Sequence record: PV654397.1
DNA length: 64,000 bases
Direction: 5' to 3' (one strand)
Shown: piece by piece, positions 1 through 64,000 of the stretch
Position numbering within the stretch: position 1 is the first letter of the stretch
How the letters are laid out: every line of letters starts with the position of its first letter
Program-made: the position numbers and the translations under genes
Notes under the pieces: model-generated
What the model was told of the DNA's origin: nothing
Databases searched by the model: none
Seen by the model: only the letters and a program-made list of their open reading frames with translations

Positions 1-178
1 CCATTAATGACAATTTCAGTATTAACAAAATACTCACGTAATTCTTCTAGATAATTTGACCATATTTTATGGGTAAACGCATTTTTATTAATTGTGTTAG
101 TACTTCGGTGATTGTGGTGTAATTTAAATAATTCCATATAAGTGAATTGTATATGTTTGTAATTCATATTTCCCCTTA

Positions 179-207
179 CAAAAATAGCCCGAACTTATGT
201 CGGGCTA
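179..207 (-). terminator. Rho-independent terminator
   Basis: TAGCCCGA-N7-TCGGGCTA hairpin followed by a T-run on the minus strand, just past the stop at 214. Confidence 0.8.
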
Positions 208-213
208 TATGTA

Positions 214-828
214 TTATTCATCGTCATCATCGTCGTCGAGATCTAGGTAAATGTCACTATCACCATCATCGAAGTACTCAACCACTACACCAGGAATGTT
301 CAGTGCTGTGAACATCGCATCATATTTTTCATCAGATGGGATAAGAACAAACTCATCAATGCTTTGAATTTCAGGCATACGATCTTCAGGAATACCCATT
401 TGCAATAAGGATTGGATGATTTTTTCTTTGTATTCTTGGAACTTCTCTTCTGATTCAAAATCCATAATAAGTTGTGCTACATAACCATCTTCGTTACCAA
501 ATGCGATTGACATTTGTGCATCAGTACCGACATATGACCATGTACGCTTGCCAGTATTTTTCTCAATGAAGTTCTGAATTTCAAGAACGATTTCATGACG
601 AGAACTATTGGCAATGTTGTTAAGGTTAGCAACACCAGCAATAATTTCTGAACTGTCATTGGATTCTTCGAATGTGCCATAGTCACCTAATACATATTGA
701 ACACCATCACAATGTAATGCATATGCATAATCCAAATCAGCAAGTGAATCACACTTACCACGGATTGGGCGTAGGGAAAGCCCTAGGCGAAGATAACGAA
801 AGTATGTATTAGTATTTGTATTTGTCAA
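214..828 (-). CDS. Hypothetical protein with acidic C-terminal tail
   Basis: ORF; likely TTG start at 828 preceded by AGGAG; ends DLDDDDDDE. Confidence 0.7.
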   Translation of the reverse strand: MTNTNTNTYFRYLRLGLSLRPIRGKCDSLADLDYAYALHCDGVQYVLGDYGTFEESNDSSEIIAGVANLNNIANSSRHEIVLEIQNFIEKNTGKRTWSYVGTDAQMSIAFGNEDGYVAQLIMDFESEEKFQEYKEKIIQSLLQMGIPEDRMPEIQSIDEFVLIPSDEKYDAMFTALNIPGVVVEYFDDGDSDIYLDLDDDDDDE

Positions 829-1117
829 CGTAATGCTCCTTAACAATATAAAAGTAGTTGCTGTTGTTGTCAAAAAAGATGACTAATCCTTTGTAGACAT
901 TTACACCAATCTTGATTTGGCATATTTTATTCGATTTACAAGCCTCAGTCAATAACATTTTGTGCTCTTTACTGAAAGTGTGGAAGAGTGGTTTTACATG
1001 CCACATCTCCACACCATCTAGTACTGGAAAATGTTCACTGAATTTGATCATTGATTCTTGCAAAAAATAACCTGTTAGATTCGAATCATCAGACATGTAA
1101 GTTCGCCAGGAAGTCAA
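809..1117 (-). CDS. Hypothetical protein (probable start 1096)
   Basis: ORF in the tiling path. Confidence 0.65.
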   Translation of the reverse strand: MTSWRTYMSDDSNLTGYFLQESMIKFSEHFPVLDGVEMWHVKPLFHTFSKEHKMLLTEACKSNKICQIKIGVNVYKGLVIFFDNNSNYFYIVKEHYVDKYKY

Positions 1118-1382
1118 TTACTTCGTCATGTGTTAACTTATCACTACGCTCTAGAACATTGATGATGAATGGTGTTTGACTATATAATTCAGCCAGAAAC
1201 GCAACTTCATCAGATGTATAAGAATATCCCATAGGAACAACTTGTGCAGTCCAGTTTCCTAAAGTTTTGTTTGCAATGATTGCAACCACCGTATTACCTT
1301 TGAATTCAACATGGATTGAACGGAAACCCGAATCCTCATTCTGATCCCAAAGTACTGGGTTAGTTTTAAACAGTACTGACAT
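1089..1382 (-). CDS. Hypothetical protein
   Basis: ORF in the tiling path. Confidence 0.7.
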   Translation of the reverse strand: MSVLFKTNPVLWDQNEDSGFRSIHVEFKGNTVVAIIANKTLGNWTAQVVPMGYSYTSDEVAFLAELYSQTPFIINVLERSDKLTHDEVIDFLANLHV

Positions 1383-1384
1383 AG

Positions 1385-1918
1385 TTATTTCCTCATGTAT
1401 TTTATTACATCTTCAAATAGTTTAGTTTTCAGTGCATCATCATTACCAGGTAGAAAAGTACTGAAGCTATTAAAATCTTCATTCTTGGCAAACTCACGCA
1501 TCTGTGTGGAACTGTAGCGACTTATATTTCGGTCAATTCCAGCTTGAACTGCCTTGATTGAACAAAAATTATATAACTTCCCATTGTACGTGTCAAGTGT
1601 TTTTTGGAATGGTTCAAGTCTATCTGAACCACATATGAAAAGAACATCTAAGTACTTTCCATCCAGTTCTCTCATTATATCAAACAGATTATCTTCTGTA
1701 TAGATATTTTCTTGTACAGATGGGTAAAATCCTTCTGTATAGTACATTTTCAGTTCAGGAGGTAATGGGTTTTTGATGGCATCAGTACTGGTACTAAGGA
1801 ATATTTTCAAATCAGCATTGTACTGTTCTTGTAGTGCTTGTGCTTTTTCAAACACTAAGCCATGTCCGTGATGTATTGGGTTACATCTCATGAATGATAG
1901 TATACATGTTTCTTTCAT
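1385..1918 (-). CDS. HxGH-family nucleotidyltransferase (phage cytidylyltransferase/NMNAT-like)
   Basis: RCNPIHHGH (HxGH), KNPL, CGSDR and SSTQMR motifs of the HIGH nucleotidyltransferase fold. Confidence 0.8.
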   Translation of the reverse strand: MKETCILSFMRCNPIHHGHGLVFEKAQALQEQYNADLKIFLSTSTDAIKNPLPPELKMYYTEGFYPSVQENIYTEDNLFDIMRELDGKYLDVLFICGSDRLEPFQKTLDTYNGKLYNFCSIKAVQAGIDRNISRYSSTQMREFAKNEDFNSFSTFLPGNDDALKTKLFEDVIKYMRK

Positions 1919-2439
1919 ATGTTCTTCATCACCTGACCAATAGATTTAAGATGGTTGATTTTAGCTGGAGTCAAATACTTATCCAGTACTATTAAACAAC
2001 TAGGGAATGGAGCACTGTCAGTCTTTTTATCTGGTTCTTCAGGGATACCGAACTTTAAGCGACCTTTTATAAAACAAATACAATCACAAACTTTCGCAGC
2101 ATAATCCTGAAAGGCTATAGTATCAGTTCTTGATGGTACGAGAATCAGTACTGTAGCACCTTTGTTATATGCATCAACTGCCTTAGATAACCACGTTTTC
2201 AAATCACTGTACGGTGGGTTGAGCCACACGATATTGTTTCCCCAGTCCTGTTCAAGTGAATTGTCTTCTGGTGTAAAGAACTTATCACACAATGCAGTTT
2301 CTTTGACACACGCTGCATCTAGTGTAAATTCCCAGAGTTCATCCAAATCTTCAAAGAAATCCTTTGGAGTAGTCCAGTTATCTTTTCCAGTACTGAAATG
2401 TACTGATTGTTTTTTCTTCGAAGCATCCTTCTTCGACAT
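1915..2439 (-). CDS. dam: Phage DNA N6-adenine methyltransferase (T1/HP1-type Dam family)
   Basis: W-T-T-P, FTLDAA, catalytic WLNPPY, VPSRTDT, FIKGRLKF and APFPS motifs. Confidence 0.88.
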   Translation of the reverse strand: MSKKDASKKKQSVHFSTGKDNWTTPKDFFEDLDELWEFTLDAACVKETALCDKFFTPEDNSLEQDWGNNIVWLNPPYSDLKTWLSKAVDAYNKGATVLILVPSRTDTIAFQDYAAKVCDCICFIKGRLKFGIPEEPDKKTDSAPFPSCLIVLDKYLTPAKINHLKSIGQVMKNI

Positions 2440-2455
2440 ACATAATTTCCTTTGA

Positions 2456-3052
2456 TTATAGACAGTTAAGTACTATGTCATCAAAAGTACTACTGTCAAT
2501 GTTGTATTCATATAAAAATTTAAAATGTGATCCATAACGCATCATCAGATTAAACTCTTCTTCAGTATTAAATTTGTAATCATGAAGAGTTTCAAGGGTA
2601 CATGTTAAACCTAAAAACTCAATAATTTCTGATGTTACATCATTTCCTGAATTGAAGTATTTAACCCAAACACATTTTCCTTGTGGGTTGAATTTTCTAT
2701 ATTCTCCTTCTAGTTCTCCATTGACGATATGTGCTTTCGCACTGATTAGATTATTACTATAACGCTCTTCGTAGTAGTTCCCATAACGAGCTTTAAGAAT
2801 TGTAGGCTTCTTGGTTGGAAATAACTTAATGGAAGTTAATTCAAAACCGCACTGCAACTCTTTGATGTACGAAATACATCCCTTTTCTTTAATCACAACA
2901 AAACCAGTAAAATTCTCTTGGTCTTGGTTCTGATTGTCTGAATCAACAAATTCTAGTGTTTTATAAGTGACGCTTTTAGATTTTTTAATAAATGACATCA
3001 TTATTCCTATGGAAACATCAATGACTGTACATGGCGTTGACTGCATCAACAC
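2456..3052 (-). CDS. MORN-repeat/YwqK-like protein
   Basis: NGELEGEYRKFNPQGKCVWVKYFNSG MORN-variant repeat; C-terminal EEEFNLMMRYG. Confidence 0.55.
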   Translation of the reverse strand: MLMQSTPCTVIDVSIGIMMSFIKKSKSVTYKTLEFVDSDNQNQDQENFTGFVVIKEKGCISYIKELQCGFELTSIKLFPTKKPTILKARYGNYYEERYSNNLISAKAHIVNGELEGEYRKFNPQGKCVWVKYFNSGNDVTSEIIEFLGLTCTLETLHDYKFNTEEEFNLMMRYGSHFKFLYEYNIDSSTFDDIVLNCL

Positions 3053-3621
3053 CAGTCGAATTATACACGCTTCGCATGTCTAATTCGACGAAAGTACTAT
3101 GATTTGTTTTAATTAATATTGACGGGGTTTGCTTGAGCATATTTCATCCCCCCGCAGGGGAAAGAACAAAAAAAAGTTTGACGCTGGTGGCCTTCACATA
3201 GTTCATATCACGAATTCTCTTACGAGGCGAAAGCGGGTTGCTCTGTTTCTCTCTATCGCGGTTCTTGTAGCAACGGTCGTCGGTCTTAAACATCCCGACA
3301 CATAATACAAATACCATATGACCAGTACTTGTATTTGATTTCACGAATTTTGGACGCAACTATATTGTATAAATTACGACCGCAAATTTCTCATGAAATC
3401 TCCCTTAGATAATTGGTAAGGTGCGATCCTTATATGTCTATCGAGGAACTCTCTTTATCCTATTGGAGTTCTTTATACAGCCGCATTGCCGTGAGTGGTT
3501 CAAACTATGCCATCATCTAACGGGTTTCATTTGCTGTTCGTACTGAAAGGACTACTCATCTACCCTCTACTTTTCGAGTGGATTAGGCTTTAATCATTTC
3601 CATATGGAACCTTTCAGGATT

Positions 3622-3655
3622 AAAAAAAGGCGACAACATATTCTGCTGTCACCTT
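3622..3655 (-). terminator. Rho-independent terminator
   Basis: AAGGTGACAGC-loop-GTTGTCGCCTT plus T-run on the minus strand after ORF 3684. Confidence 0.75.
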
Positions 3656-3683
3656 ACATTATATCATAAACTTATGGTCTGTC

Positions 3684-4532
3684 TCAGTTGTATTCTGTTT
3701 TTTCAGTGAAATTAGTTAAGATATCTGCACTTAAGCTTCTCATAACCTCAATCTTACTTGGCATGAACCTGTGCTTGTTTTTTACATACAACTCATCATC
3801 TTCAATGAAAGATGTGAACATGAATACCATATCTTCACGTGGAATTGAGAGAATATTACAGTTTTCATTTTCAGCAACAGGGGAATCATTGTAGTACTTA
3901 GAGAATGCAGTACTTTGACGACCGATTATGATAGAATTTCGGATTAGAAAATTACTACAGTACTGAAAATCTTTGTAGTACTTGTCAAGGATATATGGCA
4001 TTATCGCTTCTTTCACTTCTTCATATCCATTGGTACTATCAATTTCAGTACAATAATCTTCTCGGTCTTTTTTCCCTCGATGATTATCAAACTCGTACTC
4101 AAAGAATAAATTTTTATTTAATGAATCATTTGAACCAACTGATCCACTATAGTATGATTTTCTATCATTCATTCGATCATCGGGGCATGATGCATACATA
4201 GAAATGTCATGTGTTGACGTACCGATATAAATTTTCTTAGTAATGTGATTGTACGCGATGTAATCATAATCTTGTACTCCAGTGAGCATTAACTGGAACA
4301 TCAATTCATCAGGAACATCAATTAACGGGTACTCAAACTTCGAATATCTACTACGACAGAAATTCTTTTCAAATGCTCGATATGCGATGAAATCTTTTAG
4401 GTTTGTAATAGATTCATGCTCATGTGTACTACTGGTGCGTACATTGACATTAGTAGACGAGCAATACCCTTCAGATTCTTCTGCGTAGTCATAATAACCC
4501 TTATTGTAGTCAACGATTAGATAAAGTTTCAT
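3684..4532 (-). CDS. Hypothetical protein
   Basis: 282-aa ORF with GGAGA RBS; internal DELMFQLMLTG resembles the family-A motif. Confidence 0.8.
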   Translation of the reverse strand: MKLYLIVDYNKGYYDYAEESEGYCSSTNVNVRTSSTHEHESITNLKDFIAYRAFEKNFCRSRYSKFEYPLIDVPDELMFQLMLTGVQDYDYIAYNHITKKIYIGTSTHDISMYASCPDDRMNDRKSYYSGSVGSNDSLNKNLFFEYEFDNHRGKKDREDYCTEIDSTNGYEEVKEAIMPYILDKYYKDFQYCSNFLIRNSIIIGRQSTAFSKYYNDSPVAENENCNILSIPREDMVFMFTSFIEDDELYVKNKHRFMPSKIEVMRSLSADILTNFTEKTEYN

Positions 4533-4544
4533 ATATCTCCAGAC

Positions 4545-4575
4545 AAAAAAAAGACGAGATATTATATCCCGTCCT
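4545..4575 (-). terminator. Rho-independent terminator
   Basis: GACGGGATAT/ATATCTCGTC stem plus T8 on the minus strand. Confidence 0.75.
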
Positions 4576-4583
4576 TTGGTTTA

Positions 4584-4889
4584 TTAGTGGCTTGCCCAGC
4601 AGTAAACAGGACGTAGATTTTCCATTGGGTTTACTTCAGGCTTCAGTACTGTAACACGAACTTCATACGGAGTACCATCTGCATGATGGAACGTTTCGTA
4701 ATGAATACTCTCAATGAAGGTTTCATATTCTTCTTGAGAACGTGAACGAACTGATGGGGAATATTTCTTTTTGGTATCTGATTTTAGTGTAACACTTACT
4801 AGTTCTGATTCTTCACCATTTTCAAGTTTATTGAAATCGAACTCTGGTACACCTTCAAACATATCAAATTTCATTCCGTTGTCTTCCAT
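4584..4889 (-). CDS. Hypothetical protein
   Basis: ORF with RBS, ends at a terminator. Confidence 0.7.
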   Translation of the reverse strand: MEDNGMKFDMFEGVPEFDFNKLENGEESELVSVTLKSDTKKKYSPSVRSRSQEEYETFIESIHYETFHHADGTPYEVRVTVLKPEVNPMENLRPVYCWASH

Positions 4890-4940
4890 TTTAAATTCCT
4901 TTTTATATAATGTTAGTTAGATAGTTTTTAATAAATCAGA

Positions 4941-5327
4941 TTAGATTACGTCATACGGTAGAGTACCGTGACGGAATTTATCAAGTTGTGCAAGAACTTC
5001 TTTTCGTTCAACAATCTCTGGCACATCTTCTTGCAGTTGGTCACATACTTCAACGATGAAATCCCAATCGCTCTCACAACTCACACGTACTGCTTCAATT
5101 GTTTTCCAATCAGCACTAATTTCACCTTCAGGATTTACATACGAAGGCCATACCTTTCCATAGTCTTGTACTGATTTGTCGTTAAGAACACGAATAGCAT
5201 TGAAAATCTGTCCAGTACTGAAGTGTTTAGTATTCTTCATGTCTTCTAAGCAACATAGCTTAGGTTCACCCTGGACTTCAATCAGAAGTACACCACCAAT
5301 AGCTTTTAGAACAGAACTTGTATTCAT
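4941..5327 (-). CDS. Hypothetical protein
   Basis: ORF with GGAGA RBS. Confidence 0.75.
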   Translation of the reverse strand: MNTSSVLKAIGGVLLIEVQGEPKLCCLEDMKNTKHFSTGQIFNAIRVLNDKSVQDYGKVWPSYVNPEGEISADWKTIEAVRVSCESDWDFIVEVCDQLQEDVPEIVERKEVLAQLDKFRHGTLPYDVI

Positions 5328-5360
5328 CTATATCTCCATTTATCAAAAAAAGATGTGAAC

Positions 5361-5388
5361 ATTATATCACAAGGAATTGTCATGTCCA
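5361..5388 (-). promoter_or_regulatory. sigma70 promoter with TGTG extended -10
   Basis: TGGACA-N16-TATAAT with TGTGA preceding the -10. Confidence 0.55.
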
Positions 5389-5398
5389 CAATATTTTA

Positions 5399-5692
5399 TC
5401 AAATAGTCAAACTTTCGTGCCAGTTATTGAAATCGTTAATAGCCAGCATAAACATATTCTCATCATTAAATTCTAGAATATGTTCATTGTATAAGTAGCT
5501 AATGTACTTATTACTACAATGTTTGCTATTCATAATTAGCATTTCAACTGCACGTTCATACGAACATGGGCTGAGATACAATTTTGTTCCATCAGGGTGC
5601 TCAATCTCCACTGCACCAGGTGGAATAAAACGTTCACCAGTATAAGGGATATACGGCTCTGTTTTGAAAATAAGTTTGAATTTAGTATCCAT
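5399..5692 (-). CDS. Hypothetical protein
   Basis: ORF with GGAGA RBS. Confidence 0.7.
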   Translation of the reverse strand: MDTKFKLIFKTEPYIPYTGERFIPPGAVEIEHPDGTKLYLSPCSYERAVEMLIMNSKHCSNKYISYLYNEHILEFNDENMFMLAINDFNNWHESLTI

Positions 5693-5708
5693 ACCAAATC
5701 CTCCATAA

Positions 5709-6557
5709 TTACATTGTTTCTTTTATGTTGCGTAACATAGTATTAACTATGTTCATCTTCCCGCCTAACTTGAAGTAATATTCCAATTTATTAATAATAT
5801 TACTTTTTAATATCTCAAATATTTGATATTCATTTGTTTCGAAACTAAGTTCGAATTGGAAAGTATATAAATTGTTGAATAGATGTACCAACGATGCATC
5901 AGGTGATTCCATTGTAAATGTGTAGTTGGCACGATAACCAGTACTAATCACTACTTCCGATGATTCACCTTTCATGGATATGTCAATATTATACATCATT
6001 GGGCGACCAGTTGCAATATCTTTCATTCGGAAGAATGCAGTACTACGATACACAACACCATCTTCGGTAACCTTTTCTTGTATAGTTATATTTGAAACTT
6101 CACTCTCTTTGAATTTGGATTCGAATGAATGAATACGATTTGATTTTTCATCATCCGTATACATAGTGCATGTATATTTTCCAAAATCATCTCTAGATGT
6201 ATATGATTTATCGCTGGCGGTTTTATAAAACGAAACCCCATTGATGTGTTCTTCTTTGTACATCATTGTGTCATTGGATTTGTAGTATGAACAATTAGGT
6301 GTTGAAAGAGATTCAAAATTGTTCACATCATGACAGTAAGAAATAGAAGAATCGCTATACAGTACTACATCACGAATTGCAACTTCTTTTGAAGTACCTT
6401 TTTTGACAGAAATTTGAAAGTCATTGCATGGGAAGATTCTATATCCATCGTATGTATCTGATGTACTGATACCAAATGGTGTTGGGGAATTCAGAAATTC
6501 GTTGATATGTTCAAGTACTGAATACTTTTTGAAATTACGAAAATCTGTTGTATCCAT
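5709..6557 (-). CDS. Hypothetical protein
   Basis: 282-aa ORF with AGGAG RBS. Confidence 0.8.
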   Translation of the reverse strand: MDTTDFRNFKKYSVLEHINEFLNSPTPFGISTSDTYDGYRIFPCNDFQISVKKGTSKEVAIRDVVLYSDSSISYCHDVNNFESLSTPNCSYYKSNDTMMYKEEHINGVSFYKTASDKSYTSRDDFGKYTCTMYTDDEKSNRIHSFESKFKESEVSNITIQEKVTEDGVVYRSTAFFRMKDIATGRPMMYNIDISMKGESSEVVISTGYRANYTFTMESPDASLVHLFNNLYTFQFELSFETNEYQIFEILKSNIINKLEYYFKLGGKMNIVNTMLRNIKETM

Positions 6558-6584
6558 AGTAATACAATCTCCTAAATTTCGGAC

Positions 6585-6613
6585 AAAAAATTAGTCGAGA
6601 ATAAATCTCGACT
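6585..6613 (-). terminator. Rho-independent terminator
   Basis: AGTCGAGA-N5-TCTCGACT plus T-run. Confidence 0.7.
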
Positions 6614-6722
6614 TGTGTTTTACTTTACCATTCTTCATTGCTTTTTTACGGTCCACATGTGTTTGAGGTTTATTAAACTCATTCATATGCTTTTGTACAA
6701 AGTTGTTTACATTTTTAGCCAT
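6591..6722 (-). CDS. Small basic phage protein (43 aa, not in the ORF track)
   Basis: MAKNVNNFVQKHMNEFNKPQTHVDRKKAMKNGKVKHKSRFILD; resembles the N-x-V-x-KH..FNK..H-x-DRKK..KHK pattern of small phage proteins. Confidence 0.65.
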   Translation of the reverse strand: MAKNVNNFVQKHMNEFNKPQTHVDRKKAMKNGKVKHKSRFILD

Positions 6723-6724
6723 AC

Positions 6725-7198
6725 TTACTCCAAATCGGGATCTTTAACTGTTAGGCTTTCAATATCACTTGCGTAAAGAACTACATTAGTTTGTGTCTCT
6801 GATACTTTAAAATCATGATAACTATCTTTCACTTTAAAATTATCCAAAATAAACCCTTTACTACAACACATCATGATTTTATCATCTTTGATAGTGTATG
6901 TATTCTTTTTCTTACGTACTTCAGATTGTGGGGTAATATTATCATTGTTACGAATAACACAATCAATGTACTCGTCATTTGTACTCATAGGCATACCCAT
7001 GATAAACGAATTACTAGTACTGATTGTTAGTATGAAAACATTAGTATTTGGATTGTGAAAGAAGTCGTGCATAGTTTTACTGCATAAAAACAAGCACTGA
7101 ATTATGTCCTTTACATTGAACATTATATCATGAACTTTGAATGCGTCCAACTCTAAAATGTCATCTATCTTTCCATTCTCAACAGTTTTAATCTCCAT
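6725..7198 (-). CDS. Hypothetical protein
   Basis: ORF in the tiling path. Confidence 0.7.
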   Translation of the reverse strand: MEIKTVENGKIDDILELDAFKVHDIMFNVKDIIQCLFLCSKTMHDFFHNPNTNVFILTISTSNSFIMGMPMSTNDEYIDCVIRNNDNITPQSEVRKKKNTYTIKDDKIMMCCSKGFILDNFKVKDSYHDFKVSETQTNVVLYASDIESLTVKDPDLE

Positions 7199-7240
7199 GA
7201 TCTATCCTTGATCTTCAAAGGCACTCCATGTGCACATATA

Positions 7241-7741
7241 TTAGGTCACAGCTTTGTATTTCTCCATTGCTTCGGTGATATTCAATACTGCTTGCGGTAC
7301 GTCACTTTTGTTGTATGCAGTGGTTAGTTTTTCCATGTTATTGAGAAGACTTAGAAACAATGGAAGTACTTCTGCATTGTCACTGAAGTTACAATCATTG
7401 ACAGTACTCAATTGGAATAACTCACCTGCATCAACATTGAGTGTGTTGTATTCTTTAACAATGTTTTCTTCAGTATTGAAGATGTAGAATACAGTCCCCA
7501 TGTGGTGTAAGTATACACCAGTATCATTCTGAATATGACATGGGGTGATTACAATTGCTGTGTTATCAATATTATTTACTATTGTCAAACGAAGACTATG
7601 TAACCCAAAGATTACAGTACAATCCTTTGTACTGTGTTGGATCTGGTCACTAGTAAAGGAAGACCCACTATGATTTTTAGATCCATTTAGTATTTCTTTG
7701 ATAATTTTAAATGAATACTTCATCGAATTAGTTAAAAGCAT
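7241..7741 (-). CDS. Family A (FQxS) protein
   Basis: GELFQLSTV. Confidence 0.75.
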   Translation of the reverse strand: MLLTNSMKYSFKIIKEILNGSKNHSGSSFTSDQIQHSTKDCTVIFGLHSLRLTIVNNIDNTAIVITPCHIQNDTGVYLHHMGTVFYIFNTEENIVKEYNTLNVDAGELFQLSTVNDCNFSDNAEVLPLFLSLLNNMEKLTTAYNKSDVPQAVLNITEAMEKYKAVT

Positions 7742-8141
7742 GAACTTTACCTTTAAGTAAATTAATTAATGTTCGCATAGATTCAGTACTGACAGTACCA
7801 AAATCAACACCTAAGCACTCGTATTGAAAGAACTCAATAGAATCAATTGAGTCCAAAGGAATCTCAACAACCTGATTCCCTATACCAGACATAGTAACAT
7901 TGCTTTTATTAATCGTCAAGAAGTTTTTTGAATAAGTATTAAATTTTAGTGAAATCGCATCGGGGTGCTTTGTAACAATGCAGTACTGGGAGCCATACAC
8001 ATATAGTACTTTACTTTCACTAAGATCCGTTTTAAAAAAATGAATCCCATTGAAGTATTTCTCATTGGCTTTCATCGCCGCGATTAGTTCATCTGTTGTT
8101 GTTAACCTTGTTTCGTTCTTCGTTAAACTGTTGAAAAGCAT
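7728..8141 (-). CDS. Family A protein
   Basis: IEFFQYECL. Confidence 0.7.
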   Translation of the reverse strand: MLFNSLTKNETRLTTTDELIAAMKANEKYFNGIHFFKTDLSESKVLYVYGSQYCIVTKHPDAISLKFNTYSKNFLTINKSNVTMSGIGNQVVEIPLDSIDSIEFFQYECLGVDFGTVSTESMRTLINLLKGKVHAFN

Positions 8142-8562
8142 AGAATACTACCTTAACCATTTGTAGTGTTTCAGACATTACTTCTGATGAAAATTCAACA
8201 TCATTGAATTTCAGCATAGTGTTCTGTGTAAAGAAAGTTGCTTCTAAGTCTTCCAGATTGAAGGGTTCATCAAACAAATTAGTACTGAACATGTCAGTCT
8301 TCTTCTTGTATGTGAACAAGAATTTGGAATTATAACGAAGAACTATTTCATCTTTATTAACCAAAATACGTGCAATGTTCTGACGTGTCAATGTGGTAAT
8401 GTTTAAATTGAACACGTTCTTGCGTGTTTCAGTGATATCAACAAAATACCCATCTCCCTGATGGATATTACATCGTACATCCAACCCTTTCTGTACTGTA
8501 TTGAACAGTGCATCTTGAATAAAATAATTTGCTGTATCGATGTTTCCTAAAATGTCTAACAT
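8089..8562 (-). CDS. Family A protein (degenerate)
   Basis: EATFFTQNTM. Confidence 0.65.
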   Translation of the reverse strand: MLDILGNIDTANYFIQDALFNTVQKGLDVRCNIHQGDGYFVDITETRKNVFNLNITTLTRQNIARILVNKDEIVLRYNSKFLFTYKKKTDMFSTNLFDEPFNLEDLEATFFTQNTMLKFNDVEFSSEVMSETLQMVKVVFYAFQQFNEERNKVNNNR

Positions 8563-9074
8563 AACTTCTCCTTGATTGCTGTCATATTTAGAAGAAATTC
8601 TTCAAGCAATTCCTCTGTAACATACTCAACATACCAGAATATCACAATATCTTTTGAAAGTCGAGTATTCTTAAAAATATCTACTAACTCTTTGTAGTAC
8701 TCAAGATCATATACATCTTTTATAATTAGTGAGTACTGAAATAGTGATTCTTCAGTTAACTTAAATTCTGGATATAGTAAGTCATTAAATTCTAATGATT
8801 CTGATTGTACTTTTATTTTAGTGAAGTCATTTGTTAATCCACCATTACATCCATATAATGCAGCGTAATTCACGAACTTGGCTTTTGGATTAAAATCAAG
8901 AACAGTTTCACCATTATATGACAATCGGTGGAACGCCGTGAACTTTGTAATTTGCCACGGTTGCTTAATATCTAAGTCATTTATGTCTTTATTATTGTAC
9001 ATAAGAACAGTGAATATTTCAGCAATCTTCAATAATAATTTAGTACGTGCTAGTACTGTCATAGGTTCAATCAT
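8556..9074 (-). CDS. Family A protein
   Basis: EESLFQYSLI. Confidence 0.75.
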   Translation of the reverse strand: MIEPMTVLARTKLLLKIAEIFTVLMYNNKDINDLDIKQPWQITKFTAFHRLSYNGETVLDFNPKAKFVNYAALYGCNGGLTNDFTKIKVQSESLEFNDLLYPEFKLTEESLFQYSLIIKDVYDLEYYKELVDIFKNTRLSKDIVIFWYVEYVTEELLEEFLLNMTAIKEKLC

Positions 9075-9487
9075 TATACACCTTCATATTCATCAAGGAA
9101 ATCTTCGATGATCATTTCTGCGTCATCCATGTGCATAGCATCAACTTCAACAATGCGAACCTTAGACGTATCCCAAATCATATAGCTAGGAACTGTATCT
9201 GGTTCGTAATCGTTTTTGTACTGAACTGCATCATAGCCGTTAATTTCGCAGTACTCAATCACTCCACGCCATTCGTCGTCACTGCCCATATCCGTCCACA
9301 GAAGCACGTTATCAACATCAACTTCTAAGGTATGTAAGTATACTGTATCAGCGTCAACAACGTTCAGTGGGCTTCTCAGCTTGCGTAATGCAGCTTCTAA
9401 AGCACTGTGTTTGCCACCCATATGAAGGCCACCATACGGGATATAAAAGTTATCAATTTTTACAGTACTCGCATGATACAGTTTCAT
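9074..9487 (-). CDS. Putative ADP-ribosyltransferase-fold protein
   Basis: N-terminal LYH, G-L-H-x-G, and GYDAVQYKNDYE..SYMIW pattern typical of small polyvalent-type ART domains. Confidence 0.45.
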   Translation of the reverse strand: MKLYHASTVKIDNFYIPYGGLHMGGKHSALEAALRKLRSPLNVVDADTVYLHTLEVDVDNVLLWTDMGSDDEWRGVIEYCEINGYDAVQYKNDYEPDTVPSYMIWDTSKVRIVEVDAMHMDDAEMIIEDFLDEYEGV

Positions 9488-9496
9488 TATTCATTC

Positions 9497-10081
9497 CTAT
9501 TTCAGTACTTTGACCAGGGCTTTAACCGCTGTTTCAAGTTGTGCAAAGTCGTTGATTGTAAGATAATGAATACCCAATGTACTCATTTCTGAATCTATTT
9601 TACTATACAAATCGAACATGTCAAGTAGATATTGATATGTATATGACTCCGATGACACACATGATTCTTGAAATAGACGTTCTTCCATATCATTTACTAC
9701 TTCATCATTTGCGTCTCGAATCACACCATCTTTGTATGTGTAGTAAATCTCATCCCATTCATCTGATAAGCGGAATAGTAAAGGTTTACCATTAAACATC
9801 TCAAGGTCATATGCATTGACTTCACTCAATAACATATCATCAGGATCAGGTGTGAAATCGAATTGAGCGAGTGAAGAACCATCATAATCCTTAAGGAATA
9901 CACCAATAGCATTCAATTTAACTTCGCCATAATTGCCATTCTTGAACTTTACACGAATATTAATATCAATGTTTTGAACAGTATCATCATCTTGGAATTG
10001 ATAATCAATTTTATACTTTTCCCAAAGTTTTTTAATATCTTTAAAGTACTTAATTTTACTTTCTATTTCTTTAAAGTTCAT
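9497..10081 (-). CDS. Family A protein
   Basis: EERLFQESCV. Confidence 0.75.
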   Translation of the reverse strand: MNFKEIESKIKYFKDIKKLWEKYKIDYQFQDDDTVQNIDINIRVKFKNGNYGEVKLNAIGVFLKDYDGSSLAQFDFTPDPDDMLLSEVNAYDLEMFNGKPLLFRLSDEWDEIYYTYKDGVIRDANDEVVNDMEERLFQESCVSSESYTYQYLLDMFDLYSKIDSEMSTLGIHYLTINDFAQLETAVKALVKVLK

Positions 10082-10709
10082 CTGGAACCGCCATCTCTTG
10101 TATGTTCTTGCATTTTATCATTGCACAATTAGTATGTAAAATGATAGCGTACTTGTGTAATGATTTAATTTTATAACACTCATTAAGTACTGAAATGATT
10201 CCCCATAACTCTTCTACATCAATAGTGATAGGTTCACTAGTACTAAGTTGCATTAGTGCTGCTTCCACATCATCTTTGTTATTGATTTTGAACTGCATAC
10301 CACGTTTCAGTATTTTGGTTTTTGGGTTATACTCTGCCATTACATCACCTTCAGGGTAACCCTCGTGTAATAATAATGTAGTCTCATAATCTCCACAATT
10401 GAAATTAATTTCATCATAGTCAGGAACACAAATCATTCCTTCACCATATTGATTATCTACTGATTCGATTGTTAAAATACGCTGATGTTCATTACTCAGG
10501 ATAATAGAATCATGCCAGTACTGCGTAGTGAATTTACTACGTTTCTTTTGACAGCACATACTTGACATGGGACCATACTTTTTATATAGGGACTTCTTGA
10601 ATGCTATCGCATCAGGAGCCACCTTAATAACTTCTCGAATTAGGTCAATAGCTTCTTGATAACTTTTTCTCATTTGTCGTACCCATATAAAATATGATCT
10701 AAAGTGCAT
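10071..10709 (-). CDS. Family A protein (degenerate)
   Basis: EAALMQLSTS. Confidence 0.65.
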   Translation of the reverse strand: MHFRSYFIWVRQMRKSYQEAIDLIREVIKVAPDAIAFKKSLYKKYGPMSSMCCQKKRSKFTTQYWHDSIILSNEHQRILTIESVDNQYGEGMICVPDYDEINFNCGDYETTLLLHEGYPEGDVMAEYNPKTKILKRGMQFKINNKDDVEAALMQLSTSEPITIDVEELWGIISVLNECYKIKSLHKYAIILHTNCAMIKCKNIQEMAVPDEL

Positions 10710-11221
10710 TGAACTTCTTCATGGAAGAACAGTGGGTAAATTTGTATCAATTTTTCTTTAAGTTCAAGTGAATGGCATAATTCTAATGCTTTGATACAAT
10801 CTTCATATTGAACTAAGCTATGTATTGTACTTAACTGGAAATGTTGTTCTTCAGAGTAAGCTAAATCATATACCAAATTATCATCTAAAAGGTTTGATTT
10901 CTTTGAAGGATCAAGTACTGTGTTGCTATGACCTACCCAGAAAAATGCATTGGTGTTCATATTATTACAACCCCAACCTGCCCCCATTTTCTGGTGAATA
11001 GCAAAGACACAACTATCATAGAGATTAATACCAAGACGCTCTTCGTTGACATAAATCGTAACACCATCGATTGTCATGGTTATTTGGAAACGCATTGAAC
11101 CTTCACTTCGTGAACGTGCACAGAAGCCAAGATAACGGTTGATAATTGTATTGATTTTATCTGCCCATCCTTCCACATCTTTGGATGCACATAATTTAAA
11201 AAGATCATGACTTTGATTCAT
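10670..11221 (-). CDS. Family A protein
   Basis: EEQHFQLSTIH. Confidence 0.75.
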   Translation of the reverse strand: MNQSHDLFKLCASKDVEGWADKINTIINRYLGFCARSRSEGSMRFQITMTIDGVTIYVNEERLGINLYDSCVFAIHQKMGAGWGCNNMNTNAFFWVGHSNTVLDPSKKSNLLDDNLVYDLAYSEEQHFQLSTIHSLVQYEDCIKALELCHSLELKEKLIQIYPLFFHEEVQCTLDHILYGYDK

Positions 11222-11232
11222 GTAGTTCTCCG

Positions 11233-11814
11233 TTAATCAAGCATAAGTGGCATCATCGCCCATATCTTTTTCATAATCATATCTTCAGTAAAAACAAACG
11301 TTTTAGGTGCAGTATATGATATTGACAACCCAAATGGAAGTACGATTGCATCATCAATTATATTATGAATATCAAACCATGTTTTTACACAATCATATGG
11401 TGGAAGTTCATGTATTGTACTTAACTGAAAGTATTGTTCTTCACCAAATGTACTGCAATCAATATCACAAATTTTAGTGAATTGTTGATTCCATTTAGAT
11501 ATAATACTGTTTTTATTATTGAACATATTAGTTCTATGCATGAAACCATTTCTGCTAATATGATTTGATATTGCGTTTTCTTCAATATCATTGCTTATTT
11601 TAAAATTCATGTCAAAGTTGTAGTGCGAACTCGACGATTCTTTGAATTTTAAATGAAAATAACGATTGTTATTAATTTCCATTTCAATACAAAACACATC
11701 TGAATCAAAACGATTAAACTTGTAATCGTTGTCTTCAGGTAGAGTCTGTAATTTTTTCATAACACCAAGCATAGGGTGCACTAAGCTTCTAATAAAATCA
11801 TTAGTTATTTTCAT
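11233..11814 (-). CDS. Family A protein
   Basis: EEQYFQLSTIH. Confidence 0.75.
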   Translation of the reverse strand: MKITNDFIRSLVHPMLGVMKKLQTLPEDNDYKFNRFDSDVFCIEMEINNNRYFHLKFKESSSSHYNFDMNFKISNDIEENAISNHISRNGFMHRTNMFNNKNSIISKWNQQFTKICDIDCSTFGEEQYFQLSTIHELPPYDCVKTWFDIHNIIDDAIVLPFGLSISYTAPKTFVFTEDMIMKKIWAMMPLMLD

Positions 11815-12307
11815 AGTATTCCTTTAGAACTTTAAATGATTCAACAATACTATCTTGTGTGTAATTAGAACTATATACAATTGCATTTGATTTGATTGAC
11901 CACAGATATGACATAAAGGTTATAACACTACTACATGAACTTAATGTATTGTTTTGGAATTCATTTTCTTCAATGTTATCAGTACTGGTATTGATGAATT
12001 GGATAGTATCTTGTTTCTGATTAGACATTGAAACTAAAGTACAATCAGTATAAGGAGTGTACAAAAACGTCTCATTACTAATTGAACTATCATTAGTATA
12101 TGATGGTTTGGTAATATAAATCAAACGCATGATATCACGCTCAATACCCGATTTACGACTTTCCACTAAAGAAATCATATCTATATTTTTCATATGATCA
12201 ACATTGACATGGAACTTTTTGTTTAGAATTACATCTTTTGGGGAATTTTTATATGAAGATAAGATCTCATACATCTCAACTAATTCTCGTGCATTTAATA
12301 AACTCAT
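11801..12307 (-). CDS. Family A protein
   Basis: EENEFQNNTL. Confidence 0.7.
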   Translation of the reverse strand: MSLLNARELVEMYEILSSYKNSPKDVILNKKFHVNVDHMKNIDMISLVESRKSGIERDIMRLIYITKPSYTNDSSISNETFLYTPYTDCTLVSMSNQKQDTIQFINTSTDNIEENEFQNNTLSSCSSVITFMSYLWSIKSNAIVYSSNYTQDSIVESFKVLKEYYENN

Positions 12308-12732
12308 GTTTTGTCTCTTAATGAAAGAATATCCTTAGTATAAACTGATATAGAAATGTGATTGTATTTCATCATTAATTTATACACATAAGAAGCTAGT
12401 ACTAAATCGTAAATTAATTTAGTATCATACAGTACTCCGTATTGTAAAGCAAGTGAATCAATATCATCTTTACTTTCAATATCCAGAAATGTGCCGAAAT
12501 ATGTAGTACCGTGGAGATGAAAATTGGAATTAATGCAATCAATGCATTCATTGTCCAACAGAGTAGATGATGATGCCCTCGGTGAATCCCAAATAGTCAC
12601 TGCGTGTATGCCCTCAACGAACAAATCTATCCATATTTTGTGTCGTTGTCTTTTTTTTGTTTTATAATTTTCTGGATTTGAAAGTGTAGTTTCAATTATA
12701 TCCCATATGTATAAGCATTCATCTCTTGTCAT
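12304..12732 (-). CDS. Hypothetical protein in the array
   Basis: Coupled ORF; DDIDSLALQYG at the motif position. Confidence 0.7.
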   Translation of the reverse strand: MTRDECLYIWDIIETTLSNPENYKTKKRQRHKIWIDLFVEGIHAVTIWDSPRASSSTLLDNECIDCINSNFHLHGTTYFGTFLDIESKDDIDSLALQYGVLYDTKLIYDLVLASYVYKLMMKYNHISISVYTKDILSLRDKT

Positions 12733-13310
12733 TATAGCACCTTGTCCATTGCTGCATTTAATGCTTTTAAACGATCAACATTCAAAGTATTGAAGATGTA
12801 CGTTCCTAAAATGTGGAAATCGAACTGGTTCTTTTTGTATGTGTGATAAATTAAACTACAAAAAACAACAGTACTAAGAACCTCTTCCGGTATAACGGTG
12901 CTCATCTGAAACAGTTCTTCATCAACTGTACTTGATTCTGGATTGATAGCTTTTAACTCATACTCTTTATCACCGAATAGTACTTTAATATTATATAAAA
13001 CACCAACAGTACTAATATGAAATGGATGGTGTGAAAAACTTCCATCATCATTAATTTGGATATCGGATCTAATCTCGCACTCTTCATTACTTTTACTATT
13101 ATTTTTTACAATACAAATATTCCTGGCACCAGAAATAGTAAGAATACCGTGATCGTAATATTCTTTGGACATACATTTAGATGAAAATGACACATCACGA
13201 ATGAGGTAATGTTTGTTAATTTCTTTTGCACTACCAACAATGTGTAGCATCTTTGTACTGATATCATATAGCTGTTGGTGGCGGTCTGTCATATAACTAT
13301 AAGCGTTCAT
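12732..13310 (-). CDS. Family A protein
   Basis: DEELFQMSTV. Confidence 0.75.
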   Translation of the reverse strand: MNAYSYMTDRHQQLYDISTKMLHIVGSAKEINKHYLIRDVSFSSKCMSKEYYDHGILTISGARNICIVKNNSKSNEECEIRSDIQINDDGSFSHHPFHISTVGVLYNIKVLFGDKEYELKAINPESSTVDEELFQMSTVIPEEVLSTVVFCSLIYHTYKKNQFDFHILGTYIFNTLNVDRLKALNAAMDKVL

Positions 13311-13881
13311 ATGTATCCTTGATGTTTTTGATTGCCGTGTGTAGCTCTTTTAATGTATCGGATTCACAGTTAATGAACTTACTATACATTACCAATTCGC
13401 CAGTGTCAATAGCTTTTGCAGTTTCATAGCAAAGCATCATGTACTCAAATTCCTTGAAGTTGTCAAGTACTGATCTCTGGAAAATGTATGCTTCACGAAT
13501 GTCTTCACTTTGATCTAGTTCTGGTGGAATTTCCAAATATGTATCATTCTCTACGTCATCAAAATTAGATTCAACAATTCGATTAATATCTTCGTGTAAA
13601 GCATTGACAAATATCATGTTTGGAGTAATGGAACCGATTTGCTCACTATGCCTTGATGTGCGGATATACATTGCCATAGTATCCCATGAACCTTTTTTCG
13701 TCGTTCCATAATCGTAAACTTTATAAGACTCCAGTACTACTGAACCAAAACGATATGGTGATTTGCATTCAACTTTAAGACGATAATTTCCAATAGGCTC
13801 ATGTTCAGTAATGTTGTGCTTTTCAGATAGTTCTGCAATGTCATGCATCAATTTCATAATTTGAATGTGTTCAGCTTGCAT
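13297..13881 (-). CDS. Family A protein
   Basis: EAYIFQRSVL. Confidence 0.75.
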   Translation of the reverse strand: MQAEHIQIMKLMHDIAELSEKHNITEHEPIGNYRLKVECKSPYRFGSVVLESYKVYDYGTTKKGSWDTMAMYIRTSRHSEQIGSITPNMIFVNALHEDINRIVESNFDDVENDTYLEIPPELDQSEDIREAYIFQRSVLDNFKEFEYMMLCYETAKAIDTGELVMYSKFINCESDTLKELHTAIKNIKDTYERL

Positions 13882-14444
13882 TATAAGTCCTCTAATTTAA
13901 CAGGTACATGTTCATTGATGAACGTCTTAAGAGCCAGTACTAGATCTTCTAATTCTTCTGTACTGAATTTTAATATAGTTTTAAAGATTATCAATTCATT
14001 TCTTTCTATAATCTTTGGAATTTCATATGCTAACATAAGATTGCGAACAGTACCAGCGTTGTGTATGAGGTTCGCATTGAATAAAAGTACATCGTACTCG
14101 TCTTTTTTAATTTTATAATTGTACTCTTCAATTACTTCATGTGTGTATGTATTCTTATAGGCAATTTTATTTTTATGAAATTTATAACCAACAGTAACAC
14201 TATCATCATAAAATGTAGAACGATAATCTTGTTTTCTATCGCCGGACGAAATGATGTGTAATGCTGTGTATTTGTCCTCAACATCTAACTCAATGTTTGC
14301 ATAACTGTTAACGGTTTCATTCTTTAGGACGTTAATGTTATATTTCTCATTAACTTTAATGTACTGGCGTGCACCATTATCATCAATGAACTTAAAACAA
14401 TGCTTTACCAACAATGTGATTTCTTTAATTAATTCAGTACTCAT
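13881..14444 (-). CDS. Family A protein (degenerate)
   Basis: DVLLFNANLIH. Confidence 0.7.
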   Translation of the reverse strand: MSTELIKEITLLVKHCFKFIDDNGARQYIKVNEKYNINVLKNETVNSYANIELDVEDKYTALHIISSGDRKQDYRSTFYDDSVTVGYKFHKNKIAYKNTYTHEVIEEYNYKIKKDEYDVLLFNANLIHNAGTVRNLMLAYEIPKIIERNELIIFKTILKFSTEELEDLVLALKTFINEHVPVKLEDL

Positions 14445-14471
14445 ATCTTCTCCTGTACTCTGTTAAAAGCG

Positions 14472-14500
14472 ATTATAACACACCTGAATGCTCATGTAAA
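14472..14500 (-). promoter_or_regulatory. sigma70 promoter with TGTG extended -10
   Basis: TTTACA-N17-TATAAT, TGTGT before the -10. Confidence 0.7.
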
Positions 14501-14511
14501 GCACTAAACAC

Positions 14512-14533
14512 AAAAAGACCCATGAGGGTCTTT
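14512..14533. terminator. Terminator hairpin
   Basis: AAAGACCC-ATGA-GGGTCTTT. Confidence 0.7.
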
Positions 14534-15116
14534 ATTTTGGTAAAACGCTGTCAATGTACGCTAGAGCCTCATCTCGGAGGTACGTTCCATCTATTGTTAT
14601 GTAATAGTTCTTAGGGATATCACTACCAATCTTCTCGTAAATTTTCATACATGATATCACATCTTCATCACAAATGGTACTCAATTGAAACTGTACTTCA
14701 TCAGTTAAAGGTACGATATCATGTTTAGATGGGGGGTTGGTATTTTCATTCAAAACAATATCAAACAAATTAGGAGTATTCTTTGACGAAATGTAACGAT
14801 GTTTACTACGAATTACCATTCTCGACAGAGAAATACTGGAACTCCATCTTGGGTCCACATCTTCGTATGTTAACGCAATTAACATTTCATAATAATCTTG
14901 GAATTTCATTGATGCATAATATGTTTTGTCCTCACCGTACATTCCAAATGATTTGAATTCAATGTCACCTACATTGTGTGTATCGCTATCACTATTCACG
15001 AATTTTAACAGACTGTTGATTAGTCTGATTAGAATATCATCTTTATTCATTATCAGATAACTCCCTGTGCATGTTGTATAAATCTCTAAAGTCCTGATAG
15101 AAATCTTTTTCTTCAA
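14532..15116 (-). CDS. Family A protein (start likely over-extended)
   Basis: DEVQFQLSTI. Confidence 0.75.
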   Translation of the reverse strand: MKKKISIRTLEIYTTCTGSYLIMNKDDILIRLINSLLKFVNSDSDTHNVGDIEFKSFGMYGEDKTYYASMKFQDYYEMLIALTYEDVDPRWSSSISLSRMVIRSKHRYISSKNTPNLFDIVLNENTNPPSKHDIVPLTDEVQFQLSTICDEDVISCMKIYEKIGSDIPKNYYITIDGTYLRDEALAYIDSVLPK

Positions 15117-15609
15117 GAATATCTTTTAAACTAGGAATCTCATCCATAATCTCATCGATATCAGTTTCAATAGTAAAACCTGATTTATAATTTTGTAAGA
15201 GATAACTAAAAGCAACAAGATAAAGAATTTCATTTGGTTTATGAATTAACATGTGTTGGAACATAACTGATTCTAAATCAGATTCAGTACTAAGGTCAGC
15301 ATAACATGTATCGTTGGTGTCAATTCGTACTGTACTTGAATTTGGATTCCATGTAAAGCAATGTGTTCCAACTGTTCCCAAACATCCTACTCTTGTACTA
15401 TCATTTGTTCCCAAAAAGATATAAAAATACGTTTCATCTGTATAATCGTATTTTTGTACTTTACCTTTTTTAAGGCATAAATCATTATCCTTTCGAAAAG
15501 TTTTAGATGATAGTGTATCAATGATGCACATTAATGTTTTTGCAAATGCAATACAATGACGTAATTCAAGTCTATGGAAATTATAATTAGTAAAATTCAT
15601 AAAATTCAT
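15043..15609 (-). CDS. Family A protein
   Basis: ESVMFQHMLIH. Confidence 0.75.
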   Translation of the reverse strand: MNFMNFTNYNFHRLELRHCIAFAKTLMCIIDTLSSKTFRKDNDLCLKKGKVQKYDYTDETYFYIFLGTNDSTRVGCLGTVGTHCFTWNPNSSTVRIDTNDTCYADLSTESDLESVMFQHMLIHKPNEILYLVAFSYLLQNYKSGFTIETDIDEIMDEIPSLKDILEEKDFYQDFRDLYNMHRELSDNE

Positions 15610-16151
15610 AATTGTACCTTCAATATTTTATCAGCAATTGATATAACCTTATCACTGAATACATTACCAATCTCAATTCTTATATACATCGCAGGTGGAA
15701 TCTTTCCCTGAAGTGCATAATATGTTTGTATACCTAAGTACTCATTATTTGATAATGAAAATTTGATTCTCTCCATATCTATGTCTGATTTTGGTAAATC
15801 TAAGAATTCATGATGGTAGTCAACATTTTCAGTGTATATCTGTTCGACGTAATTTGAATAGTCACTACTAATGTAGATGCTATCATCACGAACAATTACT
15901 TTATAATCAGAAGGTTCAAACTTATCTTTAGGAGAAAAGAAGACATCATCTATCTTCTCTTCTCGGACACCGAATAACAATTTACCATCGTACTTTACAT
16001 CAAGCATACTACCTAGAATAGTAATTACACAATGATCATCAATATTATGACGTAAAGAACGAGTCTTGTATTTTGGGTTAATGAAAATTTTCATTAATTT
16101 TATACAAATGTCGGCAATGCATTTTACATTATCATTTTCTATGTACATCAA
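15606..16151 (-). CDS. Hypothetical protein in the array
   Basis: Coupled ORF, motif not clear. Confidence 0.7.
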   Translation of the reverse strand: MMYIENDNVKCIADICIKLMKIFINPKYKTRSLRHNIDDHCVITILGSMLDVKYDGKLLFGVREEKIDDVFFSPKDKFEPSDYKVIVRDDSIYISSDYSNYVEQIYTENVDYHHEFLDLPKSDIDMERIKFSLSNNEYLGIQTYYALQGKIPPAMYIRIEIGNVFSDKVISIADKILKVQL

Positions 16152-16626
16152 AAACCCTCTTTAATTCTTTTACATTTTTAATGAATACTTTCATTGCAGA
16201 GATCTCAAAAGATAATGATTTAAAATTGCAGTACTTTTTAAAGTACGACATAATGAATAGCATCTTGAGTTCTTTTTCTGTGTAAATTAAACTATTTTGA
16301 AAGTAACTTTCTTCTGATAAATCATCAAGAAACGGATATAAAACTCCATTTGGAGTCAAGAACATGACACGTTCACTCCAAGATCTAAATGAAATGTAAT
16401 CAGTCTTACCACATTCATATAAGGAGTTTATCATGCCATCAATCATTAAGGAGAACTCAATACTGTATCCTAATCGTTGACATTTGTATCTCTTATCTTC
16501 TTTCTTTGTAATTACGAAGTGGCGACCCAATGAGTCTTTGTTATCGAAAATGAAATCAACTGTCTCTAAACACTCCTTAGCGAACTTCATAGTTTCTCTG
16601 TACTTTCGGTTCATTAGTCTCTCCAA
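16132..16626 (-). CDS. Family A protein
   Basis: EESYFQNSLIY. Confidence 0.75.
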   Translation of the reverse strand: MERLMNRKYRETMKFAKECLETVDFIFDNKDSLGRHFVITKKEDKRYKCQRLGYSIEFSLMIDGMINSLYECGKTDYISFRSWSERVMFLTPNGVLYPFLDDLSEESYFQNSLIYTEKELKMLFIMSYFKKYCNFKSLSFEISAMKVFIKNVKELKRVFDVHRK

Positions 16627-17027
16627 ACTTTACCAGGGAAGTGTTTCTCGTAGAACTCATTATCACTTAACATATAATCAGGTGTTTCTACTTCTATGGG
16701 TTTGTAGAATGTTTCTGGAATGTGTGTGATTTTATTTGGTTGTACTTTATGTTCGCGTAAAACCTTCTGTATAGCTCCTAGACGTTGTAAATCAATACAG
16801 CCCGGTAGAACTAAGCTGTACTGAAATAGCTCATCAGGGGTCATTATAGATACATCTTTGGCTTGTTTGATTTTATTGTTGGCATTAATGAATATATCAA
16901 ATCCAAGTACTGCATTATAGCTTACATATGTTGTTTTGTTTTTGTCAATAGCTGCACTTAAACTATATCCATATATTCCATGTTGGTCAACAATGCATCG
17001 TTGCATAATTTTAATCATTTCGAACAT
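16614..17027 (-). CDS. Family A protein
   Basis: DELFQYSLV. Confidence 0.75.
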   Translation of the reverse strand: MFEMIKIMQRCIVDQHGIYGYSLSAAIDKNKTTYVSYNAVLGFDIFINANNKIKQAKDVSIMTPDELFQYSLVLPGCIDLQRLGAIQKVLREHKVQPNKITHIPETFYKPIEVETPDYMLSDNEFYEKHFPGKVWRD

Positions 17028-17373
17028 AATTTACCTCGTATGTGTTATAATTCCACGTTTTAACACTATCCATTTGTATATCCTGAACTTCATGGAAATA
17101 TTTAAGTACCTTCTGGTATTCCATTAGTTCGTACACATCGTCAGTATTGACAGTGCTCTCCTGAAACAATTCCTCTTCTGATAAAGTACTATAATCAGGG
17201 ATTTTTATTTCAGAATATATCTCATTCATATATGAATCATTTTGGTAAATCTGTAGATAAAACTGATTATATTCAGGGATATAGGTTACGAAATGGTTCT
17301 TGATGAATTCATATCTTGAAGCAAAGCAATCATTGCCATCCGTCATGTACTGAATTGTTGTTGTATTATGCAT
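17011..17373 (-). CDS. Family A protein
   Basis: EEELFQESTV. Confidence 0.75.
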   Translation of the reverse strand: MHNTTTIQYMTDGNDCFASRYEFIKNHFVTYIPEYNQFYLQIYQNDSYMNEIYSEIKIPDYSTLSEEELFQESTVNTDDVYELMEYQKVLKYFHEVQDIQMDSVKTWNYNTYEVNYVRND

Positions 17374-17848
17374 TCAAATAATCCACGCATTTATGGTATA
17401 CATCTAAATCTAAAAAGAATCGTTGTTTGTATTTGTAATGATGAAGTAGTGCACCATAAAGTAATATAGCATTAAGTACTTTTGCATCATGAATACAAGA
17501 CCCTTGGAAGTACATTTCTTCTGTCATGAAAACTAACTCATTGTACGGGATAAGCACTGAATCTCTAAATGTATCAATGTTAATCTTCAAATCGGACCCT
17601 TGGCAATATGAAATATATTCACCTCGGTAATGAAAGTCATTATCGTCAAAGTACTCAGCATATACTTGATTGTTCCTATTATTTTTAAAGGCAAGTCTTC
17701 CTTTGGTTGAACTGAATTGGTCATATTGGAACATTCCACCAAAAGGCATTCCACCGAAAGGTTGGGGACTTCTGAACTCCTTTGCAATGCGATGAATGTT
17801 AGATGCAAATTCTAAAACACCATCGTAATCATATTCTGTTGTAATCAT
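17366..17848 (-). CDS. Family A protein
   Basis: EEMYFQGSCIH. Confidence 0.75.
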   Translation of the reverse strand: MITTEYDYDGVLEFASNIHRIAKEFRSPQPFGGMPFGGMFQYDQFSSTKGRLAFKNNRNNQVYAEYFDDNDFHYRGEYISYCQGSDLKINIDTFRDSVLIPYNELVFMTEEMYFQGSCIHDAKVLNAILLYGALLHHYKYKQRFFLDLDVYHKCVDYLNA

Positions 17849-18324
17849 AGACCATTTTTCTCCATGTACTCAATGATTTCATCTACGAAGTTTAAATCCA
17901 TATAGAATCTATCATTTGCGTCATTGAGTTCATCTTTAAGTACTGTAAAAATTGTAGAACTAAACACGATTCTCTCATTGTACAAAGTACTGTACTGGAA
18001 GAATTCTTCTTCTGATCTAACATTAAATGTGTCATATTCATCATCATCATTAGATCTAGGATGATAGTACTTAAAACTATCAGATGTATGGAAACAATAT
18101 GAGATAAAATCCCCTGATGGTGCATCGTCAAGTACACGAATACCACAGAAATTCTCATCTGTAGTATGCAACAAATTGCTATTCATTGACAAATAATTTT
18201 TGTACGCATAAAGTGTGCATCGTGGGAGAATTATATTCTCTTTAACTGTTACAAAGAACTTATGAAGTTTAATGATATTTTGTGCGATTTTTTGTGCATT
18301 GCTAAATGATAGGTCTTTGGACAT
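17845..18324 (-). CDS. Family A protein
   Basis: EEEFFQYSTLY. Confidence 0.75.
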   Translation of the reverse strand: MSKDLSFSNAQKIAQNIIKLHKFFVTVKENIILPRCTLYAYKNYLSMNSNLLHTTDENFCGIRVLDDAPSGDFISYCFHTSDSFKYYHPRSNDDDEYDTFNVRSEEEFFQYSTLYNERIVFSSTIFTVLKDELNDANDRFYMDLNFVDEIIEYMEKNGL

Positions 18325-18357
18325 TGTGATATAACCCTTTACAATTAATATAAAGAG

Positions 18358-18387
18358 ATTATATCACAAAGATTTGGAGGGTGTCAA
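18358..18387 (-). promoter_or_regulatory. sigma70 promoter with TGTG extended -10
   Basis: TTGACA-N18-TATAAT, TGTGA before the -10. Confidence 0.7.
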
Positions 18388-18974
18388 GAGTTCTCACGAA
18401 GTTCTACCATTTCTTTCCATACTAAATGGTAATCTTCTAAGTCCAGATAGAAGTCTTCATTTAAGTGCTCATATAAGTACTTGTACATGAATAGTACACC
18501 TAAATTGTATTCAGTATTAAGTAATGATTGTTGGAAGTAGTTTTCTTCATTTAGTTCTATATCCATGAACTCAAATCTACCTAGACCTTTTAATGTACGT
18601 ATCTCAACATGTGAAGTATCTGTTTTACTGAAGCACATGAATCCACCTCTAAATTCGGGATCATATTCACATTCATACTGTCCACTGTTATTATAGAAAT
18701 CTCTCCCATTTACTTTATCTTTTGGCTTTAGAACTGATACATGAATGTCGTCATCTTTGTACATTGAATGATTTATCTTTTTTAAACATTTTATCTTATT
18801 TTCTTTAATGTACTTGATAATATCAATTATATCTTGTGCAGTACTGATAGCTGCCTCAAACGTATCCAACTTAAGATGATTGTATAGAGTTCCCTCGTTC
18901 TTTATTTTATCTAACATACTAACCTCATAGTTCATACATCTTTGATTTGAATTGCATTGGTCCACCAACTTCAC
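18384..18974 (-). CDS. Family A protein
   Basis: EENYFQQSLL. Confidence 0.75.
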   Translation of the reverse strand: MKLVDQCNSNQRCMNYEVSMLDKIKNEGTLYNHLKLDTFEAAISTAQDIIDIIKYIKENKIKCLKKINHSMYKDDDIHVSVLKPKDKVNGRDFYNNSGQYECEYDPEFRGGFMCFSKTDTSHVEIRTLKGLGRFEFMDIELNEENYFQQSLLNTEYNLGVLFMYKYLYEHLNEDFYLDLEDYHLVWKEMVELRENS

Positions 18975-19263
18975 ATGGATAATTTTCCATAATACGATTC
19001 AAAAGTATCTGGTACTGTTGTAGTACTTCAATTTCCAAATGTATACTACTATCCAGTACTAATGACTCCTGGAACAATTCACCTGTATCTAAACATGAAA
19101 AATCATTTATAGTTAGCATTGGCTTATCATTGGTACGCAATGTAAATGATTCCTCATTTCGGATTAATGTACAGAATTCATTATGTTTTCTGTTATAATT
19201 CATTTTAACCAATAATAACTTAGTGTGAGTTGCGTACATTATTTTTACTAATTCAGTCTTCAT
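18925..19263 (-). CDS. Family A protein (short type)
   Basis: GELFQESLVLD. Confidence 0.75.
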   Translation of the reverse strand: MKTELVKIMYATHTKLLLVKMNYNRKHNEFCTLIRNEESFTLRTNDKPMLTINDFSCLDTGELFQESLVLDSSIHLEIEVLQQYQILLNRIMENYPCEVGGPMQFKSKMYEL

Positions 19264-19612
19264 AACGGAATAAAATTCTCCTGTACTGCTCCGGCTTAGT
19301 ACTCAATCTCTTCACCGGATAATTGTCGAAGATCCTTTTCATTTCTTTCTGGATTAAACAAAGAAAATCAAAATCACAATAGTATTTTTTATCCCATACT
19401 AAACTTTCTTGAAACAACTCATCTTCTTGCATTAGCGTAGTATCAATTGTATCTTCACGTGTATTTGAGTACGCTTCATGACATTGAAAACCATCCTCGG
19501 ATAATCCTAATGTATATGCCGCCATTTCAAACATATCATCATTTGTCTTTAACGAAAGTAAACAACAAACGTATTTTTTCGTTGTGTAGTAAGTAATGCT
19601 AATGGTATTCAT
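19253..19612 (-). CDS. Family A protein (short type)
   Basis: EDELFQESLVWD. Confidence 0.75.
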   Translation of the reverse strand: MNTISITYYTTKKYVCCLLSLKTNDDMFEMAAYTLGLSEDGFQCHEAYSNTREDTIDTTLMQEDELFQESLVWDKKYYCDFDFLCLIQKEMKRIFDNYPVKRLSTKPEQYRRILFRYED

Positions 19613-19617
19613 TGGAT

Positions 19618-20220
19618 TTAAACCTCAGTATAAAGCTTACAATAGCTTTCATCGAAATCAAAAATACTTCTCAAGAACTGACAAAGGTCAGTAAAAATAT
19701 TTACATTTGCTATATACACATTATCAAATTCTGTTCTTTCGAAGAATGTATGCATAGAATTTGTAATATATCTCATTGCAGATTCACGCTGCATTGTTAT
19801 ATCATTTGTGAACATCGCATCTTCATCAGTACTGACTAATTCAATATCAAATGATTGCATATATGGGATACTCTTCCCTAGTGCAAAGCTATCACCGTAT
19901 GATGCTTCAACTGCACCTTTAGAATACACCAATTGATATAAGTCCGAAATAGGGTTATAAAAAGTACGACATATTGATGAACATAATTTATTATCTATCC
20001 AAAAGAAAACCCTATTTGTATTACCGTCAAATGCTATACGCAATCCATCACCATCTAACGATATATCACCATCGAGATTAAAAGAGAACTGAACTAATGC
20101 TTTTTCTAAGTCCATTCTTTTGTGATAAATGATTTCTTGCATATAGATAATATCATTTACTAATTTCTTAAAATACAAATGAACCTCAGTACTACAACAT
20201 TTATTTGCATTTAATAACAT
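19618..20220 (-). CDS. Hypothetical protein, degenerate family A
   Basis: EDAMFTNDIT. Confidence 0.65.
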   Translation of the reverse strand: MLLNANKCCSTEVHLYFKKLVNDIIYMQEIIYHKRMDLEKALVQFSFNLDGDISLDGDGLRIAFDGNTNRVFFWIDNKLCSSICRTFYNPISDLYQLVYSKGAVEASYGDSFALGKSIPYMQSFDIELVSTDEDAMFTNDITMQRESAMRYITNSMHTFFERTEFDNVYIANVNIFTDLCQFLRSIFDFDESYCKLYTEV

Positions 20221-20807
20221 AGTAGATCCTTATACATTGCATGTATTCTTACAATGTCTCTGTAATAACTCATATCTTCACGATTATCATTAAAAACAGT
20301 AACACTGAACACAGCAGTACTAATTGAACTATCAACAATGTACTCTTTTAATTTATTATAAAGATATATGCACTTAGTAGATGTATCATCCCACATAAGA
20401 CTATTTTGAAAGATGTTTTCTTCTGTGTTAGGATATAAGTACTGCTCAATCTTGTACCCCAATGAACTATCACAGTTTTTATATACAGAAATAGATGGGA
20501 CATTCATATTGCACATAATACTAATAACATTATCATTGTATGTAGAAATTAAACTGGTACTGGATGCTACACTTTCATCGTAATTCAGTACTGAAATTCT
20601 TGCATTATCTGTGCAGTACAGATGTTTCATTCCACCTCTCATAGCCATAGTAAGAAATTTATCAGTGAACCATATTCCTTTTGTTTTCAGTATAGTTTCA
20701 TGCATAAGATAAGTTTCAATGAAGATTTTTACACGCTCAAATGCCAAGTCAAGTTCATTGTACATAACGGATATCCTTCTGTAAAGAATCAATATATTCT
20801 TTAACAA
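20211..20807 (-). CDS. Family A protein
   Basis: EENIFQNSLMWD. Confidence 0.75.
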   Translation of the reverse strand: MLKNILILYRRISVMYNELDLAFERVKIFIETYLMHETILKTKGIWFTDKFLTMAMRGGMKHLYCTDNARISVLNYDESVASSTSLISTYNDNVISIMCNMNVPSISVYKNCDSSLGYKIEQYLYPNTEENIFQNSLMWDDTSTKCIYLYNKLKEYIVDSSISTAVFSVTVFNDNREDMSYYRDIVRIHAMYKDLLCY

Positions 20808-20982
20808 CTTGTTCCTGATACTGTGTACCCAAATACATCAGTACTTTTAACTCTTTGAATTCAGTACTATATGAGTTGATTTGCATCATTCTTTTAGAGT
20901 ATATACCGAATAGTTTGTTAATGTCATCTTGGTCTATTATTTTCATAAATTCTCTTTTTGACCTTATTTTGTAAGTACTCAA
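20755..20982 (-). CDS. Family B (LGTxYQ) protein
   Basis: YLGTQYQEQVVKEYI. Confidence 0.75.
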   Translation of the reverse strand: MSTYKIRSKREFMKIIDQDDINKLFGIYSKRMMQINSYSTEFKELKVLMYLGTQYQEQVVKEYIDSLQKDIRYVQ

Positions 20983-21151
20983 TATAACCCTTCATCGCAA
21001 CATCCTGTTTGTTAGAGCCAACGAAGAACAAAAGCTTGTATTCATGATAATTCATATTGGGCTTAGTGTTGAACCATATATCCCACACTGCACTCACAGT
21101 TCTTGTATATTCAATTCTATTAAATGTCTTTGAATACTTCATCGAAATCAA
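20924..21151 (-). CDS. Family B protein
   Basis: FVGSNKQDVAMKGYI. Confidence 0.7.
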   Translation of the reverse strand: MISMKYSKTFNRIEYTRTVSAVWDIWFNTKPNMNYHEYKLLFFVGSNKQDVAMKGYIEYLQNKVKKRIYENNRPR

Positions 21152-21656
21152 CCTTTAATAAATTGATATTTAAATTACTGTTAAATGCCATCTGTAATTC
21201 CATATAGAACTGAATGATAGCATAGTTTGGTTCAGTACAAGAAAGTTGAAAGCACTGTTCGTCGAATGAATGATAGTTATATTTTGGCATATTAATAGTG
21301 TACATTACTTCAGGATGCCCCCACTTCATAGCGTATACACTAATGTCATTGTTCTTTTTCTTTTTCTTAAACGATAATTGTTGGATATTACCATCTTTAT
21401 CAAGTAAAATAGAATTACCCGATACTGAAGAACCAATTGAAAGCAATGATGTATCAATGACGTGTTTCTCACGTATCTCACACTTCTGGAATGCACCATT
21501 CCCTTGTAGAAGTTTATGGAAATCGTACTTCTCACTAATAACTGTACTAGGATCAATTAATCCAGTACTGCATTTTTTCAGTACTGGTACGATAGTGCGA
21601 ATCTTTTTTGATAAATCTTGTAATGCATCATAATCATTAATGTTAATTTTTCTCAA
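21120..21656 (-). CDS. Family A protein
   Basis: DEQCFQLSCT. Confidence 0.7.
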   Translation of the reverse strand: MRKININDYDALQDLSKKIRTIVPVLKKCSTGLIDPSTVISEKYDFHKLLQGNGAFQKCEIREKHVIDTSLLSIGSSVSGNSILLDKDGNIQQLSFKKKKKNNDISVYAMKWGHPEVMYTINMPKYNYHSFDEQCFQLSCTEPNYAIIQFYMELQMAFNSNLNINLLKVDFDEVFKDI

Positions 21657-22099
21657 ACGGATGCCTCTTCTATAGTAACGAAATCAACTAACCTATCAAG
21701 TTTTTCAGTGTCTAGGTAAAATATATCCAGTACTGACTTCTGATATAGTACACTAAATGTACATAGATTGTCTAGTGTTCCTTCATTATAAACAGTACTT
21801 CCCTGGAAGTACCCTTCTTCTGTACTCAGAGATAAAATATCAGAAATTTTAAAAGATTCTTCATTCTCATGACGCTCTATCGTAACTTCATCATATTTTC
21901 TGTTCAATGAAATATAATCGTATGCTAATTCAATAGTACTACAGTTGTTGTTGCTAGTGTCAAATAAAGAATCAATTGTAATCTTCGTGCCATTAGAAAC
22001 TTCTCTTCGTTCATCATCTACGTATTCAGGATTTTCTTTGAAGAACTTAACAACTTTTAGAATATCATTTGCTTTCTTGATTGCACTTTCGTAACTCAT
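21653..22099 (-). CDS. Family A protein
   Basis: EEGYFQGSTVY. Confidence 0.75.
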   Translation of the reverse strand: MSYESAIKKANDILKVVKFFKENPEYVDDERREVSNGTKITIDSLFDTSNNNCSTIELAYDYISLNRKYDEVTIERHENEESFKISDILSLSTEEGYFQGSTVYNEGTLDNLCTFSVLYQKSVLDIFYLDTEKLDRLVDFVTIEEASV

Positions 22100-22539
22100 T
22101 TTTTTCTGGACTCCATATATATCACCTGATTTAGTTCATATACATAATCTAAATCAATGAATATAGAATTATTAAAGTTCTCTTTCAGGAATGCATTAAA
22201 AACTACTAAAGCTCTTAACGCCCCATTTGGGTATATAGTACTGTACTGGAAGTAAGCATCTTCTGAATTTAAAAATAGTACTTCTTCTTCTGTGAATTCA
22301 AAATATTTGCCATCTTCCTCTATAGAATAGAAAGTTCCAGAATCCCATACGAAGTACTTGAATTCCAAATCATAATCATGTGACTCGTACTTATATTCAT
22401 TACCTAATCCTAGTATATCTGTTCCAACACTTATAGTACTAATATATGCCCCTTTATAGTCTAAGTACTTTACATTATTTTGAAAGAACTTTACTATATT
22501 AACTAATTCTTCAGCGTGCTTAAGAACACTTTCGTACAT
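22096..22539 (-). CDS. Family A protein
   Basis: EDAYFQYSTIY. Confidence 0.75.
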   Translation of the reverse strand: MYESVLKHAEELVNIVKFFQNNVKYLDYKGAYISTISVGTDILGLGNEYKYESHDYDLEFKYFVWDSGTFYSIEEDGKYFEFTEEEVLFLNSEDAYFQYSTIYPNGALRALVVFNAFLKENFNNSIFIDLDYVYELNQVIYMESRKK

Positions 22540-22853
22540 TATATTTCAATCTCTATATATTTTTGGGTAATTAAGTAATCCCAGTAGTACTTCACTTGTT
22601 TTTGTATCTCAAGTAAAGCATAAAAATTAATTCTCTTATCCCATACAAGTGATTCCTGAAAAATAAATGATTCATGATCATCTCTGTAATCGCATTCAAG
22701 GAAGTCAGGAATATAATCACAATCGTGAAGATATTCAATCATTAAAGATTCATTACATCTTCTAATGGCAAGGAGCTGGAAATTATCATGATCGAAGAAA
22801 TACATTAAACTAATTGTACCAGGAATGTACTGAATACTGTATAAGAATTTCAT
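22539..22853 (-). CDS. Family A protein (short type)
   Basis: ESFIFQESLVWD. Confidence 0.75.
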   Translation of the reverse strand: MKFLYSIQYIPGTISLMYFFDHDNFQLLAIRRCNESLMIEYLHDCDYIPDFLECDYRDDHESFIFQESLVWDKRINFYALLEIQKQVKYYWDYLITQKYIEIEI

Positions 22854-23293
22854 CGTTTGCCCTTATATGCTTCACGTACATATTCATAATCCAAATAAAA
22901 TCTTGTACTATCAATACTTTTAAAGTACCACATAATAACTAAAGTATCTAGTACTTCATCATCATACAAAGTACTATTCTGAAAGTAATACTCTTCACTA
23001 TCCCACGGACCTTTCAGTACTTCAAAGTTCAATTTTAAAGGTCTGCTGCGATTATAAAAACGGATTTCACCACCATAAGCATAACTGATAAATTCTGCAT
23101 CTGGATTGTATTGTGAAAAATCTGCGGGACTTTTGGAATTCAGCCCAAGAATAACTGTAGTTGTGGTAAAATCACTATCCTTGTAGTAGTTACCATTCTC
23201 GGCTTTGTATACTTCTTCGAACTTCCCAGCCTTGATATCTTCAATATATACCTGTAGTTCTTTTGCTTTATCCAGAGCACTTTGTAATGACAT
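22850..23293 (-). CDS. Family A protein, GPW subfamily
   Basis: GPWDSEEYYFQNSTLY. Confidence 0.8.
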   Translation of the reverse strand: MSLQSALDKAKELQVYIEDIKAGKFEEVYKAENGNYYKDSDFTTTTVILGLNSKSPADFSQYNPDAEFISYAYGGEIRFYNRSRPLKLNFEVLKGPWDSEEYYFQNSTLYDDEVLDTLVIMWYFKSIDSTRFYLDYEYVREAYKGKR

Positions 23294-23759
23294 TATCTTC
23301 CCCTACAGTATTCTCTACGTATTCATAATCGAAATAGAAACTATCAGAACCAATACTTTTAAAGTACCACATAATTACAATAACATCTAATTCTTCTTCA
23401 TTGTACACAGTACTGTTCTGGAAGTAATATTCTTCACTATCCCACGGACCTTCTAGTACTGAATACGGAATGATTGTGTCATAATCATCGTAATCAGGGC
23501 TGTAAATTATAATATCTTCATCTCTACAATAACTAATGTACTGATTGTACATATGATATTCACAGTCATCAGTATCACCCGTATCAGTGTGTAGTACTAA
23601 TGTTTCTGCACATATCTCTGACTCATCATAATCGTCGCGGTCTTTTACAAAAAATTCAGTATCAGATGTTTTATACACACCAGGCACTGAACCTTCTTGT
23701 ACCATAATCATGTACTCATGAATCTTCTTTGCTTCTTTCAATGCACTTTCTAATGACAT
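23268..23759 (-). CDS. Family A protein, GPW subfamily
   Basis: GPWDSEEYYFQNSTVY. Confidence 0.8.
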   Translation of the reverse strand: MSLESALKEAKKIHEYMIMVQEGSVPGVYKTSDTEFFVKDRDDYDESEICAETLVLHTDTGDTDDCEYHMYNQYISYCRDEDIIIYSPDYDDYDTIIPYSVLEGPWDSEEYYFQNSTVYNEEELDVIVIMWYFKSIGSDSFYFDYEYVENTVGEDNVITKCSG

Positions 23760-23761
23760 TA

Positions 23762-24202
23762 CTAATCCCCTGTACTTAAATATTCACATGCTCCCCAGTC
23801 AAGGAAGAAGGGTTCAAAATTCAATTCCTTAAAGTACCACAAAACAACCAAGGAATCAAGCATTTCTTGGTTAAAAATAAGACTCTGTTGGAAGTAATAC
23901 TCTTCAGTACCCCACGGCCCATCAAGTACCCCGAAGTCAACAGGTGTATTTGATGTGTCAAAAGTAATCTTAGTACCTGGAATATATACAAAAAAACTAG
24001 TATATTGACTACATGAAGAGTACTGTATAGTATTGTCTTTATCATGGCCCATAAGTAAAATATCATCAGAGTATGTCTTTATACCTGATAGATAATACTC
24101 ATTACCAAATGCACTTACTTTATCACCATAGAAACCACTTTTTATGTTATCGTGGAAGTGATGTATTTTGTGTGCCAGTTTAAGTGCACTTGCTAAACTC
24201 AT
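23762..24202 (-). CDS. Family A protein, GPW subfamily
   Basis: GPWGTEEYYFQQSLIF. Confidence 0.8.
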   Translation of the reverse strand: MSLASALKLAHKIHHFHDNIKSGFYGDKVSAFGNEYYLSGIKTYSDDILLMGHDKDNTIQYSSCSQYTSFFVYIPGTKITFDTSNTPVDFGVLDGPWGTEEYYFQQSLIFNQEMLDSLVVLWYFKELNFEPFFLDWGACEYLSTGD

Positions 24203-24669
24203 ATATCCTCTTTAATAACTCGTAGTAGATCCAAGTCCAGATAGAAGCTAGGACAATCGGTATTATTAAAGTACCACAGAATGACAAGCTTGTCAAGCAC
24301 ATATTCCTCGTAGATAGTATTCTGCTGGAAGTAGAACTCTTCACTTCCCCAGTCATTATCCAGTACTGAATACGGAAGATGTTTCTCTGCTGCACCAGTT
24401 ATAATGTCAGTATATTGTATTAAAATATCAGCATCACGACAGAAGTACATGTAATTATCTTCCAGGTTAACATCACACCCAGTGAGTGTTGTTTCAGAAG
24501 AATCTAAGTTTTCTTCGTACATGTGAATGTACTCACTACTGTCATCGTATATCATTCGACAATAAGCTTTACCTTCCTTGAATAGATACCCATTGAGTTG
24601 ATTGAGTACTATTTCCTTTTTACATAAATCAATTAACTTAGCAATTTCTAATGCTCTTGCAAAACTCAT
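24199..24669 (-). CDS. Family A protein, GPW subfamily
   Basis: NDWGSEEFYFQQNTIY. Confidence 0.8.
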   Translation of the reverse strand: MSFARALEIAKLIDLCKKEIVLNQLNGYLFKEGKAYCRMIYDDSSEYIHMYEENLDSSETTLTGCDVNLEDNYMYFCRDADILIQYTDIITGAAEKHLPYSVLDNDWGSEEFYFQQNTIYEEYVLDKLVILWYFNNTDCPSFYLDLDLLRVIKEDI

Positions 24670-24670
24670 A

Positions 24671-24856
24671 TCAACTCCTGTGTTGTGTCTTGATATAATC
24701 TCGGTAAACCATGTGAATATTAGCTATATACAATTCACTAATATCATATGTACCGAAGTACATATCATTCCTAATGCTGTTGTTATGTCTAATATCAATT
24801 ACGAATCGTCGAAGTATTGTATTCATAAATGATTCCATTTGTTCTTTTTTATTCAT
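24671..24856 (-). CDS. Small protein, possibly degenerate family B
   Basis: MYFGTYDISELYI. Confidence 0.55.
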   Translation of the reverse strand: MNKKEQMESFMNTILRRFVIDIRHNNSIRNDMYFGTYDISELYIANIHMVYRDYIKTQHRS

Positions 24857-25269
24857 AGCTTAAAACGATACCTATCTTTGGAATCAGTCTCTATGCAGAT
24901 TCTTCTATATTCTTTCATCTTCTGTTGGAGTTCAATTACTTCCTCTAGTGTACACAAGTACTTCTTGTCAAATATTAATGACTCTTGAAATATTTCAGCC
25001 TCACCCTGTACTGTTGTATAGTCTTTCATATTTTCTACAATTGTTCCTTTGGACTGATAATCAATGAAACTAAAGTAAGCACCATTAAATTTAATGTACT
25101 GATCCATTTTGTGTTCATAATCACCTTTGTTAAGATTGCAATACACTTCCAGTGAAGTACTAATCTTAGGTATAAACATTGAATAATCATATTTCATATT
25201 ACTTACCTGCATTGAAATAATAGTTACTTGTTGTTGGGGTAGATGTATCAAAGGTGTTTTCTTTAACAT
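24853..25269 (-). CDS. Family A protein, CNLxKGD subfamily
   Basis: CNLNKGD; AEIFQESLIFDKKY. Confidence 0.8.
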   Translation of the reverse strand: MLKKTPLIHLPQQQVTIISMQVSNMKYDYSMFIPKISTSLEVYCNLNKGDYEHKMDQYIKFNGAYFSFIDYQSKGTIVENMKDYTTVQGEAEIFQESLIFDKKYLCTLEEVIELQQKMKEYRRICIETDSKDRYRFKL

Positions 25270-25564
25270 ATCTCTTCATTTCATTTTGTATAAAAATCAT
25301 ATCTTCTATTGTACATGAGTACTTATTCTTGTCAAACACCAAAGAAGCTTGAAATAGTTCAACATCATCCAGTACTGTATAATCTGTAATACTTTCAGAG
25401 TTATAGTCGAAGTCATCATGCAATACATCAATGAAATTAAAACACAAATCCGAGTACTGAATATATAAACTCAACTCATGTTCCGAATCACCCTTGACAA
25501 GATTACAGCACAAATCCCACCCCGTTCTGGACTTACAAACGTACATTGAATAATCATATGTCAT
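25199..25564 (-). CDS. Family A protein, CNLxKGD subfamily
   Basis: CNLVKGD; VELFQASLVFDK. Confidence 0.8.
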   Translation of the reverse strand: MTYDYSMYVCKSRTGWDLCCNLVKGDSEHELSLYIQYSDLCFNFIDVLHDDFDYNSESITDYTVLDDVELFQASLVFDKNKYSCTIEDMIFIQNEMKRYVKENTFDTSTPTTSNYYFNAGK

Positions 25565-25920
25565 TCTGGTATTCCTATATTGAATTTGTATTCTTGATTA
25601 ATACTGACATTGCCTTTATTCAAAGAGTCATACTCTTTCATTTCATTTTGTATTGCAATAACTTCTTCAAATGTACACAAGTACTTCTTATCAAATACTA
25701 ATGACTCCTGGAATAGTTCAGCGGCATCCATTACTGTATAATCCGGCATATCCTGATGCGGATACTGTAATGAATTGTAATCAATGAATGTAAATTTACC
25801 CTGAGTGAAATGAATATACTCATTTGCACTGTGCATCAAATCACCTTTGTTTAAATTACAAAAGTACTGAAAACTGTTCTTAAAAGAATGTACTGATATT
25901 ACAAAATCAAATTCCATCAC
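25561..25920 (-). CDS. Family A protein, CNLxKGD subfamily
   Basis: CNLNKGD; AELFQESLVFDKKY. Confidence 0.8.
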   Translation of the reverse strand: MMEFDFVISVHSFKNSFQYFCNLNKGDLMHSANEYIHFTQGKFTFIDYNSLQYPHQDMPDYTVMDAAELFQESLVFDKKYLCTFEEVIAIQNEMKEYDSLNKGNVSINQEYKFNIGIPE

Positions 25921-26342
25921 TCTTCTCCTAGATTAAAAAATTTCCAGAAATCAACTTCACCAGTACTGCACCAGATATCTATACATTCCTTGTGAATACA
26001 TTTAATTCTATGCTGGATTTCAACCATCTCTTCTAATGTACAGATGTACTTCTTATCAAATACTAATGCCTCCTGAAACAGTGCAGCATCATCAAGTACT
26101 GTATAGTCCTGCATCTCGATAGATATCCCATGAAACCCAGTACTAAAATCCATCAAATAAAAGTCAGCATTCCAGTACTTTAAAATCTTGTCCCTGGCGT
26201 AGTTTAAATCACCCTTGTATAAGTTACAATGCGTAACTAACTCACCAGTGTACATGAATGTCCTTGCACAAAATTCATTATATTTTATTTGCATCTTCAT
26301 TTCAATCGTAATCTCTACTATAATTAATAAGGTAAACGCCAA
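25917..26342 (-). CDS. Family A protein, CNLxKGD subfamily (5' end uncertain, next to gap)
   Basis: CNLYKGD; AALFQEALVFDKKY. Confidence 0.75.
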   Translation of the reverse strand: MAFTLLIIVEITIEMKMQIKYNEFCARTFMYTGELVTHCNLYKGDLNYARDKILKYWNADFYLMDFSTGFHGISIEMQDYTVLDDAALFQEALVFDKKYICTLEEMVEIQHRIKCIHKECIDIWCSTGEVDFWKFFNLGEE

Positions 26343-26391
26343 TATAAGGAGAACGTTTGCGGCGGGGTATTTTTTGTTTCAGGAAACATGA

Positions 26392-26441
26392 NNNNNNNNN
26401 NNNNNNNNNNNNNNNNNNNNNNNNNNNNNNNNNNNNNNNNN
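26392..26441. other. Assembly gap (50 N)
   Basis: Run of N with atypical homopolymer-rich flanks. Confidence 0.98.
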
Positions 26442-26502
26442 ACATGTTTTTCAGCGAAAATTTTTTTGACCCCCCCCTGCGGCCTGTGAAAACAAAACGT
26501 CT

Positions 26503-26727
26503 CTATTTATTCAGCCTAGAAAGCTTGATTTCTTCAATCCTTTTCATCGCACAAAGCCTTCGACTCGTCTTCTCGTATATATTCAATACTCGTTGTACTG
26601 CATTATCTGCATCATCTGCAACTGCAATCTGAACCAAATATGTATCCTTCAAAATCGAATCCATCATGTATTCAAAACCTTTCACACTATAACAATATAC
26701 CACTTCCGGCTCTTCAAACGTAATCAT
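26503..26727 (-). CDS. Hypothetical protein
   Basis: ORF in the tiling path. Confidence 0.55.
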   Translation of the reverse strand: MITFEEPEVVYCYSVKGFEYMMDSILKDTYLVQIAVADDADNAVQRVLNIYEKTSRRLCAMKRIEEIKLSRLNK

Positions 26728-26917
26728 AATTCCAATCCCCTATCCCATCTAACCTTCTAAGATATCTTGCGTAAATTATTTCGAAATATCTGTGCAACGA
26801 AATTACGGATTGCTCATAATCATCATTCCTGTACATTGTGCATGTAAGAAAATCATTTAAACCGTAATCTAAACTGCACTTGAACTTCTCCTTTGCAACA
26901 TCTCTAAAATTATCCAT
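26714..26917 (-). CDS. Hypothetical protein
   Basis: ORF with AGAGGA RBS. Confidence 0.6.
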   Translation of the reverse strand: MDNFRDVAKEKFKCSLDYGLNDFLTCTMYRNDDYEQSVISLHRYFEIIYARYLRRLDGIGDWNYDYV

Positions 26918-27080
26918 AATATGTCCTCTGCACAGCGTAGGTGTACTGTGAACTCAGCACCGTTAATAGGTAATCTATGTTGTAAGCACGATTTCCTCGT
27001 TGACTAGCACGACTAGAATAAAGAATATTATCCACATATGTATCGAACTGTTCTTCAAATAACTCTTTCATCAGCACCCT

Positions 27081-27707
27081 TTAGCACCCTTTAACAACTT
27101 TTGAAATGTAATCTTCTAATGCACCAATGTTCTTTGTATTCGTTCGAACTAAAAGATAACTTAAATTCTCGAACTCCTGAACATAATGCTTAACAGCGTA
27201 CATGCATCGTAATTCAAAATCTGTATGAACCGTTTTGTACTGAAATAACATCTCTTCTGAAGCATCTAAAAGCTCTGTAGCTTGTTCTGTACTGAACTTA
27301 AAGGGATTCTGTACTCCTGAACTAAAACACTTTTGTTCGTTCGTCTGGACACCCTGTGATAGATATAATCCTGTGCTACCATCTTGTGTTGATATCGAAT
27401 TGAAACCATTACTTGCAACCATTAAATCTGAACTCAATACAAATAATAATTTATCTTCCTTATGAATTAATAAATCTGACTTCAGGGATTTTATTCCTGT
27501 ACTGGTTATATCACCTATACTAAGATTGTCACTGAACTTCTCAGCGTTGTTCGCAATGCTCTGGACAAGATTTTTTAATCTCTTAATGGCACTTCTGTCT
27601 TTTTCTAATGTATCTAATAAACTCATTGAACTCATTGTACTTTCCTTACATATTTGTACCGAACAAAACGGAACTTTGAATGCCATTAATCGACACTTCA
27701 TGTACAT
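27081..27707 (-). CDS. Family A protein (start likely over-extended)
   Basis: EEMLFQYKTVH. Confidence 0.75.
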   Translation of the reverse strand: MYMKCRLMAFKVPFCSVQICKESTMSSMSLLDTLEKDRSAIKRLKNLVQSIANNAEKFSDNLSIGDITSTGIKSLKSDLLIHKEDKLLFVLSSDLMVASNGFNSISTQDGSTGLYLSQGVQTNEQKCFSSGVQNPFKFSTEQATELLDASEEMLFQYKTVHTDFELRCMYAVKHYVQEFENLSYLLVRTNTKNIGALEDYISKVVKGC

Positions 27708-27990
27708 ATATATTTTGTCTGAATACCTGAAGCAATTGAACTAAACTTTGTTGCATAATAATATGCATCGCTAAATTATCAAAGGCCGTTTCGTGTTGGA
27801 ATCGTGCAGCTTCATCTTCTATGAAATTCGGAACTTGGACTGGATTCTCAAAATTTGTCCTTGTACTGAACTGTACATCATTGTCCTGTACCTTAATACC
27901 ATATGAATTATCATTGTTATCAACTACATCAAATTCAATTAAACTACCATCTTTACTGACGTTTACTATATAAACTGAAAATCTACTCAT
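27646..27990 (-). CDS. Family A protein
   Basis: DEAARFQHETAF. Confidence 0.7.
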   Translation of the reverse strand: MSRFSVYIVNVSKDGSLIEFDVVDNNDNSYGIKVQDNDVQFSTRTNFENPVQVPNFIEDEAARFQHETAFDNLAMHIIMQQSLVQLLQVFRQNIYVHEVSINGIQSSVLFGTNM

Positions 27991-28505
27991 AATCCTATTT
28001 CCTTTAAATCTTCCAAAAATGTTTCATAATCACTTAAGGAAAAAAAGATATCCGTATCGATGTTCGCATCTAATACATTATACAAATTCTGCATCTGTAA
28101 CACATCAGGAGCATCAATCAATGATTGCTGGAAATATGCAGCTTCATCTTCTAAAATATCCCTGAATGTTCTCTCTCGTACTCTGTGGTGTACTGAATTG
28201 AATATTGTTTTCTCATCCTTAAGCATTGGTAGGTATCGAATGTACATGTGTTCTCTTAGCTCAGGACTGATGGAACCCCTGAACTGTAACACGTATTCGA
28301 AGCACATAGCAACATCCTGAAGGTAATTGGCACTGTAATTATTGCTGTAAACAATCTTATGACTTCTGAACTCATCATCATTTCTGAACCAATTGTCACC
28401 TACTCTGGTGTACTTATGACTAAGCAATCCACCCTCTAACGCTTTGATGATCTTCAAAATGTTGTGTGCAAATGCATATGATGTATTGTACTTGGCCTGA
28501 TACAT
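27987..28505 (-). CDS. Family A protein
   Basis: DEAAYFQQSLID; start trimmed to MYQAKY downstream of the promoter at 28549-28577. Confidence 0.75.
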   Translation of the reverse strand: MYQAKYNTSYAFAHNILKIIKALEGGLLSHKYTRVGDNWFRNDDEFRSHKIVYSNNYSANYLQDVAMCFEYVLQFRGSISPELREHMYIRYLPMLKDEKTIFNSVHHRVRERTFRDILEDEAAYFQQSLIDAPDVLQMQNLYNVLDANIDTDIFFSLSDYETFLEDLKEIGL

Positions 28506-28548
28506 GTGTGCCTCAACCTTATCTTGTGTTAAAATATTCACTGAAATG

Positions 28549-28577
28549 ATTATAACACAAAAGCACCACGATGTTAA
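28549..28577 (-). promoter_or_regulatory. sigma70 promoter with TGTG extended -10
   Basis: TTAACA-N17-TATAAT, TGTGT before the -10. Confidence 0.65.
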
Positions 28578-28714
28578 GCACTCTGTTGTCAAAATCATCT
28601 TGTGATGTAGGATGCAAGGACGCATTGATGTTAAAATTCACTATATCATTGTGGAATTGGTATGTGAACAAATCAAACTTCGTATGCCTTTGTTTGATAT
28701 CATAGGCGGTCATA

Positions 28715-29323
28715 TTATATATTCAACCCTTTAACAATGGAAATAAATTCTTTGTAAACATTTTCAGGTAAAGCTCTACTACCATAAAGAACACTAAATT
28801 CAGGTAACATATCCGAAATCTCTTTCGCTAAATTTATTTCATCCCTGAACATTTGCACAGGCATGATATCCTGTACCAATGATAACTGAAAGAAAAATGA
28901 TTCAATATCTTCATGCACCTCTGAATTTAAATAAATCTCTTCTGGAAACTGGGCTGTACTGTAATAATAAAATACATCAATTCTTTTTTCATTATTTTGT
29001 ACAAGAGGTAAATTTCTTTCGTCTCTCTTATTAATATTTGTTTTCCATGACTCAATGTTATTCGGAACCCAAAACTCATAAGGTGTCTTCTCTCCTGAAA
29101 TATTATCCAGCTTCAATCCATAATATTCACTTTCGCCGTACTTTTGCTTCAAAACAATACCTGTACTACTGATGTTTACAATGTACGTATCAACAATCCC
29201 TTCTGTGGTAAAAGGAATATTTAACTCTGAACCTTCAGGGTACTTAGCATTGAATGCATCTAATGCTTTACTTAGCACTGGAATTGTATTTGTACTGTAC
29301 TTCATTAATTGGTCTATGTTCAT
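28715..29323 (-). CDS. Family A protein
   Basis: ESFFFQLSLVQD. Confidence 0.75.
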   Translation of the reverse strand: MNIDQLMKYSTNTIPVLSKALDAFNAKYPEGSELNIPFTTEGIVDTYIVNISSTGIVLKQKYGESEYYGLKLDNISGEKTPYEFWVPNNIESWKTNINKRDERNLPLVQNNEKRIDVFYYYSTAQFPEEIYLNSEVHEDIESFFFQLSLVQDIMPVQMFRDEINLAKEISDMLPEFSVLYGSRALPENVYKEFISIVKGLNI

Positions 29324-29895
29324 TTTAATTCCCCTGTAATCACTGCATTTACTGCACTTGATGCAAATAAACTGATATTTGAACGATACATATCGTACAC
29401 TGTACTTTCTTTCTTGTGCACAATGAAATCATAAAGATCGACGAATGCAGGAATAATAATCTTGAATGATTTATTTGGGTACGTCCCAAAATCAACTGTA
29501 CTCAATTTTGCAACGAGCATAACAACAAAGATTTCTTCTGGACTATGCAATGTACTGTACTGAAAATATTCCTCAGCACTCATGGCACTTATTGCATTTA
29601 TATCTTGTGTTTGTAATGTAATATTAAGATATTCAAAAATAGAATAAAACTCTGATTTTGTTTGTATTTTGTATTTGTCAATTGGGGTATCTCTCATGAA
29701 CCATAAACGATCTTGTCCATAAAAAGGAATGATTGAATTTGGGGAAGCCAGAAATACTTCTTCTCTATCAATATCCTTTAACTCAATTTGCATACCGGAT
29801 GAATTGGCAATAATTAATTCATTAAAAATATAATGAACCTTGTGTACAATCTCTTGTACTGAATTGAAATCATCTGGTATTTTAAAATTTTCCAT
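29320..29895 (-). CDS. Family A protein
   Basis: AEEYFQYSTLH. Confidence 0.75.
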   Translation of the reverse strand: MENFKIPDDFNSVQEIVHKVHYIFNELIIANSSGMQIELKDIDREEVFLASPNSIIPFYGQDRLWFMRDTPIDKYKIQTKSEFYSIFEYLNITLQTQDINAISAMSAEEYFQYSTLHSPEEIFVVMLVAKLSTVDFGTYPNKSFKIIIPAFVDLYDFIVHKKESTVYDMYRSNISLFASSAVNAVITGELK

Positions 29896-29922
29896 AGGTA
29901 TCTCCTTAAAAAATGATTACAC

Positions 29923-29951
29923 ATTGTACCATGCATTTGTACTCGTGTCAA
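29923..29951 (-). promoter_or_regulatory. sigma70 promoter
   Basis: TTGACA-N17-TACAAT upstream of ORF 29895. Confidence 0.7.
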
Positions 29952-29969
29952 ACAAAAAAAGCCCATATC

Positions 29970-30467
29970 TTACGATACAGGCATGTTTATTTGAATTTCA
30001 TTGTACAAATCATCAATATATAGACATGAAAACGATAAACTTTCTTTAACTATATTGTTGTGATAAAGCATTTTAAATGCAATATAGAAAAATAAATCAA
30101 TATCATCATGTACTAAATTCTGCTGGAACCACCACTCTTCTGTTAAATCTTGTGCATTAAAATCATCAGGAACTACAATTGACGACATATCAGCATCTTC
30201 TTTGTACTCAAACCACATGTCGTCATTTGGATAACGTTCATGCTTCTCTGGGTAACAATTGCTGGGATTAAATGCTAAAATATAAAATGCCGTCGCAGAA
30301 TGTTCTTTATTATAAAATGAATTATTCCACACCTGATACCTTTCACCAACATCAAACTCTTTTGATACTGATGTTATTGCACATAATGTACGATATATTG
30401 TTTCTATTTTGTGAACAAATTTAAAGGCTGCATCTAAACTGAACTCTAAATCAGACATGCGGTGCAT
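29970..30467 (-). CDS. Family A protein
   Basis: EEWWFQQNLVHD. Confidence 0.75.
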   Translation of the reverse strand: MHRMSDLEFSLDAAFKFVHKIETIYRTLCAITSVSKEFDVGERYQVWNNSFYNKEHSATAFYILAFNPSNCYPEKHERYPNDDMWFEYKEDADMSSIVVPDDFNAQDLTEEWWFQQNLVHDDIDLFFYIAFKMLYHNNIVKESLSFSCLYIDDLYNEIQINMPVS

Positions 30468-30787
30468 AAAATTACCTCAACTAAAATAAGAACGGTATTG
30501 AATTCGATGCAACCTTTGATACCTTGATTGTACATGTACTTTGCTACTACATATTTCTGTACTAAATTATAATTATTAAATTCCTCAAAATTGTAATTTA
30601 GAATGAAATTTGTACTCAAAAATAACTTATGCATCTCTAATGCACTCTGATAATATTTGTACAACTCTCTGATATCAATACTTTGTAAATCACTTTGTTC
30701 ATATCTATGATAAGGAATGGCTTCAATTTCAATACTATAAAACCATTCTCTTAACTTCTTAATATCAAATGTATTATTCAGCTTCAT
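30446..30787 (-). CDS. Hypothetical protein, degenerate family A
   Basis: FEEFNNYNLV. Confidence 0.6.
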   Translation of the reverse strand: MKLNNTFDIKKLREWFYSIEIEAIPYHRYEQSDLQSIDIRELYKYYQSALEMHKLFLSTNFILNYNFEEFNNYNLVQKYVVAKYMYNQGIKGCIEFNTVLILVEVILCTACLI

Positions 30788-31343
30788 AACTCAATACCTC
30801 CATTAAGCACTCATAAACACCATCAATCGCATAAGCACAAAAACTGAAATTAATTTTGTTATTCTTGTGTAATGGACTATTGTATACTGTACTCAACATA
30901 ACACTATAAAACAAAGAACGTTCATGTGTAAATAATGATTCCTGAAAAAATGCTTCCTCTGATTTAATTTTATTATATTCAATCGATTGATCATTAGAAT
31001 AAAATGAATCTTGATTTGAATTGTACCATGTGTAATCCAAATCATTCTTTGATATAACTGGTGTTGGATTAAACTGTAAAAGACTAATAACACTACGGGC
31101 ATTTGGGGTATCAGGTGTATTGAATCGTTTGTCAAAATAACTTGTGCACGCAATATGTGAATCAAAATCAGATGGTTTAAACCCCATGAATGCGTTAATG
31201 ATTCTTGTATATGGTTTTTTATTATGTGCTGCTTTTTGTACATTATATAAGGCTGCAACAATACAAGCTAACTTTTGTCCCATTAGGATTGCATTAGCGT
31301 AGGTGTACTGAATTTCATTGCTGGTACGGTACTTCGAGATCAT
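30774..31343 (-). CDS. Family A protein
   Basis: EEAFFQESLF. Confidence 0.75.
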   Translation of the reverse strand: MISKYRTSNEIQYTYANAILMGQKLACIVAALYNVQKAAHNKKPYTRIINAFMGFKPSDFDSHIACTSYFDKRFNTPDTPNARSVISLLQFNPTPVISKNDLDYTWYNSNQDSFYSNDQSIEYNKIKSEEAFFQESLFTHERSLFYSVMLSTVYNSPLHKNNKINFSFCAYAIDGVYECLMEVLSYEAE

Positions 31344-31665
31344 GGAACAGCCTCACTTTGCCTAACTCGTCATTGGATATTAATTCGTTAACAGCTTTCT
31401 GTATATTCCTTAATAATAGCACATCAAATCCTTTTGTGTCAAGCACACATTGCATTTGGAAGAATTCTTCTTCTGATAATGTATTAAAATCCACAAAATT
31501 GTCTAATATTACGTCATTATCCAAATGTGCCATGTGCCATGTATTTCTTTCGGAGCGTTTAATAAAATTCCATCCATCTGGATAATCGGGTTCTAATTCT
31601 ACATATATCCCTGATAATGTATAAAGCATTTTATACTTCATAACTATTGTACTCATTGCTTTCAC
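31315..31665 (-). CDS. Family A protein, MKYKMLYT subfamily
   Basis: DFNTLSEEEFFQMQCVLD. Confidence 0.8.
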   Translation of the reverse strand: MKAMSTIVMKYKMLYTLSGIYVELEPDYPDGWNFIKRSERNTWHMAHLDNDVILDNFVDFNTLSEEEFFQMQCVLDTKGFDVLLLRNIQKAVNELISNDELGKVRLFHDLEVPYQQ

Positions 31666-31973
31666 TGTACGTCGATGTCATAATACGCTCCTACTTCATA
31701 ATCTTTCTTGCTTTGGAATTCATTAACGACTTTCTGTATATTTCTTAATGTTACCATGTCATGTCCGTACATGTCAACCACCAATTGCATTTGGAAAAAT
31801 TCTTCTTCAGATAATGTATTAAAATCTATAAAATAATCCGTAACAACATGTGCGTCTAAATTTGCCATGTACCATTGATTGGTATCGACCTCTTTAACCA
31901 AATTCCATGCATCTGAATCGGATTCTAATTCTACATATATTAATGTTAATGTATACAGCATTTTATACTTCAT
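31662..31973 (-). CDS. Family A protein, MKYKMLYT subfamily
   Basis: DFNTLSEEEFFQMQLVVD. Confidence 0.8.
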   Translation of the reverse strand: MKYKMLYTLTLIYVELESDSDAWNLVKEVDTNQWYMANLDAHVVTDYFIDFNTLSEEEFFQMQLVVDMYGHDMVTLRNIQKVVNEFQSKKDYEVGAYYDIDVQ

Positions 31974-32469
31974 AACTATATCCTTGCATTAATAAATCAT
32001 AAACGTTTGAAAGGTGCGGAATTTTGATATAAAATTTAAAACCCTTAATTAAAGGATTCGCGTACAATGAACTGAATAACTTTAGATAATGTATTTGACG
32101 AGGACTGTATAATAACGATTTCTGAAATAATTCAGCACTACAATCTGAACTAATATCAATTAAATCAATTCGTGCTTCTACTTCATCATCTTGTTTCAAA
32201 ACATAAAAGAAATAATCGTTTGTGTTGACCCACAAATACCCTTCACTATTTTCGTATATAACAGGAGATGCTTGTTCTGGATTGCCTTGGGCAAATGCTG
32301 CAAAACAAACTTTTGCATTACTTTCATCTTTAAACATAAACGATAATTTATCATATCTATCTTCTATGCGTAAATCACCTATAAAAATGTACTTATGCAT
32401 AGAATGATTATTCTTGAGCATAAGCATTACTGTACTAATCTTGTGTGCTAATAATTCTATCTCATTCAT
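31963..32469 (-). CDS. Family A protein, MNxIELL subfamily
   Basis: AELFQKSLLY; ends MQGYSYEV. Confidence 0.8.
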   Translation of the reverse strand: MNEIELLAHKISTVMLMLKNNHSMHKYIFIGDLRIEDRYDKLSFMFKDESNAKVCFAAFAQGNPEQASPVIYENSEGYLWVNTNDYFFYVLKQDDEVEARIDLIDISSDCSAELFQKSLLYSPRQIHYLKLFSSLYANPLIKGFKFYIKIPHLSNVYDLLMQGYSYEV

Positions 32470-32475
32470 ATATTA

Positions 32476-32556
32476 TTACCTATTGATAGATACATCGTCA
32501 TTGACTTCTAATTCAACATAAATCATATCTTTTGTATACAGCATTTTATACTTCAT
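32476..32556 (-). pseudogene. Truncated third copy of the MKYKMLYT gene
   Basis: Reads MKYKMLYTKDMIYVELEVNDDVSINR-stop (26 aa) and lacks the FQ motif. Confidence 0.7.
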
Positions 32557-33106
32557 AACTATATCCTTGCATTAAAAGATCATAAGCAATATCAACTAAT
32601 TCTAAACGAATGAAAAATTTTAAATTATCTTTCAATGGATTCAAATGCATTGTACTAAACAACATAAGATACTTCATTTGATTTGTATTGTATATTAGGG
32701 ATGTCTGAAATACTTCTGCTTCATTGTAAGGATCAATGAATTTTATACCTTCTTCACTATAATCCGTTTTGGAATTTTGATATATAAAATAATCATCACC
32801 ATAATTGTACCACAAATAACCTTCAAAACTGGAATCAAATTCTGAATTTTCATTTCGCATTAAAGGTGATACTGAAATTGGATTTGAACCAACTGTTGCA
32901 CAAACCTCAATGAAAGCATCTTCATTTCCCTTAACTTCTTCTTTGATTTTATCATTGTACTGTCCTGCAAAACCAGCTTTTACTTCCAAATATAAACTAC
33001 TCCCAACTTTATTAATTCTTAAAAGGGAACTCTGTACTGTATTCGCATTGTTCAGCACTAACGATATTGTGCAAATCTTATGTACCAATAACTCAATATC
33101 ATTCAT
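32546..33106 (-). CDS. Family A protein, MNxIELL subfamily
   Basis: AEVFQTSLIY; ends MQGYSYEV. Confidence 0.8.
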   Translation of the reverse strand: MNDIELLVHKICTISLVLNNANTVQSSLLRINKVGSSLYLEVKAGFAGQYNDKIKEEVKGNEDAFIEVCATVGSNPISVSPLMRNENSEFDSSFEGYLWYNYGDDYFIYQNSKTDYSEEGIKFIDPYNEAEVFQTSLIYNTNQMKYLMLFSTMHLNPLKDNLKFFIRLELVDIAYDLLMQGYSYEV

Positions 33107-33117
33107 ATTGGTATTCC

Positions 33118-33300
33118 TTAATTTGGTGGATTTGGATGTAATAACTGATCTATATAATTTAAATGTTCTATTGTAACTAATGAAAGATAATAATTGTAAT
33201 TATCTATACCACCCTTTAAATGTATATTGTAATACATCTTGATACTTACTAATAAAGAATCATTTAAATCATTTATTGCTTTTGTATTAACGGTTTTCAT
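33118..33300 (-). CDS. Small hypothetical protein
   Basis: 60-aa ORF with RBS. Confidence 0.5.
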   Translation of the reverse strand: MKTVNTKAINDLNDSLLVSIKMYYNIHLKGGIDNYNYYLSLVTIEHLNYIDQLLHPNPPN

Positions 33301-33439
33301 TAATGTTCTTCTCTTAAAAAACGCTTAATGGCACAATCTAAATAAAAATCATAATACATCATATCTCTATTCTTAACCCATACACAATAATCTGCATTAA
33401 TATTTCTTAATAATATATTCATATTATAATCTTCACACC

Positions 33440-33850
33440 CTAATCGTGCCATTTAATAGGATACTCCGTTCCATTTATTGTATAAGATATAATCCATCCG
33501 TAATGAATAGGATGATTTTTGTCTGAATCAGGAATAAAATATAAAGATGTACTGGGGTTATAACTGAATAAATCGTTGTTACCAATTGTAAAATGTGATA
33601 ACTCAATCTTCCTTGTACCTGTACTTGGACGAAGAACATTCTTAACACCGAAGACTGTACCTTGATATTTCTCGGAAAATTCAAACAATGCATCTGCAAT
33701 TAAATCACGAAACTCCGCATGTATGGTTTCAAAAAAATCTATATTACACGATGTTTTAATATCCTTGAACTCCTTATATAAAGAGCTTCTTGTATTCAAA
33801 AGAAATATTACTTTTTTAAGATCCTGAACTATTTCTGGATTCATATTCAT
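33440..33850 (-). CDS. Hypothetical protein
   Basis: ORF in the tiling path. Confidence 0.7.
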   Translation of the reverse strand: MNMNPEIVQDLKKVIFLLNTRSSLYKEFKDIKTSCNIDFFETIHAEFRDLIADALFEFSEKYQGTVFGVKNVLRPSTGTRKIELSHFTIGNNDLFSYNPSTSLYFIPDSDKNHPIHYGWIISYTINGTEYPIKWHD

Positions 33851-34100
33851 TTATCTCATTCTGTAACTTATGCATCAAAATTTGTATATTAATTTTTCGT
33901 CCAAGGTGATTGAGAAATTTCTGTACCATTTCTTCTTGTACTGATGTACCAAGATAAAATAACATATTAAATTCCGATAACCTCAGAGCAAAATCGTCAT
34001 CTCCCCCTTGTAAACAAAAATCCCTGTACTTTGATGCATACAAATAACGGTTTATTTTTTTGTACATTTGGGTCTGCATTGTATCTCCTTTTTCATGCAC
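33816..34100 (-). CDS. Family B protein
   Basis: YLGTSVQEEMVQKFL. Confidence 0.75.
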   Translation of the reverse strand: MHEKGDTMQTQMYKKINRYLYASKYRDFCLQGGDDDFALRLSEFNMLFYLGTSVQEEMVQKFLNHLGRKINIQILMHKLQNEINEYESRNSSGS

Positions 34101-34264
34101 CTTATTAGATTATCAACGTATTGATCCTGTACTATTGTCCCTAGATAAAATGATACTTCGAACTCTGATAATTTTATATTGAAAGGATCTACATATACAT
34201 CTTTAATAAACTCTTTGTACTTCAACATATATGCATTAGGTATATTCTTATATATCGATTTCAA
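34052..34264 (-). CDS. Family B protein
   Basis: YLGTIVQDQYVDNLI. Confidence 0.75.
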   Translation of the reverse strand: MKSIYKNIPNAYMLKYKEFIKDVYVDPFNIKLSEFEVSFYLGTIVQDQYVDNLIRCMKKEIQCRPKCTKK

Positions 34265-34559
34265 TGATCCTCCCTGACATACCTTGTATTAGCTTATCAT
34301 ACATATCGAGCATCACTTTTTGAATACTAATTAATACTGGCATCGTGCAAATATCAATGTCGTATATTAAGCTGTACTGGAATAATTCCTCTTCCTGCAT
34401 GTGTACTAAATTAGGTAAAAGATAATTGTCTGCCTCTTCATCCTGGTACTTGAAATGCATAACACCATCCTTTTTGTACAAAAGAATGTCAATATCACCT
34501 AACTCTTCTGCATAACCAAAAATACATATACTCGATGTTTTTGCTATATTAAATTTCAT
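34248..34559 (-). CDS. Family A protein (short type)
   Basis: EEELFQYSLIYD. Confidence 0.75.
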   Translation of the reverse strand: MKFNIAKTSSICIFGYAEELGDIDILLYKKDGVMHFKYQDEEADNYLLPNLVHMQEEELFQYSLIYDIDICTMPVLISIQKVMLDMYDKLIQGMSGRIIEIDI

Positions 34560-34568
34560 ATTCTTCTC

Positions 34569-34919
34569 TTATATGTAGAATTCACATACGCGTTGAACAA
34601 AATTCTTTGGAAGATGACAATGTGCAATCATCTGCTTTTGTACTTCCTTCATGTCTTCGAATGTAAATCCTAAAGAATCATCATGTACTAACAAGTACTG
34701 AAACTCTTCTTCTTCAGAGATAGAACATAAATTCGGTACTGAAATTGTTTTTGCTTTTCTTGCACCCAATTTCCAATGAAAAGAATTATTGCATTTTCTG
34801 TACTCAAATATCTTCAACCCAGAACCTGTATTAAAATCAGCTACTACAATGTAACATGAATTCTTACGTACAATACAATTGAACTTACGCATTATCTCCA
34901 CCTCTCTCCGTCTGTACAA
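34569..34919 (-). CDS. Family A protein (short type)
   Basis: EEEEFQYLLVHD. Confidence 0.75.
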   Translation of the reverse strand: MYRRREVEIMRKFNCIVRKNSCYIVVADFNTGSGLKIFEYRKCNNSFHWKLGARKAKTISVPNLCSISEEEEFQYLLVHDDSLGFTFEDMKEVQKQMIAHCHLPKNFVQRVCEFYI

Positions 34920-35137
34920 GAGTACTGGTACGTTGTCGTTAGGGTAGGGACCATGTTTGTAATGGGCATGTTGTTAACAATAACCGTAACAGGCATAAGA
35001 ATCGTCTCTACTCTACTCTGTCCTGTCCTTGTACAATTCATCTTCTGCATTTCATCTGAATCCATGAAATACAATACAAATGGTGCAATCCCAAGAACAA
35101 TACACAAGACGATAAGGAAATTTAAAAAATTCAACAT
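34892..35137 (-). CDS. Small membrane-anchored protein
   Basis: Hydrophobic N-terminus FLIVLCIVLGIAPFVLYF; two Cys in the soluble part. Confidence 0.65.
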   Translation of the reverse strand: MLNFLNFLIVLCIVLGIAPFVLYFMDSDEMQKMNCTRTGQSRVETILMPVTVIVNNMPITNMVPTLTTTYQYSCTDGERWR

Positions 35138-35196
35138 AATTTTTACCCCATGATTAACGTACAGGTACTATATCAGTAATGAAAAGTACTGTCAAG

Positions 35197-35571
35197 CTAG
35201 TATTGCACTGTTCTAATGAAAGTACCTTTACTCATGGATTTAAGCTTATGAACCTCTTCCTGCATACCCTTAATTAACCCTAAAGGTATAGGTAAATCAT
35301 GTACTAAGCTGTACTGAAAGTATTCTTCTTCAGATAAAGTACTAACATCTGGAATGCCAATTTTAGTTAGATAATCTTGATGTGTTGACCAATAAATTAT
35401 ATCTTCAGTACTATTGTACTCCCCATATACTGAACAATATTGATGAATATCTTTCCTGTACCCTTGAGCAATAAAGAACTTATCTACTGCATTACCAGCA
35501 TTAATAGAATTCACTTCGATTGTCACAGTACTTGAGCTTGTTTTTCCTTTACTATGCATATTAATCCCCAA
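35197..35571 (-). CDS. Family A protein (short type)
   Basis: EEEYFQYSLVHD. Confidence 0.75.
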   Translation of the reverse strand: MGINMHSKGKTSSSTVTIEVNSINAGNAVDKFFIAQGYRKDIHQYCSVYGEYNSTEDIIYWSTHQDYLTKIGIPDVSTLSEEEYFQYSLVHDLPIPLGLIKGMQEEVHKLKSMSKGTFIRTVQY

Positions 35572-35747
35572 ATTAGATATCGAACACTATCAGCTTGATA
35601 GTTAGTTCCTACTGTGTGTTTTAATATTAACTCATCTTTCAGTACTGAACATTCTGCATTAGATATAGGAAGAGAATTAATTCTTTGAATTTCTGGTCGC
35701 AAAATACCGCGAAGCTTGCGGTAATCTTCGTATGATAATATTTTCAT
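35523..35747 (-). CDS. Family B protein
   Basis: TVGTNYQADSVRYLI. Confidence 0.75.
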   Translation of the reverse strand: MKILSYEDYRKLRGILRPEIQRINSLPISNAECSVLKDELILKHTVGTNYQADSVRYLIWGLICIVKEKQAQVL

Positions 35748-35750
35748 TGT

Positions 35751-36095
35751 TTAGTACTCAACGATGTGTTCTTCATAATCACCATTAGGCTCCTGTTTAG
35801 ATTCTTTCATTAGTACTACCATTTTATGTACTAATGGCATAGGAAACTCCAAATCCCATACTAATGATTCTTGAAAGTATTCCTCTTCAGATAAAGTACT
35901 TAAATCTTTAATATCAACGTGCTTGTATATTTTATTTTCGTAATTAACAAATGATATATATAAATCACTAACATAAGAATCATAGGTAATTGTGAATGGT
36001 TTACCCTTGTAATCCATTACATCTCTACATAGACTACTTTTGATATATGTATGTTCAAATGATTTATATACCTTGAGTTGTATATTAGTTTTCAT
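35751..36095 (-). CDS. Family A protein (short type)
   Basis: EEEYFQESLVWD. Confidence 0.75.
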   Translation of the reverse strand: MKTNIQLKVYKSFEHTYIKSSLCRDVMDYKGKPFTITYDSYVSDLYISFVNYENKIYKHVDIKDLSTLSEEEYFQESLVWDLEFPMPLVHKMVVLMKESKQEPNGDYEEHIVEY

Positions 36096-36369
36096 ATTTC
36101 TCTTTATTAGCTTGTTTAGATTGTGTGGTTTTATAGTGAATTAAATCTATTAATGTAATCAAGTACAACGTCAAATAGTACTCTTGTTGATCTGTACCTA
36201 ATGATACAAAGAACTTGTGCTCATAGATTAAAACCTGTTTCTCTTCAAATGGACATTTAATCCTCTGTATAGGCTTAAGTAAATGATAGTACTTATTAAA
36301 TCTATGATACATTTCTAGTTCTGTCAGTACTTTCATATTAAACACGTACTCCATTAGCTGTAGCATCAC
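36085..36369 (-). CDS. Family B protein
   Basis: SLGTDQQEYYLTLYL. Confidence 0.75.
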   Translation of the reverse strand: MMLQLMEYVFNMKVLTELEMYHRFNKYYHLLKPIQRIKCPFEEKQVLIYEHKFFVSLGTDQQEYYLTLYLITLIDLIHYKTTQSKQANKEKYEN

Positions 36370-36559
36370 GTAAAGCTGTCAAATACTTCTGTACTGCTTG
36401 CTCTTGCTTATTTGTACCTAAAAGTATATACATCCATAATTCACTGTAATGTACATCTTCTGTATAAGGGTTGTTGTAACTTTTTGATAATATAGCATCA
36501 AATTCAGATGCATGAACCCTTGCGAACTTAAGCATATCTTGTTGTGTTATGATTCTCAT
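36338..36559 (-). CDS. Family B protein
   Basis: LLGTNKQEQAVQKYL. Confidence 0.75.
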   Translation of the reverse strand: MRIITQQDMLKFARVHASEFDAILSKSYNNPYTEDVHYSELWMYILLGTNKQEQAVQKYLTALRDATANGVRV

Positions 36560-36771
36560 ATCTTTTCCTGTACTATCTGCATAAGAATCTCTATGTGTGA
36601 ATTAACAGTTCTCTCTTGATGCTGTGTTCCTAAGAGTGTCAGTACTATCATATCTGAACGCAAAAGATTTTTCTGAAGTTCACTTATATCAGTTCTTGAA
36701 TCAAGTGCCATATATTTGTGATTATTCTTCCTGAATAGTGCCAAGTACTCTTGATTTGATATTTCCTTCAT
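36556..36771 (-). CDS. Family B protein
   Basis: LLGTQHQERTVNSHI. Confidence 0.75.
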   Translation of the reverse strand: MKEISNQEYLALFRKNNHKYMALDSRTDISELQKNLLRSDMIVLTLLGTQHQERTVNSHIEILMQIVQEKI

Positions 36772-36998
36772 AGTTTATCCCTGATGCCATTTAAAAGTGC
36801 TCTAATATGCTCCTGTACGAATTTGTACTGACTGTCTGTTCCTAGAGTGAGTAGTAATCTTAAATCTGAACTTTTGATATGATATTCTAAATCATTATTT
36901 GATTCTTGCATCAGTTTCTTAAAGGATGAGAAGTTTGCAGCCATTAGTTCAATGTATTCTGCTGTTCCTAGGGGTTTGTGTATTGGCTGTTTGTGCAT
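36768..36998 (-). CDS. Family B protein
   Basis: TLGTDSQYKFVQEHI. Confidence 0.75.
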   Translation of the reverse strand: MHKQPIHKPLGTAEYIELMAANFSSFKKLMQESNNDLEYHIKSSDLRLLLTLGTDSQYKFVQEHIRALLNGIRDKL

Positions 36999-37210
36999 TT
37001 TAATTTTATTACCCTTTTGAGTGTATTAATGTAATTATACACATTGGCTTCTTGATAGTTAGTTCCCAGTGTAGCTTGAACATAGATTTCATTTAACTTA
37101 ATAATTTTATCAGTATCTGGTAGTTTTGATGTGTTAATGGCAAATAACTTCAAAAACAGTCCATTTAAGATTGTTAGGTATTCTTCGTCGGTAATGATTC
37201 GCATTTGCAT
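36968..37210 (-). CDS. Family B protein
   Basis: TLGTNYQEANVYNYI. Confidence 0.75.
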   Translation of the reverse strand: MQMRIITDEEYLTILNGLFLKLFAINTSKLPDTDKIIKLNEIYVQATLGTNYQEANVYNYINTLKRVIKLKCTNSQYTNP

Positions 37211-37416
37211 TGGATAAACCTTTTTAGTTCTTTGATGTAATCATTAATATTGTATTCTTGATAGTTAGTCCCTAGTGTAGCTTGAACATAGATTTCACTC
37301 ATTAGAATATTTTTTTCTTCATCAAGTAAATCTGTGGTCTTTGCTATATACAATTTTAGAATTAAACTACTTAATAGTTCGTGGTATTCACTTGGTGAAA
37401 GGATTTTCATTTGCAT
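37174..37416 (-). CDS. Family B protein
   Basis: TLGTNYQEYNINDYI. Confidence 0.75.
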   Translation of the reverse strand: MQMKILSPSEYHELLSSLILKLYIAKTTDLLDEEKNILMSEIYVQATLGTNYQEYNINDYIKELKRFIQCKCESLPTKNT

Positions 37417-37622
37417 GTTCTCAGTACAGATTCTTTAAGTTCATCGATGTAGTCCTCAACGAATTGCTCTTGGAAGTTAGTTCCAACATATAAAAGAACT
37501 CTTAAATCTGCTCTAAGTAACTCTTTTTCATCCTCATCTATATCAGACAATGTTATGTTTAAGAATTTACTTGTATTAAAGATTAACAATTCTGTTTGTT
37601 CACTGTGGTTTAAAATTTTCAT
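37407..37622 (-). CDS. Family B protein
   Basis: YVGTNFQEQFVEDYI. Confidence 0.75.
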   Translation of the reverse strand: MKILNHSEQTELLIFNTSKFLNITLSDIDEDEKELLRADLRVLLYVGTNFQEQFVEDYIDELKESVLRTCK

Positions 37623-37830
37623 AATCTCTTTTTGCTTTCCTCGCCAAAAGGTACATATACGATTCTTCGTATTGTGCTTGGAAGTTTGTGTTTAAGAGTC
37701 GAAACAACTTCTGTTCTTCTAGAACGAGTTGCTTATCTTCATAACAACGGTAGCGTATCAACTTTTTGTATTCGATGTTGATTACATCCATTACTATAAG
37801 CCCATGTTCATCATCTGTCAAGTGCTTCAT
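37600..37830 (-). CDS. Family B protein
   Basis: LLNTNFQAQYEESYM. Confidence 0.75.
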   Translation of the reverse strand: MKHLTDDEHGLIVMDVINIEYKKLIRYRCYEDKQLVLEEQKLFRLLNTNFQAQYEESYMYLLARKAKRDYENFKPQ

Positions 37831-38069
37831 GCTTTTTTTCTTTTCCTGATGTGTTTAGTTAAAAGGTATATTAGTTTTCTGATGTATTCTTCTTGATAGT
37901 TTGTTCCTAGGAGTGCAAGAAGTTTTGCTTCAACTAAAGCTAATTGACGTTCTTCAAATGTGTGTTCCAGTATGTACTTTGGGTTTGATTTTTTAGAAAT
38001 TGCACTATTAGTTTTCATTACAATCTTATGATATTCATTAACTGTTAGGATTTTTAAATTCTTGAGCAT
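37827..38069 (-). CDS. Family B protein
   Basis: LLGTNYQEEYIRKLI. Confidence 0.75.
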   Translation of the reverse strand: MLKNLKILTVNEYHKIVMKTNSAISKKSNPKYILEHTFEERQLALVEAKLLALLGTNYQEEYIRKLIYLLTKHIRKRKKA

Positions 38070-38295
38070 GTATCTTTTCCTTTATAGAGAATTTAAGATA
38101 TCGAAGCATACTTTCAATGTAATACTCTTGTCTGTCAGTTCCAAGAAAGTACAGGAGTTGAATGTATAAAACTTCTGCACTCCTTTCGGCATGTGACTTG
38201 TTTGTGTCGTTTGGAAGTTGATTTGTAAGTTTTCTGGATTTAATTAATCGTTCTTTTAACTCATCGTCTGTTAAGTATATCATTTTATTTTGCAT
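38038..38295 (-). CDS. Family B protein
   Basis: FLGTDRQEYYIESML. Confidence 0.75.
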   Translation of the reverse strand: MQNKMIYLTDDELKERLIKSRKLTNQLPNDTNKSHAERSAEVLYIQLLYFLGTDRQEYYIESMLRYLKFSIKEKIHAQEFKNPNS

Positions 38296-38515
38296 TTACT
38301 TTTTCCTTAATACTCATTACAAGATGTTCAATCATATTTTGAACCATAAATTCTTGTTTATCAGTTCCAAGAACGTATGGTAGCTTCTGAAACAATACAT
38401 TCGCAGACATTTCATATATTGATTGATTTGGAACGAACTTAAGAGTAATGTTATTGGCTTTTAACATCTTCTCTTGAAATTCTTCATTCGTTAAGTATAT
38501 CATTTCACTTTGCAT
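38285..38515 (-). CDS. Family B protein
   Basis: VLGTDKQEFMVQNMI. Confidence 0.75.
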   Translation of the reverse strand: MQSEMIYLTNEEFQEKMLKANNITLKFVPNQSIYEMSANVLFQKLPYVLGTDKQEFMVQNMIEHLVMSIKEKVNAK

Positions 38516-38741
38516 TTACTTTTTCCATAATAGTAATTTTGAGATATTTAATTATACGTTCAACGTGATACTCCTGCCTATCAGTTCCAAGAAGGTATGG
38601 TAATGACTGGAATAAAACTTCTGCACTCCTTTCTGCTGGGGTTTGGTTTGGGTTGTGTGGAAGATATTTTGTAAGTTTTTTGGATTTATCTAGTCTTTCT
38701 GTTAACTCATCATGTGTTAAGTATATCATTTCATTTTGCAT
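38505..38741 (-). CDS. Family B protein
   Basis: LLGTDRQEYHVERII. Confidence 0.75.
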   Translation of the reverse strand: MQNEMIYLTHDELTERLDKSKKLTKYLPHNPNQTPAERSAEVLFQSLPYLLGTDRQEYHVERIIKYLKITIMEKVNAK

Positions 38742-38968
38742 TTAATGTTTCTTACATAAATTGTCTGGATTAAACAATCAATCCAAGTTTGAATATATTG
38801 GTTTTGATACTGTGTGCCTAAGAGACTCTGCATTTTAAACTCTGCTTCAAGTTCATATCTCTTTTCTATAGAAAAGCTCAAATGACCATATTCTTTATCG
38901 TATCTTCTCAGTGCTTCCCCAATTCTATCAAATCTTTCTGCTAATCTGATGTTATTCACAATATTCAT
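38726..38968 (-). CDS. Family B protein
   Basis: LLGTQYQNQYIQTWI. Confidence 0.75.
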   Translation of the reverse strand: MNIVNNIRLAERFDRIGEALRRYDKEYGHLSFSIEKRYELEAEFKMQSLLGTQYQNQYIQTWIDCLIQTIYVRNIKCKMK

Positions 38969-39243
38969 CGATCAGTACACCTCAGTGGTTGGGTCATTTG
39001 ATGAAAGTACAGCTTACCTTTGATTTCCAATAGTAACTCAGCAATTAATCGATTTACTTCTGGCTCTTGATAGTTTGTTCCCAATAATACACCCATCTTT
39101 AACTCACGCATCATAATCATTTTCTTACTGTGTTGAATTTTTTGGTTGTGATAGATTGTATTACGTTTGTGCGTAATTTTTGTCATACGCTCGGTATATT
39201 CATCTTTACTTAAATTGATCATTTGCATGTTCATCAACCTCAC
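38965..39243 (-). CDS. Family B protein
   Basis: LLGTNYQEPEVNRLI. Confidence 0.75.
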   Translation of the reverse strand: MRLMNMQMINLSKDEYTERMTKITHKRNTIYHNQKIQHSKKMIMMRELKMGVLLGTNYQEPEVNRLIAELLLEIKGKLYFHQMTQPLRCTDR

Positions 39244-39454
39244 ATTTATTTTCGATACAAATCATGAGTTCTCTAAGATAGTTTTTTATCTTACCTTCCT
39301 GATGGTTCGTCCCCAGGAAGTTGCATAACTCTGCTTCTATTATTTTGATTCTTCTGGTGTCAGGTTTCAATCTTTTGTTATTGAAGATTTGAATCCTTAT
39401 ATCCCTTGATGCATTTAAACGTTTTTGATATTCATGGAAAGATAAATTAATCAT
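39206..39454 (-). CDS. Family B protein
   Basis: FLGTNHQEGKIKNYL. Confidence 0.75.
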   Translation of the reverse strand: MINLSFHEYQKRLNASRDIRIQIFNNKRLKPDTRRIKIIEAELCNFLGTNHQEGKIKNYLRELMICIENKCEVDEHANDQFK

Positions 39455-39669
39455 TTACTTTGTATCTCTCTCTTGAGGGCATCAATTAACAACAGTACAG
39501 CATTCTCTTGATAGTTTGTTCCTAAGACTGAAAGCATCTTAATCTCATTTACTACAATCAACTTCTTTGAGCGTTCAATAATGTTACTATTATAAACGGC
39601 GTTACGTGCTGGATAAGTTTTTGCAAGACGTTCATAATATTCATCTTTACTTAAATTAATCATTTGCAT
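39451..39669 (-). CDS. Family B protein
   Basis: VLGTNYQENAVLLLI. Confidence 0.75.
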   Translation of the reverse strand: MQMINLSKDEYYERLAKTYPARNAVYNSNIIERSKKLIVVNEIKMLSVLGTNYQENAVLLLIDALKREIQSK

Positions 39670-39878
39670 TTACTTTTGACCTCCTTGACTAATGCATCAA
39701 CCCACATGTCTATATACATTTGTTGATAGTTTGTCCCTATGAGTGCCCCTGCATAGAGTTCAGCTATCATTGCATGTTTTAGGTTGGCAGGGATGCTCTT
39801 ATCAGATTGAATCTTTACTCTTCTGTTGGCACATGTTTTCAGGAGTCTGATGTATTCAAAGCCTTGTAATTTTCTCAT
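39660..39878 (-). CDS. Family B protein
   Basis: LIGTNYQQMYIDMWV. Confidence 0.75.
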   Translation of the reverse strand: MRKLQGFEYIRLLKTCANRRVKIQSDKSIPANLKHAMIAELYAGALIGTNYQQMYIDMWVDALVKEVKSKCK

Positions 39879-40090
39879 TCTTTTGATATCACCTTGTTAC
39901 GTAAGGCACTTAACAATACGTCAGTGTAGATGTTTTGATAGTTTGTTCCTACGAAAGCACCCAACTTCATTTCAGCTATTATAACACATTTATCCTCTTG
40001 TGCAATAGACTTGTCTAAAGAAATACTAACAACTTTCCTTCTTATAGCTTGTAACCTCCAATGATACTGATACTCATTTAGGGTTATCAT
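39875..40090 (-). CDS. Family B protein
   Basis: FVGTNYQNIYTDVLL. Confidence 0.75.
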   Translation of the reverse strand: MITLNEYQYHWRLQAIRRKVVSISLDKSIAQEDKCVIIAEMKLGAFVGTNYQNIYTDVLLSALRNKVISKE

Positions 40091-40325
40091 TCTCTCGCCT
40101 CCATATCTCGGTTCTAATGTGTTGACATTGTGCTTCGATGAACATATCTATTGATTTGGCAATTGCGTTTTTATCTGTGCCAGTCATCAGTACAAGCATC
40201 TCGGCCTCACAGTGAAGTAAACGCATGATATCATAGGGTAATATTCCAGATACCGTGTCATAGTGTTTCTGTGCCAGTGTCTGTAATAGTTTACAATACA
40301 TTTTGTGATTTAGTCTGTGTCGCAT
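40074..40325 (-). CDS. Family B protein (degenerate)
   Basis: MTGTDKNAIAKSIDMFI. Confidence 0.7.
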   Translation of the reverse strand: MRHRLNHKMYCKLLQTLAQKHYDTVSGILPYDIMRLLHCEAEMLVLMTGTDKNAIAKSIDMFIEAQCQHIRTEIWRRENDNPK

Positions 40326-40582
40326 TTTTTATTCCATTCTTTTTTGGCCTTGATGGTTTTATATTGGATTTGGTTTCTTAATGCTGATAAGTATCGTTGA
40401 ATGAACAGATCTTGATAGTTTGTTCCAATGAATTTCATAAGATAAAGTTCACCGTTGATAACATCCACTTCAGGTGCACCATATAAGGCATTGTTTTTTC
40501 TAAGGGCATGGATTAAAGAGAATAGGGCAGTTTGATACTCAACTCCTGATAAAGTCTTCATGTTTTGTGAGCCAATAATCAT
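40310..40582 (-). CDS. Family B protein
   Basis: FIGTNYQDLFIQRYL. Confidence 0.75.
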   Translation of the reverse strand: MIIGSQNMKTLSGVEYQTALFSLIHALRKNNALYGAPEVDVINGELYLMKFIGTNYQDLFIQRYLSALRNQIQYKTIKAKKEWNKKCDTD

Positions 40583-40796
40583 CTAGTTTATCCTGTATAA
40601 CATTCATTAATTGTTCGACATATTCTGTGCAAAACTTATCTTGATATTGAGTCCCCATAAAGTACAGCAACCATAGCTCATTAACTTTAGCTCGCATTTG
40701 GTTCCATGTAAGGCTGGGGTCATCGTAGACTATCCTTGCTATAGGGGTTAGTTTACGGACTATAGTTTCATATTCATCTAGTGTTAAGTGTTTCAT
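40539..40796 (-). CDS. Family B protein
   Basis: FMGTQYQDKFCTEYV. Confidence 0.75.
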   Translation of the reverse strand: MKHLTLDEYETIVRKLTPIARIVYDDPSLTWNQMRAKVNELWLLYFMGTQYQDKFCTEYVEQLMNVIQDKLDDYWLTKHEDFIRS

Positions 40797-41017
40797 TTAC
40801 CTAAATCCCTGACATGACATTTTAAGGCCGTGATGTGGTTGTCAACCATAACCTCCTGATAGTTTGTTCCTACAAATGGTATTAATGTTGAGTCTGTTAG
40901 TATAACATACTTTTCATTGGATGTTAGTGATTCATCATCGTAAACTTGAAGTCTAAAGTTCTTCCCTTGTTCTAATCGTTTAAGATATTCTTGGGTGTTT
41001 ATGTCTTTCATTTGCAT
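40793..41017 (-). CDS. Family B protein
   Basis: FVGTNYQEVMVDNHI. Confidence 0.75.
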   Translation of the reverse strand: MQMKDINTQEYLKRLEQGKNFRLQVYDDESLTSNEKYVILTDSTLIPFVGTNYQEVMVDNHITALKCHVRDLGK

Positions 41018-41226
41018 TTGTCCCTTATTAGATCAGTGAGGGCAACTATGTGTGCAACAACATACTCTTCCTGAAAGTTCGTCCCCAGTACAGCCATCAT
41101 GCGTATATCGGTGGTGTTTATCCTGTGTTCCCTTACACATAAACCTTCTGTGTGAGGAAGTGTAAAATATTTGTTTATTGCAGCAATGATAATTTTATTC
41201 TTCTCGTAATTACTTAAATGTTTCAT
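41008..41226 (-). CDS. Family B protein
   Basis: VLGTNFQEEYVVAHI. Confidence 0.75.
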   Translation of the reverse strand: MKHLSNYEKNKIIIAAINKYFTLPHTEGLCVREHRINTTDIRMMAVLGTNFQEEYVVAHIVALTDLIRDKCK

Positions 41227-41435
41227 AGTTTGCTCTTAATGTATTTCTGGAGTGCAATTATATACTCATTCAAGAAGTGCTCCTGATAATCTGTGCCGAG
41301 GAATGCACCCAATAGTATATCATTTTCCAATACTAATGCTAAGTTCAAATCATCAGTCTCTTCATATACTATGAGAATTTCAAGTTGTCTTGCAGCGACG
41401 CGTTCGGTATATAGATTTGAGTTAATGCTATTCAT
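41223..41435 (-). CDS. Family B protein
   Basis: FLGTDYQEHFLNEYI. Confidence 0.75.
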   Translation of the reverse strand: MNSINSNLYTERVAARQLEILIVYEETDDLNLALVLENDILLGAFLGTDYQEHFLNEYIIALQKYIKSKL

Positions 41436-41644
41436 AGTTTACTCTTAATGTAATTCTGGAGTGCAATTAAGTATTCCCCTACATAATACACCTGAAAGTC
41501 TGTATCCAAAAATGCACCCATAAGTAAATCTTTTTCTAATACCCTTGATAAGTTAAGGTCTGCATTTGAATTGTATATAATTAAGATTTTATTCTGGACA
41601 GAAACAAAACGTATCTTATATTCTTCTGGTGTTAAAAAAATCAT
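41432..41644 (-). CDS. Family B protein
   Basis: FLDTDFQVYYVGEYL. Confidence 0.75.
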   Translation of the reverse strand: MIFLTPEEYKIRFVSVQNKILIIYNSNADLNLSRVLEKDLLMGAFLDTDFQVYYVGEYLIALQNYIKSKL

Positions 41645-41850
41645 AGTTTACTCTTAATATCTTCTATTAAAAAATGAATCCAATCGTCAACATACTCTTC
41701 CTGATGGTTTGTGTTCAGTACAGCCAACATGCGGATCTCTGCTCTTGCAACTTGGATTTCAGTTTTAGAAAGGTCTTTGCTGATATCAAACATTAAGTCC
41801 ATGTATTTCAAGATAAGACCGAATGATTGGGTTCGTGTTATAGTTTTCAT
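41641..41850 (-). CDS. Family B protein
   Basis: VLNTNHQEEYVDDWI. Confidence 0.75.
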   Translation of the reverse strand: MKTITRTQSFGLILKYMDLMFDISKDLSKTEIQVARAEIRMLAVLNTNHQEEYVDDWIHFLIEDIKSKL

Positions 41851-42047
41851 TGTTTCCTCGTGGACAATATTTCATTTTTCAATGCATCCATATATTGAAT
41901 CACCCATCTTCCCTGATAGCTTGTACCCAATGTAATCAAAAGGTATAACTCAATTCGTTCTAAGTTTGTGTCTGTGTTATAAATCTTTACCATGTTTTTA
42001 CGTAACAGTTCTTGATAATCTTCTTTATTTAAAATACGCATTTTCAT
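41847..42047 (-). CDS. Family B protein
   Basis: TLGTSYQGRWVIQYM. Confidence 0.75.
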   Translation of the reverse strand: MKMRILNKEDYQELLRKNMVKIYNTDTNLERIELYLLITLGTSYQGRWVIQYMDALKNEILSTRKQ

Positions 42048-42241
42048 AGTCTACCTTTTATGTCCCTTCGTAATTCTTGTAAGTATAGTTCGATATACTT
42101 TTCTTGATAGTTAGTTCCTATGAAAAGTTTCATAACCAATTCACGCTTATATGCAATACCACGGATATGTGACATATGTAGGATATATGCCATGTTGGAT
42201 ATGAGTGTGTGGTTGTGCTCTTCTTGAGTTAAAATACGCAT
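42044..42241 (-). CDS. Family B protein
   Basis: FIGTNYQEKYIELYL. Confidence 0.75.
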   Translation of the reverse strand: MRILTQEEHNHTLISNMAYILHMSHIRGIAYKRELVMKLFIGTNYQEKYIELYLQELRRDIKGRL

Positions 42242-42381
42242 AGGGACTCCATTAAAAATAATATCAATCCAATAATATACGATTCATATAAAAAGTCAAT
42301 AACATTTTATAAGTAATACCCCTTTATCGAAGTCGCTAAGGTTACCCGCCCTTTAGCCCCCTACGCATTTTGCCATAGTCC

Positions 42382-42466
42382 AATCCCTTTTTATTCATAA
42401 AAGTCAAGGGATTACCTATGCATTTTTTTAACGCTGAAGTTTAAAAATGCCTTGACTTTTTTATGA
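42382..42466. repeat. Nested imperfect inverted repeats at the compositional boundary
   Basis: TCATAAAAGTCAAGG (42395-42409) vs CCTTGACTTTTTTATGA (42450-42466); inner GCATTTTT..AA/TTAAAAATGC; alternative AATCCCTT/AAGGGATT. Confidence 0.6.
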
Positions 42467-42490
42467 TTCAGTACTAAATCCCTTTACGCA

Positions 42491-42700
42491 TTAATCCTTC
42501 GTTACGCTTACGATTATCTGTGTATCCCCATAGTCCTGCCATACTTCCACGCCAGCCGTCGCCCTGGTTAGTCGTGCTGTCATCTGCTTAATGGTCTTAG
42601 GCTTTAGTGGAACCTGTTGCAGTACTGTACGCATAGTATCATCGACGTTATCGTGTACGCCTGCAATAGTGCCTAGGACGCTGTATACTGTATAGAACAT
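42491..42700 (-). CDS. Early-region hypothetical protein
   Basis: ORF with GGAGG RBS. Confidence 0.7.
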   Translation of the reverse strand: MFYTVYSVLGTIAGVHDNVDDTMRTVLQQVPLKPKTIKQMTARLTRATAGVEVWQDYGDTQIIVSVTKD

Positions 42701-42768
42701 ATGTATGCCCTCCTGATATAGTTAAGGCCGCTACAAGGCGGCCTATGATGTTTGGTGATGTGTAACGC

Positions 42769-43170
42769 TTACAGTCCTAAGATAGTGCGTGCTTCGTTAC
42801 GTTCCGTGCACAGCTGCATGATGTGAGCAAGTAAGTCCTTGCTAATGTATCCGGTGTTCATAGCTTCACGAATAGATACATCATAAGCACCGAACCCCGT
42901 GCGAACGATACGCACATCATTCAGGTTAGTATTATAGATACCGCCGAGATCAACGGCTTCGAATACTACATCAACAGAATATTCATTGTTGCCATCGTGG
43001 AAGTTTTCCAGTGCAATAGTATTGGATACCGCCCAACGTTTGCAGTTTCCAATGATGCGGCACTGTTCCGGTTGGATAGTGCCATTACTTACAGCGTACT
43101 CCAGTGCATCTTTACCAAAAGTCCGAGCCAGTACTAAAACGTCAGCGAAGGAAGTGATTGAGAAGGTCAT
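42769..43170 (-). CDS. Early-region hypothetical protein
   Basis: Start trimmed to MTFSI after the cassette RBS. Confidence 0.75.
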   Translation of the reverse strand: MTFSITSFADVLVLARTFGKDALEYAVSNGTIQPEQCRIIGNCKRWAVSNTIALENFHDGNNEYSVDVVFEAVDLGGIYNTNLNDVRIVRTGFGAYDVSIREAMNTGYISKDLLAHIMQLCTERNEARTILGL

Positions 43171-43255
43171 GATAAAACTCCTTAATTTAGGAGGGAGAAC
43201 CATTTCCCCCTCTCTATGTAAAACATTATACATGAATCTAAGTACTATGCAAGTA

Positions 43256-43591
43256 CTATTTCATTTTAATACCTGGATTCAGGTAACGGTGAGAGCCGTA
43301 TTCTGGAGAGGTTTCGGTCCAGTACAGTAAATCGATAGTCCCTTTAGCGTTAATCTTATCTACCAGCTTATTCATCTTAGCGTATACTACATCAGCATCG
43401 ATGCGTTTAAAGCCAGTAGCTTTAGTGAAGTAGTAATGATTTACTTCGCTATCGTTAAGGATATACCGAGAACCGTCAGCCGTTTGTGCGACAATGAATG
43501 AGAATGATACTTTACGATCAAGGCCGTCGCAGTATACAGATGAATCATTGGTACGGATGAAAGCTTTAACGATATCGATTGAAGTACTCAT
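43256..43591 (-). CDS. Early-region hypothetical protein
   Basis: ORF with own promoter and RBS. Confidence 0.75.
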   Translation of the reverse strand: MSTSIDIVKAFIRTNDSSVYCDGLDRKVSFSFIVAQTADGSRYILNDSEVNHYYFTKATGFKRIDADVVYAKMNKLVDKINAKGTIDLLYWTETSPEYGSHRYLNPGIKMK

Positions 43592-43752
43592 GGTGAATCT
43601 CCTAACTTTGTGGGCCGTCGCACCGTTGCCGCCCTACGAGATACATTATTGCAGTACTGATATACTTTGTCAATACTTTTTTATTAATAGTTTTAGTTCC
43701 ACCAGCAGATAGTTACTCACCGTTATTAACTATATATTTTGGATACACCTAT

Positions 43753-43814
43753 GCACCCTGTGGGCTAGTTTTTGTCTATGCGTATATAATAGCAAAGGGA
43801 CTGACCGGAGTCAA
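43753..43814 (-). ncRNA. ORF-less promoter + CTAGCCCACAGGGTGC element (copy 1), candidate sRNA
   Basis: TTGACT-N17-TATTAT with the -35 inside a terminator hairpin; motif at 43753-43768. Confidence 0.45.
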
Positions 43815-43826
43815 TCCCTTTTTTTA
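43795..43826. terminator. Repeated terminator hairpin GGGACTGAC-CGGA-GTCAATCCC (also at about 46055, 49334 and a variant at 53352)
   Basis: 9-bp stem with T-runs; identical copies directly after minus-strand gene stops. Confidence 0.75.
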
Positions 43827-43837
43827 TTCTTTTTTTG

Positions 43838-44038
43838 TTAGATGATTCTCCAATCATCAACGATCATGGTAAGATACCGAACCAGTGATTCGAGTGATTC
43901 GTGTTCTCGATAGTCTGCCGCTCCACCAGCGGTACAAGTACAGCCGATTAAGCCGTTTTGTAGTTCCTGGATCTTTACGTCGATCTGGTTGGCTTTAGCT
44001 TCTTTCAGTACTTCAACCAGGGCGATAGCGATAGACAT
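43838..44038 (-). CDS. Early-region hypothetical protein
   Basis: Cassette-driven ORF. Confidence 0.7.
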   Translation of the reverse strand: MSIAIALVEVLKEAKANQIDVKIQELQNGLIGCTCTAGGAADYREHESLESLVRYLTMIVDDWRII

Positions 44039-44128
44039 AATGTTTTACTCCAAACTATTGGCGGGAGAACTATTCCCCCGCTCTATGTAAAACATTATAC
44101 ATTACTGGTTAGTACTGTCAAATAGTTT

Positions 44129-44386
44129 TTATGAAATATCTTCGATGTAGTCGGCCCATTTCATTTTTTCAGTACTGTCAATGGCTACCGGATTATTTGG
44201 ATCAAACCATTCACCATCACCGCAATACATACCCACGGCTACGGTTTTATAGCCATCCTGGGCCGTACACCACGACATTGCACGATAGATATGGCCTTTA
44301 ACTGGTTGCAGTACTGGTAACGTTTTATGGTCTTCTACGTAGGCCATAGCTTGAGGATTTACCCGATATTGTGTGAACTGATCCAT
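44129..44386 (-). CDS. Early-region hypothetical protein
   Basis: Cassette-driven ORF. Confidence 0.7.
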   Translation of the reverse strand: MDQFTQYRVNPQAMAYVEDHKTLPVLQPVKGHIYRAMSWCTAQDGYKTVAVGMYCGDGEWFDPNNPVAIDSTEKMKWADYIEDIS

Positions 44387-44462
44387 TATGTTTCCCCTTG
44401 TAGTTAGTAAAGTTATTACATCAGTACTATCAAGCTATGTCAATAGTACTGAAATAAAACTT

Positions 44463-44687
44463 TTAGATTAGATTATTGAGGCCGTCAATGGTAGACTCAC
44501 TTTCTTCTTTCTCCCATTGTCGGTAGTACTTCCATGCTTCATGATAGGTGGCGATTAGTTCATCTTTTTGATCCTGGTTACATGCCAGTACTGAATCACG
44601 GTGAGCGGTGTTATAGATAGAATCGAATGATTTCTTCTCTTCTGCCAGGTTAGCTACTTCCCGCATCAGTTCATCAAAGTTAGCCAT
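44463..44687 (-). CDS. Early-region hypothetical protein
   Basis: Cassette-driven ORF. Confidence 0.7.
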   Translation of the reverse strand: MANFDELMREVANLAEEKKSFDSIYNTAHRDSVLACNQDQKDELIATYHEAWKYYRQWEKEESESTIDGLNNLI

Positions 44688-44754
44688 TTTATTACTCCTT
44701 TTAGTGGGGGAGGATATCTCCCCCTATGCAAAACATTATACTTTGTTTTAGTTA

Positions 44755-45018
44755 TTATGCAAGTACTTTTTTCATATAAACATTAAATTCTACACCGCCG
44801 TAACCTTCCACGATGATATGTTTTGCGTTATCACGTTTGCACATAGTGAAACCGTTGTTGATATGTTCTGCATTTTCCAGGGCGACATCACCGATAGCGG
44901 CACATACGGCACTAATAACAGTATTCCGCAAAGTACTGGTATCATTGGCGGTCATAGTAGTTTGCAGTACTACGTTGTCGTATACGTGTGCATTGATAGT
45001 GATTTCGATAGTGTTCAT
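44755..45018 (-). CDS. Early-region hypothetical protein
   Basis: Start trimmed to MNTIEI. Confidence 0.7.
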   Translation of the reverse strand: MNTIEITINAHVYDNVVLQTTMTANDTSTLRNTVISAVCAAIGDVALENAEHINNGFTMCKRDNAKHIIVEGYGGVEFNVYMKKVLA

Positions 45019-45105
45019 GGTGTATCTCCTGGACTTGAGGGGAAACCATTTCCCCCTCTCGATATAAAACATTATACGTTAATCTAACTACAATGCAAGT
45101 ACTTT

Positions 45106-45297
45106 TTAAATTTTATTTCCGATATAGTCCGGTCTATTCTTTTCGGTCATACGCTTTGCTAATGTCTGCATATGGCTTATAGCGTTCAAGGTGTCTTCCT
45201 CCAGGGATGAATCAAGATAATCAGGATCATTCTTCACCTTGCAATGATTATGATATCGTAGTACTGCCAGTACTTTTTTAACTTCTTCTACTGTCAT
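45106..45297 (-). CDS. Early-region hypothetical protein
   Basis: Coupled to the upstream ORF. Confidence 0.65.
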   Translation of the reverse strand: MTVEEVKKVLAVLRYHNHCKVKNDPDYLDSSLEEDTLNAISHMQTLAKRMTEKNRPDYIGNKI

Positions 45298-45566
45298 AAT
45301 AAGTACCCCACTTCGTTAGCTTTCAGGTTAGTATCAATCATCAGTGGATTTTTGTAGTTCACAAAACGATTAGTTTTTTCGATAGCAAATCCCATATAAT
45401 CCAGCTTACTAACAGTACATTCATTCTTAAAAACTTCTTTCGCTGCATCGATTGCTGATTGCATGGATAACCGACCATCTAAATTAATGTTTCCAAATGA
45501 TCCACCAGCAGAAGTAGGATTACCGTTCATATCTTTAATGATCATAGTAGCGGAGTAGCTAGACAT
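45294..45566 (-). CDS. Early-region hypothetical protein
   Basis: Cassette-driven ORF. Confidence 0.7.
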   Translation of the reverse strand: MSSYSATMIIKDMNGNPTSAGGSFGNINLDGRLSMQSAIDAAKEVFKNECTVSKLDYMGFAIEKTNRFVNYKNPLMIDTNLKANEVGYLL

Positions 45567-45650
45567 AATTTTGTTTCCTTTTAGTATCGGGGAGAACTAT
45601 TCTCCCCTTGATGTAAACTATTATACAGTACTGGTATACTTTGTCAATAC

Positions 45651-45872
45651 TTAATTACGGTTAAAATGATATGTGCCTTTATCATCCTGTACGCCCCATA
45701 CTGATTTACCATCAACACCAGTGAAGCCGGATTGTAATTCAATATGGAAACCATTATTATCAACTACAAAAACTTTTTTATTTTCATCCCGATAACATTG
45801 ATATTCTGAATCAACATTAAAGGCCGCATCATTCAGTAGATTGGAAGCGTAAATGCAAGTCATTGTAGTCAT
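45651..45872 (-). CDS. Early-region hypothetical protein
   Basis: Cassette-driven ORF. Confidence 0.7.
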   Translation of the reverse strand: MTTMTCIYASNLLNDAAFNVDSEYQCYRDENKKVFVVDNNGFHIELQSGFTGVDGKSVWGVQDDKGTYHFNRN

Positions 45873-46007
45873 GATTTTATTCCTTATTGCCAGGGAGAAC
45901 CGTTCCCCCTCTCGATATAAAACATTATACTTGATTCTAAGTACAATGCAAGTACTTTTTAAAAAATAGTTTTCAGTACTGAATACTTATATAATAGATA
46001 CACTTCC

Positions 46008-46074
46008 GCACCCTATGGGTCAGTGAGTTATCTCTCAATGGATATATAATAGCAAAGGGACTGACCGGAGTCAA
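46008..46074 (-). ncRNA. ORF-less promoter + CCCATAGGGTGC element (copy 2)
   Basis: Same architecture as copy 1. Confidence 0.45.
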
Positions 46075-46092
46075 TCCCTTTTTTAATCTTTT

Positions 46093-46677
46093 TTATCGTG
46101 TTACCTTACTTGCTGCCACATCACGCTTTTTATAGTACTGATTCCAGATATTGCTGGTTAAACCGTAATCAAGTACTTTAATAAGTCCATTACGATCCTG
46201 GCCGATATTCTGTTTTCTGATATCTCTTATCGTTAGTGTTGATAATGTATCATCAACGTGTTGTAGTGCATCAGCAAAGCGGTGCTGGCGTTCGATTGCA
46301 TTACGTTTAATATTGTACTTTAATTCATTGCACGCGTTTACGTGCTTCACACTGCCTTTGCTTGCAGTACTCAACCGATCCATAACGATAAACATATTAT
46401 CAGGATCGCATAAATGCATATGCACCTTTGCAAAGTACTGTTTCAACTGAGGGCGGTCATAGTCTAAAAAATTCCATACCTTACATTCAGTTTCATTTTG
46501 TTCTACACCCGCATCACAATTCGCGACCTTAATCACTAACCGATCATTTAAAGCGAATACTATACGGGAAGAACCAGCACCGATGATCTCCAGGCCAGCT
46601 AACCGACAAGCTGAAAGGATCTCTTTGTTGGTTTCCATTTCTGACAGTGTACGGATGAATTTAGTATAATTACGCAT
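46093..46677 (-). CDS. Ser/Thr protein kinase-like protein
   Basis: IGAGSSRIV glycine loop, VIKVA, QNETE helix C, FIVMDRL hinge, DIRKQNIG catalytic loop, VLDYG. Confidence 0.85.
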   Translation of the reverse strand: MRNYTKFIRTLSEMETNKEILSACRLAGLEIIGAGSSRIVFALNDRLVIKVANCDAGVEQNETECKVWNFLDYDRPQLKQYFAKVHMHLCDPDNMFIVMDRLSTASKGSVKHVNACNELKYNIKRNAIERQHRFADALQHVDDTLSTLTIRDIRKQNIGQDRNGLIKVLDYGLTSNIWNQYYKKRDVAASKVTR

Positions 46678-46708
46678 TGCATGTTCTCCTTGAGTTAATG
46701 AAACTATA

Positions 46709-46951
46709 TTACAGTACTTTACTATCAATGGCAACTACTTTTTTAACATTAACGGCGTGGATCACTTCCTTCGTGTTTTTAGTACTGAATACTTTCGCCG
46801 CTCCTTGTTCGACCGTGATACGATAGCGACCATTAACATCAACCATATTAATAAAGTCCGGCGTGCTGAATGGTGTTGTTTTACATTTGAGTACTGTTAA
46901 CAGTTCCACCAGCGATGTAGTTTCTTTGATACGTTTTTCTAAAGTAATCAT
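46709..46951 (-). CDS. Early-region hypothetical protein
   Basis: Start trimmed to MITLE; upstream module duplicated at 47227-47284. Confidence 0.7.
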   Translation of the reverse strand: MITLEKRIKETTSLVELLTVLKCKTTPFSTPDFINMVDVNGRYRITVEQGAAKVFSTKNTKEVIHAVNVKKVVAIDSKVL

Positions 46952-47008
46952 TTTGTTTCCCCCGTGTTGGTATGTACATATAGTACTAAAACATTTGAGT
47001 ACTGTCAA

Positions 47009-47227
47009 TTAGATAATATTATATTTCTTAAAATAAAATGCGTCTTGTGTTGGTTGATACTCGATACCGTTACCGTTATTGACTTCAACTAATAAACCTT
47101 TGTCAATTAGTTTTTTAATAGTACGATACCCTTGTTGAAAATTGGTAAAATGTGAATCATTACGAAAGGTATAACCGTGCTTAACTGCTTCATCAATAGT
47201 TTTCTTTTCGATTTTAGATAATTTCAT
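47009..47227 (-). CDS. Early-region hypothetical protein (possible winged-helix-like)
   Basis: Start trimmed to MKLSK; TIKKLIDKGLLVEV. Confidence 0.65.
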   Translation of the reverse strand: MKLSKIEKKTIDEAVKHGYTFRNDSHFTNFQQGYRTIKKLIDKGLLVEVNNGNGIEYQPTQDAFYFKKYNII

Positions 47228-47280
47228 TTTGTTTCTCCCGTGTTGGTATGTGTACATAGTACTAAAACAATTGAGTACTG

Positions 47281-47535
47281 TCAACGTGATATTAGTTTTA
47301 TTTTCTTATTGTATTGTTGATGCTCATAAAGGTTTATCTTTCCTGTGTTCTCGATTACTATCCTGTTGTTAGTGTCCACGTCGATTACACGCAGTTTCCC
47401 GTTGCTTAACTTCCTAGGTAATAGGTTACCATTAATAAACTCATTAGCAAGCTGTACGGCCTTTGTGATGATTCTCTGAGGTGCTTTATAGTGTACCCGT
47501 AAGATGTTATCTTTATATAGTTGAACCTTAATCAT
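47281..47535 (-). CDS. Early-region hypothetical protein
   Basis: ORF with RBS. Confidence 0.7.
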   Translation of the reverse strand: MIKVQLYKDNILRVHYKAPQRIITKAVQLANEFINGNLLPRKLSNGKLRVIDVDTNNRIVIENTGKINLYEHQQYNKKIKLISR

Positions 47536-47596
47536 TTTGTTTGTCCTATAAAAAAGGCGGGAACTGATCCCGCCGTGTTGTTAGTACTGCAAGTTA

Positions 47597-48001
47597 TTAG
47601 ATAACCTGGCGGCGTTTACTGTATACTGTTACACGATTACCCTTACGATCATGTCGGATCTCTTTCTGGTTGCGAATCAGTTCACTTGGACGCTTAAGGT
47701 TTGCCAGGTGATCCGCGTGAGTCCATGCGGTGTGGTTTACCTGTACTTTGATATCAGAATCAGCGATAAACTCATCTTGTGCGTCAAGTATTGCCGCCAG
47801 CATATCCGCTCGTTTTAGTTCTGCTGCTGTCAGTACTGGCTCAGGTGAATTCACAATATCAGAGATTTCTTTGAACTGTACGGCCCAGCGTTGACCTTTC
47901 GGTGCTGTCGTTCCCATGTCTTTAAATGCTGCTCCTTCCTCGCGTGCAACAATACGGGCAGCTTCACGGGTAGCGTAGAATTTAGTAATCATGGTATACA
48001 T
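47597..48001 (-). CDS. Early-region protein, paralog of 61283-61549
   Basis: Shared FxATRE.AR..AR..GA.FKDMG..G.RWA and DRKGNRVTVY. Confidence 0.8.
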   Translation of the reverse strand: MYTMITKFYATREAARIVAREEGAAFKDMGTTAPKGQRWAVQFKEISDIVNSPEPVLTAAELKRADMLAAILDAQDEFIADSDIKVQVNHTAWTHADHLANLKRPSELIRNQKEIRHDRKGNRVTVYSKRRQVI

Positions 48002-48087
48002 CCTATTAGTTAAGTTAGTACTACAAGTTAGAGTCTATTATAAAGTACTATCTGGGCAATGTCAAATAGTACTTTAAATGGATTCTA

Positions 48088-48411
48088 TTACATGTCTTTC
48101 TTACGTTTTACATCGTGGTAGCGAACTGTTATTTCTTTGTTGATCTCTTCCTCGATGCGGTGAATAACTTTTTCTTTCGGGTTGAAACCTATTACAGTTT
48201 CCTTAATGATTTCTAAACCCGTGTACTCGCCTTGTGTGCCGTAACCGTATGTAAAGGTTTCGTGTCCCAGGTCTTCCCAGCGATCACCAATCAATGCGGA
48301 CACGTAGCAGGAGTGGTAAGTATTGCCGTGGCTATCAGTCCACCGATTAACTTTAATGTCAAAGGAGGTTACAATTTTCAGTTCTACTTTCTGGGTAAGG
48401 ATCATAGCCAT
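48088..48411 (-). CDS. Early-region protein, paralog of 55287-55610
   Basis: Shared RWTDSxGNTYHSCxVS and FTYGY. Confidence 0.8.
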   Translation of the reverse strand: MAMILTQKVELKIVTSFDIKVNRWTDSHGNTYHSCYVSALIGDRWEDLGHETFTYGYGTQGEYTGLEIIKETVIGFNPKEKVIHRIEEEINKEITVRYHDVKRKKDM

Positions 48412-48498
48412 TTTTATTTCTCTCTCTTTGTTAGGAGGGGAACCATTCCCCTCGCTTGATGTAAACTATTATACAGTACTAAGATACTTTGTCAATAC

Positions 48499-48681
48499 TT
48501 ATTTTTTGGAAAGTTTACGCATTAATTCTACGCTTTCTTGTGAACGTTTTGCTACTTGACAAGCTGCATGGGCAGTAAACATTTTTGTATAGTCTGACGC
48601 TTTGCCACCGAACCGAGCGGCACGTTCACGGGCACTTGGAACTAATACGATTTCTTTCTTACAGATAGTGCACTTAGCCAT
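48499..48681 (-). CDS. Small putative Zn-binding protein
   Basis: CTIC...HAAC; start trimmed to MAKC. Confidence 0.65.
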   Translation of the reverse strand: MAKCTICKKEIVLVPSARERAARFGGKASDYTKMFTAHAACQVAKRSQESVELMRKLSKK

Positions 48682-48769
48682 TTTAATTTCTCTCTCTTTG
48701 TTAGGAGGGGAACCGTTTCCCCTCACTTGATGTAAACTATTATACAGTACTAAGATACTTTGTCAATAC

Positions 48770-49045
48770 TTAAGTATTGTAAATGTCGTGAATAGTGATA
48801 AAGTTTTTACGACCGTAAACATGTAAATCAGTATCAATGTAGTGCTTATCAAGTACATCCTCGACGCTTAAAGACGTGTCGTGAATATCTTCATAAAATT
48901 GTGGATCAACAATCGTGCTTAAGTCATCTGGCGTTAACTTATCGTTAAGACATTGAACCGCCTGGATATCTGCTTCACGTTTCCATTGTTCCAGATTAGT
49001 AGTCAGTACTTGCTCGATTTCGTTAGCTGTAAGTAAAGTCCGCAT
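48770..49045 (-). CDS. Early-region hypothetical protein
   Basis: Promoter-driven acidic ORF. Confidence 0.7.
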   Translation of the reverse strand: MRTLLTANEIEQVLTTNLEQWKREADIQAVQCLNDKLTPDDLSTIVDPQFYEDIHDTSLSVEDVLDKHYIDTDLHVYGRKNFITIHDIYNT

Positions 49046-49114
49046 TTTAATGTTTCCTTATCAGTGGTTGATGTAAGTATTATACTCGTTTAATTTCTAT
49101 TGTCAAACTATTTT

Positions 49115-49187
49115 ATCAGGGGAGTTTTTCGTATGTCTTACTCCTGGACTACTTAACGGGGTTACTTATTTCGTTCCCCGTCCTGAT
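49115..49187 (-). ncRNA. Candidate 73-nt three-way-junction small RNA (copy 1)
   Basis: Own TTGCAT-N16-TATAAT promoter; AUCAGG/CCUGAU closing stem, ACGGGG/CCCCGU and GGAGU/ACUCC hairpins; no ORF; second copy at 60606-60680. Confidence 0.55.
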
Positions 49188-49290
49188 GTAAAACATTATA
49201 CTTGATTCTAAGTACAATGCAAGTACTTTTTTAAAAATAGTTTTCAGTACTTGATAGTACTAGCCACCAGCAAACAATAGATACATTTAT

Positions 49291-49352
49291 GCACCCTGTG
49301 GGCTGATTTGTTTCTATGCGTATATAATAGCAAAGGGACTGACCGGAGTCAA
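49291..49352 (-). ncRNA. ORF-less promoter + CCCACAGGGTGC element (copy 3)
   Basis: Same architecture as copy 1. Confidence 0.45.
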
Positions 49353-49516
49353 TCCCTTTTTCAAATATTTTTAAACTTCTTTCGGGTTGCGATATGTGAT
49401 AGCGTTCGGGTACATTTGTTTAATGTTATTCCATGCCTGGTTAACATTATAACCACTTGATCGAATCAGTTGGTTATTACCGACACCTTGAAACACTACT
49501 TCAAATAAGAATTCTT

Positions 49517-49690
49517 TCATGCTTTCACCTCTCGATCTGCTTTGCCTTTACGCCAGGCTGTTGCTAATTGTTCGCGTTGCCATAAGTCGAGTGATACGTA
49601 AAGTTTTGCATTATCACCCTTCGGATATTCGCCAGTAGTACCAATCCGATAAAACAGATCTTTCAGTACTGTTAATTCTACCTGGACCAT
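49517..49690 (-). CDS. Early-region hypothetical protein
   Basis: Start trimmed to MVQVEL. Confidence 0.65.
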   Translation of the reverse strand: MVQVELTVLKDLFYRIGTTGEYPKGDNAKLYVSLDLWQREQLATAWRKGKADREVKA

Positions 49691-49776
49691 TATACTTTCC
49701 TCTTTGTTCGGAGGGGAACTATTCCCCTTCCGATATAAAACATTATACACTTTATTCAGTACTGTGCAAGTACTTT

Positions 49777-49989
49777 TTAATCTTTCAGCCAATGATCCTG
49801 AATGAATTTTTCACCGGAACCTTGCTGCATTGATTGTAACAGACGTTCGCGATGAGCGGCGGCGAATTGCTCAGTACTATGCGTTACACCTGGTTGATAT
49901 CTGGATTCACCATTTGGGGCGATGTATTGTACATCCCACGGTTTTTCGTTAGTATCAGACCATTTACGAACGATTAGTTGACCTTGCAT
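49777..49989 (-). CDS. Early-region hypothetical protein
   Basis: Cassette-driven ORF. Confidence 0.7.
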   Translation of the reverse strand: MQGQLIVRKWSDTNEKPWDVQYIAPNGESRYQPGVTHSTEQFAAAHRERLLQSMQQGSGEKFIQDHWLKD

Positions 49990-50062
49990 TTTTCTTTCCT
50001 CTTAGTGGGGAGAATCATTTCTCCCCTTCATGTAAACTATTATACAGTACTGGATTGCATTG

Positions 50063-50359
50063 TCAATATTTTATTACTTCTTCGTATAATTTATCTAGTA
50101 CTTCGTATATTTCATTTAATGCACTTGATTTAAAAGCTGATAAGCTATACCCTTCATCTTTTAAAAATTTAATAAATTCAGTTGATGACGTGAATCCGAT
50201 CGTTTCATGTGGGAATGAAAAATCAAACGTTCCTTGCATTACGCATTTAAATTCATCAGGTGAAAACGTGTTACCTTTTTCCCGTCGCATAGTGAAAAAT
50301 GTAACACCTGGAATAAACTTAAGCTGTTCCCGTGATTCAACTTCAATAACTGTTTTCAT
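50063..50359 (-). CDS. Early-region hypothetical protein
   Basis: Cassette-driven ORF. Confidence 0.7.
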   Translation of the reverse strand: MKTVIEVESREQLKFIPGVTFFTMRREKGNTFSPDEFKCVMQGTFDFSFPHETIGFTSSTEFIKFLKDEGYSLSAFKSSALNEIYEVLDKLYEEVIKY

Positions 50360-50442
50360 ATATTACCTCTTAGTGGGGAGAATCATTTCTCCCCTTCATG
50401 TAAACTATTATACAGTACTATAATCTATTGTCAAATACTTTT

Positions 50443-50631
50443 TTACAGTTTATGAATTAATTCTTTATCTAAGCGATAGCGTACATTATTAATGGTAACA
50501 GCATTATTTTTAATGCTACGCTGTACGGGTCCACCAGCAATAACAAACGTTGCTTTATTGCCCCGAACAATGATAGCACTTCCAGGATTACCGAAATCAT
50601 CTTGTACTAAAATACTTGATAAGTTTTCCAT
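50443..50631 (-). CDS. Early-region hypothetical protein
   Basis: Cassette-driven ORF. Confidence 0.65.
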   Translation of the reverse strand: MENLSSILVQDDFGNPGSAIIVRGNKATFVIAGGPVQRSIKNNAVTINNVRYRLDKELIHKL

Positions 50632-50711
50632 TTTTTTATTTCCTCTTAGTAGGGGAAGATGTTTCCCCTTGATGCAAGTACTATAACAGTACTGAAAACT
50701 AAATGCAAGTA

Positions 50712-51068
50712 CTATGATAAAATCATGATAGGATATTCACTATCTATCAATACCTCGAATCCGAAACCTTCGTACCATTCTTTAAGATTAAAGGCGTTAT
50801 CTTCTCCCGTATCGCATTCTAAGATGATACAATCTGAATCATCTGCGGCATCAATAAAGGCATTCATTAATTCGTTACCTTCACCATTGCCCCGACTATC
50901 AGGATCAACATAAAGAGAATCAATAAACGCTACACGGTCATAATCAAGATCCGGTGCAATGATTCCACGTTTAACAAACCAGTACTGCAATTGTGCTACT
51001 TTGCCCTGTACCTGATAACCAGTGATCTCGCCATTGTCAGTAGTACGCGTGATATGTTGTATTCCCAT
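50712..51068 (-). CDS. GNAT-family acetyltransferase
   Basis: IDSLYVDPDSRGNGEG acetyl-CoA motif A; LKEWYEGFGFE motif B. Confidence 0.85.
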   Translation of the reverse strand: MGIQHITRTTDNGEITGYQVQGKVAQLQYWFVKRGIIAPDLDYDRVAFIDSLYVDPDSRGNGEGNELMNAFIDAADDSDCIILECDTGEDNAFNLKEWYEGFGFEVLIDSEYPIMILS

Positions 51069-51131
51069 GATTACTATCCTCAGTTAAGATATAAAACATT
51101 ATACACTATCTTTCAGTACTGTCAATACTTT

Positions 51132-51389
51132 TTATCTCATAGATCTATGCCAACAATTACGCGGATCTCTTTTAAAAGTACTATCATGATCCTCCTGGCA
51201 AGTAATACAATACATGCACCCTATAACGGCCTGGCGTCGATTCTCAGGGATTTTATCGCCGCAGTCGAGGCAATGTACTAGTGATTCTCTTTGTGCGTTA
51301 ATTTGCTTTCTAGCGTGGTTAACGGCTGCCTGAATCACTGCATGAATCTCGTCTTGTTCGGCCCCGTCTTTCGCGTATCCTACTGCCAT
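51132..51389 (-). CDS. DksA/TraR C4 zinc-finger protein (YbiI-like)
   Basis: MAVGYAKDGAEQDEI N-terminus; CLDCGDKIPENRRQAVIGCMYCITCQE. Confidence 0.88.
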   Translation of the reverse strand: MAVGYAKDGAEQDEIHAVIQAAVNHARKQINAQRESLVHCLDCGDKIPENRRQAVIGCMYCITCQEDHDSTFKRDPRNCWHRSMR

Positions 51390-51646
51390 TATTTTAACCT
51401 CATTATAAAAATACTATAGTACTGTAATGCTACAATAATACTACTAGTGCTAATCTTATTCAAACCACATGATACTACATATCCCCCAGCATTACCACGG
51501 ATAGTAACGCCTTCGTATTGTCTATATAAATTCAACTGCGTTTATTGCCTTTGATCAAGAATTGATCAGAATTATACGCCTTATGCTAAATTGATCCAGT
51601 ACTTTTTTTGATCATTTATTGATCGATATTATATAGTTACATTTGT

Positions 51647-51715
51647 GCACCCTATGGGTTAGTGACGTTCTCGTCTTGATGTAAGTATTATGCCAGTACT
51701 GGAGGATATTGTCAA
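51647..51715 (-). ncRNA. ORF-less promoter + CTAACCCATAGGGTGC element (copy 4)
   Basis: TTGACA-N17-CATAAT then ACATCAAGACGA..GTCACTAACCCATAGGGTGC. Confidence 0.45.
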
Positions 51716-51719
51716 TAGA

Positions 51720-51923
51720 TTATTTTAATTTTTTTCTGTCATTGATTAATGCTTTCAGTACTATACTAATAACTTGCAATGATTCATCAATGACAATGAA
51801 ATTATTCTCTTTCATTAGATGATAGTTACCATTGATTGTATATTCTAACGAGTACTGTTTACGTTTAATTTTTGATAATGTTTCTATTTGTTTTTGTACT
51901 GATTTCATGCTAATCATTGTCAA
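51720..51923 (-). CDS. Early-region hypothetical protein
   Basis: ORF. Confidence 0.55.
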   Translation of the reverse strand: MTMISMKSVQKQIETLSKIKRKQYSLEYTINGNYHLMKENNFIVIDESLQVISIVLKALINDRKKLK

Positions 51924-52022
51924 ACGTCCTGTAACGCATTCTAACGAGATAAACGGTTTAGTACTGGCATTGTATAGGGTAAATGATTAAAGCCCACCAG
52001 CGTTAACCAGTGGGCTATAATA

Positions 52023-52166
52023 TTACATCTTGCGGATAATCTTAACAGTATCTTTCACCGATTTACCGTTTTGCTGACATTGCTCGATCATCGCGTATTG
52101 TTCTGCGGTCAGATCCTCGCCAGTTTTTGCCAGTACTGCGTCGATGAATGAATCCAGTGCGATCAT
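52023..52166 (-). CDS. 47-aa protein (not in the ORF track)
   Basis: MIALDSFIDAVLAKTGEDLTAEQYAMIEQCQQNGKSVKDTVKIIRKM with own promoter and RBS. Confidence 0.6.
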   Translation of the reverse strand: MIALDSFIDAVLAKTGEDLTAEQYAMIEQCQQNGKSVKDTVKIIRKM

Positions 52167-52256
52167 TTTGTTTCTCTCTTAGGTTAAGTTAACTACTGTT
52201 TATAAAACTTATTATACAGTACTATCAAACGTTGTCAATAGTACTGGTAATATATT

Positions 52257-52436
52257 TTAGCGGTAGTCGTCGTATGCTTTATTCACCTGGCGAATATAAC
52301 TTTCAAAGGCTTCGTCTACCGTTTCATACTCCCGAACATAATCACCATATGAAACTACATACATACCTTTTTGATCTTCAAACGTCATGATGATAGAATC
52401 CAGACCAACGATTTCAGTTTTTGCGATGATAGCCAT
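52257..52436 (-). CDS. 59-aa protein (not in the ORF track)
   Basis: MAIIAKTEIVGLDSII... with own promoter and RBS. Confidence 0.6.
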   Translation of the reverse strand: MAIIAKTEIVGLDSIIMTFEDQKGMYVVSYGDYVREYETVDEAFESYIRQVNKAYDDYR

Positions 52437-52518
52437 TTTTAATTCCTTAATAGTGTAGTTGATAAAAGTTATTATGTCAGTACTATCAAACTATGTCAAT
52501 AGTACTGTGATAATATTT

Positions 52519-52731
52519 TTAGTTAATGATAGTCAGTGTAAAATTGTAATCACCTGCCTGGTATAGTACTTTGTCGCCGAACGTTCCAACACGTTTCATA
52601 TTGCAATAGATACCCATAACACTTTTTACATCTTTGATATTCCGAACGCCAGTAATATCCTTGTTTAAATGATCGTGATCAGAAAATAAAACTTGTTTTG
52701 CATTTTTCAGTACAGTGCAGATATTAGCCAT
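52519..52731 (-). CDS. Early-region hypothetical protein
   Basis: Cassette-driven ORF. Confidence 0.7.
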   Translation of the reverse strand: MANICTVLKNAKQVLFSDHDHLNKDITGVRNIKDVKSVMGIYCNMKRVGTFGDKVLYQAGDYNFTLTIIN

Positions 52732-52826
52732 TTTGTTTTCTCTCTGTTAGTGGGGAGAATCATTTTCTCCCCTTGATGTAACTTATTATACAGTACTATA
52801 ATCTATTGTCAAACTATTTTTTTATA

Positions 52827-53168
52827 TTATTCGAAATCTTCTGGACCGGACTGATAATCATCTTCACCGTATGCACTTTCTAACCGCTCGCCAGTGTGAT
52901 CATCAGTTAGTGAGTCATCCTCATAGTTCACGTCTACGCCAGTGATGTAAAACTGGCTATCGTCTGGATCATTGAAATTAATTTTTTGGATGTTTACAAT
53001 AACTGTATTGATACCCAGGACACCGCCATCAGCCGTTACAAAGTACTGATAGTTTTCGCAACCGCCTGAATTGAAACCGTAATTAATTTCGGCCCGACCA
53101 TCATTTAAACGCAGTGCCTGAGCGATGATTTCATTTTCAAAGTTAGATTGAGCAATTGAGATAGTCAT
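52827..53168 (-). CDS. Acidic early-region protein
   Basis: Cassette-driven; VNYEDDSLTDDHTGERLESAYGEDD. Confidence 0.75.
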   Translation of the reverse strand: MTISIAQSNFENEIIAQALRLNDGRAEINYGFNSGGCENYQYFVTADGGVLGINTVIVNIQKINFNDPDDSQFYITGVDVNYEDDSLTDDHTGERLESAYGEDDYQSGPEDFE

Positions 53169-53302
53169 GATTCGTTTCCTTATTACCAGGGGAAACCGTT
53201 TCCCCTTTCGATGTAAAACATTATACGCTTATTGAGATAGTTTGCAAGTACTTTTTAAAAATAGTTTTCAGTACTCAAACATTATATAATAGATACACTT
53301 AT

Positions 53303-53369
53303 GCACCCTGTGGGCTAGTGAGCTATCTCTCAATGAATATATAATAGCAAAATGGCTGACCGGAGTCAA
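53303..53369 (-). ncRNA. ORF-less promoter + CTAGCCCACAGGGTGC element (copy 5)
   Basis: TTGACT-N17-TATTAT. Confidence 0.45.
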
Positions 53370-53608
53370 CCACTTTTTTCATTTATTTTTAGCTTTTAGA
53401 ATCGCCGCCTTTCGCGTCATGCCTTGCTTGATGTATTCCTGTACTTTCGCTTTACGTGCATTCGCTTTATTTGCTTTCGTAAACGCCGAACAACTTTTAT
53501 AGTTTAAACCTGTTGGATTCATTTAAATCACCATAAAGAATAGATAGGTTACTAACAACGCCGCGATCAATGCACCGACCAGGGCCGAACTATAGTAAGC
53601 TAATGTTT

Positions 53609-53761
53609 TCATTTTTTAGCCTGAAAGTAATGTTTAATTTGTGCGGCGGTCAGTGCACAATTACGCAGGAAGTTTTCTGTATAACTTTTGCGAGTACTGA
53701 AAGAGAATTGACCTTTGCCGTTGCCGATAGTAACATCAAACCGAGCGTTGTATTGTTTCAT
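53609..53761 (-). CDS. Early-region hypothetical protein
   Basis: Start trimmed to MKQYN. Confidence 0.6.
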   Translation of the reverse strand: MKQYNARFDVTIGNGKGQFSFSTRKSYTENFLRNCALTAAQIKHYFQAKK

Positions 53762-53847
53762 TTTGTTTCTCCTGTTATTGGGGAGAATCATTTCTCCCCT
53801 CTATGTAAAACATTATACGCGTTTAAAAACTAATTGCAAGTATTATT

Positions 53848-54099
53848 TTAAACGTTGTATTTTAAACTTTGTGCGACTAATTTCGCACGGTCAATCATAT
53901 TCTGCCATTTTTGGATCTCTTCTGGTAGAAAACGATATTCACCAATTACAATAGTGATACACTGGTCAGCCTTGTCGATGTATGTGGTATCAATCTCTAC
54001 TTGAACGGGTACACGTTCGCCGTACTCAGTCCCTGGGATAATGCAATCATTATCATAAGTTACAGTAGTAGCAGTGTCTTTGATTAAAATTGTTTCCAT
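53848..54099 (-). CDS. Early-region hypothetical protein
   Basis: Cassette-driven ORF. Confidence 0.7.
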   Translation of the reverse strand: METILIKDTATTVTYDNDCIIPGTEYGERVPVQVEIDTTYIDKADQCITIVIGEYRFLPEEIQKWQNMIDRAKLVAQSLKYNV

Positions 54100-54397
54100 T
54101 ATACTTTCCTCGTTAGGTGTAAGGGGAACGTTTTCCCCTTCATGTAAACTATTATACAGTACTAAAAACTAATTGCAAGTACTATTTTTTAGATTTACGC
54201 AAACTTTCTACCATCTCAGGAGTAAGGCCCGGCGGGTAGGAAACTACTTCATCAACGAAACGTAAAGGGAATACCCCAGCGAAAGGTGAACGTGCTTTCT
54301 TAGTATTACTCTTTTTTGATGCTTTCATTTCATATTCCTTAATTAGTGGGGAGAATCATTTCTCCCCTTCATGTAAAACATTATACGCGTTTAAAAA

Positions 54398-54607
54398 CTA
54401 ATTGCAAGTACTATTTGAAAGTAAATGCTCATACGCTACATTAACTACGTTTTCAATAACCGACTGTACAGAAAGATCCCCCACGTCCTGGCTATAGTAG
54501 AAATCGCTTACAGTGGTGTCATCGTATGCAAATACTTTACCAGGTACTGCATCAATCACATACATATTAACCTTTAAGATGTCGATCTTATCCTGTACAG
54601 TAAGCAT
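54398..54607 (-). CDS. Early-region hypothetical protein
   Basis: ORF. Confidence 0.6.
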   Translation of the reverse strand: MLTVQDKIDILKVNMYVIDAVPGKVFAYDDTTVSDFYYSQDVGDLSVQSVIENVVNVAYEHLLSNSTCN

Positions 54608-54612
54608 ATTAA

Positions 54613-54885
54613 TTAACCTTTTAAGTACTGGCTTAAGTAGTCTTGTTGATCTTCGGTGATTGCAGCCATCTTCCCTAGTACTGGATTAATGATATAATCC
54701 CCTGTAACGTCCTGTAACGCATTCTCAGGCGGTTTAACGGCTGGGGTAGCCATAGCCATTGCCTGGACTTGTTCGACGCTGTAACGCTCATAAAGGCGGC
54801 ATTCTTCCGGTGTTAACATAGCATCAATGCGTTTCATCGGTTTAATGATGCTTTCGATCTCATTCAGTACTTGATTAACGTTCAT
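54613..54885 (-). CDS. Early-region hypothetical protein
   Basis: ORF. Confidence 0.6.
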   Translation of the reverse strand: MNVNQVLNEIESIIKPMKRIDAMLTPEECRLYERYSVEQVQAMAMATPAVKPPENALQDVTGDYIINPVLGKMAAITEDQQDYLSQYLKG

Positions 54886-54936
54886 GGTATAATCCCCAAT
54901 ATAAGCGGCCTAAATCGACCGCTAACGATGTTTTGA

Positions 54937-55206
54937 TTAATAGGTGTATGGTTGACGTTCAAACAATGATTGCACGTTGTACGCCCCACTAATGGGCTTT
55001 GCTGGCAAATCGATTTTATATTGTTCACGCTTAAAGATAATAAAACGGCAATTGTTTTTAACATCAAAATTGATTGAACGTTCCAGGAGTTTACCATCGT
55101 GCACAAATACAAGATAACCGCTCGCTACTTGTTTTGTAGTACTGGTTGCAACCATAGACCGACGAACATGAGTACCTGCATCGATTAAAGTACTGATATT
55201 TTTCAT
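54937..55206 (-). CDS. Early-region hypothetical protein
   Basis: ORF with GAGGA RBS. Confidence 0.65.
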   Translation of the reverse strand: MKNISTLIDAGTHVRRSMVATSTTKQVASGYLVFVHDGKLLERSINFDVKNNCRFIIFKREQYKIDLPAKPISGAYNVQSLFERQPYTY

Positions 55207-55286
55207 TATACGATCCTCTTAAGTTAATTTAATTTCTTTCCCCTATGCAGACACTATATCAAAGTATCTGCATAAAGTAAAGCTAA

Positions 55287-55610
55287 TTAAAGATCTTTTT
55301 TGCGTTTAACATTCTGTACAGTACAATGCAACGGGATATTAAGATCATTGCACAAACGAGTAAGGGAGGTTTCATCAGTATTAAGCCCGTCTACTGATTC
55401 CTTTAAGAGAGATAACGCCGTTTGTTGATATGCATCTTCATAGCCATAAGTAAATGATTCAACCGCCAGATCATTCAAACCGTTATCCAGTTCGACGCTT
55501 ACATGACAAGAATGATAAGTATTGCCATATGAATCAGTCCAACGTTTACCGTCAACATTGATTGCACGGATTGCAGCCAGGGAAACGGTGTTAATGATAG
55601 TTTTAGCCAT
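55287..55610 (-). CDS. Early-region protein, paralog of 48088-48411
   Basis: RWTDSYGNTYHSCHVS. Confidence 0.8.
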   Translation of the reverse strand: MAKTIINTVSLAAIRAINVDGKRWTDSYGNTYHSCHVSVELDNGLNDLAVESFTYGYEDAYQQTALSLLKESVDGLNTDETSLTRLCNDLNIPLHCTVQNVKRKKDL

Positions 55611-55928
55611 TTTTGTATTCCTTAAATTAATATGTTGTCTTGATAAAATCTATTATGCCAGTACTATCAAACTATGTCAATAGTACTGTGATAATATTTT
55701 TACTTACTTTTTTCTTTCTTTATTGCTTCCACCTGGTCGGCCCATTCTTTACCCCATACTTGTAAATTATAATGGTACTGGCAAAGAGCAACTCCCCGCT
55801 TTAAACCCGTAATAGATTTCTGACCACATTGACAAGTTTTCATTTTAGTTTCCTTGTAGTGGGGAGAACCATTTCTCCCCTTGATGTAATGTATTATACT
55901 TTATTCGATTTACTTTGCAAGTACTTTT

Positions 55929-56156
55929 TTAATTTAATTCATCCAGGCAAAGGATACGCTCAACGCCCAAATCAGTTAAACTAATCGACGGCACTTGATA
56001 GGTTTCAATGTATGCTACACTTGCCCACTGACCGAACTCATTAACGGCCCAGGTATTCATTGCATTTTGCAATTCCGCACCTTCCTTGTTGGTAATGACT
56101 GCAACTACTTGTTCGTTGCCAGTAGTACCAGATACGCGAGTAATGATAATAGCCAT
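55929..56156 (-). CDS. Early-region hypothetical protein
   Basis: Promoter-driven ORF. Confidence 0.7.
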   Translation of the reverse strand: MAIIITRVSGTTGNEQVVAVITNKEGAELQNAMNTWAVNEFGQWASVAYIETYQVPSISLTDLGVERILCLDELN

Positions 56157-56605
56157 TTTTTAATTCCTATTCAGTAGTTGATGTATGTATTATGCCAGTA
56201 CTTAAAACTATTGTCAAACTATTTTTTAAAGTTTATCAATGATTGATGCCGTTTCATTGATAGTCTTGCCGTGTTTTGCACACGCGATAACTGCTTTAAA
56301 TTCCTTTGATGACCAATCTTTCTTACTGCATACTGACATTACTTGTAAAGTAAAACAATCCAGGTCATAAGTATTCATCTTTATATCCTCAGTTAGTTAA
56401 GGTGTCTTGCCTTGATGTAATTAATTATACGCTAATCTCTTAATCGTGCAAGTACTTTTTATTACTTTTTGCAAAATACTTTAAACGCTCTCAATCGCAT
56501 TACAACGACCTTAACGCCACCAGCTAGGGCAATGCATCAGATAATCAGTTTAATGCGTTAGAATCGTTTCTAGGCGGTGCTGGTGGCCTGGTAAACGATA
56601 AACAC

Positions 56606-56632
56606 AAAAAAGCCCACCGTTTAAGGTGGGCT
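56606..56632 (-). terminator. Rho-independent terminator
   Basis: AGCCCACC-N6-GGTGGGCT plus T6. Confidence 0.8.
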
Positions 56633-56653
56633 AGTGATTCAGTACTTTAATTG

Positions 56654-57136
56654 TTATGCTTCAACTTTGCGATGAGCTTCGATCCATTCCTCGCGAGTCA
56701 TACCACTGGAGTTAATCGCGTCCAGTACTACCGCAATGCAGTTACCACGCACCGGAATCAGATATTCTTCCCCGTTGTCCAGTACTACCGCTACGCGTTC
56801 CTGAATCCATTTTTTGGCTTTTACTTCTGGCTTGTCTTCCCCATACTTAACCGCCAGGGCTTTTTGTGCCATCTCTGTAACTACTTCCAGATCCAATCCA
56901 ACTACTGCCGCCTGGATACTTTCAATTGTTGCTTGTAGTTCTGCTTCACGGGCCGCCTTTGCCGCTTCAATTTCTGCCGCTTTATTTGCTTGTAGTTCTT
57001 TCGCAGTACTGTACGCGATGTTAAAATTATTGCGTACCGCTTTCATGGTATCGTTATCCAGTTCAGCCAGGATCTCAGCCGCGACGTTAGTTTCATTTGC
57101 TACCAGTGCTTTGATGAATGATTTTACATTAGCCAT
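56654..57136 (-). CDS. Divergent H-NS/StpA-like protein
   Basis: Ala/Glu coiled coil, then VLDNGEEYLIPVRGNCIAVVLDAINSSGMTREEWI aligning by eye with H-NS [35 protein letters not shown]. Confidence 0.6.
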   Translation of the reverse strand: MANVKSFIKALVANETNVAAEILAELDNDTMKAVRNNFNIAYSTAKELQANKAAEIEAAKAAREAELQATIESIQAAVVGLDLEVVTEMAQKALAVKYGEDKPEVKAKKWIQERVAVVLDNGEEYLIPVRGNCIAVVLDAINSSGMTREEWIEAHRKVEA

Positions 57137-57341
57137 TTTATAAATCCTCAATTAAAGTTTAGTTTACGTTTATTAGTGTATCAAAGTTTTCTCGACGTGT
57201 CCAGTTTTTCGTTCGACTTACTGGCGGTCTACTTAGTGCTCCCCGTCTTGATGTAATACATTCTACGCTTTTCTGTGGTAATGTCAACTACTTTCTTAAA
57301 ACTATTTTCAAAGTATCTCAGTACTACGATACTACAAAAAC

Positions 57342-57363
57342 AAAAAAGCCCACCAGGTGGGCT
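57342..57363 (-). terminator. Rho-independent terminator
   Basis: AGCCCACCAGGTGGGCT palindrome plus T6. Confidence 0.7.
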
Positions 57364-57369
57364 ATGTAC

Positions 57370-57600
57370 TTAATCAGTGAGTAAAATATTAAACACTTTA
57401 CCATTTAACGTTATTGGTGCACTGCTACCAGGCTCAAGATCCGTTAATATACCTGCAATCGCTTTATCATTGGCGACCTTTCCAGTGTCCAACAGTACTA
57501 CAGTACTGATAAGATTAACGCTCGTTTCAATATCATAATGCACGGCGTTAAGTAGTTGTGTAGTACTGCTTTCGTTAAGTAAAACAATTCGCTTAGTCAT
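57370..57600 (-). CDS. Early-region hypothetical protein
   Basis: ORF. Confidence 0.65.
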   Translation of the reverse strand: MTKRIVLLNESSTTQLLNAVHYDIETSVNLISTVVLLDTGKVANDKAIAGILTDLEPGSSAPITLNGKVFNILLTD

Positions 57601-57621
57601 GATGTTACCCCGTAGTATCTA

Positions 57622-57921
57622 TCAACGGCAATTAATAACGCCGGTATGCGTTACTTTCTCAGTATCCATTACAGTGACCGAACCGCGTTTAGTACTGGCA
57701 TCATAATAAATTGTTGTGCTACCGTTTTCGTCTTCTTCATGGAACGGGCCGTTTTTAAATGCTTCCGGCTGGATCTCTAAATCCTTTAATACAATCTCGC
57801 CAGTTCTTTCATCGGTCATTGCAACAGTGCACTGAATGAATTTTTCACTACTTACATCTAATGACGCATTAACAGCGAAAGAGGAAACAGATAAAGCCAG
57901 GGCGATGATTGCAATTTTCAT
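57622..57921 (-). CDS. Exported/periplasmic protein
   Basis: Sec signal peptide MKIAIIALALSVSSFAVNA; two Cys. Confidence 0.75.
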   Translation of the reverse strand: MKIAIIALALSVSSFAVNASLDVSSEKFIQCTVAMTDERTGEIVLKDLEIQPEAFKNGPFHEEDENGSTTIYYDASTKRGSVTVMDTEKVTHTGVINCR

Positions 57922-58005
57922 TTGATTATCCTTAGTTACCAGGGGGAACCGCTCCCCCTTGCGATGTAAAATATTATACAGTACTAAAAACTATTATCAA
58001 GTACT

Positions 58006-58242
58006 TTATGATTTTTTATAAAACATTTCAGCCGTGATATTTTTACCCGTTGGTTGTACTTTATCCAGAATTTTTTGATGCCCAGGCCGTCCAAATGAAT
58101 ATGATCCGTAAACCGTAAACCAGTAGTTACCCTCAGTGTTTACATGTACAGCACAATAGGGTACACCCCGCGATTCATCACTAGTAAAGTGTACTACCGT
58201 TCCCGTTACATTCGCAGACGTTGATTTGATTTGTTCAAGCAT
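58006..58242 (-). CDS. Early-region hypothetical protein
   Basis: Cassette-driven ORF. Confidence 0.7.
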   Translation of the reverse strand: MLEQIKSTSANVTGTVVHFTSDESRGVPYCAVHVNTEGNYWFTVYGSYSFGRPGHQKILDKVQPTGKNITAEMFYKKS

Positions 58243-58351
58243 TTTCTTATTCCTTAGTTACCAGGGGAACCGCTCCCCCTATGCAAAACATTATACGCGT
58301 TTAAAAACTAATTGCAAGTATTTTAATAAAAAGTATTTGAAAAAATAGTTG

Positions 58352-58481
58352 TTGACAAGTGCATCCAGTACTGGCATAATTACTACATCAAGACGAAACA
58401 GTCACTAACCCACCGGGTGCCGAGATCCGTCTATTAAATGATTCAGTACTGAAAAAGTAACGGGGAGTTATTATCTCCCCG
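58352..58481 (+). ncRNA. Plus-strand promoter + CTAACCCACCGGGTGC element (copy 6), about 100-nt candidate sRNA
   Basis: TTGACA(58352)-N17-CATAAT; motif 58405-58420; hairpin CGGGGAG/CTCCCCG at 58461-58481; no ORF. Confidence 0.5.
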
Positions 58482-58486
58482 CGTTG

Positions 58487-58708
58487 TTATTTTGTAAGGT
58501 ATAAACAGAAGTCACCTTTATTTGCTACGCCGCCAGTGTAACGCGAGGAATAGTTAGAAACGTCCTGGACTTCTGCTATTACCAGGGTATCATCATTCAA
58601 TTCGTCGCAGAAGCAAACGGCTGGATCTTGTACGCCGATTTTGTCAGCATGTTCCCGCATAGATTTAACCAGTGCTTCCAGTTGGGAAAGAGTAGTGATA
58701 TTAGCCAT
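58487..58708 (-). CDS. Early-region hypothetical protein
   Basis: Start trimmed to MANIT. Confidence 0.7.
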   Translation of the reverse strand: MANITTLSQLEALVKSMREHADKIGVQDPAVCFCDELNDDTLVIAEVQDVSNYSSRYTGGVANKGDFCLYLTK

Positions 58709-58792
58709 TGTATTTTCCTCATTACCAGGGAGAACCATTTCTCCCTTTGATGTAAACCATTATACAGTACTGAAAACTAATTGCAAGTACTT

Positions 58793-58981
58793 TTAATTAA
58801 ATTCCATAAAATCATTTTCAACGTGCACAACAATCTGATTATTTTTAAAGGACGCAGAAAACTCTATACAATCATAAACCGCTTTTTCTGTTACCAGACT
58901 ATGAGCACCAATCGGATTAATTGGGGATTGAATTGTTTCAATCTCGTTACCTTGTTCATTAACGATTAAAATATTAAACAT
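58793..58981 (-). CDS. Early-region hypothetical protein
   Basis: Promoter-driven ORF. Confidence 0.6.
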   Translation of the reverse strand: MFNILIVNEQGNEIETIQSPINPIGAHSLVTEKAVYDCIEFSASFKNNQIVVHVENDFMEFN

Positions 58982-59020
58982 TGCCGTTACTCCTGGATAG
59001 TGTTAACTCGATATAAAGTA

Positions 59021-59203
59021 TTATACGCCTTTATTGCTTAGTGTCCAGTGATCACGCATCATACGCCCCGCACGATCCCAGCTAGTAGGCATGGGTATGC
59101 CTTGCAATTCGTTAGGGGAGATCTCGACCTCGATCCCTACATCAATAACAGTCATTCCAGCTTTCGCAGCTTGCTCGCGGATAACCTCAGATAATGTTGT
59201 CAT
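59021..59203 (-). CDS. Early-region hypothetical protein
   Basis: Promoter-driven ORF; upstream module duplicated at 58990-59020 and 59212-59250. Confidence 0.6.
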   Translation of the reverse strand: MTTLSEVIREQAAKAGMTVIDVGIEVEISPNELQGIPMPTSWDRAGRMMRDHWTLSNKGV

Positions 59204-59277
59204 GATTAAAGCTCCTGGATAGTGTTAACTCGATATAAAGTATTATACAGTACTGAAAACTAATTGCAAGTACTTTT

Positions 59278-59538
59278 TCAATATTGTTTGTCGTCGTCTT
59301 CCTCGATGAATTGACCGACGAAATGATCTACTTTCGCTTTGAGGCTTTTATAATCTTCTTCTACTTCCTTTAAACGTTCCTGGTAGTATTCCAGTGCTTG
59401 AATATACGCCGCCTCAGCAGTTTTTGCACGCATAGCTAAATTCATTCCACGCGTTTCATCAAATAGCCAATAACCATCGGTGCAATGACTGATAGATAAT
59501 GATTTACTTAGTGCTGTATAGCTAATTACTTTACTCAT
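59278..59538 (-). CDS. Early-region hypothetical protein
   Basis: Cassette-driven ORF with C-terminal coiled coil. Confidence 0.7.
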   Translation of the reverse strand: MSKVISYTALSKSLSISHCTDGYWLFDETRGMNLAMRAKTAEAAYIQALEYYQERLKEVEEDYKSLKAKVDHFVGQFIEEDDDKQY

Positions 59539-59595
59539 TAGATAACCCTCAGTAAAGGCGGGAACTATTACCCGCCATTATCTCAGTACTGAATA

Positions 59596-59835
59596 TTACA
59601 TTCCAACCATTGCAGCACGGATCGCAGTAGTGCTATACTTAAAGCCGTCCGGCGTTGTAGTAGTACCGTTGGCTTTTAATCTGCGGTACATACATTCCGC
59701 AGCAATATCTTTAGTTCTACTTTGTGCGATGCAACTTTGAGCAAGCCGATACAATGACTCACCGTTATTAATCCAAAGGCTTACATTCCAATGAGTTTTG
59801 TTTTTGTGACCGTTGTAAGTTTTAGTACTAGCCAT
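59596..59835 (-). CDS. Early-region protein, paralog of 61638-61877
   Basis: GHKNKTHWNVSLWINN...TPDGFKYSTTAIRAAMVGM. Confidence 0.8.
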   Translation of the reverse strand: MASTKTYNGHKNKTHWNVSLWINNGESLYRLAQSCIAQSRTKDIAAECMYRRLKANGTTTTPDGFKYSTTAIRAAMVGM

Positions 59836-59925
59836 TTTTAAATCCTCGTTTGAGCGGGGAACCACTCCCCGCCTCGATATAAAGTATTATACGCTTTTAA
59901 ACTTAGTTTGCAAGTACTTTTTAAA

Positions 59926-60537
59926 TTAATATTCGATTGATTCCACTACGCCATCAATAACATTGAATTGATACTCGTTACCCTCAATCAGTGCCGTAAT
60001 GTTTTCAGTAGTGAATTGATCCTCATATGCATTCTCTAAATCACGGTACAACTTGCGGGACAATTCACGAATAGTTTCAGTGAGTAGTTCCTCAAGCTCA
60101 TTAACTAACGTTTCTTGTTTTGCGGTTAAATCAGTGTAAGCCGATTCAATGTACCCGCTTACCGTGTTTTCGTGTGCGTAGCGAGAGTGTGAACGTTCTA
60201 CACTCATTGCCAAATCATCTTCATTCAACAAGTGACGGATAGAACGATATTTCGTTAACGCTTTAATCTTGCGTAAAAACTTCACTGCGTCCACGCTGTC
60301 AGTACTGATTGATGCACCGTCACCCTGGGACCAAAAACCGCTGAATTGTATTTCAGCTTCATTAATGCCATATTCCGGTAGTACTGTTTCTTTATAGTAT
60401 TCAATTTCACTTTCAGAAAAATAATTGTCGTTTGAGTTTTTTTCACGTTCCCGAACCAGTTCGATAGCTGACGTTTGTTGTTCTGCGTTCAATTCAGAAA
60501 AAGCCATAACATAAGTAGTAGTAGTGATAGTTTTCAT
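59926..60537 (-). CDS. Acidic phage hypothetical protein
   Basis: 203 aa, FSGFWSQGDGAS motif. Confidence 0.8.
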   Translation of the reverse strand: MKTITTTTYVMAFSELNAEQQTSAIELVREREKNSNDNYFSESEIEYYKETVLPEYGINEAEIQFSGFWSQGDGASISTDSVDAVKFLRKIKALTKYRSIRHLLNEDDLAMSVERSHSRYAHENTVSGYIESAYTDLTAKQETLVNELEELLTETIRELSRKLYRDLENAYEDQFTTENITALIEGNEYQFNVIDGVVESIEY

Positions 60538-60605
60538 TTTGTAACCCTCATTCAGTAGTTGATGTAAGTATTATACGCTTTTAAAAACATTTGTCAAACT
60601 ATTTT

Positions 60606-60680
60606 ATCAGGGGAGTTTTTCGTGTGCCTTACTCCTGGGCTACTTAACGGGAAGTTACTTATTTCGTTCCCCGTCCTGAT
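60606..60680 (-). ncRNA. Candidate three-way-junction small RNA (copy 2, 75 nt)
   Basis: Near-identical to 49115-49187 with stems preserved; own promoter. Confidence 0.55.
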
Positions 60681-60761
60681 GTAAAACATTATACGCCTTT
60701 AAACATAGTTTGCAAGTACTTTTTAAAAATAGTTTTCAGTACTGAATATTAAAAAAAAGTA

Positions 60762-60934
60762 TTGACAGCATTATCAAGTACTGGCATAATATACCCCATG
60801 ACAACAGCTAACCCACCGGGTGCACAATTGTAACTATACTAAACTAATTTTGCTATAGATACACTCCCGCACCCTATGGGCTACGGCTTATCTGCCAATG
60901 AATACATTATGCCAGTACTGACAAAATAAGTCAA
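60762..60934. promoter_or_regulatory. Convergent promoter pair, each followed by the CCCANNGGGTGC element (copies 7 and 8)
   Basis: + TTGACA(60762)-N17-CATAAT, motif 60808-60823; - TTGACT(60934)-N17-CATAAT, motif 60869-60884. Confidence 0.65.
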
Positions 60935-60964
60935 TACCGGCAATTGTAAAGATTTGTAAACTGC

Positions 60965-61195
60965 TTATACTGCAATCGCGTCCAGGCTGTAATAATAATA
61001 AGTGCCGTATTGGTGTACTTTATTACCTTTTATTTCAGTACTGAATGAATCCGAACGATTTGCATATGATGTTAATTTAAAGTACTTTGATTTGCTGATA
61101 CGTTGCCATACACCACAGATCCGCTGTAAGTAAGTAGTTTTATTCGTGGTAGTATCTTTTACGGTTTTAACTTCAGTCATATACATATTAGTCAT
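60965..61195 (-). CDS. Early-region hypothetical protein
   Basis: Cassette-driven ORF. Confidence 0.7.
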   Translation of the reverse strand: MTNMYMTEVKTVKDTTTNKTTYLQRICGVWQRISKSKYFKLTSYANRSDSFSTEIKGNKVHQYGTYYYYSLDAIAV

Positions 61196-61282
61196 TTTTA
61201 TTACTCCAGGTTATAGGCGGGAAGTGTTCCCGCTCTCGATGTAAAACATTATACGCCATTAAACATAGTTTGCAAGTACTTT

Positions 61283-61549
61283 TTATTCAAGTACTGCAAT
61301 CTTTTTTGTACGGTACACGGTCACGCGGTTGCCCTTTCGGTCGAGCTTTATTTCTACCACTCGACGCGATACACTATCGGGACTTTTTAAGGCCGCTAAC
61401 CAGTACTGTAATGATCTGGCGGTACTACGCTTTACAATGGCCCAACGTTTACCACGTTCCGATTGTACGCCCATATCTTTAAACGTTGCCCCGTCCTGGC
61501 GTGCGGCGATCCGAGCTTGTTCACGCGTCGCAAAATACTTAATATTCAT
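61283..61549 (-). CDS. Early-region protein, paralog of 47597-48001
   Basis: FATREQARIAARQDGATFKDMG...DRKGNRVTVY. Confidence 0.8.
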   Translation of the reverse strand: MNIKYFATREQARIAARQDGATFKDMGVQSERGKRWAIVKRSTARSLQYWLAALKSPDSVSRRVVEIKLDRKGNRVTVYRTKKIAVLE

Positions 61550-61637
61550 GCTGTTGCCCTTATCGTTGGTGTATGAATAAAACACTATTATAAAGTACTA
61601 TCCCCGTGCAATAGTACTTTAAATAAATTCTATTCTA

Positions 61638-61877
61638 TTACATTCCAACCATCGCCGCACGGATCGCAGTAGTGCTATATTTGAATCCGTCCGGTGTTTT
61701 ATCTTGTCCAGTCTGTTCTAAAAATAACATCATATGACGGGCCGCATCATTGCGATTAGTGTTGTCGTTAATAAAATCCAGGGCCAACCGATACAATCCC
61801 TCATCGTTATTAATCCACAGGCTTACATTCCAATGAGTTTTGTTTTTGTGACCTAAGAACATTTTTGATTTAGCCAT
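61638..61877 (-). CDS. Early-region protein, paralog of 59596-59835
   Basis: GHKNKTHWNVSLWINN...TPDGFKYSTTAIRAAMVGM. Confidence 0.8.
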   Translation of the reverse strand: MAKSKMFLGHKNKTHWNVSLWINNDEGLYRLALDFINDNTNRNDAARHMMLFLEQTGQDKTPDGFKYSTTAIRAAMVGM

Positions 61878-61970
61878 TTTTTTAATCCTCTTATATAGTG
61901 GGGAACTATTCCCCACCTGATGTAAAACATTATACGCTTTTAAACATAGTTTGCAAGTACTTTATTAAAC

Positions 61971-62333
61971 TTATTTGTAAATTTTGCCACTGTCAGCCCA
62001 TACCAGGAAACGAGGCATATTATCCCATGCATCTTGTTTTAAGTTTAAGCCGTGCAATTCCTCAGTTGTTGCCATCCCTGGTACTGGCTTACTACACACC
62101 GCGAAATTTTCGCCCATATACTGATAAACCATCGTCAAATCATTTGAGATCATTATATGGATCATTGAATCCAGCATCAAAGTAGCGGCGTATTGTTCAC
62201 GCTTAAGCGGCAACATTGCAATAAGTTCCCGATAAGCTGCAATGTGAATTTTTACCGTTTCAGCCGGAAGACCTTTCATCTCATCGCGGAAGTTTACCAG
62301 GTTAAGCATGATTTTATTGATTTGAGTCGCCAT
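61971..62333 (-). CDS. Early-region hypothetical protein
   Basis: Start trimmed to MATQI. Confidence 0.75.
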   Translation of the reverse strand: MATQINKIMLNLVNFRDEMKGLPAETVKIHIAAYRELIAMLPLKREQYAATLMLDSMIHIMISNDLTMVYQYMGENFAVCSKPVPGMATTEELHGLNLKQDAWDNMPRFLVWADSGKIYK

Positions 62334-62643
62334 CGTTTTAATCTCTCTTAATGTGTAGCGGGAAGTGTTCCCGCTCTCGATGTAAAACATTATACGCTTT
62401 TATCAGTACGGTGCAAGTACTTTCTACAAATACTTTTAAAATAGTTTTCTTTCTATATAGGAGTACTATTATTCAGTACTGAATCAATCCACCAAATCAT
62501 CCCTATACCCCGTAAAACGGCCTCAGACGCATTCTAACGCATTAATACACCTAAGCTATACATTTGCACCACTCCCAACAATCCAGGGCGTTACGGGCCG
62601 TTTAAACGCGTTAAATTATTTTCAATTATTTTGTTTTTAGGTA

Positions 62644-62945
62644 TTGACTTGATCCTGAAAAAGCGTATAATTACTACATAGACGCGAGAAAGCGGAAACC
62701 CCAGAGGGTGCGGAATTACGCCCAAAATTCAAGATATAAAAAAAGGATACACTCCCGCACCCTAGCAGGTAAACGCACTTTCTCAGTACTGAAATATAGT
62801 ACCATAGTCCGGCCCAGGATAGCAAGCAAATTAATTAAAACTTTTTTGCTTCCAGGGTATTGCTTTATTTTTTCAGTACTGTATAATAGTTCCATCAAGT
62901 CGAGAAAGACTCAAGCCCACCGGGTGCATAGTTACGCCCAAAATT
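62644..62945 (+). promoter_or_regulatory. Two plus-strand promoters each followed by a CCC.NNGGGTGC element and TTACGCCCAAAAT, with an inverted degenerate element between (copies 9-11)
   Basis: TTGACT(62644)-N16-TATAAT, motif 62696-62711; TTGCTT(62860)-N16-TATAAT, motif 62913-62927; inverted copy 62757-62769. Confidence 0.6.
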
Positions 62946-63107
62946 CAGTACTGAAAAAATTTTTAAAAATATCCGTCCAGGTCGTTGACATTGCCCCCAG
63001 TTTATAAGATAATGATTCCAGATTCAGAAAAATCTAACTCCAGATACTGCGGGGAAACTATCCCCACGCGGTAGGGGAACTATTGGAAAAACAAAATAAA
63101 ATTTTGA

Positions 63108-63280
63108 TTTAGCCGTCTATACTTCCAGACGTGTAACCATCTAGCCGTTTAGCCATCCAGCCATCCAGAAATCTAGCCGTTTAGCCGTCTAGATGGATAG
63201 CCATCTTTACTTCCAGACTTCTGGAGGGCTAGACATATCTACGCCCAAAATCCATCCAGGGTAACTACACCCAAAATCCG
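63108..63280. repeat. Short iteron-like repeats in non-coding DNA
   Basis: 7x AGCCRTY within 63110-63206, 2x TACTTCCAGAC, TACRCCCAAAAT at about 63240 and 63266. Confidence 0.7.
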
Positions 63281-64000
63281 TCAGTACTATACCATAGATC
63301 TATCTTTTGAAAGGGAGTATTCAGTACTGCCATCATAGCCCTCACTATGTTACCCTAGGAGGATGAAGACTATCATGTAGTACTGAATACTGTTAGAGGG
63401 AATCCACCAGCTTGTGCTGGTGGCATAATGCTTTAGATTAAAATCAGTACTGATACCATTCTGTTAATATCAGTACTGTTATTACGATTTTCATATGAGG
63501 TTCAAAAAGATGTACCACCACAGGAGGAACTATCTTTTCTGTACTGTCTCACGACAGGAGGTAGAGTAAATGAATTGTTCGCAGCAACTCATCACCCTAT
63601 GTAGAACATTATACAGTACTGAATCATAAAGTCAATAACTTTCTTTCATCTTTCAGTACTGATATTCTTGAGAACTACCCGACTACAAACATCATTATAT
63701 CCCACAAATCATAAACGTCCCAACGTAAATTTCAACTTTCGAAGATCCAACTTTTATTTCATAGGTACTCCAAAATTTTTAGGATCGAGATTTAGGATGG
63801 AGTACTAACCAACTTTTTGCTGGAGCCTCAAGGGGTAATTGAATTTTACCCCGAAGGGTAAAGGGGTAATTGAAATTAAGGTGAAAGTAATAATTCAGTA
63901 CTAATCATTGCGTGATTACTTTTGATTACATTTGATGTAATTTGCAAAATGGAAAAGGAGCTTGGAAACTACAAAGTACGGCAGACTTCCTCTGCCTACT

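Follow-up and report, generated by a model that had tools for sequence, protein, structure and literature searches.

The palindrome AGTACT is the most frequent of all hexamers in the genome of Escherichia phage WPEC5, a RaK2-like jumbo phage of the PBECO4/121Q group, although the same genome lacks 22 other palindromic hexamers and GCGC altogether, and several lines of evidence indicate that selection maintains it at the DNA level, probably as a signal read by an as yet unidentified phage protein. The stretch analysed (hereafter the window) comprises 64,000 nucleotides and is the last 64 kb of the genome, equal to positions 317327-381326 of GenBank PV654397.1 at one constant offset on both sides of a masked stretch and with 0 mismatches outside it. 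The flanks are therefore continuous, and exactly 50 letters are masked (26392-26441), covering the 5' end of the annotated CDS0621 (26302-26409, minus strand) plus spacer; these letters were left out of the analysis, and at most one site could hide there.

Abundance and selection of AGTACT

An earlier note, made from the sequence alone, had counted 13 AGTACT in bases 1-2520, and its observation of a massive over-representation is confirmed and is in fact stronger than it was described. Exactly 13 sites start in this interval, while the whole window holds 260, compared to Markov expectations of 21 (order 0), 17 (order 1), 45 (order 2) and 106 (order 3), and AGTACT is the most frequent of all hexamers in the window as well. 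The order-4 value of 216 is inflated, as AGTAC and GTACT are themselves inflated by the motif. The complete genome carries 1,122 copies, 9.5 times the order-1 expectation. The consensus is HAGTACTD, with CAGTACTG preferred (252 occurrences against 3 for the reversed control) and with G at -1 and C at +6 disfavoured. One claim of the note does not hold, namely that the density is similar or higher across the window, as this is wrong for 14 kb of it: 107 sites lie in 1-26174, 15 in 34694-36744 and 138 in 42470-64000, while none are found at 26175-34693 or at 36745-42469.

In order to separate selection on the DNA word from selection on the encoded proteins, the codon-shuffle test that the note had proposed was performed. 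Genome-wide, all three coding frames are used, as the note had stated (AGT-ACT 439, nAG-TAC-Tnn 160, nnA-GTA-CTn 311), and the 910 in-gene sites compare with 252±13 after shuffling of synonymous codons (z=50) and with 152 after shuffling of codon order. Within the ORFs of the window there are 178 sites, against 49.9±5.9 after synonymous shuffling (z=22). Of the Ser-Thr pairs, 53% are spelled AGTACT against 13% expected, and the dipeptides are themselves enriched: Ser-Thr occurs 836 times against 566 expected, while Thr-Ser occurs 558 times, and Val-Leu occurs 842 times against 638 expected. Orthologous sites are conserved in PBECO4 in 48 of 68 and 48 of 63 cases (71-76%), compared to 45% for all hexamers (p = 2e-5 and 6e-7). 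Outside the terminal repeats the density is similar in coding and non-coding DNA (2.45 and 3.35 per kb), and mean spacing is 390, 371 and 400 bp in three genera (CV 0.94, 0.87 and 0.87), which is somewhat more even than random.

Nine of nine RaK2-like genomes from six host genera share the excess, with a 6-7-fold surplus over the reversed word (hosts given as Escherichia, Klebsiella, Cronobacter, Salmonella, Yersinia, Erwinia, Pectobacterium and Xanthomonas), while three outgroup phages are depleted (XacN1 0 vs 127, Atu_ph07 25 vs 82, T4 29 vs 51). In three genera AGTACT is the top hexamer, with observed/expected ratios of 9.5-11.7, and the flank rule (G at -1 in only 5-13% of sites) holds in all genomes tested, including a Xanthomonas phage. 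The contrast to the palindrome avoidance normally seen in phages, which the note had pointed out, is far starker than the note had known, as 22-28 of 64 palindromic hexamers have zero copies in each genus and GCGC is 0 vs 250 expected. Escherichia coli K-12 has 400 sites in 4.64 Mb, making the site 34 times denser in the phage, so that it could work as a ‘self’ mark.

Promoter boxes, AGTACT-free islands and a methyltransferase

The right 21.7 kb of the window (42339-64000, minus strand) is one copy of the 21,662-bp direct terminal repeat, 100% identical to record positions 1-21662, and has the highest density of sites, 4.2 per kb in coding and 12.3 per kb in non-coding DNA. It is an early region with 36 strict sigma-70-type promoters on the minus strand, of which 32 carry AGTACT at fixed positions, 27 and 7/8 bases upstream of the first base of the -10 hexamer. 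Both promoter examples given in the earlier note are correct. At 50039-50066 (minus strand), a promoter of the class TTGACA-16-TATAAT, AGTACT (50046-50051) abuts the -10 and fills the last six spacer bases but one, centred near -16.5; 18 of the 36 promoters have this downstream box. At 49195-49251 (minus strand), a promoter of the class AGTAC-TTGCAT-16-TATAAT, AGTACT (49222-49227) overlaps the first base of the -35, centred near -36.5, and a further site (49246-49251) lies about 24 bp upstream; 20 of the 36 promoters have the upstream box, and eight have both boxes, 20 bp apart. The same two-box layout and the 20-21 bp spacing peak recur in CBB and fHe-Yen9-04. The boxes lie upstream of the transcription start, so they act as DNA and not as RNA.

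The two blocks devoid of AGTACT differ in character. Island 1 (26248-34693, minus strand; 8,447 bp) covers about 23 co-oriented genes (CDS0621-0643/0644) and contains the masked letters. It has no AGT on the plus strand, and hence no ACT on the sense strand in any frame, against about 174 expected, while AGTACA replaces AGTACT as the top hexamer (44 vs 3.9 expected). The same absence of ACT holds in PBECO4, 121Q and SD-15_S21, that is in four Asteriusvirus genomes, and 1,401 substitutions created no ACT against 58±7 expected, as for a trinucleotide-less message maintained by selection, by analogy with ACA-less mRNAs and MazF. Island 2 (36745-42469, minus strand) is a tandem array of about 23 paralogous genes of 70-85 aa which abuts the terminal-repeat boundary; here ACT is at normal frequency, GTAC is poor (2.25 per kb), and the same island is present in PBECO4.

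An orphan N6-adenine DNA methyltransferase (1915-2439, minus strand; PF05869, TIGR01712, phrog_111) is conserved at 42-68% identity in all five distant RaK2-like genomes tested, and is a candidate writer. Characterised members of this family mostly methylate GATC or act non-specifically, so it may have nothing to do with AGTACT. A second phage methyltransferase is a short DNMT3-like C5 enzyme, which fits the CpG methylation reported for RaK2 (PMC3622015) and not AGTACT. Searches of WPEC5, CBB and fHe-Yen9-04 returned no MutH or MutS homologue, while positive controls were recovered. No reader protein was found among the clade-conserved small proteins of the early region and of the methyltransferase neighbourhood, all of which fall in PHROG families of unknown function.

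Possible readings of the signal

The interpretation offered in the earlier note, that AGTACT is positively selected as a genome-wide self mark, for example as the binding site of a phage coating or regulatory protein or as a site of base modification, is partly supported: selection at the DNA level across the genome is borne out, but not what reads the site. The explanation favoured here, with moderate confidence, is that HAGTACTD is the recognition site of a phage-encoded, sequence-specific homodimeric dsDNA-binding protein conserved throughout the RaK2-like jumbo phages. In this view, selection holds the site at about one per 390 bp along the whole chromosome, inside and outside genes, making phage DNA recognisably different from host DNA, where it occurs once per 11.6 kb. 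The same site would be used as an operator at early promoters, where boxes 20-21 bp apart, and so on one face of the helix, bracket the spacer of the strong sigma-70-type promoters, so that a bound dimer or pair of dimers would compete with RNA polymerase and switch early transcription off, or otherwise gate it. As this lineage has purged almost every other restriction-type palindrome, the 1,100 sites are probably also covalently protected in the virion, the conserved orphan methyltransferase being the obvious candidate. While the excess, the selection at the DNA level, the clade specificity, the promoter geometry and the host contrast were demonstrated by the analysis, it is by inference alone that a protein reads the site, that it is phage-encoded, that it represses and that the site is methylated. 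Moreover, a repressor with about 1,100 sites per genome copy would have to be very abundant, and the two conserved blocks totalling 14 kb do without AGTACT and are evidently viable, one of them keeping AGTACA instead, so a perfect palindrome is not indispensable everywhere.

A less likely alternative, which overlaps with rather than excludes the above, is that AGTACT is primarily the target of the orphan methyltransferase, with the methyl mark itself protecting against ScaI-type restriction and switching early promoters according to full, hemi- or unmethylated state, as Dam/GATC does at IS10, pap or P1 promoters, without a separate sequence-specific reader. This is consistent with the presence of the enzyme in all RaK2-like genomes tested, with the tolerance of 1,100 copies of a restriction-type palindrome under extreme restriction pressure, with the location of sites in or beside the -35 and -10, and with the co-occurrence in cyanobacteria of highly iterated palindromes and methyltransferases specific for them (PMC4390886). 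However, methylation alone gives no reason to multiply sites nine-fold or to alter protein sequences, and some reader is still needed. Dam/GATC signalling (SeqA, MutH, methylation-sensitive promoters) likewise combines a palindromic site every few hundred bp, an orphan N6-adenine methyltransferase and sites inside -10/-35 elements, but GATC needs no enrichment and is itself under-represented here (O/E 0.63), and the lack of MutH and MutS hits argues against a methyl-directed mismatch repair signal. A functionless excess, produced by biased mutation or a very-short-patch-like repair converting near-matches into AGTACT as in Elhai's model for HIP1, is very unlikely. One-mismatch neighbours are mildly enriched (1.1-2.9-fold), as a halo of decayed or nascent sites would be, and a methyltransferase is present, but no neighbour class is drained (the deamination neighbour AGTATT/AATACT has O/E 1.3 in all three genera), and further points against such a process are the lack of MutH and MutS hits in three genomes, the positional conservation, the fixed promoter positions in three genera, the more even spacing, and two blocks within the same replicating genome which escape it for the whole history of the genus.

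A signal acting in RNA, with AGUACU as a cleavage, stability or translation motif, is also very unlikely. RNA-level selection on a sub-word does occur in this genus, as seen from the strand-specific, all-frame ban on ACU in island 1, and a RelE/YafQ/ParE-like protein (84 aa, 47281-47535) is encoded in the early region, but the enriched word is a perfect palindrome with symmetric flank preferences, is enriched in non-transcribed promoter DNA and in genes of both orientations, and, apart from AGTACT itself, sense-strand TACT is not commoner in the window than its complement AGTA. Equally doubtful is that a host protein reads the site, for example SlmA, whose binding site GTGAGTACTCAC has the identical 6-bp core, or that it serves replication or recombination as a priming or Chi-like signal usable in both orientations. 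Sharanji-infected cells do filament (PMC11895373), the density is highest at the genome ends, where exonucleases enter, and a palindrome works on both strands. However, GTGAGTACTCAC has 0 copies and GTNAGTACTNAC only 2-4 per genome, the flanks are the opposite of what SlmA needs, with GAGTACTC the rarest of the 16 flank pairs, and the excess is the same in phages of Xanthomonas and of Enterobacterales. Chi, KOPS and DNA uptake sequences are likewise over-represented words maintained by selection which mark ‘own’ DNA for a translocating or recombining machine, but they are asymmetric and skewed in orientation, while AGTACT and its flank preferences are symmetric, and primases read trinucleotides and are not known to need any enrichment.

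Related systems and implications

The closest counterparts are HIP1 (GCGATCGC) and other highly iterated palindromes of cyanobacteria (PMC4390886, PMC5861425), which are likewise short palindromes of unknown function, many-fold over-represented across whole genomes, within and between genes and in all frames, conserved in position beyond background, which implies selection, and accompanied by orphan methyltransferases. The present case differs in that the carrier is a virus clade and not a cellular phylum, that the word is AT-rich and 6 bp with weak 8-bp flanks, that it sits in a genome otherwise purged of palindromes, and that it occupies fixed operator-like positions in early promoters and is densest at the chromosome ends. 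The excess is about 10-fold, against 15-300-fold for HIP1, and no match between site and methyltransferase has been shown. The mechanism proposed resembles that of the genome-coating proteins phi29 p6 and SPO1 TF1, abundant phage proteins which bind along the whole viral genome, with preference for the ends or early region, and repress early promoters. However, p6 reads a bendability pattern and TF1 prefers hmU-DNA, neither is known to rely on a defined hexamer, and neither genome is known to be enriched for a palindrome.

A more far-reaching reading, which remains tentative, links two novelties. RaK2-like jumbo phages would carry the first viral ‘highly iterated palindrome’, although a description outside the open-access text searched is possible, as a roughly 10-fold enriched, probably methylated self-mark, read by an abundant phage protein which distinguishes phage from host DNA and shuts off the early promoters in the terminal repeats. 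In Asteriusvirus, the operon-like block of about 23 genes kept completely free of ACU would in turn be immune to an ACU-specific endoribonuclease, which could be a host abortive-infection toxin or the phage's own early RelE/YafQ-like protein used for host shut-off, the latter being only a lead. This would be a natural counterpart of engineered ACA-less, MazF-proof messages, with the pull towards AGTACT persisting there as AGTACA.

Phages are the textbook case of palindrome avoidance, and this lineage is an extreme one, yet it makes a single restriction-type palindrome the commonest word in genomes of about 350-380 kb, pays for this with altered codon choice and even altered protein sequences, and has kept it across genera that infect Enterobacterales and Xanthomonas. 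In practical terms, ScaI and RsaI site counts, nanopore error profiles and synthetic recoding of these phages all depend on this word. The ACU-free gene block offers a direct handle on a sequence-specific RNase conflict between phage and host, and the long-unsolved problem of HIP1 in cyanobacteria is given a small, genetically tractable viral model. The hyper-abundance of AGTACT points to an undiscovered DNA-reading system, which could be a self/non-self mark, genome coating or an early-late switch, in jumbo phages that do not build a nucleus.

Abundance of AGTACT and selection at the DNA level

The window is identical, outside its 50 N, to the last 64,000 bp (317327-381326) of Escherichia phage WPEC5 (GenBank PV654397.1), a 381,326-bp linear genome of the PBECO4/121Q group (Asteriusvirus), a 'RaK2-like' jumbo myovirus. 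Nearly all genes in the window lie on the minus strand. Both flanks of the N stretch (26392-26441) match the record at the same offset, so the sequence is continuous and exactly 50 letters are masked; these overlap the 5' end of annotated CDS0621 and were neither read nor used. The right 21,662 bp of the window (42339-64000) is the right copy of a perfect direct terminal repeat, while a relative, Sharanji, has a repeat of 20,668 bp (PMC11895373). The massive over-representation of the palindrome AGTACT claimed in the earlier note is confirmed, and extended, by the present counts: 13 copies are found in bases 1-2520 and 260 in the window, compared to Markov expectations of 21, 17, 45 and 106 at orders 0 to 3, and AGTACT is the single most frequent hexamer, followed by its own extensions GTACTG and CAGTAC. 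The whole genome holds 1,122 sites, 9.5 times the order-1 expectation. The logo is HAGTACTD, with C at -1 in 48% of the sites and G in only 7%, and the mirror image at +6. CAGTACTG occurs 252 times, against 3 for the reversed control word.

Synonymous codons were permuted within each of 693 greedily called ORFs covering 92% of the genome, a procedure that keeps every protein and the codon usage of each gene. This gives 252±13 sites against 910 observed (z=50), while shuffling the codon order gives 152; in the window alone, shuffling gives 49.9±5.9 against 178 observed. Of 836 Ser-Thr dipeptides 439 are spelled AGTACT, against 106-126 expected, 437 of 842 Val-Leu pairs use GTA-CTN, against 171 expected, and 160 of 404 [KQE]-Tyr-[FLSYCW] triplets carry the word, against 30 expected. 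The proteins themselves are bent, as Ser-Thr occurs 836 times against 566 expected while Thr-Ser occurs 558 times, and Val-Leu occurs 842 times against 638 expected while Leu-Val occurs 596 times. In a 19.8-kb alignment with PBECO4 at 84% identity, 48 of 68 and 48 of 63 sites are conserved, while all hexamers are conserved at 45%. Outside the terminal repeats, coding and non-coding DNA carry similar densities (2.45 and 3.35 per kb, respectively). The mean spacing is 390, 371 and 400 bp in WPEC5, Pectobacterium phage CBB and Yersinia phage fHe-Yen9-04, with a CV of 0.94, 0.87 and 0.87, which is somewhat more even than random. No short-range phasing was seen outside promoters, as pair distances are flat at the expected ~2.1 per bin, apart from the promoter pairs at 20-21 bp.

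Phage clade, palindrome purge and early promoters

The excess is a property of a phage clade and not of a host. Compared to the reversed word TCATGA, AGTACT occurs 1,122 versus 143 times in WPEC5, 1,114 versus 174 in Erwinia phage Kaldavass, 1,105 versus 186 in Xanthomonas phage XbC2, 1,008 versus 137 in fHe-Yen9-04, 1,235 versus 187 in CBB, 853 versus 145 in Salmonella phage 7t3, 937 versus 142 in Klebsiella phage RaK2 and 1,011 versus 169 in Cronobacter phage GAP32, while PBECO4 has comparable local densities. In the outgroups the counts are 0 versus 127 (XacN1), 25 versus 82 (Atu_ph07) and 29 versus 51 (T4). The flank rule holds in every genome tested, including the Xanthomonas phage. E. 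coli K-12 has only 400 sites in 4.64 Mb, a 34-fold contrast in density with the phage. The genomic context makes the excess striking. In WPEC5, 22 of the 64 palindromic hexamers have zero copies, with expectations up to 54, five more have at most four copies, and GCGC occurs 0 times against 250 expected. CBB lacks 28 palindromic hexamers and fHe-Yen9-04 lacks 22, the three genomes having sizes of 354-381 kb. Some differences are host-specific, as GATATC and ACGCGT are kept in WPEC5 but purged in CBB (172 and 6 copies, respectively, for GATATC). AGTACT is the only palindrome strongly enriched in all three. A further compositional feature shared by the three genera is that stretches of 1.8-5.3 kb lack TTTT or AAAA on one strand, far beyond chance (record 230127-235407 in WPEC5, 134702-137257 in CBB and 132963-134750 in fHe-Yen9-04), possibly representing a highly expressed gene that avoids A-runs.

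The terminal repeat holds 36 strict sigma-70-type promoters on the minus strand, many with a perfect TTGACA-16-TATAAT, and 32 of the 36 carry AGTACT at fixed places. In 20 it overlaps the first base of a TTGCAA/TTGCAT -35 (AGTAC-TTGCAA), in 18 it abuts the -10 (AGTACTG-TATAAT or AGTACTGG-CATAAT) and in 3 it overlaps the end of the -35. Eight have both main boxes, 20 bp apart. The same two-box layout recurs in CBB (spacing peak 21 bp, 23 pairs) and in fHe-Yen9-04 (20 bp, 15 pairs). The boxes lie upstream of the transcription start, and promoters with the -10 box also occur outside the repeat. Outside the window, at record 26672-44914, about 15 RCC1-like ('chromosome condensation regulator') repeat genes lie on the + strand, each followed by a terminator hairpin whose stem is built from two AGTACT-like copies (GCCAGTACT..AGTACTGGC plus a T-tract).

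AGTACT-free islands and the ACT desert

Two islands within the window lack AGTACT. Recent horizontal acquisition was rejected as their cause, as both are present and site-free in PBECO4 at 77-85% identity and obey the palindrome purge of the genome. They are absent from CBB and fHe-Yen9-04, where no gap exceeds 2.7 kb. The whole stretch 9,500-42,338, a 33-kb region of small-gene arrays, is an Asteriusvirus-specific accessory region without homologues in CBB or fHe-Yen9-04, and separates the terminal repeat from the conserved block (window 214-9487) that adjoins the repeat in those genera. Island 2 (36745-42469) is a tandem array of about 23 overlapping paralogous genes of 70-85 aa, the largest paralogue family in the genome, and the array (36745-42338) lies directly inside the terminal-repeat boundary. 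Its sense strand is A-rich, and it has few GTAC and only the variant TGTACT, 9 times.

Island 1 is something else. The + strand has no AGT at all for 8,447 bp (window 26248-34693; minus-strand genes CDS0621-0644) or, equivalently, the sense strand has no ACT in any frame, where about 174 are expected. This is by far the most extreme word desert in the genome. The Thr codon ACT is used 0% of the time there, against 46% genome-wide, and CTN codons are thinned because A-CTN is barred. The same desert exists in PBECO4 (7,620 bp), 121Q (7,511 bp) and Salmonella phage SD-15_S21 (7,212 bp), despite about 20% divergence. WPEC5 and PBECO4 differ by 1,401 substitutions over 6,796 aligned positions, yet none creates the word, while position-randomised substitutions would create 58±7. 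The desert ends exactly at the third codon of CDS0620, just after a promoter-like TTGAAA-17-TATAAT. Within it, AGTACA is the commonest sense-strand hexamer (44 against 3.9 expected); the pull towards AGTACT therefore persists, but the final T is forbidden.

A strand-specific, frame-independent, absolute ban is what immunity to an ACU-cutting endoribonuclease would look like, by analogy with ACA-less, MazF-resistant messages, although no known ACU-specific enzyme was found in the literature searched. One lead is an 84-aa early protein of the terminal repeat (47281-47535, minus strand), conserved in CBB and fHe-Yen9-04, which belongs to the RelE/YafQ/ParE toxin superfamily as judged from sequence and predicted structure. 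Its homologues carry Pfam PF24732, and one is named 'YafQ-like ribonuclease toxin'. The ESM Atlas feature score is 0.96, and the AlphaFold model has a pLDDT of 89.7, its best PDB matches, though weak (TM 0.35-0.5), being almost all YoeB, YafQ, RelE or ParE. His15, Arg41, Arg58, His72, Tyr75 and Asn76 are invariant. The adjacent 134-aa gene (47597-48001, minus strand) is co-conserved and could be its partner.

Candidate readers and writers of the palindrome

The clade conserves an orphan N6-adenine methyltransferase (window 1915-2439; TIGR01712, PF05869; 42-68% identity in five distant genomes) inside a syntenic block, although its specificity cannot be inferred. Beside this block, a non-coding element of ~400 nt (window ~3200-3600, minus strand as aligned) is conserved at 73-86% identity in Erwinia, Xanthomonas, Yersinia, Serratia and Pectobacterium jumbo phages, with invariant blocks and compensatory changes in three helices. 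It has no Rfam match and is therefore probably an undescribed structured RNA; Rfam and ARAGORN searches of the window as a whole likewise returned nothing. A second methyltransferase (record 100609-101469, 286 aa) is a short DNMT3-like C5 cytosine enzyme, which fits the CpG methylation reported for RaK2 (PMC3622015). The phage also encodes its own sigma-70-family sigma factor (record 72077-73045, 322 aa, regions 2-4). Apart from these, the 100 kb of the record's annotation that was examined, which leaves out ~196 kb, added only HNH and other endonucleases and the RCC1-like repeat genes. Searches of 25 window proteins against PHROGs, NCBIfam, PDB sequences and the ESM Atlas gave only 'unknown function', the exceptions being the N6-adenine methyltransferase, a nucleotidyltransferase and the RelE/ParE-like protein, and no reader protein was identified.

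Several alternative readings were considered and rejected. A decoy or titration of SlmA was rejected, as the full SlmA site is absent (0 copies) and the flanks are the opposite of what SlmA needs, and a phage methyl-directed mismatch repair system was rejected since no MutH or MutS is encoded. A VSP-like biased repair would be expected to leave a depleted neighbour word, yet none was found and the deamination neighbour AGTATT is not depleted, which argues against a repair-driven origin of the kind proposed for HIP1 (PMC4390886). Methylation alone cannot reward having more sites, so a reader is required in any model. We therefore favour, with moderate confidence only, a phage-encoded dimeric binding protein, which would use the word as a genome-wide mark and as an early-promoter operator, with methylation as a likely second layer. 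The excess, its clade specificity among the genomes tested and the selection on the DNA itself are demonstrated by the analysis, while the existence of a binding protein, its action at the promoters and the modification of the sites are inferred. The interpretation put forward in the earlier note, a positively selected self mark that is bound by a phage protein or modified, is thus supported only in part, namely as to selection and action at the DNA level.

The closest phenomenon is HIP1 of cyanobacteria, also a hyper-abundant palindrome under selection, for which no function has been established and which is linked to orphan methyltransferases. The closest mechanism is that of genome-wide phage DNA-binding proteins that also repress early promoters, such as phi29 p6 and SPO1 TF1. 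No description of the AGTACT excess in these phages was found in the searchable literature, subscription journals excluded, and the papers on RaK2 (PMC3622015) and Sharanji (PMC11895373) and an overview of jumbo phages do not mention it. What differs from the known highly iterated palindromes is that the present one is viral and has a putative use as an operator. The ACT-free gene block is an unexpected second finding, which suggests ACU-free mRNAs that are immune to a sequence-specific RNase.

What the first reader, a model, noticed from the sequence alone, without database searches (positions are those of the whole stretch)
43170..62420. Modular expression cassette (promoter + GGGGAA-N3-6-TTCCCC hairpin + RBS) reused for more than 25 unrelated early genes
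Seen: nearly every early ORF is preceded by TTGACA/TTGCAW-N16/17-TATAAT, a conserved ..TTTTACATC start, a 7-9 bp hairpin at about +5 to +25, and an AGGA(G) RBS. Stem variants are compensatory (GGGGAGAA/TTCTCCCC, GCGGGAA/TTCCCGC, GTGGGGAA/TTCCCCAC, GAGGGGAA/TTCCCCTC). Some cassettes are near-identical over 60-90 bp (about 48414-48501 vs 48683-48771; 46951-47008 vs 47227-47284). Inference: the hairpin is a 5'-end stabiliser against RppH/RNase E or a phage nuclease, or a palindromic operator for shut-off. The repeats may also act as recombination joints for swapping single genes in and out, like an integron without an integrase.
Basis: partly seen in the sequence, partly recalled or inferred. Interest (0 to 1): 0.7.

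Follow-up and report, generated by a model that had tools for sequence, protein, structure and literature searches.

The report
Promoter-hairpin gene cassettes in phage terminal repeat
The 21.7-kb terminal repeat of this jumbo E. coli phage is built from about 40 repeated host-type promoter modules, 25 of them carrying a conserved RNA hairpin, each driving a different small unknown gene; close relatives differ by whole gene-plus-cassette units, a layout already described as PeSLs in T4-like phages.

Summary
The window is the last 64 kb of Escherichia phage WPEC5, an Asteriusvirus-type jumbo phage. The flagged stretch lies inside the right copy of its 21,662-bp direct terminal repeat (window 42339-64000).

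On the minus strand, 25 genes carry the full cassette: A-tract, TTGACA or TTGCAA, 16-17 nt, TATAAT, conserved (G/A)TTTTACAT, a 7-9-bp G-first hairpin, Shine-Dalgarno, ATG. Another 16 genes have the same promoter without the hairpin. A covariance model finds 62 of its 64 hits in the 381-kb genome inside the two repeat copies.

The stems covary. Internal mismatches are G·U and never A·C, so the hairpin most likely acts as sense-strand RNA, not as a DNA operator. It has no U-run, whereas eight true terminators in the same region do.

Relatives differ by single gene-plus-cassette units. Junction homologies are 46-99 nt, and one junction was checked and is chimeric. The same cassettes occur in the Salmonella jumbo phage Munch, and a block of them has moved into a Vequintavirinae phage.

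The closest known kind is the PeSL. Here the hairpin is always transcribed and the cassettes are confined to the terminal repeat. The transcription start and the proposed mRNA-stabilising role are untested.

The parts
42339..64000 (.). Right copy of the 21,662-bp direct terminal repeat (DTR) of phage WPEC5. It holds every cassette described here.
   Evidence: 100% identical to record 1-21662. The homologous 21,525-bp region is annotated 'Direct Terminal Repeats' in vB_Ec-M-J. A 20,993-bp repeat was confirmed by restriction digests in fEgEco12 (PMC13070987).
62338..62425 (-). Hairpin cassette (stem AGCGGGAA / TTCCCGCT, loop cac) for gene 61971-62333
   Evidence: R1 hit 70.9 bits; fold -12.5 kcal/mol
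61879..61965 (-). Hairpin cassette (GTGGGGAA / TTCCCCAC) for gene 61638-61877
   Evidence: R1 88.3 bits
61197..61284 (-). Hairpin cassette (GCGGGAA / TTCCCGC) for gene 60965-61195
   Evidence: R1 81.6 bits
59835..59922 (-). Hairpin cassette (GCGGGGA / TCCCCGC) for gene 59596-59835
   Evidence: R1 81.7 bits
58708..58795 (-). Hairpin cassette (AGGGAGAA / TTCTCCCT) for gene 58487-58711
   Evidence: R1 95.2 bits
58243..58326 (-). Hairpin cassette (AGGGG..CCCCT type) for gene 58006-58242
   Evidence: R1 70.5 bits
57922..58009 (-). Hairpin cassette (AGGGGGA / TCCCCCT) for gene 57622-57921
   Evidence: R1 83.5 bits
55842..55929 (-). Hairpin cassette (GGGGAGAA / TTCTCCCC) for gene 55700-55843. A 94% identical copy is in the Vequintavirinae phage W70.
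   Evidence: R1 91.8 bits
54329..54416 (-). Hairpin cassette (GGGGAGAA / TTCTCCCC) for gene 54182-54328
   Evidence: R1 92.2 bits
54102..54187 (-). Hairpin cassette (AAGGGGAA / TTCCCCTT) for gene 53848-54099. This gene-plus-cassette unit is missing from four relatives.
   Evidence: R1 75.8 bits
53761..53848 (-). Hairpin cassette (GGGGAGAA / TTCTCCCC) for operon 53379-53761. It supplies the downstream half of the chimeric junction seen in relatives.
   Evidence: R1 93.1 bits; alignment A3
53169..53256 (-). Hairpin cassette (AGGGGAAA / TTTCCCCT) for gene 52827-53168
   Evidence: R1 85.6 bits
52733..52821 (-). Hairpin cassette (GGGGAGAA / TTCTCCCC, 5-nt loop) for gene 52519-52731
   Evidence: R1 76.8 bits
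50632..50717 (-). Hairpin cassette (AGGGGAA / TTCCCCT) with a degenerate -10, for gene 50443-50631
   Evidence: R1 60.7 bits
50356..50443 (-). Hairpin cassette (GGGGAGAA / TTCTCCCC) for gene 50063-50359. The gene is absent from one relative and replaced in four.
   Evidence: R1 87.7 bits
49988..50074 (-). Hairpin cassette (GGGGAGAA / TTCTCCCC) for gene 49777-49989
   Evidence: R1 81.5 bits
49692..49778 (-). Hairpin cassette (extended stem CGGAAGGGGAA / TTCCCCTCCG) for genes 49371-49690
   Evidence: R1 72.8 bits; -16.4 kcal/mol
48686..48774 (-). Hairpin cassette (GAGGGGAA / TTCCCCTC) for gene 48499-48681. Near-identical to the next cassette.
   Evidence: R1 68.6 bits; repeat families D6 and D10
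48416..48503 (-). Hairpin cassette (GAGGGGAA / TTCCCCTC) for gene 48088-48411
   Evidence: R1 71.7 bits
45873..45960 (-). Hairpin cassette (GGGGGAA / TTCTCCC, with an internal G·U pair) for gene 45651-45872
   Evidence: R1 84.8 bits
45570..45655 (-). Hairpin cassette (GGGGAGAA / TTCTCCCC) for genes 45106-45566. Relatives carry an extra gene inserted here with 99 nt of overlap.
   Evidence: R1 75.3 bits
45018..45107 (-). Hairpin cassette (GAGGGGGAAA / TTTCCCCTC) for gene 44755-45018
   Evidence: R1 76.4 bits
44687..44771 (-). Hairpin cassette (GGGGGAG / CTCCCCC) for gene 44463-44687
   Evidence: R1 72 bits
44043..44130 (-). Hairpin cassette (GCGGGGGAA / TTCTCCCGC) for gene 43838-44038. The unit is missing from BF17.
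   Evidence: R1 66.8 bits
43173..43261 (-). Hairpin cassette (GAGGGGGAA / TTCTCCCTC) for gene 42769-43170
   Evidence: R1 78.8 bits
52167..52256 (-). Example of the 16 sister promoters without a hairpin (TTGACA, 16 nt, TATAAT, unstructured 44-nt leader), for gene 52023-52166. The others precede the genes that start at 44386, 46677, 46951, 47227, 47992, 49045, 51068, 52436, 55610, 56156, 56378, 58981, 59203, 60537 and 61549.
   Evidence: mean -1.8 kcal/mol, z about 0
60598..60724 (-). Cassette promoter followed by a branched leader of about 80 nt, closed by AUCAGG / CCUGAU, then a second perfect promoter for gene 59926-60537. A second copy lies at 49107-49231.
   Evidence: R1 57.3 and 52.5 bits; folds -19.4 and -21.0 kcal/mol, z -2.3 and -3.9; repeat family D12
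47556..47574 (-). One of the true intrinsic terminators (GC stem followed by a T-run) that split the cassette array into blocks. The others are at 58460-58482, 57347-57363 and 56611-56632.
43794..43821 (-). A 12-bp hairpin that overlaps the -35 of a TTGACT, 17 nt, TATTAT promoter (classic PeSL layout). It has a T-run on the plus strand. Four copies: 43794-43821, 46054-46081, 49332-49359, 53349-53376.
   Evidence: (family D7)

Best explanation
These are the early-gene ('host take-over') expression cassettes of the phage's direct terminal repeat. They are a PeSL-like system.

Each cassette is a near-consensus promoter for the host sigma-70 RNA polymerase: an upstream A-tract, TTGACA or TTGCAA, 16-17 nt, then TATAAT. 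The transcript is inferred to begin at the invariant A of the conserved ACAU, 8 nt after TATAAT. In 25 cassettes the RNA folds, 1-6 nt from that inferred 5' end, into a 7-9-bp hairpin. Its purine arm comes first, with a GC-rich base and two A-U pairs under a 3-5-nt loop. An unpaired Shine-Dalgarno sequence follows, with the ATG 15-23 nt beyond the hairpin in 22 of the 25.

The hairpin acts as sense-strand RNA. Its most likely job (inferred) is a 5'-proximal structural cap. Such a cap would slow 5'-end-dependent decay and keep the ribosome-binding site in the same context whatever gene follows. On read-through transcripts from upstream promoters it would also act as a 3' barrier for the upstream message.

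Independently of that, the 60-100 bp of cassette DNA repeated about 40 times serves as homology for recombination. That recombination deletes, inserts and replaces single genes. It operates within Asteriusvirus, in the related Salmonella phage Munch lineage, and across to an unrelated Vequintavirinae phage.

Shown here: the anatomy, confinement to the terminal repeat, structural conservation, strand asymmetry, and cassette-bounded gene turnover. Inferred: the transcription start, early timing, stabilisation, and the recombination pathway.
For: Anatomy and counts.

Confinement to the terminal repeat: model R1 gives 64 hits at E <= 0.01 in the 381-kb record. Of these, 62 lie in the two repeat copies, all on one strand, and 2 weak hits lie elsewhere. 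In Salmonella phage Munch, 20 of 22 hits lie in the first 20.5 kb.

Structure under selection:
- 92% of cells are paired. There are 87 double-change cells in 5 of 8 pairs. None of 500 shuffles reaches that, and all slid registers score lower.
- The 25 cassettes carry about 20 distinct hairpin sequences, with mean z -4.0.
- Between orthologous cassettes the 3' arm differs at 0.4% of sites and the -10 at 0.2%, against 7.2% in the promoter spacer and 3.3% in the adjacent coding DNA.

RNA on the sense strand: among 44 unique hairpins the internal mismatches are G·T 7 times and A·C never. Nine of the 17 pair changes between orthologues switch between Watson-Crick and G·U.

Position tied to the 5' end: W70's own cassettes use a different -10 (TAAAYT) and different stems (GCCGCA/TGCGGC, GGCGGC/GCCGCC), yet the stem again begins 11-13 nt after the -10. 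The two long-leader variants close a helix starting at AUCAGG.

Not a classic terminator: none of the 25 passes the stem-plus-T-run scan, while eight true terminators in the same region do.

Recombination:
- Of 10 pure presence/absence events against five relatives, 7 show junction overlaps of 46-99 nt.
- At the junction in vB_Ec-M-J and fEgEco12, the part up to the -10 matches one flanking cassette and the leader, hairpin and SD match the other.
- The W70 block is 71-88% identical to genes scattered over the WPEC5 repeat, in a different order. It holds all 8 AGTACT sites of the 10.8-kb locus and the only CAGTACTG in W70's 137 kb. That motif is the Asteriusvirus signature.

Early timing by analogy: in the related jumbo phage PA5oct the terminal-repeat genes are the highly transcribed early genes, and infection needs host RNA polymerase (PMC7318152).
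Against: No 5'-end data exist for this phage. The RNA runs found are assembled contigs.

If transcription starts at the A two bases further upstream, the unpaired leader is 3-8 nt. From memory of Emory, Bouvet and Belasco (1992), a protective 5' stem-loop tolerates only about 2-4 unpaired nt, so even the preferred start leaves about half the cassettes borderline.

Sixteen sister promoters do without the hairpin, so it is not needed for expression as such.

The strict purine-first polarity (97% purine in the 5' arm) and the near-invariant 3' arm are more than a generic hairpin would need. They hint at an additional sequence-specific constraint.

The covariation counts are inflated by shared descent of duplicated cassettes.

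Indels that end between genes are also what selection alone would leave. Only the long junction homologies and the chimera argue specifically for cassette-to-cassette recombination.
Confidence: 0.6

Rival explanations
1. The hairpin is a transcription attenuator or terminator for transcripts arriving from upstream cassettes, as proposed and partly shown for PeSL stem-loops in RB49 and phi1. It would keep read-through from piling up along the array.
For: PeSL stem-loops of G(n)-loop-C(n) type cut lacZ expression as strongly as the rrnB T1 terminator (PMC2839356). Most cassettes here have no other terminator between genes. The stems are stable, -11 to -16 kcal/mol.
Against: No U-run follows any of the 25 hairpins, while eight hairpins with T-runs exist in the same repeat. 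The hairpin lies downstream of its own promoter, so it would attenuate its own transcript equally. Most PeSL stem-loops lie within or upstream of the promoter. The fixed distance from the -10, kept in W70's unrelated cassettes, is not needed by a terminator.
Confidence: 0.2
2. The hairpin is an RNA tag read by a trans-acting factor. This could be a phage protein that shuts early mRNAs off together, or protects them while host mRNA is destroyed, or a host RNA-binding protein.
For: The conserved features go beyond pairing. The 5' arm is 97% purine. The A-U closing pair is present in 106 of 111 distinct sequences. The 3' arm differs at only 0.4% of sites between orthologues. The element is confined to one regulon, the terminal repeat. 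It is conserved in a second jumbo-phage genus.
Against: Loop sequence and length are not conserved (3-5 nt, about 20 variants). Stem sequences differ. No candidate binding protein was looked for or found. Sixteen genes of the same regulon lack the tag.
Confidence: 0.15
3. The palindrome is a double-stranded DNA operator, at about +12 to +30, for a dimeric repressor that shuts early promoters off.
For: It is an inverted repeat at a position typical of roadblock operators. The polarity and the 3' arm are conserved.
Against: Loops of 3, 4 and 5 nt change the half-site spacing. Half-site sequences differ within one genome and change in a compensatory way. G·T mismatches occur 7 times and A·C never, an asymmetry that has meaning only for one single strand. 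Sixteen promoters lack it.
Confidence: 0.06
4. The purine-rich first arm matters mainly as initial transcribed sequence that helps RNA polymerase escape from very strong consensus promoters. The complementary arm then merely neutralises a Shine-Dalgarno-like GGAG/GGGG tract in the leader.
For: The purine arm sits at about +6 to +13 of the inferred transcript in all 25 cassettes. It resembles a ribosome-binding site. The polarity is nearly absolute. From memory, not checked here: purine-rich initial transcribed sequences favour escape from the T5 N25 promoter.
Against: The hairpin-less sister promoters are equally consensus, several at 12/12, and have no such tract. Selection is visible on pairing itself.
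Confidence: 0.1

Closest known systems
PeSLs (promoter-early stem-loops) of T4-like phages RB49/phi1, T4/PST and KVP40/nt-1 (Arbiol et al. 2010, PMC2839356; Comeau et al. 2014, PMC4122927)
   Same: Both are repeated intergenic modules of about 50-100 bp. Both combine an AT-rich upstream tract, a sigma-70-type early promoter, a purine-first stem-loop (G(n)-loop-C(n), or AG(n)A-loop-TC(n)T), a Shine-Dalgarno sequence and a start codon. [quoted passage not shown] Close relatives differ by genes bounded by the modules, explained by recombination between modules.
   Different: Here the stem-loop is always downstream of the inferred transcription start, inside the 5' leader at a fixed distance, and has no U-run. 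In PeSLs it mostly lies between or over the -35 and -10 boxes and acts as a terminator. Here the cassettes are confined to the direct terminal repeat of a jumbo phage outside the T4-like subfamily. Mini-circles were not tested. Four classic PeSL-like elements, with the hairpin over the -35, do exist in the same repeat (43794-43821 and three further copies).
Host-takeover module in the terminal redundancy of Bacillus phage SPO1, and the pre-early genes in the terminal repeat of T5 (own knowledge: Stewart et al. 1998, Virology; T5 literature)
   Same: A long terminal repeat packed with many very small genes. Each gene, or each pair, has a strong early promoter for the host RNA polymerase and a strong ribosome-binding site. 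The genes are expressed first.
   Different: As far as I know, no conserved 5' leader hairpin and no cassette-level sequence repetition have been reported for those modules. Timing in this phage is inferred only by analogy with PA5oct (PMC7318152).
5'-terminal stabilising stem-loops of E. coli mRNAs such as ompA (own knowledge: Emory, Bouvet and Belasco 1992; RppH and the RNase E 5' sensor)
   Same: A stable hairpin within a few nucleotides of the 5' end, followed by an accessible ribosome-binding site.
   Different: The 5' end is not mapped here. The inferred unpaired leader (1-6 nt) is borderline for protection. No half-life data exist.
Early-region cassettes of Vequintavirinae phage W70 (OP778610.1) and terminal-region cassettes of Salmonella jumbo phage Munch (MK268344.1)
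   Same: The order of parts is the same: promoter, ACAU-type start, G-first hairpin 11-13 nt after the -10, Shine-Dalgarno, small gene. Munch has both the hairpin class and the hairpin-less class, with the AGTACT motifs in the same places. W70 holds two cassettes 94-95% identical to those of WPEC5.
   Different: W70's own cassettes use a TAAAYT -10, lack AGTACT, and have other stems. I found neither set described in the searched literature.
Integron gene cassettes
   Same: Single promoterless-size genes move in and out at repeated boundary sequences.
   Different: There is no integrase and no attC-type site. The 44 PHROG families hit by the repeat's proteins are all unnamed. Each cassette carries its own promoter. 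The junctions look like plain homologous recombination.

Membership tests
PeSL (promoter-early stem-loop) regulatory cassettes | Repeated intergenic motif containing a sigma-70-like early promoter with an AT-rich tract upstream | tested here: met
   26 copies of the promoter core (family D1). 12 perfect 12/12 promoters, all on the minus strand. Alignment A1.
PeSL (promoter-early stem-loop) regulatory cassettes | Stable stem-loop, typically G-run, loop, C-run, forming part of the motif | tested here: met
   25 cassettes with mean -13.6 kcal/mol and z -4.0. 44 unique G-first hairpins across relatives.
PeSL (promoter-early stem-loop) regulatory cassettes | Stem-loop placed within or upstream of the promoter, or just before the start site, so that it terminates only incoming transcription | tested here: not met
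   The stem starts 11-14 nt after TATAAT in all 25, so it lies beyond any plausible start site. Only the four D7 elements have a hairpin over the -35.
PeSL (promoter-early stem-loop) regulatory cassettes | Stem-loop works as a terminator or attenuator | not testable with these tools
   The sequence shows no U-run after any of the 25 stems. Function needs a read-through assay.
PeSL (promoter-early stem-loop) regulatory cassettes | Concentrated in hyperplastic regions in front of orphan genes | tested here: met
   62 of 64 model hits lie in the two terminal-repeat copies. Of the repeat's 56 small genes, 54 were scanned and hit 44 unnamed PHROG families.
PeSL (promoter-early stem-loop) regulatory cassettes | Insertions, deletions and replacements between close relatives are bounded by the elements, with recombination inside them | tested here: met
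   Event list against five relatives, with overlaps of 46-99 nt. Chimeric junction.
PeSL (promoter-early stem-loop) regulatory cassettes | Formation of excised mini-circles | not testable with these tools
   Needs outward-facing PCR or long reads from lysates.
Intrinsic (Rho-independent) terminator | GC-rich stem followed at once by a U-run | tested here: not met
   None of the 25 hairpins appears in the terminator scan on the minus strand. Eight other sites in the repeat do.
5'-terminal mRNA-stabilising stem-loop (ompA type) | Hairpin no more than a few unpaired nucleotides from the 5' end | tested here: inconclusive
   The unpaired leader is 1-6 nt if the start is the invariant A. The start itself is unmapped.
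5'-terminal mRNA-stabilising stem-loop (ompA type) | Lengthens mRNA half-life in a way that depends on pairing | not testable with these tools
   Needs rifampicin-chase experiments with stem and compensatory mutants.
Lambda-type nut/boxB antitermination site | Hairpin with a conserved loop sequence read by an N-like protein, next to a boxA | tested here: not met
   Loops vary in length (3-5 nt) and in sequence. No Rfam family matches anywhere in 42000-64000 at E <= 1.
Integron | Tyrosine-recombinase integrase with attI and attC sites | tested here: not met
   No named recombinase family among the top 25 of the 44 PHROG families hit by the repeat's proteins. The boundaries are promoter cassettes, not attC sites. 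The rest of the genome was not searched.

The most novel reading that the evidence does not exclude
The hairpin is a regulon-wide RNA mark. A phage or host factor would read it to protect the terminal-repeat early mRNAs, or switch them off, as a set. The shared promoter-hairpin module would also act as a common docking sequence that lets unrelated coliphage lineages (Asteriusvirus, Munch-like jumbo phages, Vequintavirinae) trade host-takeover genes by ordinary homologous recombination during co-infection. That would amount to a cross-family pool of ready-to-express gene cassettes.
Probability: 0.15. Interest if true: 0.7.

Novelty: new variant of a known kind. Interest (0 to 1): 0.45.

Why it matters
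The result extends the PeSL idea beyond T4-like phages, to jumbo phages and to their terminal repeats. PeSLs are small promoter-plus-stem-loop modules that both express accessory genes and shuffle them. The Vequintavirinae block gives a clear case of a block of such cassettes crossing between unrelated phage subfamilies, with a sequence signature (AGTACT) that points to the donor.

The result also defines the probable immediate-early gene set of Asteriusvirus phages: 56 small genes, nearly all of unknown function. These phages are being proposed for therapy.

It supplies about 20 natural variants of a compact strong-promoter / 5'-hairpin / ribosome-binding-site module, next to matched hairpin-less versions. 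That is a ready-made natural experiment on what a 5' leader hairpin does for expression.

The concept itself is not new, and the hairpin's function remains untested.

Tried and rejected
The public record was searched through locus handles instead.
- RNA evidence: six RNA-library runs hold parts of the stretch, but all are kept as assembled contigs. Laying four of them gave short pieces that break at the repeats, no 5' ends, and possibly DNA carry-over. It therefore says nothing on start sites. The contig joints between cassettes (for example 48404 to 48675) are at most weak hints of natural variants.
- Rfam: no family matches in 42000-64000 at E <= 1.
- MAFFT plus RNAalifold put the stem in a shifted register. 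I replaced this with a hand-set structure, a covariance model and its own alignment. That alignment leans towards the model, so I added a pairing-blind palindrome count.
- My first promoter heuristic missed TTGCAT-type -35 boxes and picked wrong -10s for several genes. Classification rests instead.
- The ungapped 'same upstream neighbour' count is crude and is not used as evidence.
- Considered and rejected: a classic terminator (no U-run), a DNA operator, a boxB-type site, RNase III sites (stems too short, from general knowledge), and T4 RegB-type GGAG cleavage sites (many stems lack GGAG).
- Literature searches for these cassettes or for AGTACT enrichment in Asteriusvirus or rV5-like phages found nothing. 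Papers on CBB, Sharanji and fEgEco12 mention RpoD-like promoters or the terminal repeat, but no hairpin cassettes.

Full report
**What the window is.** Window 42000-63500 is 100% identical to Escherichia phage WPEC5 (PV654397.1, 381,326 bp) at 359326-380826, so the window is the last 64 kb of that record. WPEC5 belongs with the 121Q/PBECO4 jumbo coliphages of genus Asteriusvirus. Window 42339-64000 matches record 1-21662 at 100%. The flagged stretch therefore lies wholly inside the right copy of a 21,662-bp direct terminal repeat. The homologous region is annotated as a 21,525-bp direct terminal repeat in vB_Ec-M-J. A 20,993-bp repeat was confirmed by restriction digests in fEgEco12 (PMC13070987). 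Sharanji is reported to have one of 20,668 bp (PMC11895373). All real genes in the repeat are on the minus strand.

**Checking the observation.** Reading the sequence upstream of every annotated gene start and aligning the clear cases (A1) gives this cassette on the minus strand: AAAAAGTAC, then TTGCAA or TTGACA, 16 (sometimes 17) nt, TATAAT, (G/A)TTTTACAT(C/A/G), a hairpin, a linker, a Shine-Dalgarno sequence, ATG.
- A strict search finds 20 such sites on the minus strand of the repeat and one weak site on each strand in the other 42 kb.
- The consensus scan finds 12 perfect 12/12 promoters, all on the minus strand.
- I count 25 cassettes with the hairpin. Their distance from -10 to ATG is 47-57 nt, mean energy is -13.6 kcal/mol and mean z is -4.0.
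- I count 16 sister promoters that lack just the roughly 20-nt hairpin. Most have -10 to ATG distances of 25-45 nt, with energy -1.8 kcal/mol and z about 0.
- The genes are unrelated: three paralogous pairs among 56, and 44 unnamed PHROG families among the 54 scanned.

The correction is that about 60% of the promoters carry the hairpin, not nearly all of them.

**Distribution.** A covariance model of the cassette (R1) gives 64 hits at E <= 0.01 in the whole 381-kb record. There are 31 in each repeat copy, all on one strand, and two weak hits elsewhere. In six relatives and the window it finds 167 hits, all in the same orientation. In Salmonella jumbo phage Munch, 20 of 22 hits lie in the first 20.5 kb. 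Munch falls in a different genus cluster, with about 29% ANI to fEgEco12 according to PMC13070987. Both the hairpin class and the hairpin-less class are present there.

**Is the hairpin selected, and on which molecule?**
- On the model alignment (111 distinct sequences), 92% of cells pair. Five of eight pairs show changes on both sides (87 cells). No shuffle of 500 reaches this, and every slid register scores lower. Shared descent inflates these counts.
- A pairing-blind palindrome search gives 44 unique hairpins with stems of 5-9 bp and loops of 3, 4 or 5 nt. The 5' arm is 97% purine. Internal mismatches are G·T seven times and A·C never. Only one single strand, the sense strand, explains that asymmetry. 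It points to RNA, or formally to the non-template DNA strand.
- Between orthologous cassettes the -10 differs at 0.2% of sites, the 3' arm at 0.4%, the 5' arm at 2.8% (mostly Watson-Crick to G·U switches) and the promoter spacer at 7.2%. The adjacent coding DNA differs at 3.3%.

**What the hairpin is not.** None of the 25 is followed by a T-run. The same repeat holds four plain terminators with T-runs. It also holds four copies of a 12-bp hairpin that overlaps the -35 of a further promoter. Variable loop length, differing half-sites within one genome and the G·T asymmetry argue against a DNA operator. Variable loops argue against a boxB-type site, and Rfam finds nothing.

**Position.** If transcription starts at the invariant A, 8 nt after TATAAT (a pyrimidine-purine step), the unpaired leader is 1-6 nt. 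The stem ends 15-23 nt before the ATG in 22 of the 25 cassettes, and the Shine-Dalgarno sequence is left free.

W70's own cassettes use another -10 (TAAAYT) and other stems, yet the stem again begins 11-13 nt after the -10. Two long-leader variants close a helix beginning at AUCAGG. This repeated closeness to the inferred 5' end is why I favour a 5'-proximal cap or insulator role. It is an inference.

No 5'-end data could be obtained, because the RNA runs found are contigs. By analogy, in the related jumbo phage PA5oct the terminal-repeat genes are the highly transcribed early genes and infection depends on host RNA polymerase (PMC7318152). RpoD-like promoters with UP-like elements in early regions were also noted for phage CBB (PMC5259590).

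**Gene turnover.** I chained BLAST matches of the repeat against vB_Ec-M-J, BF17, fEgEco12, JP4 and PBECO4. This gives about 16 distinct differences, nearly all of them whole gene-plus-cassette units.
- Of ten pure presence/absence events, seven have the two flanks overlapping by 46-99 nt. The unit is therefore bracketed by direct cassette repeats of that length.
- For gene 53848-54099, which is missing from four relatives, the junction in two of them was aligned and is a chimera. The part up to the -10 matches the upstream cassette, and the leader, hairpin and Shine-Dalgarno match the downstream cassette.
- Gene 50063-50359 is replaced by an unrelated gene in four relatives and deleted in one.

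This is the pattern described for PeSLs (PMC2839356; PMC4122927).

**Across families.** Vequintavirinae phage W70 carries a block of about 1.9 kb that is 71-88% identical to genes scattered over the WPEC5 repeat, in a different order. The block includes two cassettes that score 70-88 bits against the model. All eight AGTACT sites of the 10.8-kb W70 locus lie in that block. So does the only CAGTACTG in W70's 137 kb, whereas WPEC5 has 252. That marks Asteriusvirus as the donor.

**Comparison with known systems.** The closest known kind is the PeSL. Shared features are the promoter, the purine-first stem-loop, the Shine-Dalgarno sequence, the location in front of orphan genes in plastic regions, and recombination at the modules. 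The differences are these: the stem-loop is always transcribed, sits at a fixed distance and has no U-run; the cassettes are confined to a terminal repeat; and the host phage is a jumbo phage outside the T4-like subfamily. The gene layout also resembles the host-takeover module of SPO1 and the pre-early region of T5 (own knowledge). I found no description of these cassettes for Asteriusvirus or rV5-like phages.

**Verdict.** This is a real, well-defined system and a new variant of a known kind. An RNA role for the hairpin is supported, the operator idea is disfavoured, and the stabiliser function is plausible but untested.

Noticed in passing
whole window; record PV654397.1: AGTACT occurs 260 times in the 64 kb, against about 21 expected from base composition. 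It is the commonest 6-nt palindrome by far, with 138 copies in the 21.7-kb repeat. CAGTACTG occurs 252 times in the 381-kb genome, against 3 for the reversed control word. It sits at two fixed places in the cassettes (just before the -35 and just before the -10) but is also frequent inside genes. No paper mentioning it was found.
   Followed up: partly
window 43764, 46019, 49302, 51658, 53314, 60880, 62769 (minus strand); 58409, 60812, 62699, 62916 (plus strand): Eleven short units without an open reading frame. Most have a recognisable sigma-70-type promoter, and seven have TTGAC(A/T), 17 nt, (C/T)AT(A/T)AT with TG before the -10. About 30-45 nt further on lies a conserved CC(N3-6)GGGTGC motif, most often CCCAYNGGGTGC. 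They look like a family of small non-coding RNAs or protein-binding sites, on both strands. Rfam has no match.
   Followed up: partly
window 43794-43821, 46054-46081, 49332-49359, 53349-53376: Four copies of a 12-bp hairpin (AAAGGGATTGACTCCGGTCAGTCCCTTT on the minus strand). It contains the -35 of a TTGACT, 17 nt, TATTAT promoter and is followed by a T-run on the plus strand. It is a composite terminator/promoter of the classic PeSL layout and closes blocks of cassettes. Tiny CDS annotated across these elements (for example 43765-43857, 45973-46074, 49244-49333, 53268-53369) are probably spurious.
   Followed up: partly
window 60598-60724 and 49107-49231; degenerate third copy about 57160-57296: A cassette promoter followed by a branched leader of about 80 nt (-19 to -21 kcal/mol), and then by a second perfect promoter. 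The leader is annotated as a 31-aa CDS (60594-60689). A homologous copy is in phage W70.
   Followed up: partly
window 62430-64000: The last 1.6 kb next to the genome end has no convincing gene. It holds several promoters on both strands, short tandem words (tagccgt / ccagac-type repeats around 63130-63210) and one more cassette-type promoter at 63593-63648. These may be packaging or end-recognition sequences.
   Followed up: no
window 41641-42241 and record 21965-26565 (L003): Just outside both repeat boundaries the architecture changes. There are arrays of 60-70-aa genes with overlapping stop and start codons, and no cassettes between them.
   Followed up: no
window 48404/48675, 50637/53792, 52745/53797, 53849/50370: Contigs from wastewater and 'whole organism' RNA libraries join different cassettes directly. 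One form lacks gene 48499-48681. These may be natural variants or assembly effects at repeats.
   Followed up: no
window 26392-26441: A run of 50 N, masked or an assembly gap.
   Followed up: no

What the first reader, a model, noticed from the sequence alone, without database searches (positions are those of the whole stretch)
43699..63423. Eleven Chi sites concentrated in the early/terminal region, with polarity and inverted pairs
Seen: CCACCAGC on + (Chi on the minus strand) at 43699, 43923, 45502, 46906, 49264, 50531, 51994, 56517 and 63404; GCTGGTGG on + at 56579 and 63416. About 0.2 would be expected by chance in 21 kb, and I found only one (3183) in the left 42 kb. Six are intergenic and two form inverted pairs. 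Established: RecBCD recognises Chi when arriving from its 3' side, then stops degrading and loads RecA, and Chi also limits CRISPR spacer acquisition. Inference: the phage mimics host self DNA at its ends. The minus-strand sites would face an end at the about 42-kb side (the other copy of a terminal repeat) and the plus-strand sites would face an end beyond 64 kb.
Basis: partly seen in the sequence, partly recalled or inferred. Interest (0 to 1): 0.75.

Follow-up and report, generated by a model that had tools for sequence, protein, structure and literature searches.

The report
Chi-site cluster in jumbo-phage terminal repeat
The 21.7-kb repeat at each end of this giant E. coli virus holds eleven copies of Chi, the 8-letter signal that switches the host's DNA-end-degrading enzyme RecBCD to repair, oriented toward the DNA ends; related giant viruses of other gut bacteria share this, so the virus probably uses the host enzyme to save or join its ends.

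Summary

- **Source.** The window is the last 64 kb of Escherichia phage WPEC5, a 381-kb Asteriusvirus.
- **Location.** Eleven of the 12 Chi lie in window 42339-64000. That stretch is exactly the right copy of a 21,662-bp direct terminal repeat (DTR), and window 64000 is the physical right terminus.
- **Excess.** 11 observed against 0.24-1.3 expected. Chi ranks first of 168 same-composition octamers.
- **Orientation.** Nine Chi face the left terminus and two face the right one. Seven of the 11 are intergenic, against 1 of 26 elsewhere in the genome.
- **Recurrence.** The same cluster occurs at mostly non-homologous positions in five or six lineages of RaK2-like jumbo phages of enteric hosts. 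It is absent from a Pseudomonas relative.

Most likely the cluster makes host RecBCD, on entering a phage end, switch inside the repeat from degradation to RecA loading. That would save the end and drive repeat-by-repeat recombination, as proposed for P1 and the lambdoid phage LLS. The function is inferred, not shown. The searched library holds no paper describing this for these phages. I rate it a new variant of a known kind.

The parts
42339..64000 (.). Right copy of the 21,662-bp direct terminal repeat (DTR) of phage WPEC5. Window 64000 is the right physical terminus. The left boundary corresponds to the left physical terminus in the other copy.
   Evidence: Identical to record 1-21662. The first and last 60 nt are identical to the DTRs of fEgEco12, G17 and vB_Ec-M-J. 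The fEgEco12 termini were shown by PhageTerm and restriction digests.
43699..43706 (-). Chi 1, the first Chi met from the left terminus, 1,361 bp in. It is intergenic and lies upstream of a TTGACA promoter box.
43923..43930 (-). Chi 2, inside a 66-aa ORF, in frame GCT|GGT|GG (Ala-Gly-Gly).
45502..45509 (-). Chi 3, inside a 90-aa ORF, in the Ala-Gly-Gly frame.
46906..46913 (-). Chi 4, inside an 80-99-aa ORF, in frame G|CTG|GTG|G (Leu-Val).
49264..49271 (-). Chi 5, effectively intergenic; only a 29-aa annotated mini-ORF covers it.
50531..50538 (-). Chi 6, inside a 62-aa ORF, in the Ala-Gly-Gly frame.
51994..52001 (-). Chi 7, intergenic. Its 3' half forms part of a 10-bp hairpin stem.
56517..56524 (-). 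Chi 8, intergenic. It is the left member of an inverted pair with a 54-nt spacer.
56579..56586 (+). Chi 9, intergenic. It faces the right terminus, 7,414 bp away.
63404..63423 (.). Palindromic Chi pair, CCACCAGC-N4-GCTGGTGG (Chi 10 on the minus strand, Chi 11 on the plus strand). Chi 11 is the first Chi met from the right terminus, 577 bp in. The pair is conserved in Asteriusvirus and in the Kae01/Munch lineage, with varying loop and flanks.
44094..60597 (-). Span holding twelve perfect TTGACA-16/17-TATAAT promoters, all on the minus strand. They drive about 70 small genes toward the left terminus, which marks a host-RNA-polymerase early region.

Best explanation
The terminal repeat of this virulent jumbo phage has been selected to carry a dense, end-facing set of host Chi sites.

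**Proposed steps (inferred).**
1. When the linear genome, or a cut concatemer end, is exposed in E. coli, RecBCD loads on the end and unwinds and degrades inward.
2. Within 0.6-1.4 kb it meets a correctly oriented Chi. From the left end it meets nine chances in 21 kb.
3. At Chi it stops destroying the 3' strand and loads RecA.
4. Because this happens inside the repeat, the RecA filament has a homologous partner in the other repeat copy. The end is saved and the two repeats recombine, giving a circle or a concatemer junction.

**Shown here:** the sites, their excess, their restriction to the repeat, their orientation toward mapped termini, and their recurrence in related phages.

**Inferred:** that RecBCD acts on these ends, and that the outcome is recombination rather than protection alone.
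For: - **Excess.** 11 Chi against 0.24-1.3 expected; first of 168 composition-matched octamers; exact octamer 11 against 5 for all 24 one-off neighbours.
- **Confined to the repeat.** 0.51 per kb against 0.077 per kb elsewhere, and none in the 5 kb flanking the repeat on either side.
- **Non-coding bias.** 7 of 11 are non-coding in the repeat against 1 of 26 outside (Fisher p=2e-4). Outside the repeat, Chi is mostly Ala-Gly-Gly codons and largely explained by codon usage.
- **Orientation.** Nine Chi face the left terminus (first at 1,361 bp) and two face the right (577 bp and 7.4 kb). The termini are identical to experimentally mapped ones.
- **Position.** Across three lineages with mapped termini, sites sit nearer the end they face (Mann-Whitney p=0.003).
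- **Recurrence.** Clusters of 6-14 Chi against 0.2-0.6 expected occur in 11 genomes of Asteriusvirus, Kae01/Munch, Mimasvirus, Eneladusvirus and Alcyoneusvirus. Positions are non-alignable between lineages, apart from the terminal Chi pair shared by Asteriusvirus and Kae01/Munch and one GAP32-Yen9-03 site.
- **Host match.** The Pseudomonas relative PA5oct, with a 39-kb repeat of similar G+C, has no enteric Chi in its repeat and one in 287 kb.
- **Not host DNA.** No match in 5,426 E. coli genomes.
- **Precedent.** P1 and LLS have Chi clustered near their ends, and their growth is aided by RecBCD.
- **No inhibitor found.** No lambda Gam or Mu Gam homologue was found.
Against: - No functional data exist for any of these phages.
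- The phage has its own RecA/UvsX-like recombinase. It therefore breaks the 'no Rec module, many Chi' rule of the lambdoid phages and may not need host recombination.
- Individual sites are not clearly more conserved than background: 9 of 11 against 0.63 within the genus (p=0.17), and CBB-GAP32 p=0.01-0.12.
- The 9:2 strand ratio is close to what the G-rich coding strand predicts.
- Only two sites guard the right end.
- An injected end-protecting protein or an unrecognised RecBCD inhibitor among the roughly 70 unknown early proteins cannot be excluded.
- PA5oct shows no cluster of the reported Pseudomonas Chi, so the strategy is not universal in the wider clade.
Confidence: 0.55

Rival explanations
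1. Protection only. The Chi cluster merely halts RecBCD degradation of the entering or cut end, and so also limits RecBCD-fed CRISPR spacer acquisition. Host RecA recombination plays no needed role. Joining and replication are done by the phage's own UvsX-like machinery.
For: The geometry is the same as for the best explanation. The phage encodes a RecA/UvsX-like protein. The repeat is an immediate-early region with twelve consensus host promoters, so it is exposed before any phage protein exists.
Against: This does not explain why the sites are confined to the repeat rather than simply near the ends. In the P1 and LLS studies the benefit was attributed to recombination, and simple 'protection' is disputed.
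Confidence: 0.22
2. Late-stage role. The sites protect or recombine ends made during replication or packaging, such as the unpackaged side of a terminase cut at a repeat boundary, rolling-circle tails, or forks collapsing near an origin at the inner repeat edge. Under this reading they do not act on the injected genome.
For: Terminase cuts at repeat boundaries would expose exactly these sequences. Iteron-like repeats lie in the last 1.6 kb of the repeat. Minus-strand Chi at 1-21 kb and plus-strand Chi at 28-39 kb converge on about 21-27 kb.
Against: The plus-strand group lies in RCC1-like paralogues as Ala-Gly-Gly codons. The rest of the genome follows gene orientation, not a replichore pattern. 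Nothing shows an origin there.
Confidence: 0.12
3. No Chi function. The excess is a by-product of composition, codon usage, strand bias or hitch-hiking, or the octamer serves another factor such as a hairpin, a terminator or a protein site.
For: Outside the repeat the excess is largely codon usage. Some sites overlap hairpin stems. The strand ratio matches the composition.
Against: Chi ranks first of 168 same-composition octamers in all 11 genomes. The exact octamer far outnumbers its neighbours. The contexts differ. Sites recur at non-homologous positions in several lineages and are absent in the Pseudomonas relative. Seven of 11 are non-coding.
Confidence: 0.06

Closest known systems
Phage P1 and relatives (P7, D6): Chi enriched toward the terminally redundant ends
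   Same: About one Chi per 1.9-2.0 kb in the end regions. Chi is the top octamer and is frequent in non-coding DNA. The proposed role is RecBCD-RecA recombination of terminal repeats after injection.
   Different: P1 is temperate, about 95 kb, and packaged by headful from pac, so its redundancy is variable and its sites lie on both strands over tens of kb. Here the phage is virulent and 360 kb, the repeat is exact with fixed ends, the cluster stops at the repeat boundaries, and the phage has its own RecA-like gene.
Lambdoid phage LLS and the 'no Rec module, many Chi' class (Zheng et al., Genome Res 2025)
   Same: Terminal clustering and strong bias to the orientation that is active for the nearby end (20 of 23 in LLS). 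The excess goes beyond codon usage.
   Different: LLS has cos ends, lacks recombinase genes and has RecBCD-enhanced growth shown experimentally. WPEC5 has a recombinase gene, its dependence on RecBCD is untested, and most of its sites are intergenic.
Phage T5 terminal repeat (first-step-transfer DNA)
   Same: A long exact terminal repeat full of small pre-early genes that are transcribed toward the terminus from host promoters.
   Different: T5 has only two Chi per 10.2-kb repeat, and both face away from the end that enters first.
Chi in the E. coli chromosome
   Same: The same octamer, recognised by the same enzyme, and orientation-dependent.
   Different: In E. coli it occurs about once per 4.6 kb, is overwhelmingly within ORFs and is attributed largely to codon usage. 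In the repeat it occurs once per 2.0 kb in 38% G+C DNA and is mostly non-coding.

Membership tests
Enterobacterial Chi sites (RecBCD recognition sequence) | Exact octamer 5'-GCTGGTGG-3' | tested here: met
   12 exact matches in the window, 11 of them in the terminal repeat.
Enterobacterial Chi sites (RecBCD recognition sequence) | Orientation such that RecBCD coming from a double-strand end approaches the 3' side of the octamer | tested here: met
   Nine sites face the left terminus and two face the right terminus. The termini are identical to mapped ones.
Enterobacterial Chi sites (RecBCD recognition sequence) | The host's RecBCD recognises this octamer | tested here: met
   The host in the record is E. 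coli. The relatives' hosts are enteric bacteria. All enteric species tested use this Chi, according to the paper read.
Enterobacterial Chi sites (RecBCD recognition sequence) | Chi-dependent attenuation of the nuclease and stimulation of recombination on this DNA | not testable with these tools
   This needs RecBCD assays or genetics.
Chi-enriched phages that exploit RecBCD (P1 / LLS class) | Chi strongly over-represented and clustered near the genome ends in the active orientation | tested here: met
Chi-enriched phages that exploit RecBCD (P1 / LLS class) | [quoted passage not shown] | tested here: not met
   CAGTACTG (430 copies) and related words are far more frequent. Chi ranks first only among the repeat's octamers scored against a Markov order-5 expectation, and among its composition-matched permutations.
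Chi-enriched phages that exploit RecBCD (P1 / LLS class) | No phage recombinase and no RecBCD inhibitor | tested here: not met
   A 389-aa RecA/UvsX-like ORF scores above the Pfam cut-off. No Gam or Mu-Gam was found. Other inhibitor types were not tested.
Chi-enriched phages that exploit RecBCD (P1 / LLS class) | Growth aided by host RecBCD/RecA | not testable with these tools
   No such data were found for any Asteriusvirus.
T5-like first-step-transfer terminal repeat | Exact long terminal repeat carrying host-promoter-driven small early genes | tested here: met
T5-like first-step-transfer terminal repeat | Two-step DNA entry with the repeat entering first | not testable with these tools
   This needs interrupted-infection experiments.

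The most novel reading that the evidence does not exclude
The whole RaK2-like clade of enteric jumbo phages uses its 20-kb terminal repeat as a cis-acting trap for RecBCD that needs no inhibitor. A graded array of end-facing Chi sites is kept up by turnover. A conserved palindromic Chi pair about 0.5 kb from one terminus works in both directions, and because Chi and its complement are adjacent it leaves a hairpin-capped 3' tail. This would let the phage survive RecBCD before any gene is expressed, start joining of the repeats, and avoid triggering host systems that sense RecBCD inhibition.
Probability: 0.15. Interest if true: 0.75.

Novelty: new variant of a known kind. Interest (0 to 1): 0.6.

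Why it matters
How giant linear phage genomes survive the first minutes in a cell with active RecBCD, and how their exact terminal repeats are joined, is unknown for this clade.

A DNA-encoded answer that matches the host and recurs across five genera would extend the Chi-exploitation idea. So far that idea rests on temperate P1 and the lambdoid phages. This case would carry it to virulent jumbo phages that have their own recombinase.

It also gives a clean test system: eleven defined sites, mapped ends and a laboratory host.

Finally, it offers a sequence signature, clusters of the host's own Chi, for predicting the termini, the early regions and the host clade of uncultured large phages.

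Tried and rejected
- **Own genome.** No whole genome is held for the window. I used the public record instead. The stretch masked as N at window 26392-26441 was re-masked in my working copy and was neither read nor reported.
- **Reads to map termini.** Only metagenome contigs of relatives hold the stretch, and contigs cannot show ends.
- **Site-by-site conservation as a test of selection.** It was not significant within Asteriusvirus, whose genomes are 93-97% identical. It was marginal for CBB against GAP32.
- **Host-cognate switch in the Pseudomonas relative PA5oct.** Enteric Chi is absent, as predicted, but the reported Pseudomonas Chi is not clustered either.
- **Polarity set by a replication origin.** Rejected, because orientation outside the repeat follows gene strand and Ala-Gly-Gly codons.
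- **Repeat family or host-derived DNA.** Rejected.
- **T5 as a parallel.** Weak.
- **RecBCD inhibitors.** Searches for Gam and Mu-Gam were negative. Ten repeat proteins gave only unknown PHROG families, a GNAT acetyltransferase and a weak kinase hit. A T4 gp2-type end protector was not searched for.
- **Genome-wide selection for Chi outside the repeat.** There is only weak residual signal after a dicodon control (p=0.004; p=0.09 without the RCC1-like block).
Full report
**What the window is.** The window matches Escherichia phage WPEC5 at 100% identity (PV654397.1; 381,326 bp; host E. coli; genus Asteriusvirus by its close relatives). It is the last 64 kb of that record, so window position equals record position minus 317,326. 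Record 1-21662 is identical, base for base, to window 42339-64000. The genome therefore ends in a 21,662-bp direct terminal repeat (DTR), and the window holds the right copy.

The first and last 60 nt of this repeat are identical to those of the repeats of fEgEco12, G17 and vB_Ec-M-J. For fEgEco12 the termini were determined with PhageTerm and confirmed by restriction digests (PMC13070987). A 20,668-bp repeat was also reported for Sharanji (PMC11895373). Window base 64000 is thus the right physical terminus. Window base 42339 corresponds to the left physical terminus in the other copy.

**The observation.** All twelve octamers are at the stated places, and 0 of 100 shuffles reach twelve. Eleven lie in the repeat.
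- Expectation there is 0.24, 0.49 and 1.29 under Markov orders 1, 3 and 5. At order 5 Chi is the most over-represented of 11,792 octamers.
- It is first of the 168 permutations of its own letters, whose mean is 0.38.
- The 24 one-letter variants together occur five times.
- The flanks of the eleven sites are unrelated, so this is not a dispersed repeat.
- The repeat has no megablast match in 5,426 complete E. coli genomes, so it is not captured host DNA.

**Whole-genome view.** The unique genome (359,664 bp) has 37 Chi. Eleven are in the repeat, which is 6% of the length (0.51 per kb). The other 26 are in the remaining 338 kb (0.077 per kb).

Outside the repeat, 25 of 26 lie in ORFs. Most are on the coding strand in the frame GCT|GGT|GG, that is Ala-Gly-Gly. 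Six of them sit in a block of RCC1/ATS1-like paralogues at record 26.7-44.9 kb. With a dicodon control the remaining excess is weak: 19 of 27 Ala-Gly-Gly against a background of 0.41 gives p=0.004, and p=0.09 without the paralogue block.

Inside the repeat only four octamers lie in credible ORFs and seven are effectively non-coding. The contrast is 7 of 11 against 1 of 26 (Fisher p=2e-4). The repeat cluster is therefore a separate phenomenon from the genome-wide codon effect. No Chi lies in the 5 kb flanking the repeat on either side.

**Anatomy and orientation.** The repeat carries about 70 small genes, all on the minus strand, and twelve perfect TTGACA-16/17-TATAAT promoters, all on that strand. 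The other 338 kb hold 17 such promoters. This marks a host-polymerase early region transcribed toward the left terminus, as in the first-step-transfer repeat of T5.

RecBCD recognises 5'-GCTGGTGG-3' when it comes from the 3' side of the octamer. A top-strand Chi therefore serves an enzyme entering from the right end, and a bottom-strand Chi serves one entering from the left.
- The nine minus-strand sites face the left terminus, the first at 1,361 bp.
- The two plus-strand sites face the right terminus, at 577 bp and 7,414 bp.
- If 30% of encounters are productive (a textbook-range figure from my own knowledge), nine sites leave about 4% escape and two sites about 49%.
- Across the three lineages with mapped termini, bottom-strand sites sit nearer the left end (mean relative position 0.375, n=28) and top-strand sites nearer the right end (0.74, n=6). 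The Mann-Whitney test gives p=0.003.

One caution applies. The coding strand is G-rich, so the strand-specific expectation already favours the minus strand about 2.5 to 1. The 9:2 ratio by itself is not strong evidence.

**The palindromic pair.** Sites 63404 and 63416 form CCACCAGC-N4-GCTGGTGG, an 8-bp hairpin (-9.7 kcal/mol, z=-3.5). It lies 577-587 bp from the right repeat boundary in four Asteriusvirus genomes and 483 bp from it in Klebsiella phage fENko-Kae01 and Salmonella phage Munch. Loops differ (ttgt, acaa, ttaa) and so do the flanks. It is one of only two places where Chi aligns with Chi between lineages; the other is a single GAP32-Yen9-03 site.
- In the right copy, its plus-strand Chi is the first guard of the right terminus.
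- In the left copy, its minus-strand Chi is the last one before unique DNA.

**Relatives.** Eleven genomes show the same thing: a roughly 20-kb stretch with 6-14 Chi against 0.2-0.6 expected. The majority are co-oriented with the early genes and promoters, and Chi ranks first of the 168 permutations in every case. The genomes are:
- WPEC5, G17, fEgEco12, vB_Ec-M-J and SP27
- fENko-Kae01 and Munch
- CBB and GAP32
- fHe-Yen9-03
- RaK2

Where termini are annotated, the cluster lies in the repeat. In fENko-Kae01, 14 of 32 Chi lie in 5.8% of the genome. In CBB, 9 of 29 lie in 6.3%.

Between lineages the repeats share almost no alignable DNA apart from short intergenic repeat units, and their Chi sites are at different places. 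Within a genus the sites are conserved, but not significantly more than background. The picture is one of many redundant sites with turnover and a maintained density.

Pseudomonas phage PA5oct is a distant relative with a 39-kb repeat of 36.5% G+C. It has no enteric Chi in the repeat and one in 287 kb. This argues against ancestry or composition as the cause. It also has only one copy of the reported Pseudomonas Chi in its repeat, so the strategy is not universal.

**Gene content bearing on the mechanism.** WPEC5 has a 389-aa RecA/UvsX-like ORF. Sharanji is annotated with a recombinase A and exonuclease subunits. No lambda Gam or Mu Gam homologue was found. Ten of the larger repeat proteins are of unknown function, apart from a GNAT acetyltransferase and a weak kinase-like hit.

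**Explanation.** I take the cluster to be a selected, cis-acting device that turns RecBCD at the phage ends from nuclease into RecA loader while it is still inside the repeat. The repeat is the only part of a single infecting genome that has a homologous partner. The result would be survival of the end and repeat-by-repeat strand invasion, giving a circle or a concatemer junction with one repeat. This is the model proposed for P1 and for LLS.

The sites, their excess, their confinement, their orientation and their recurrence are shown. The action of RecBCD and the recombination outcome are inferred. The rivals are protection without host recombination, a late role at packaging or replication ends, and no Chi function. 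They are listed with their tests.

**Novelty.** Full-text searches were run combining Chi or RecBCD with jumbo phages, Asteriusvirus, terminal repeats, RaK2, GAP32, CBB, PBECO4 or 121Q. They found no description of this cluster. The concept itself is known from P1 and the lambdoid phages. What differs here:
- a virulent 360-kb phage
- an exact repeat with fixed ends that bounds the cluster
- mostly intergenic sites
- a conserved bidirectional Chi palindrome
- a phage recombinase gene present alongside many Chi, contrary to the lambdoid rule

I rate it a new variant of a known kind.

**Limits.** No reads of this phage were available to map ends directly. Which end enters first is unknown. The N run at window 26392-26441 was left masked and was not examined.

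Noticed in passing
whole window; densest at window 60001-64000: The palindrome CAGTACTG (usually TCAGTACTGA) is the most over-represented octamer of the genome. It has 430 copies in 360 kb against about 11 expected at Markov order 1. The window holds 59, of which 37 are in the repeat and 14 in its last 4 kb. It is probably an operator or promoter-associated motif of the intergenic repeat units.
   Followed up: partly
window 62400-64000: The last 1.6 kb of the terminal repeat is essentially non-coding and full of short repeats. There are five TAGCCRTC-type units at 63110-63218 with 8/24/32-nt spacing, and four TACGCCCAAAAT units. These could be an origin or a packaging signal. The Chi palindrome lies among them.
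   Followed up: partly
window 46054-46081, 49332-49359, 53349-53376 (minus strand): There are three copies of a 12-bp-stem hairpin whose stem contains a TTGACT -35 box and which is followed by TATTAT. This looks like a promoter embedded in a hairpin.
   Followed up: no
window 63404-63423 compared with L037/L033 (G17, fEgEco12): The 4-nt loop of the Chi palindrome is ttgt in WPEC5 and vB_Ec-M-J but acaa in G17 and fEgEco12. The hairpin is therefore inverted between strains.
   Followed up: partly
window 40793-42241 and record 21965-26565 (L001, L022): Tandem arrays of tightly packed, often overlapping ORFs of 60-75 aa flank the terminal repeat on both sides, on the minus strand. They have strong negative AT skew (about -0.2 at window 36-42 kb) and hold no Chi.
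   Followed up: no
record 26672-44893 (L022), outside the window: This is a block of about 15 paralogous RCC1/ATS1-like ('chromosome condensation regulator') genes on the plus strand. It holds six plus-strand Chi as Ala-Gly-Gly codons, three of them spaced 255-258 bp apart within one gene.
   Followed up: partly
window 3183-3190 (+): This is the single Chi outside the repeat in the window. It abuts an AAAAAAAAGTTTGAC box and overlaps the -35-like hexamer of a promoter-like site downstream of a C/G hairpin.
   Followed up: no
window 42000-44000: G+C steps from about 0.33-0.35 to 0.38-0.40 at the repeat boundary, so the repeat is the most G+C-rich part of the window.
   Followed up: no
alignment column 11983 of the five Asteriusvirus repeats (WPEC5 record about 10.1 kb): A site is caught in flux. 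It reads CCACCAGC (Chi) in fEgEco12, CCCCCAGC in WPEC5 and CCATCAGC in vB_Ec-M-J. Conversely, the plus-strand Chi at window 56579 reads GCTAGTGG in G17.
   Followed up: partly
L055 (phage T5, AY543070): T5 has 2 Chi in its 10.2-kb terminal repeat and 4 in the other 101 kb. Both repeat sites face the right end, not the left end that enters first.
   Followed up: partly
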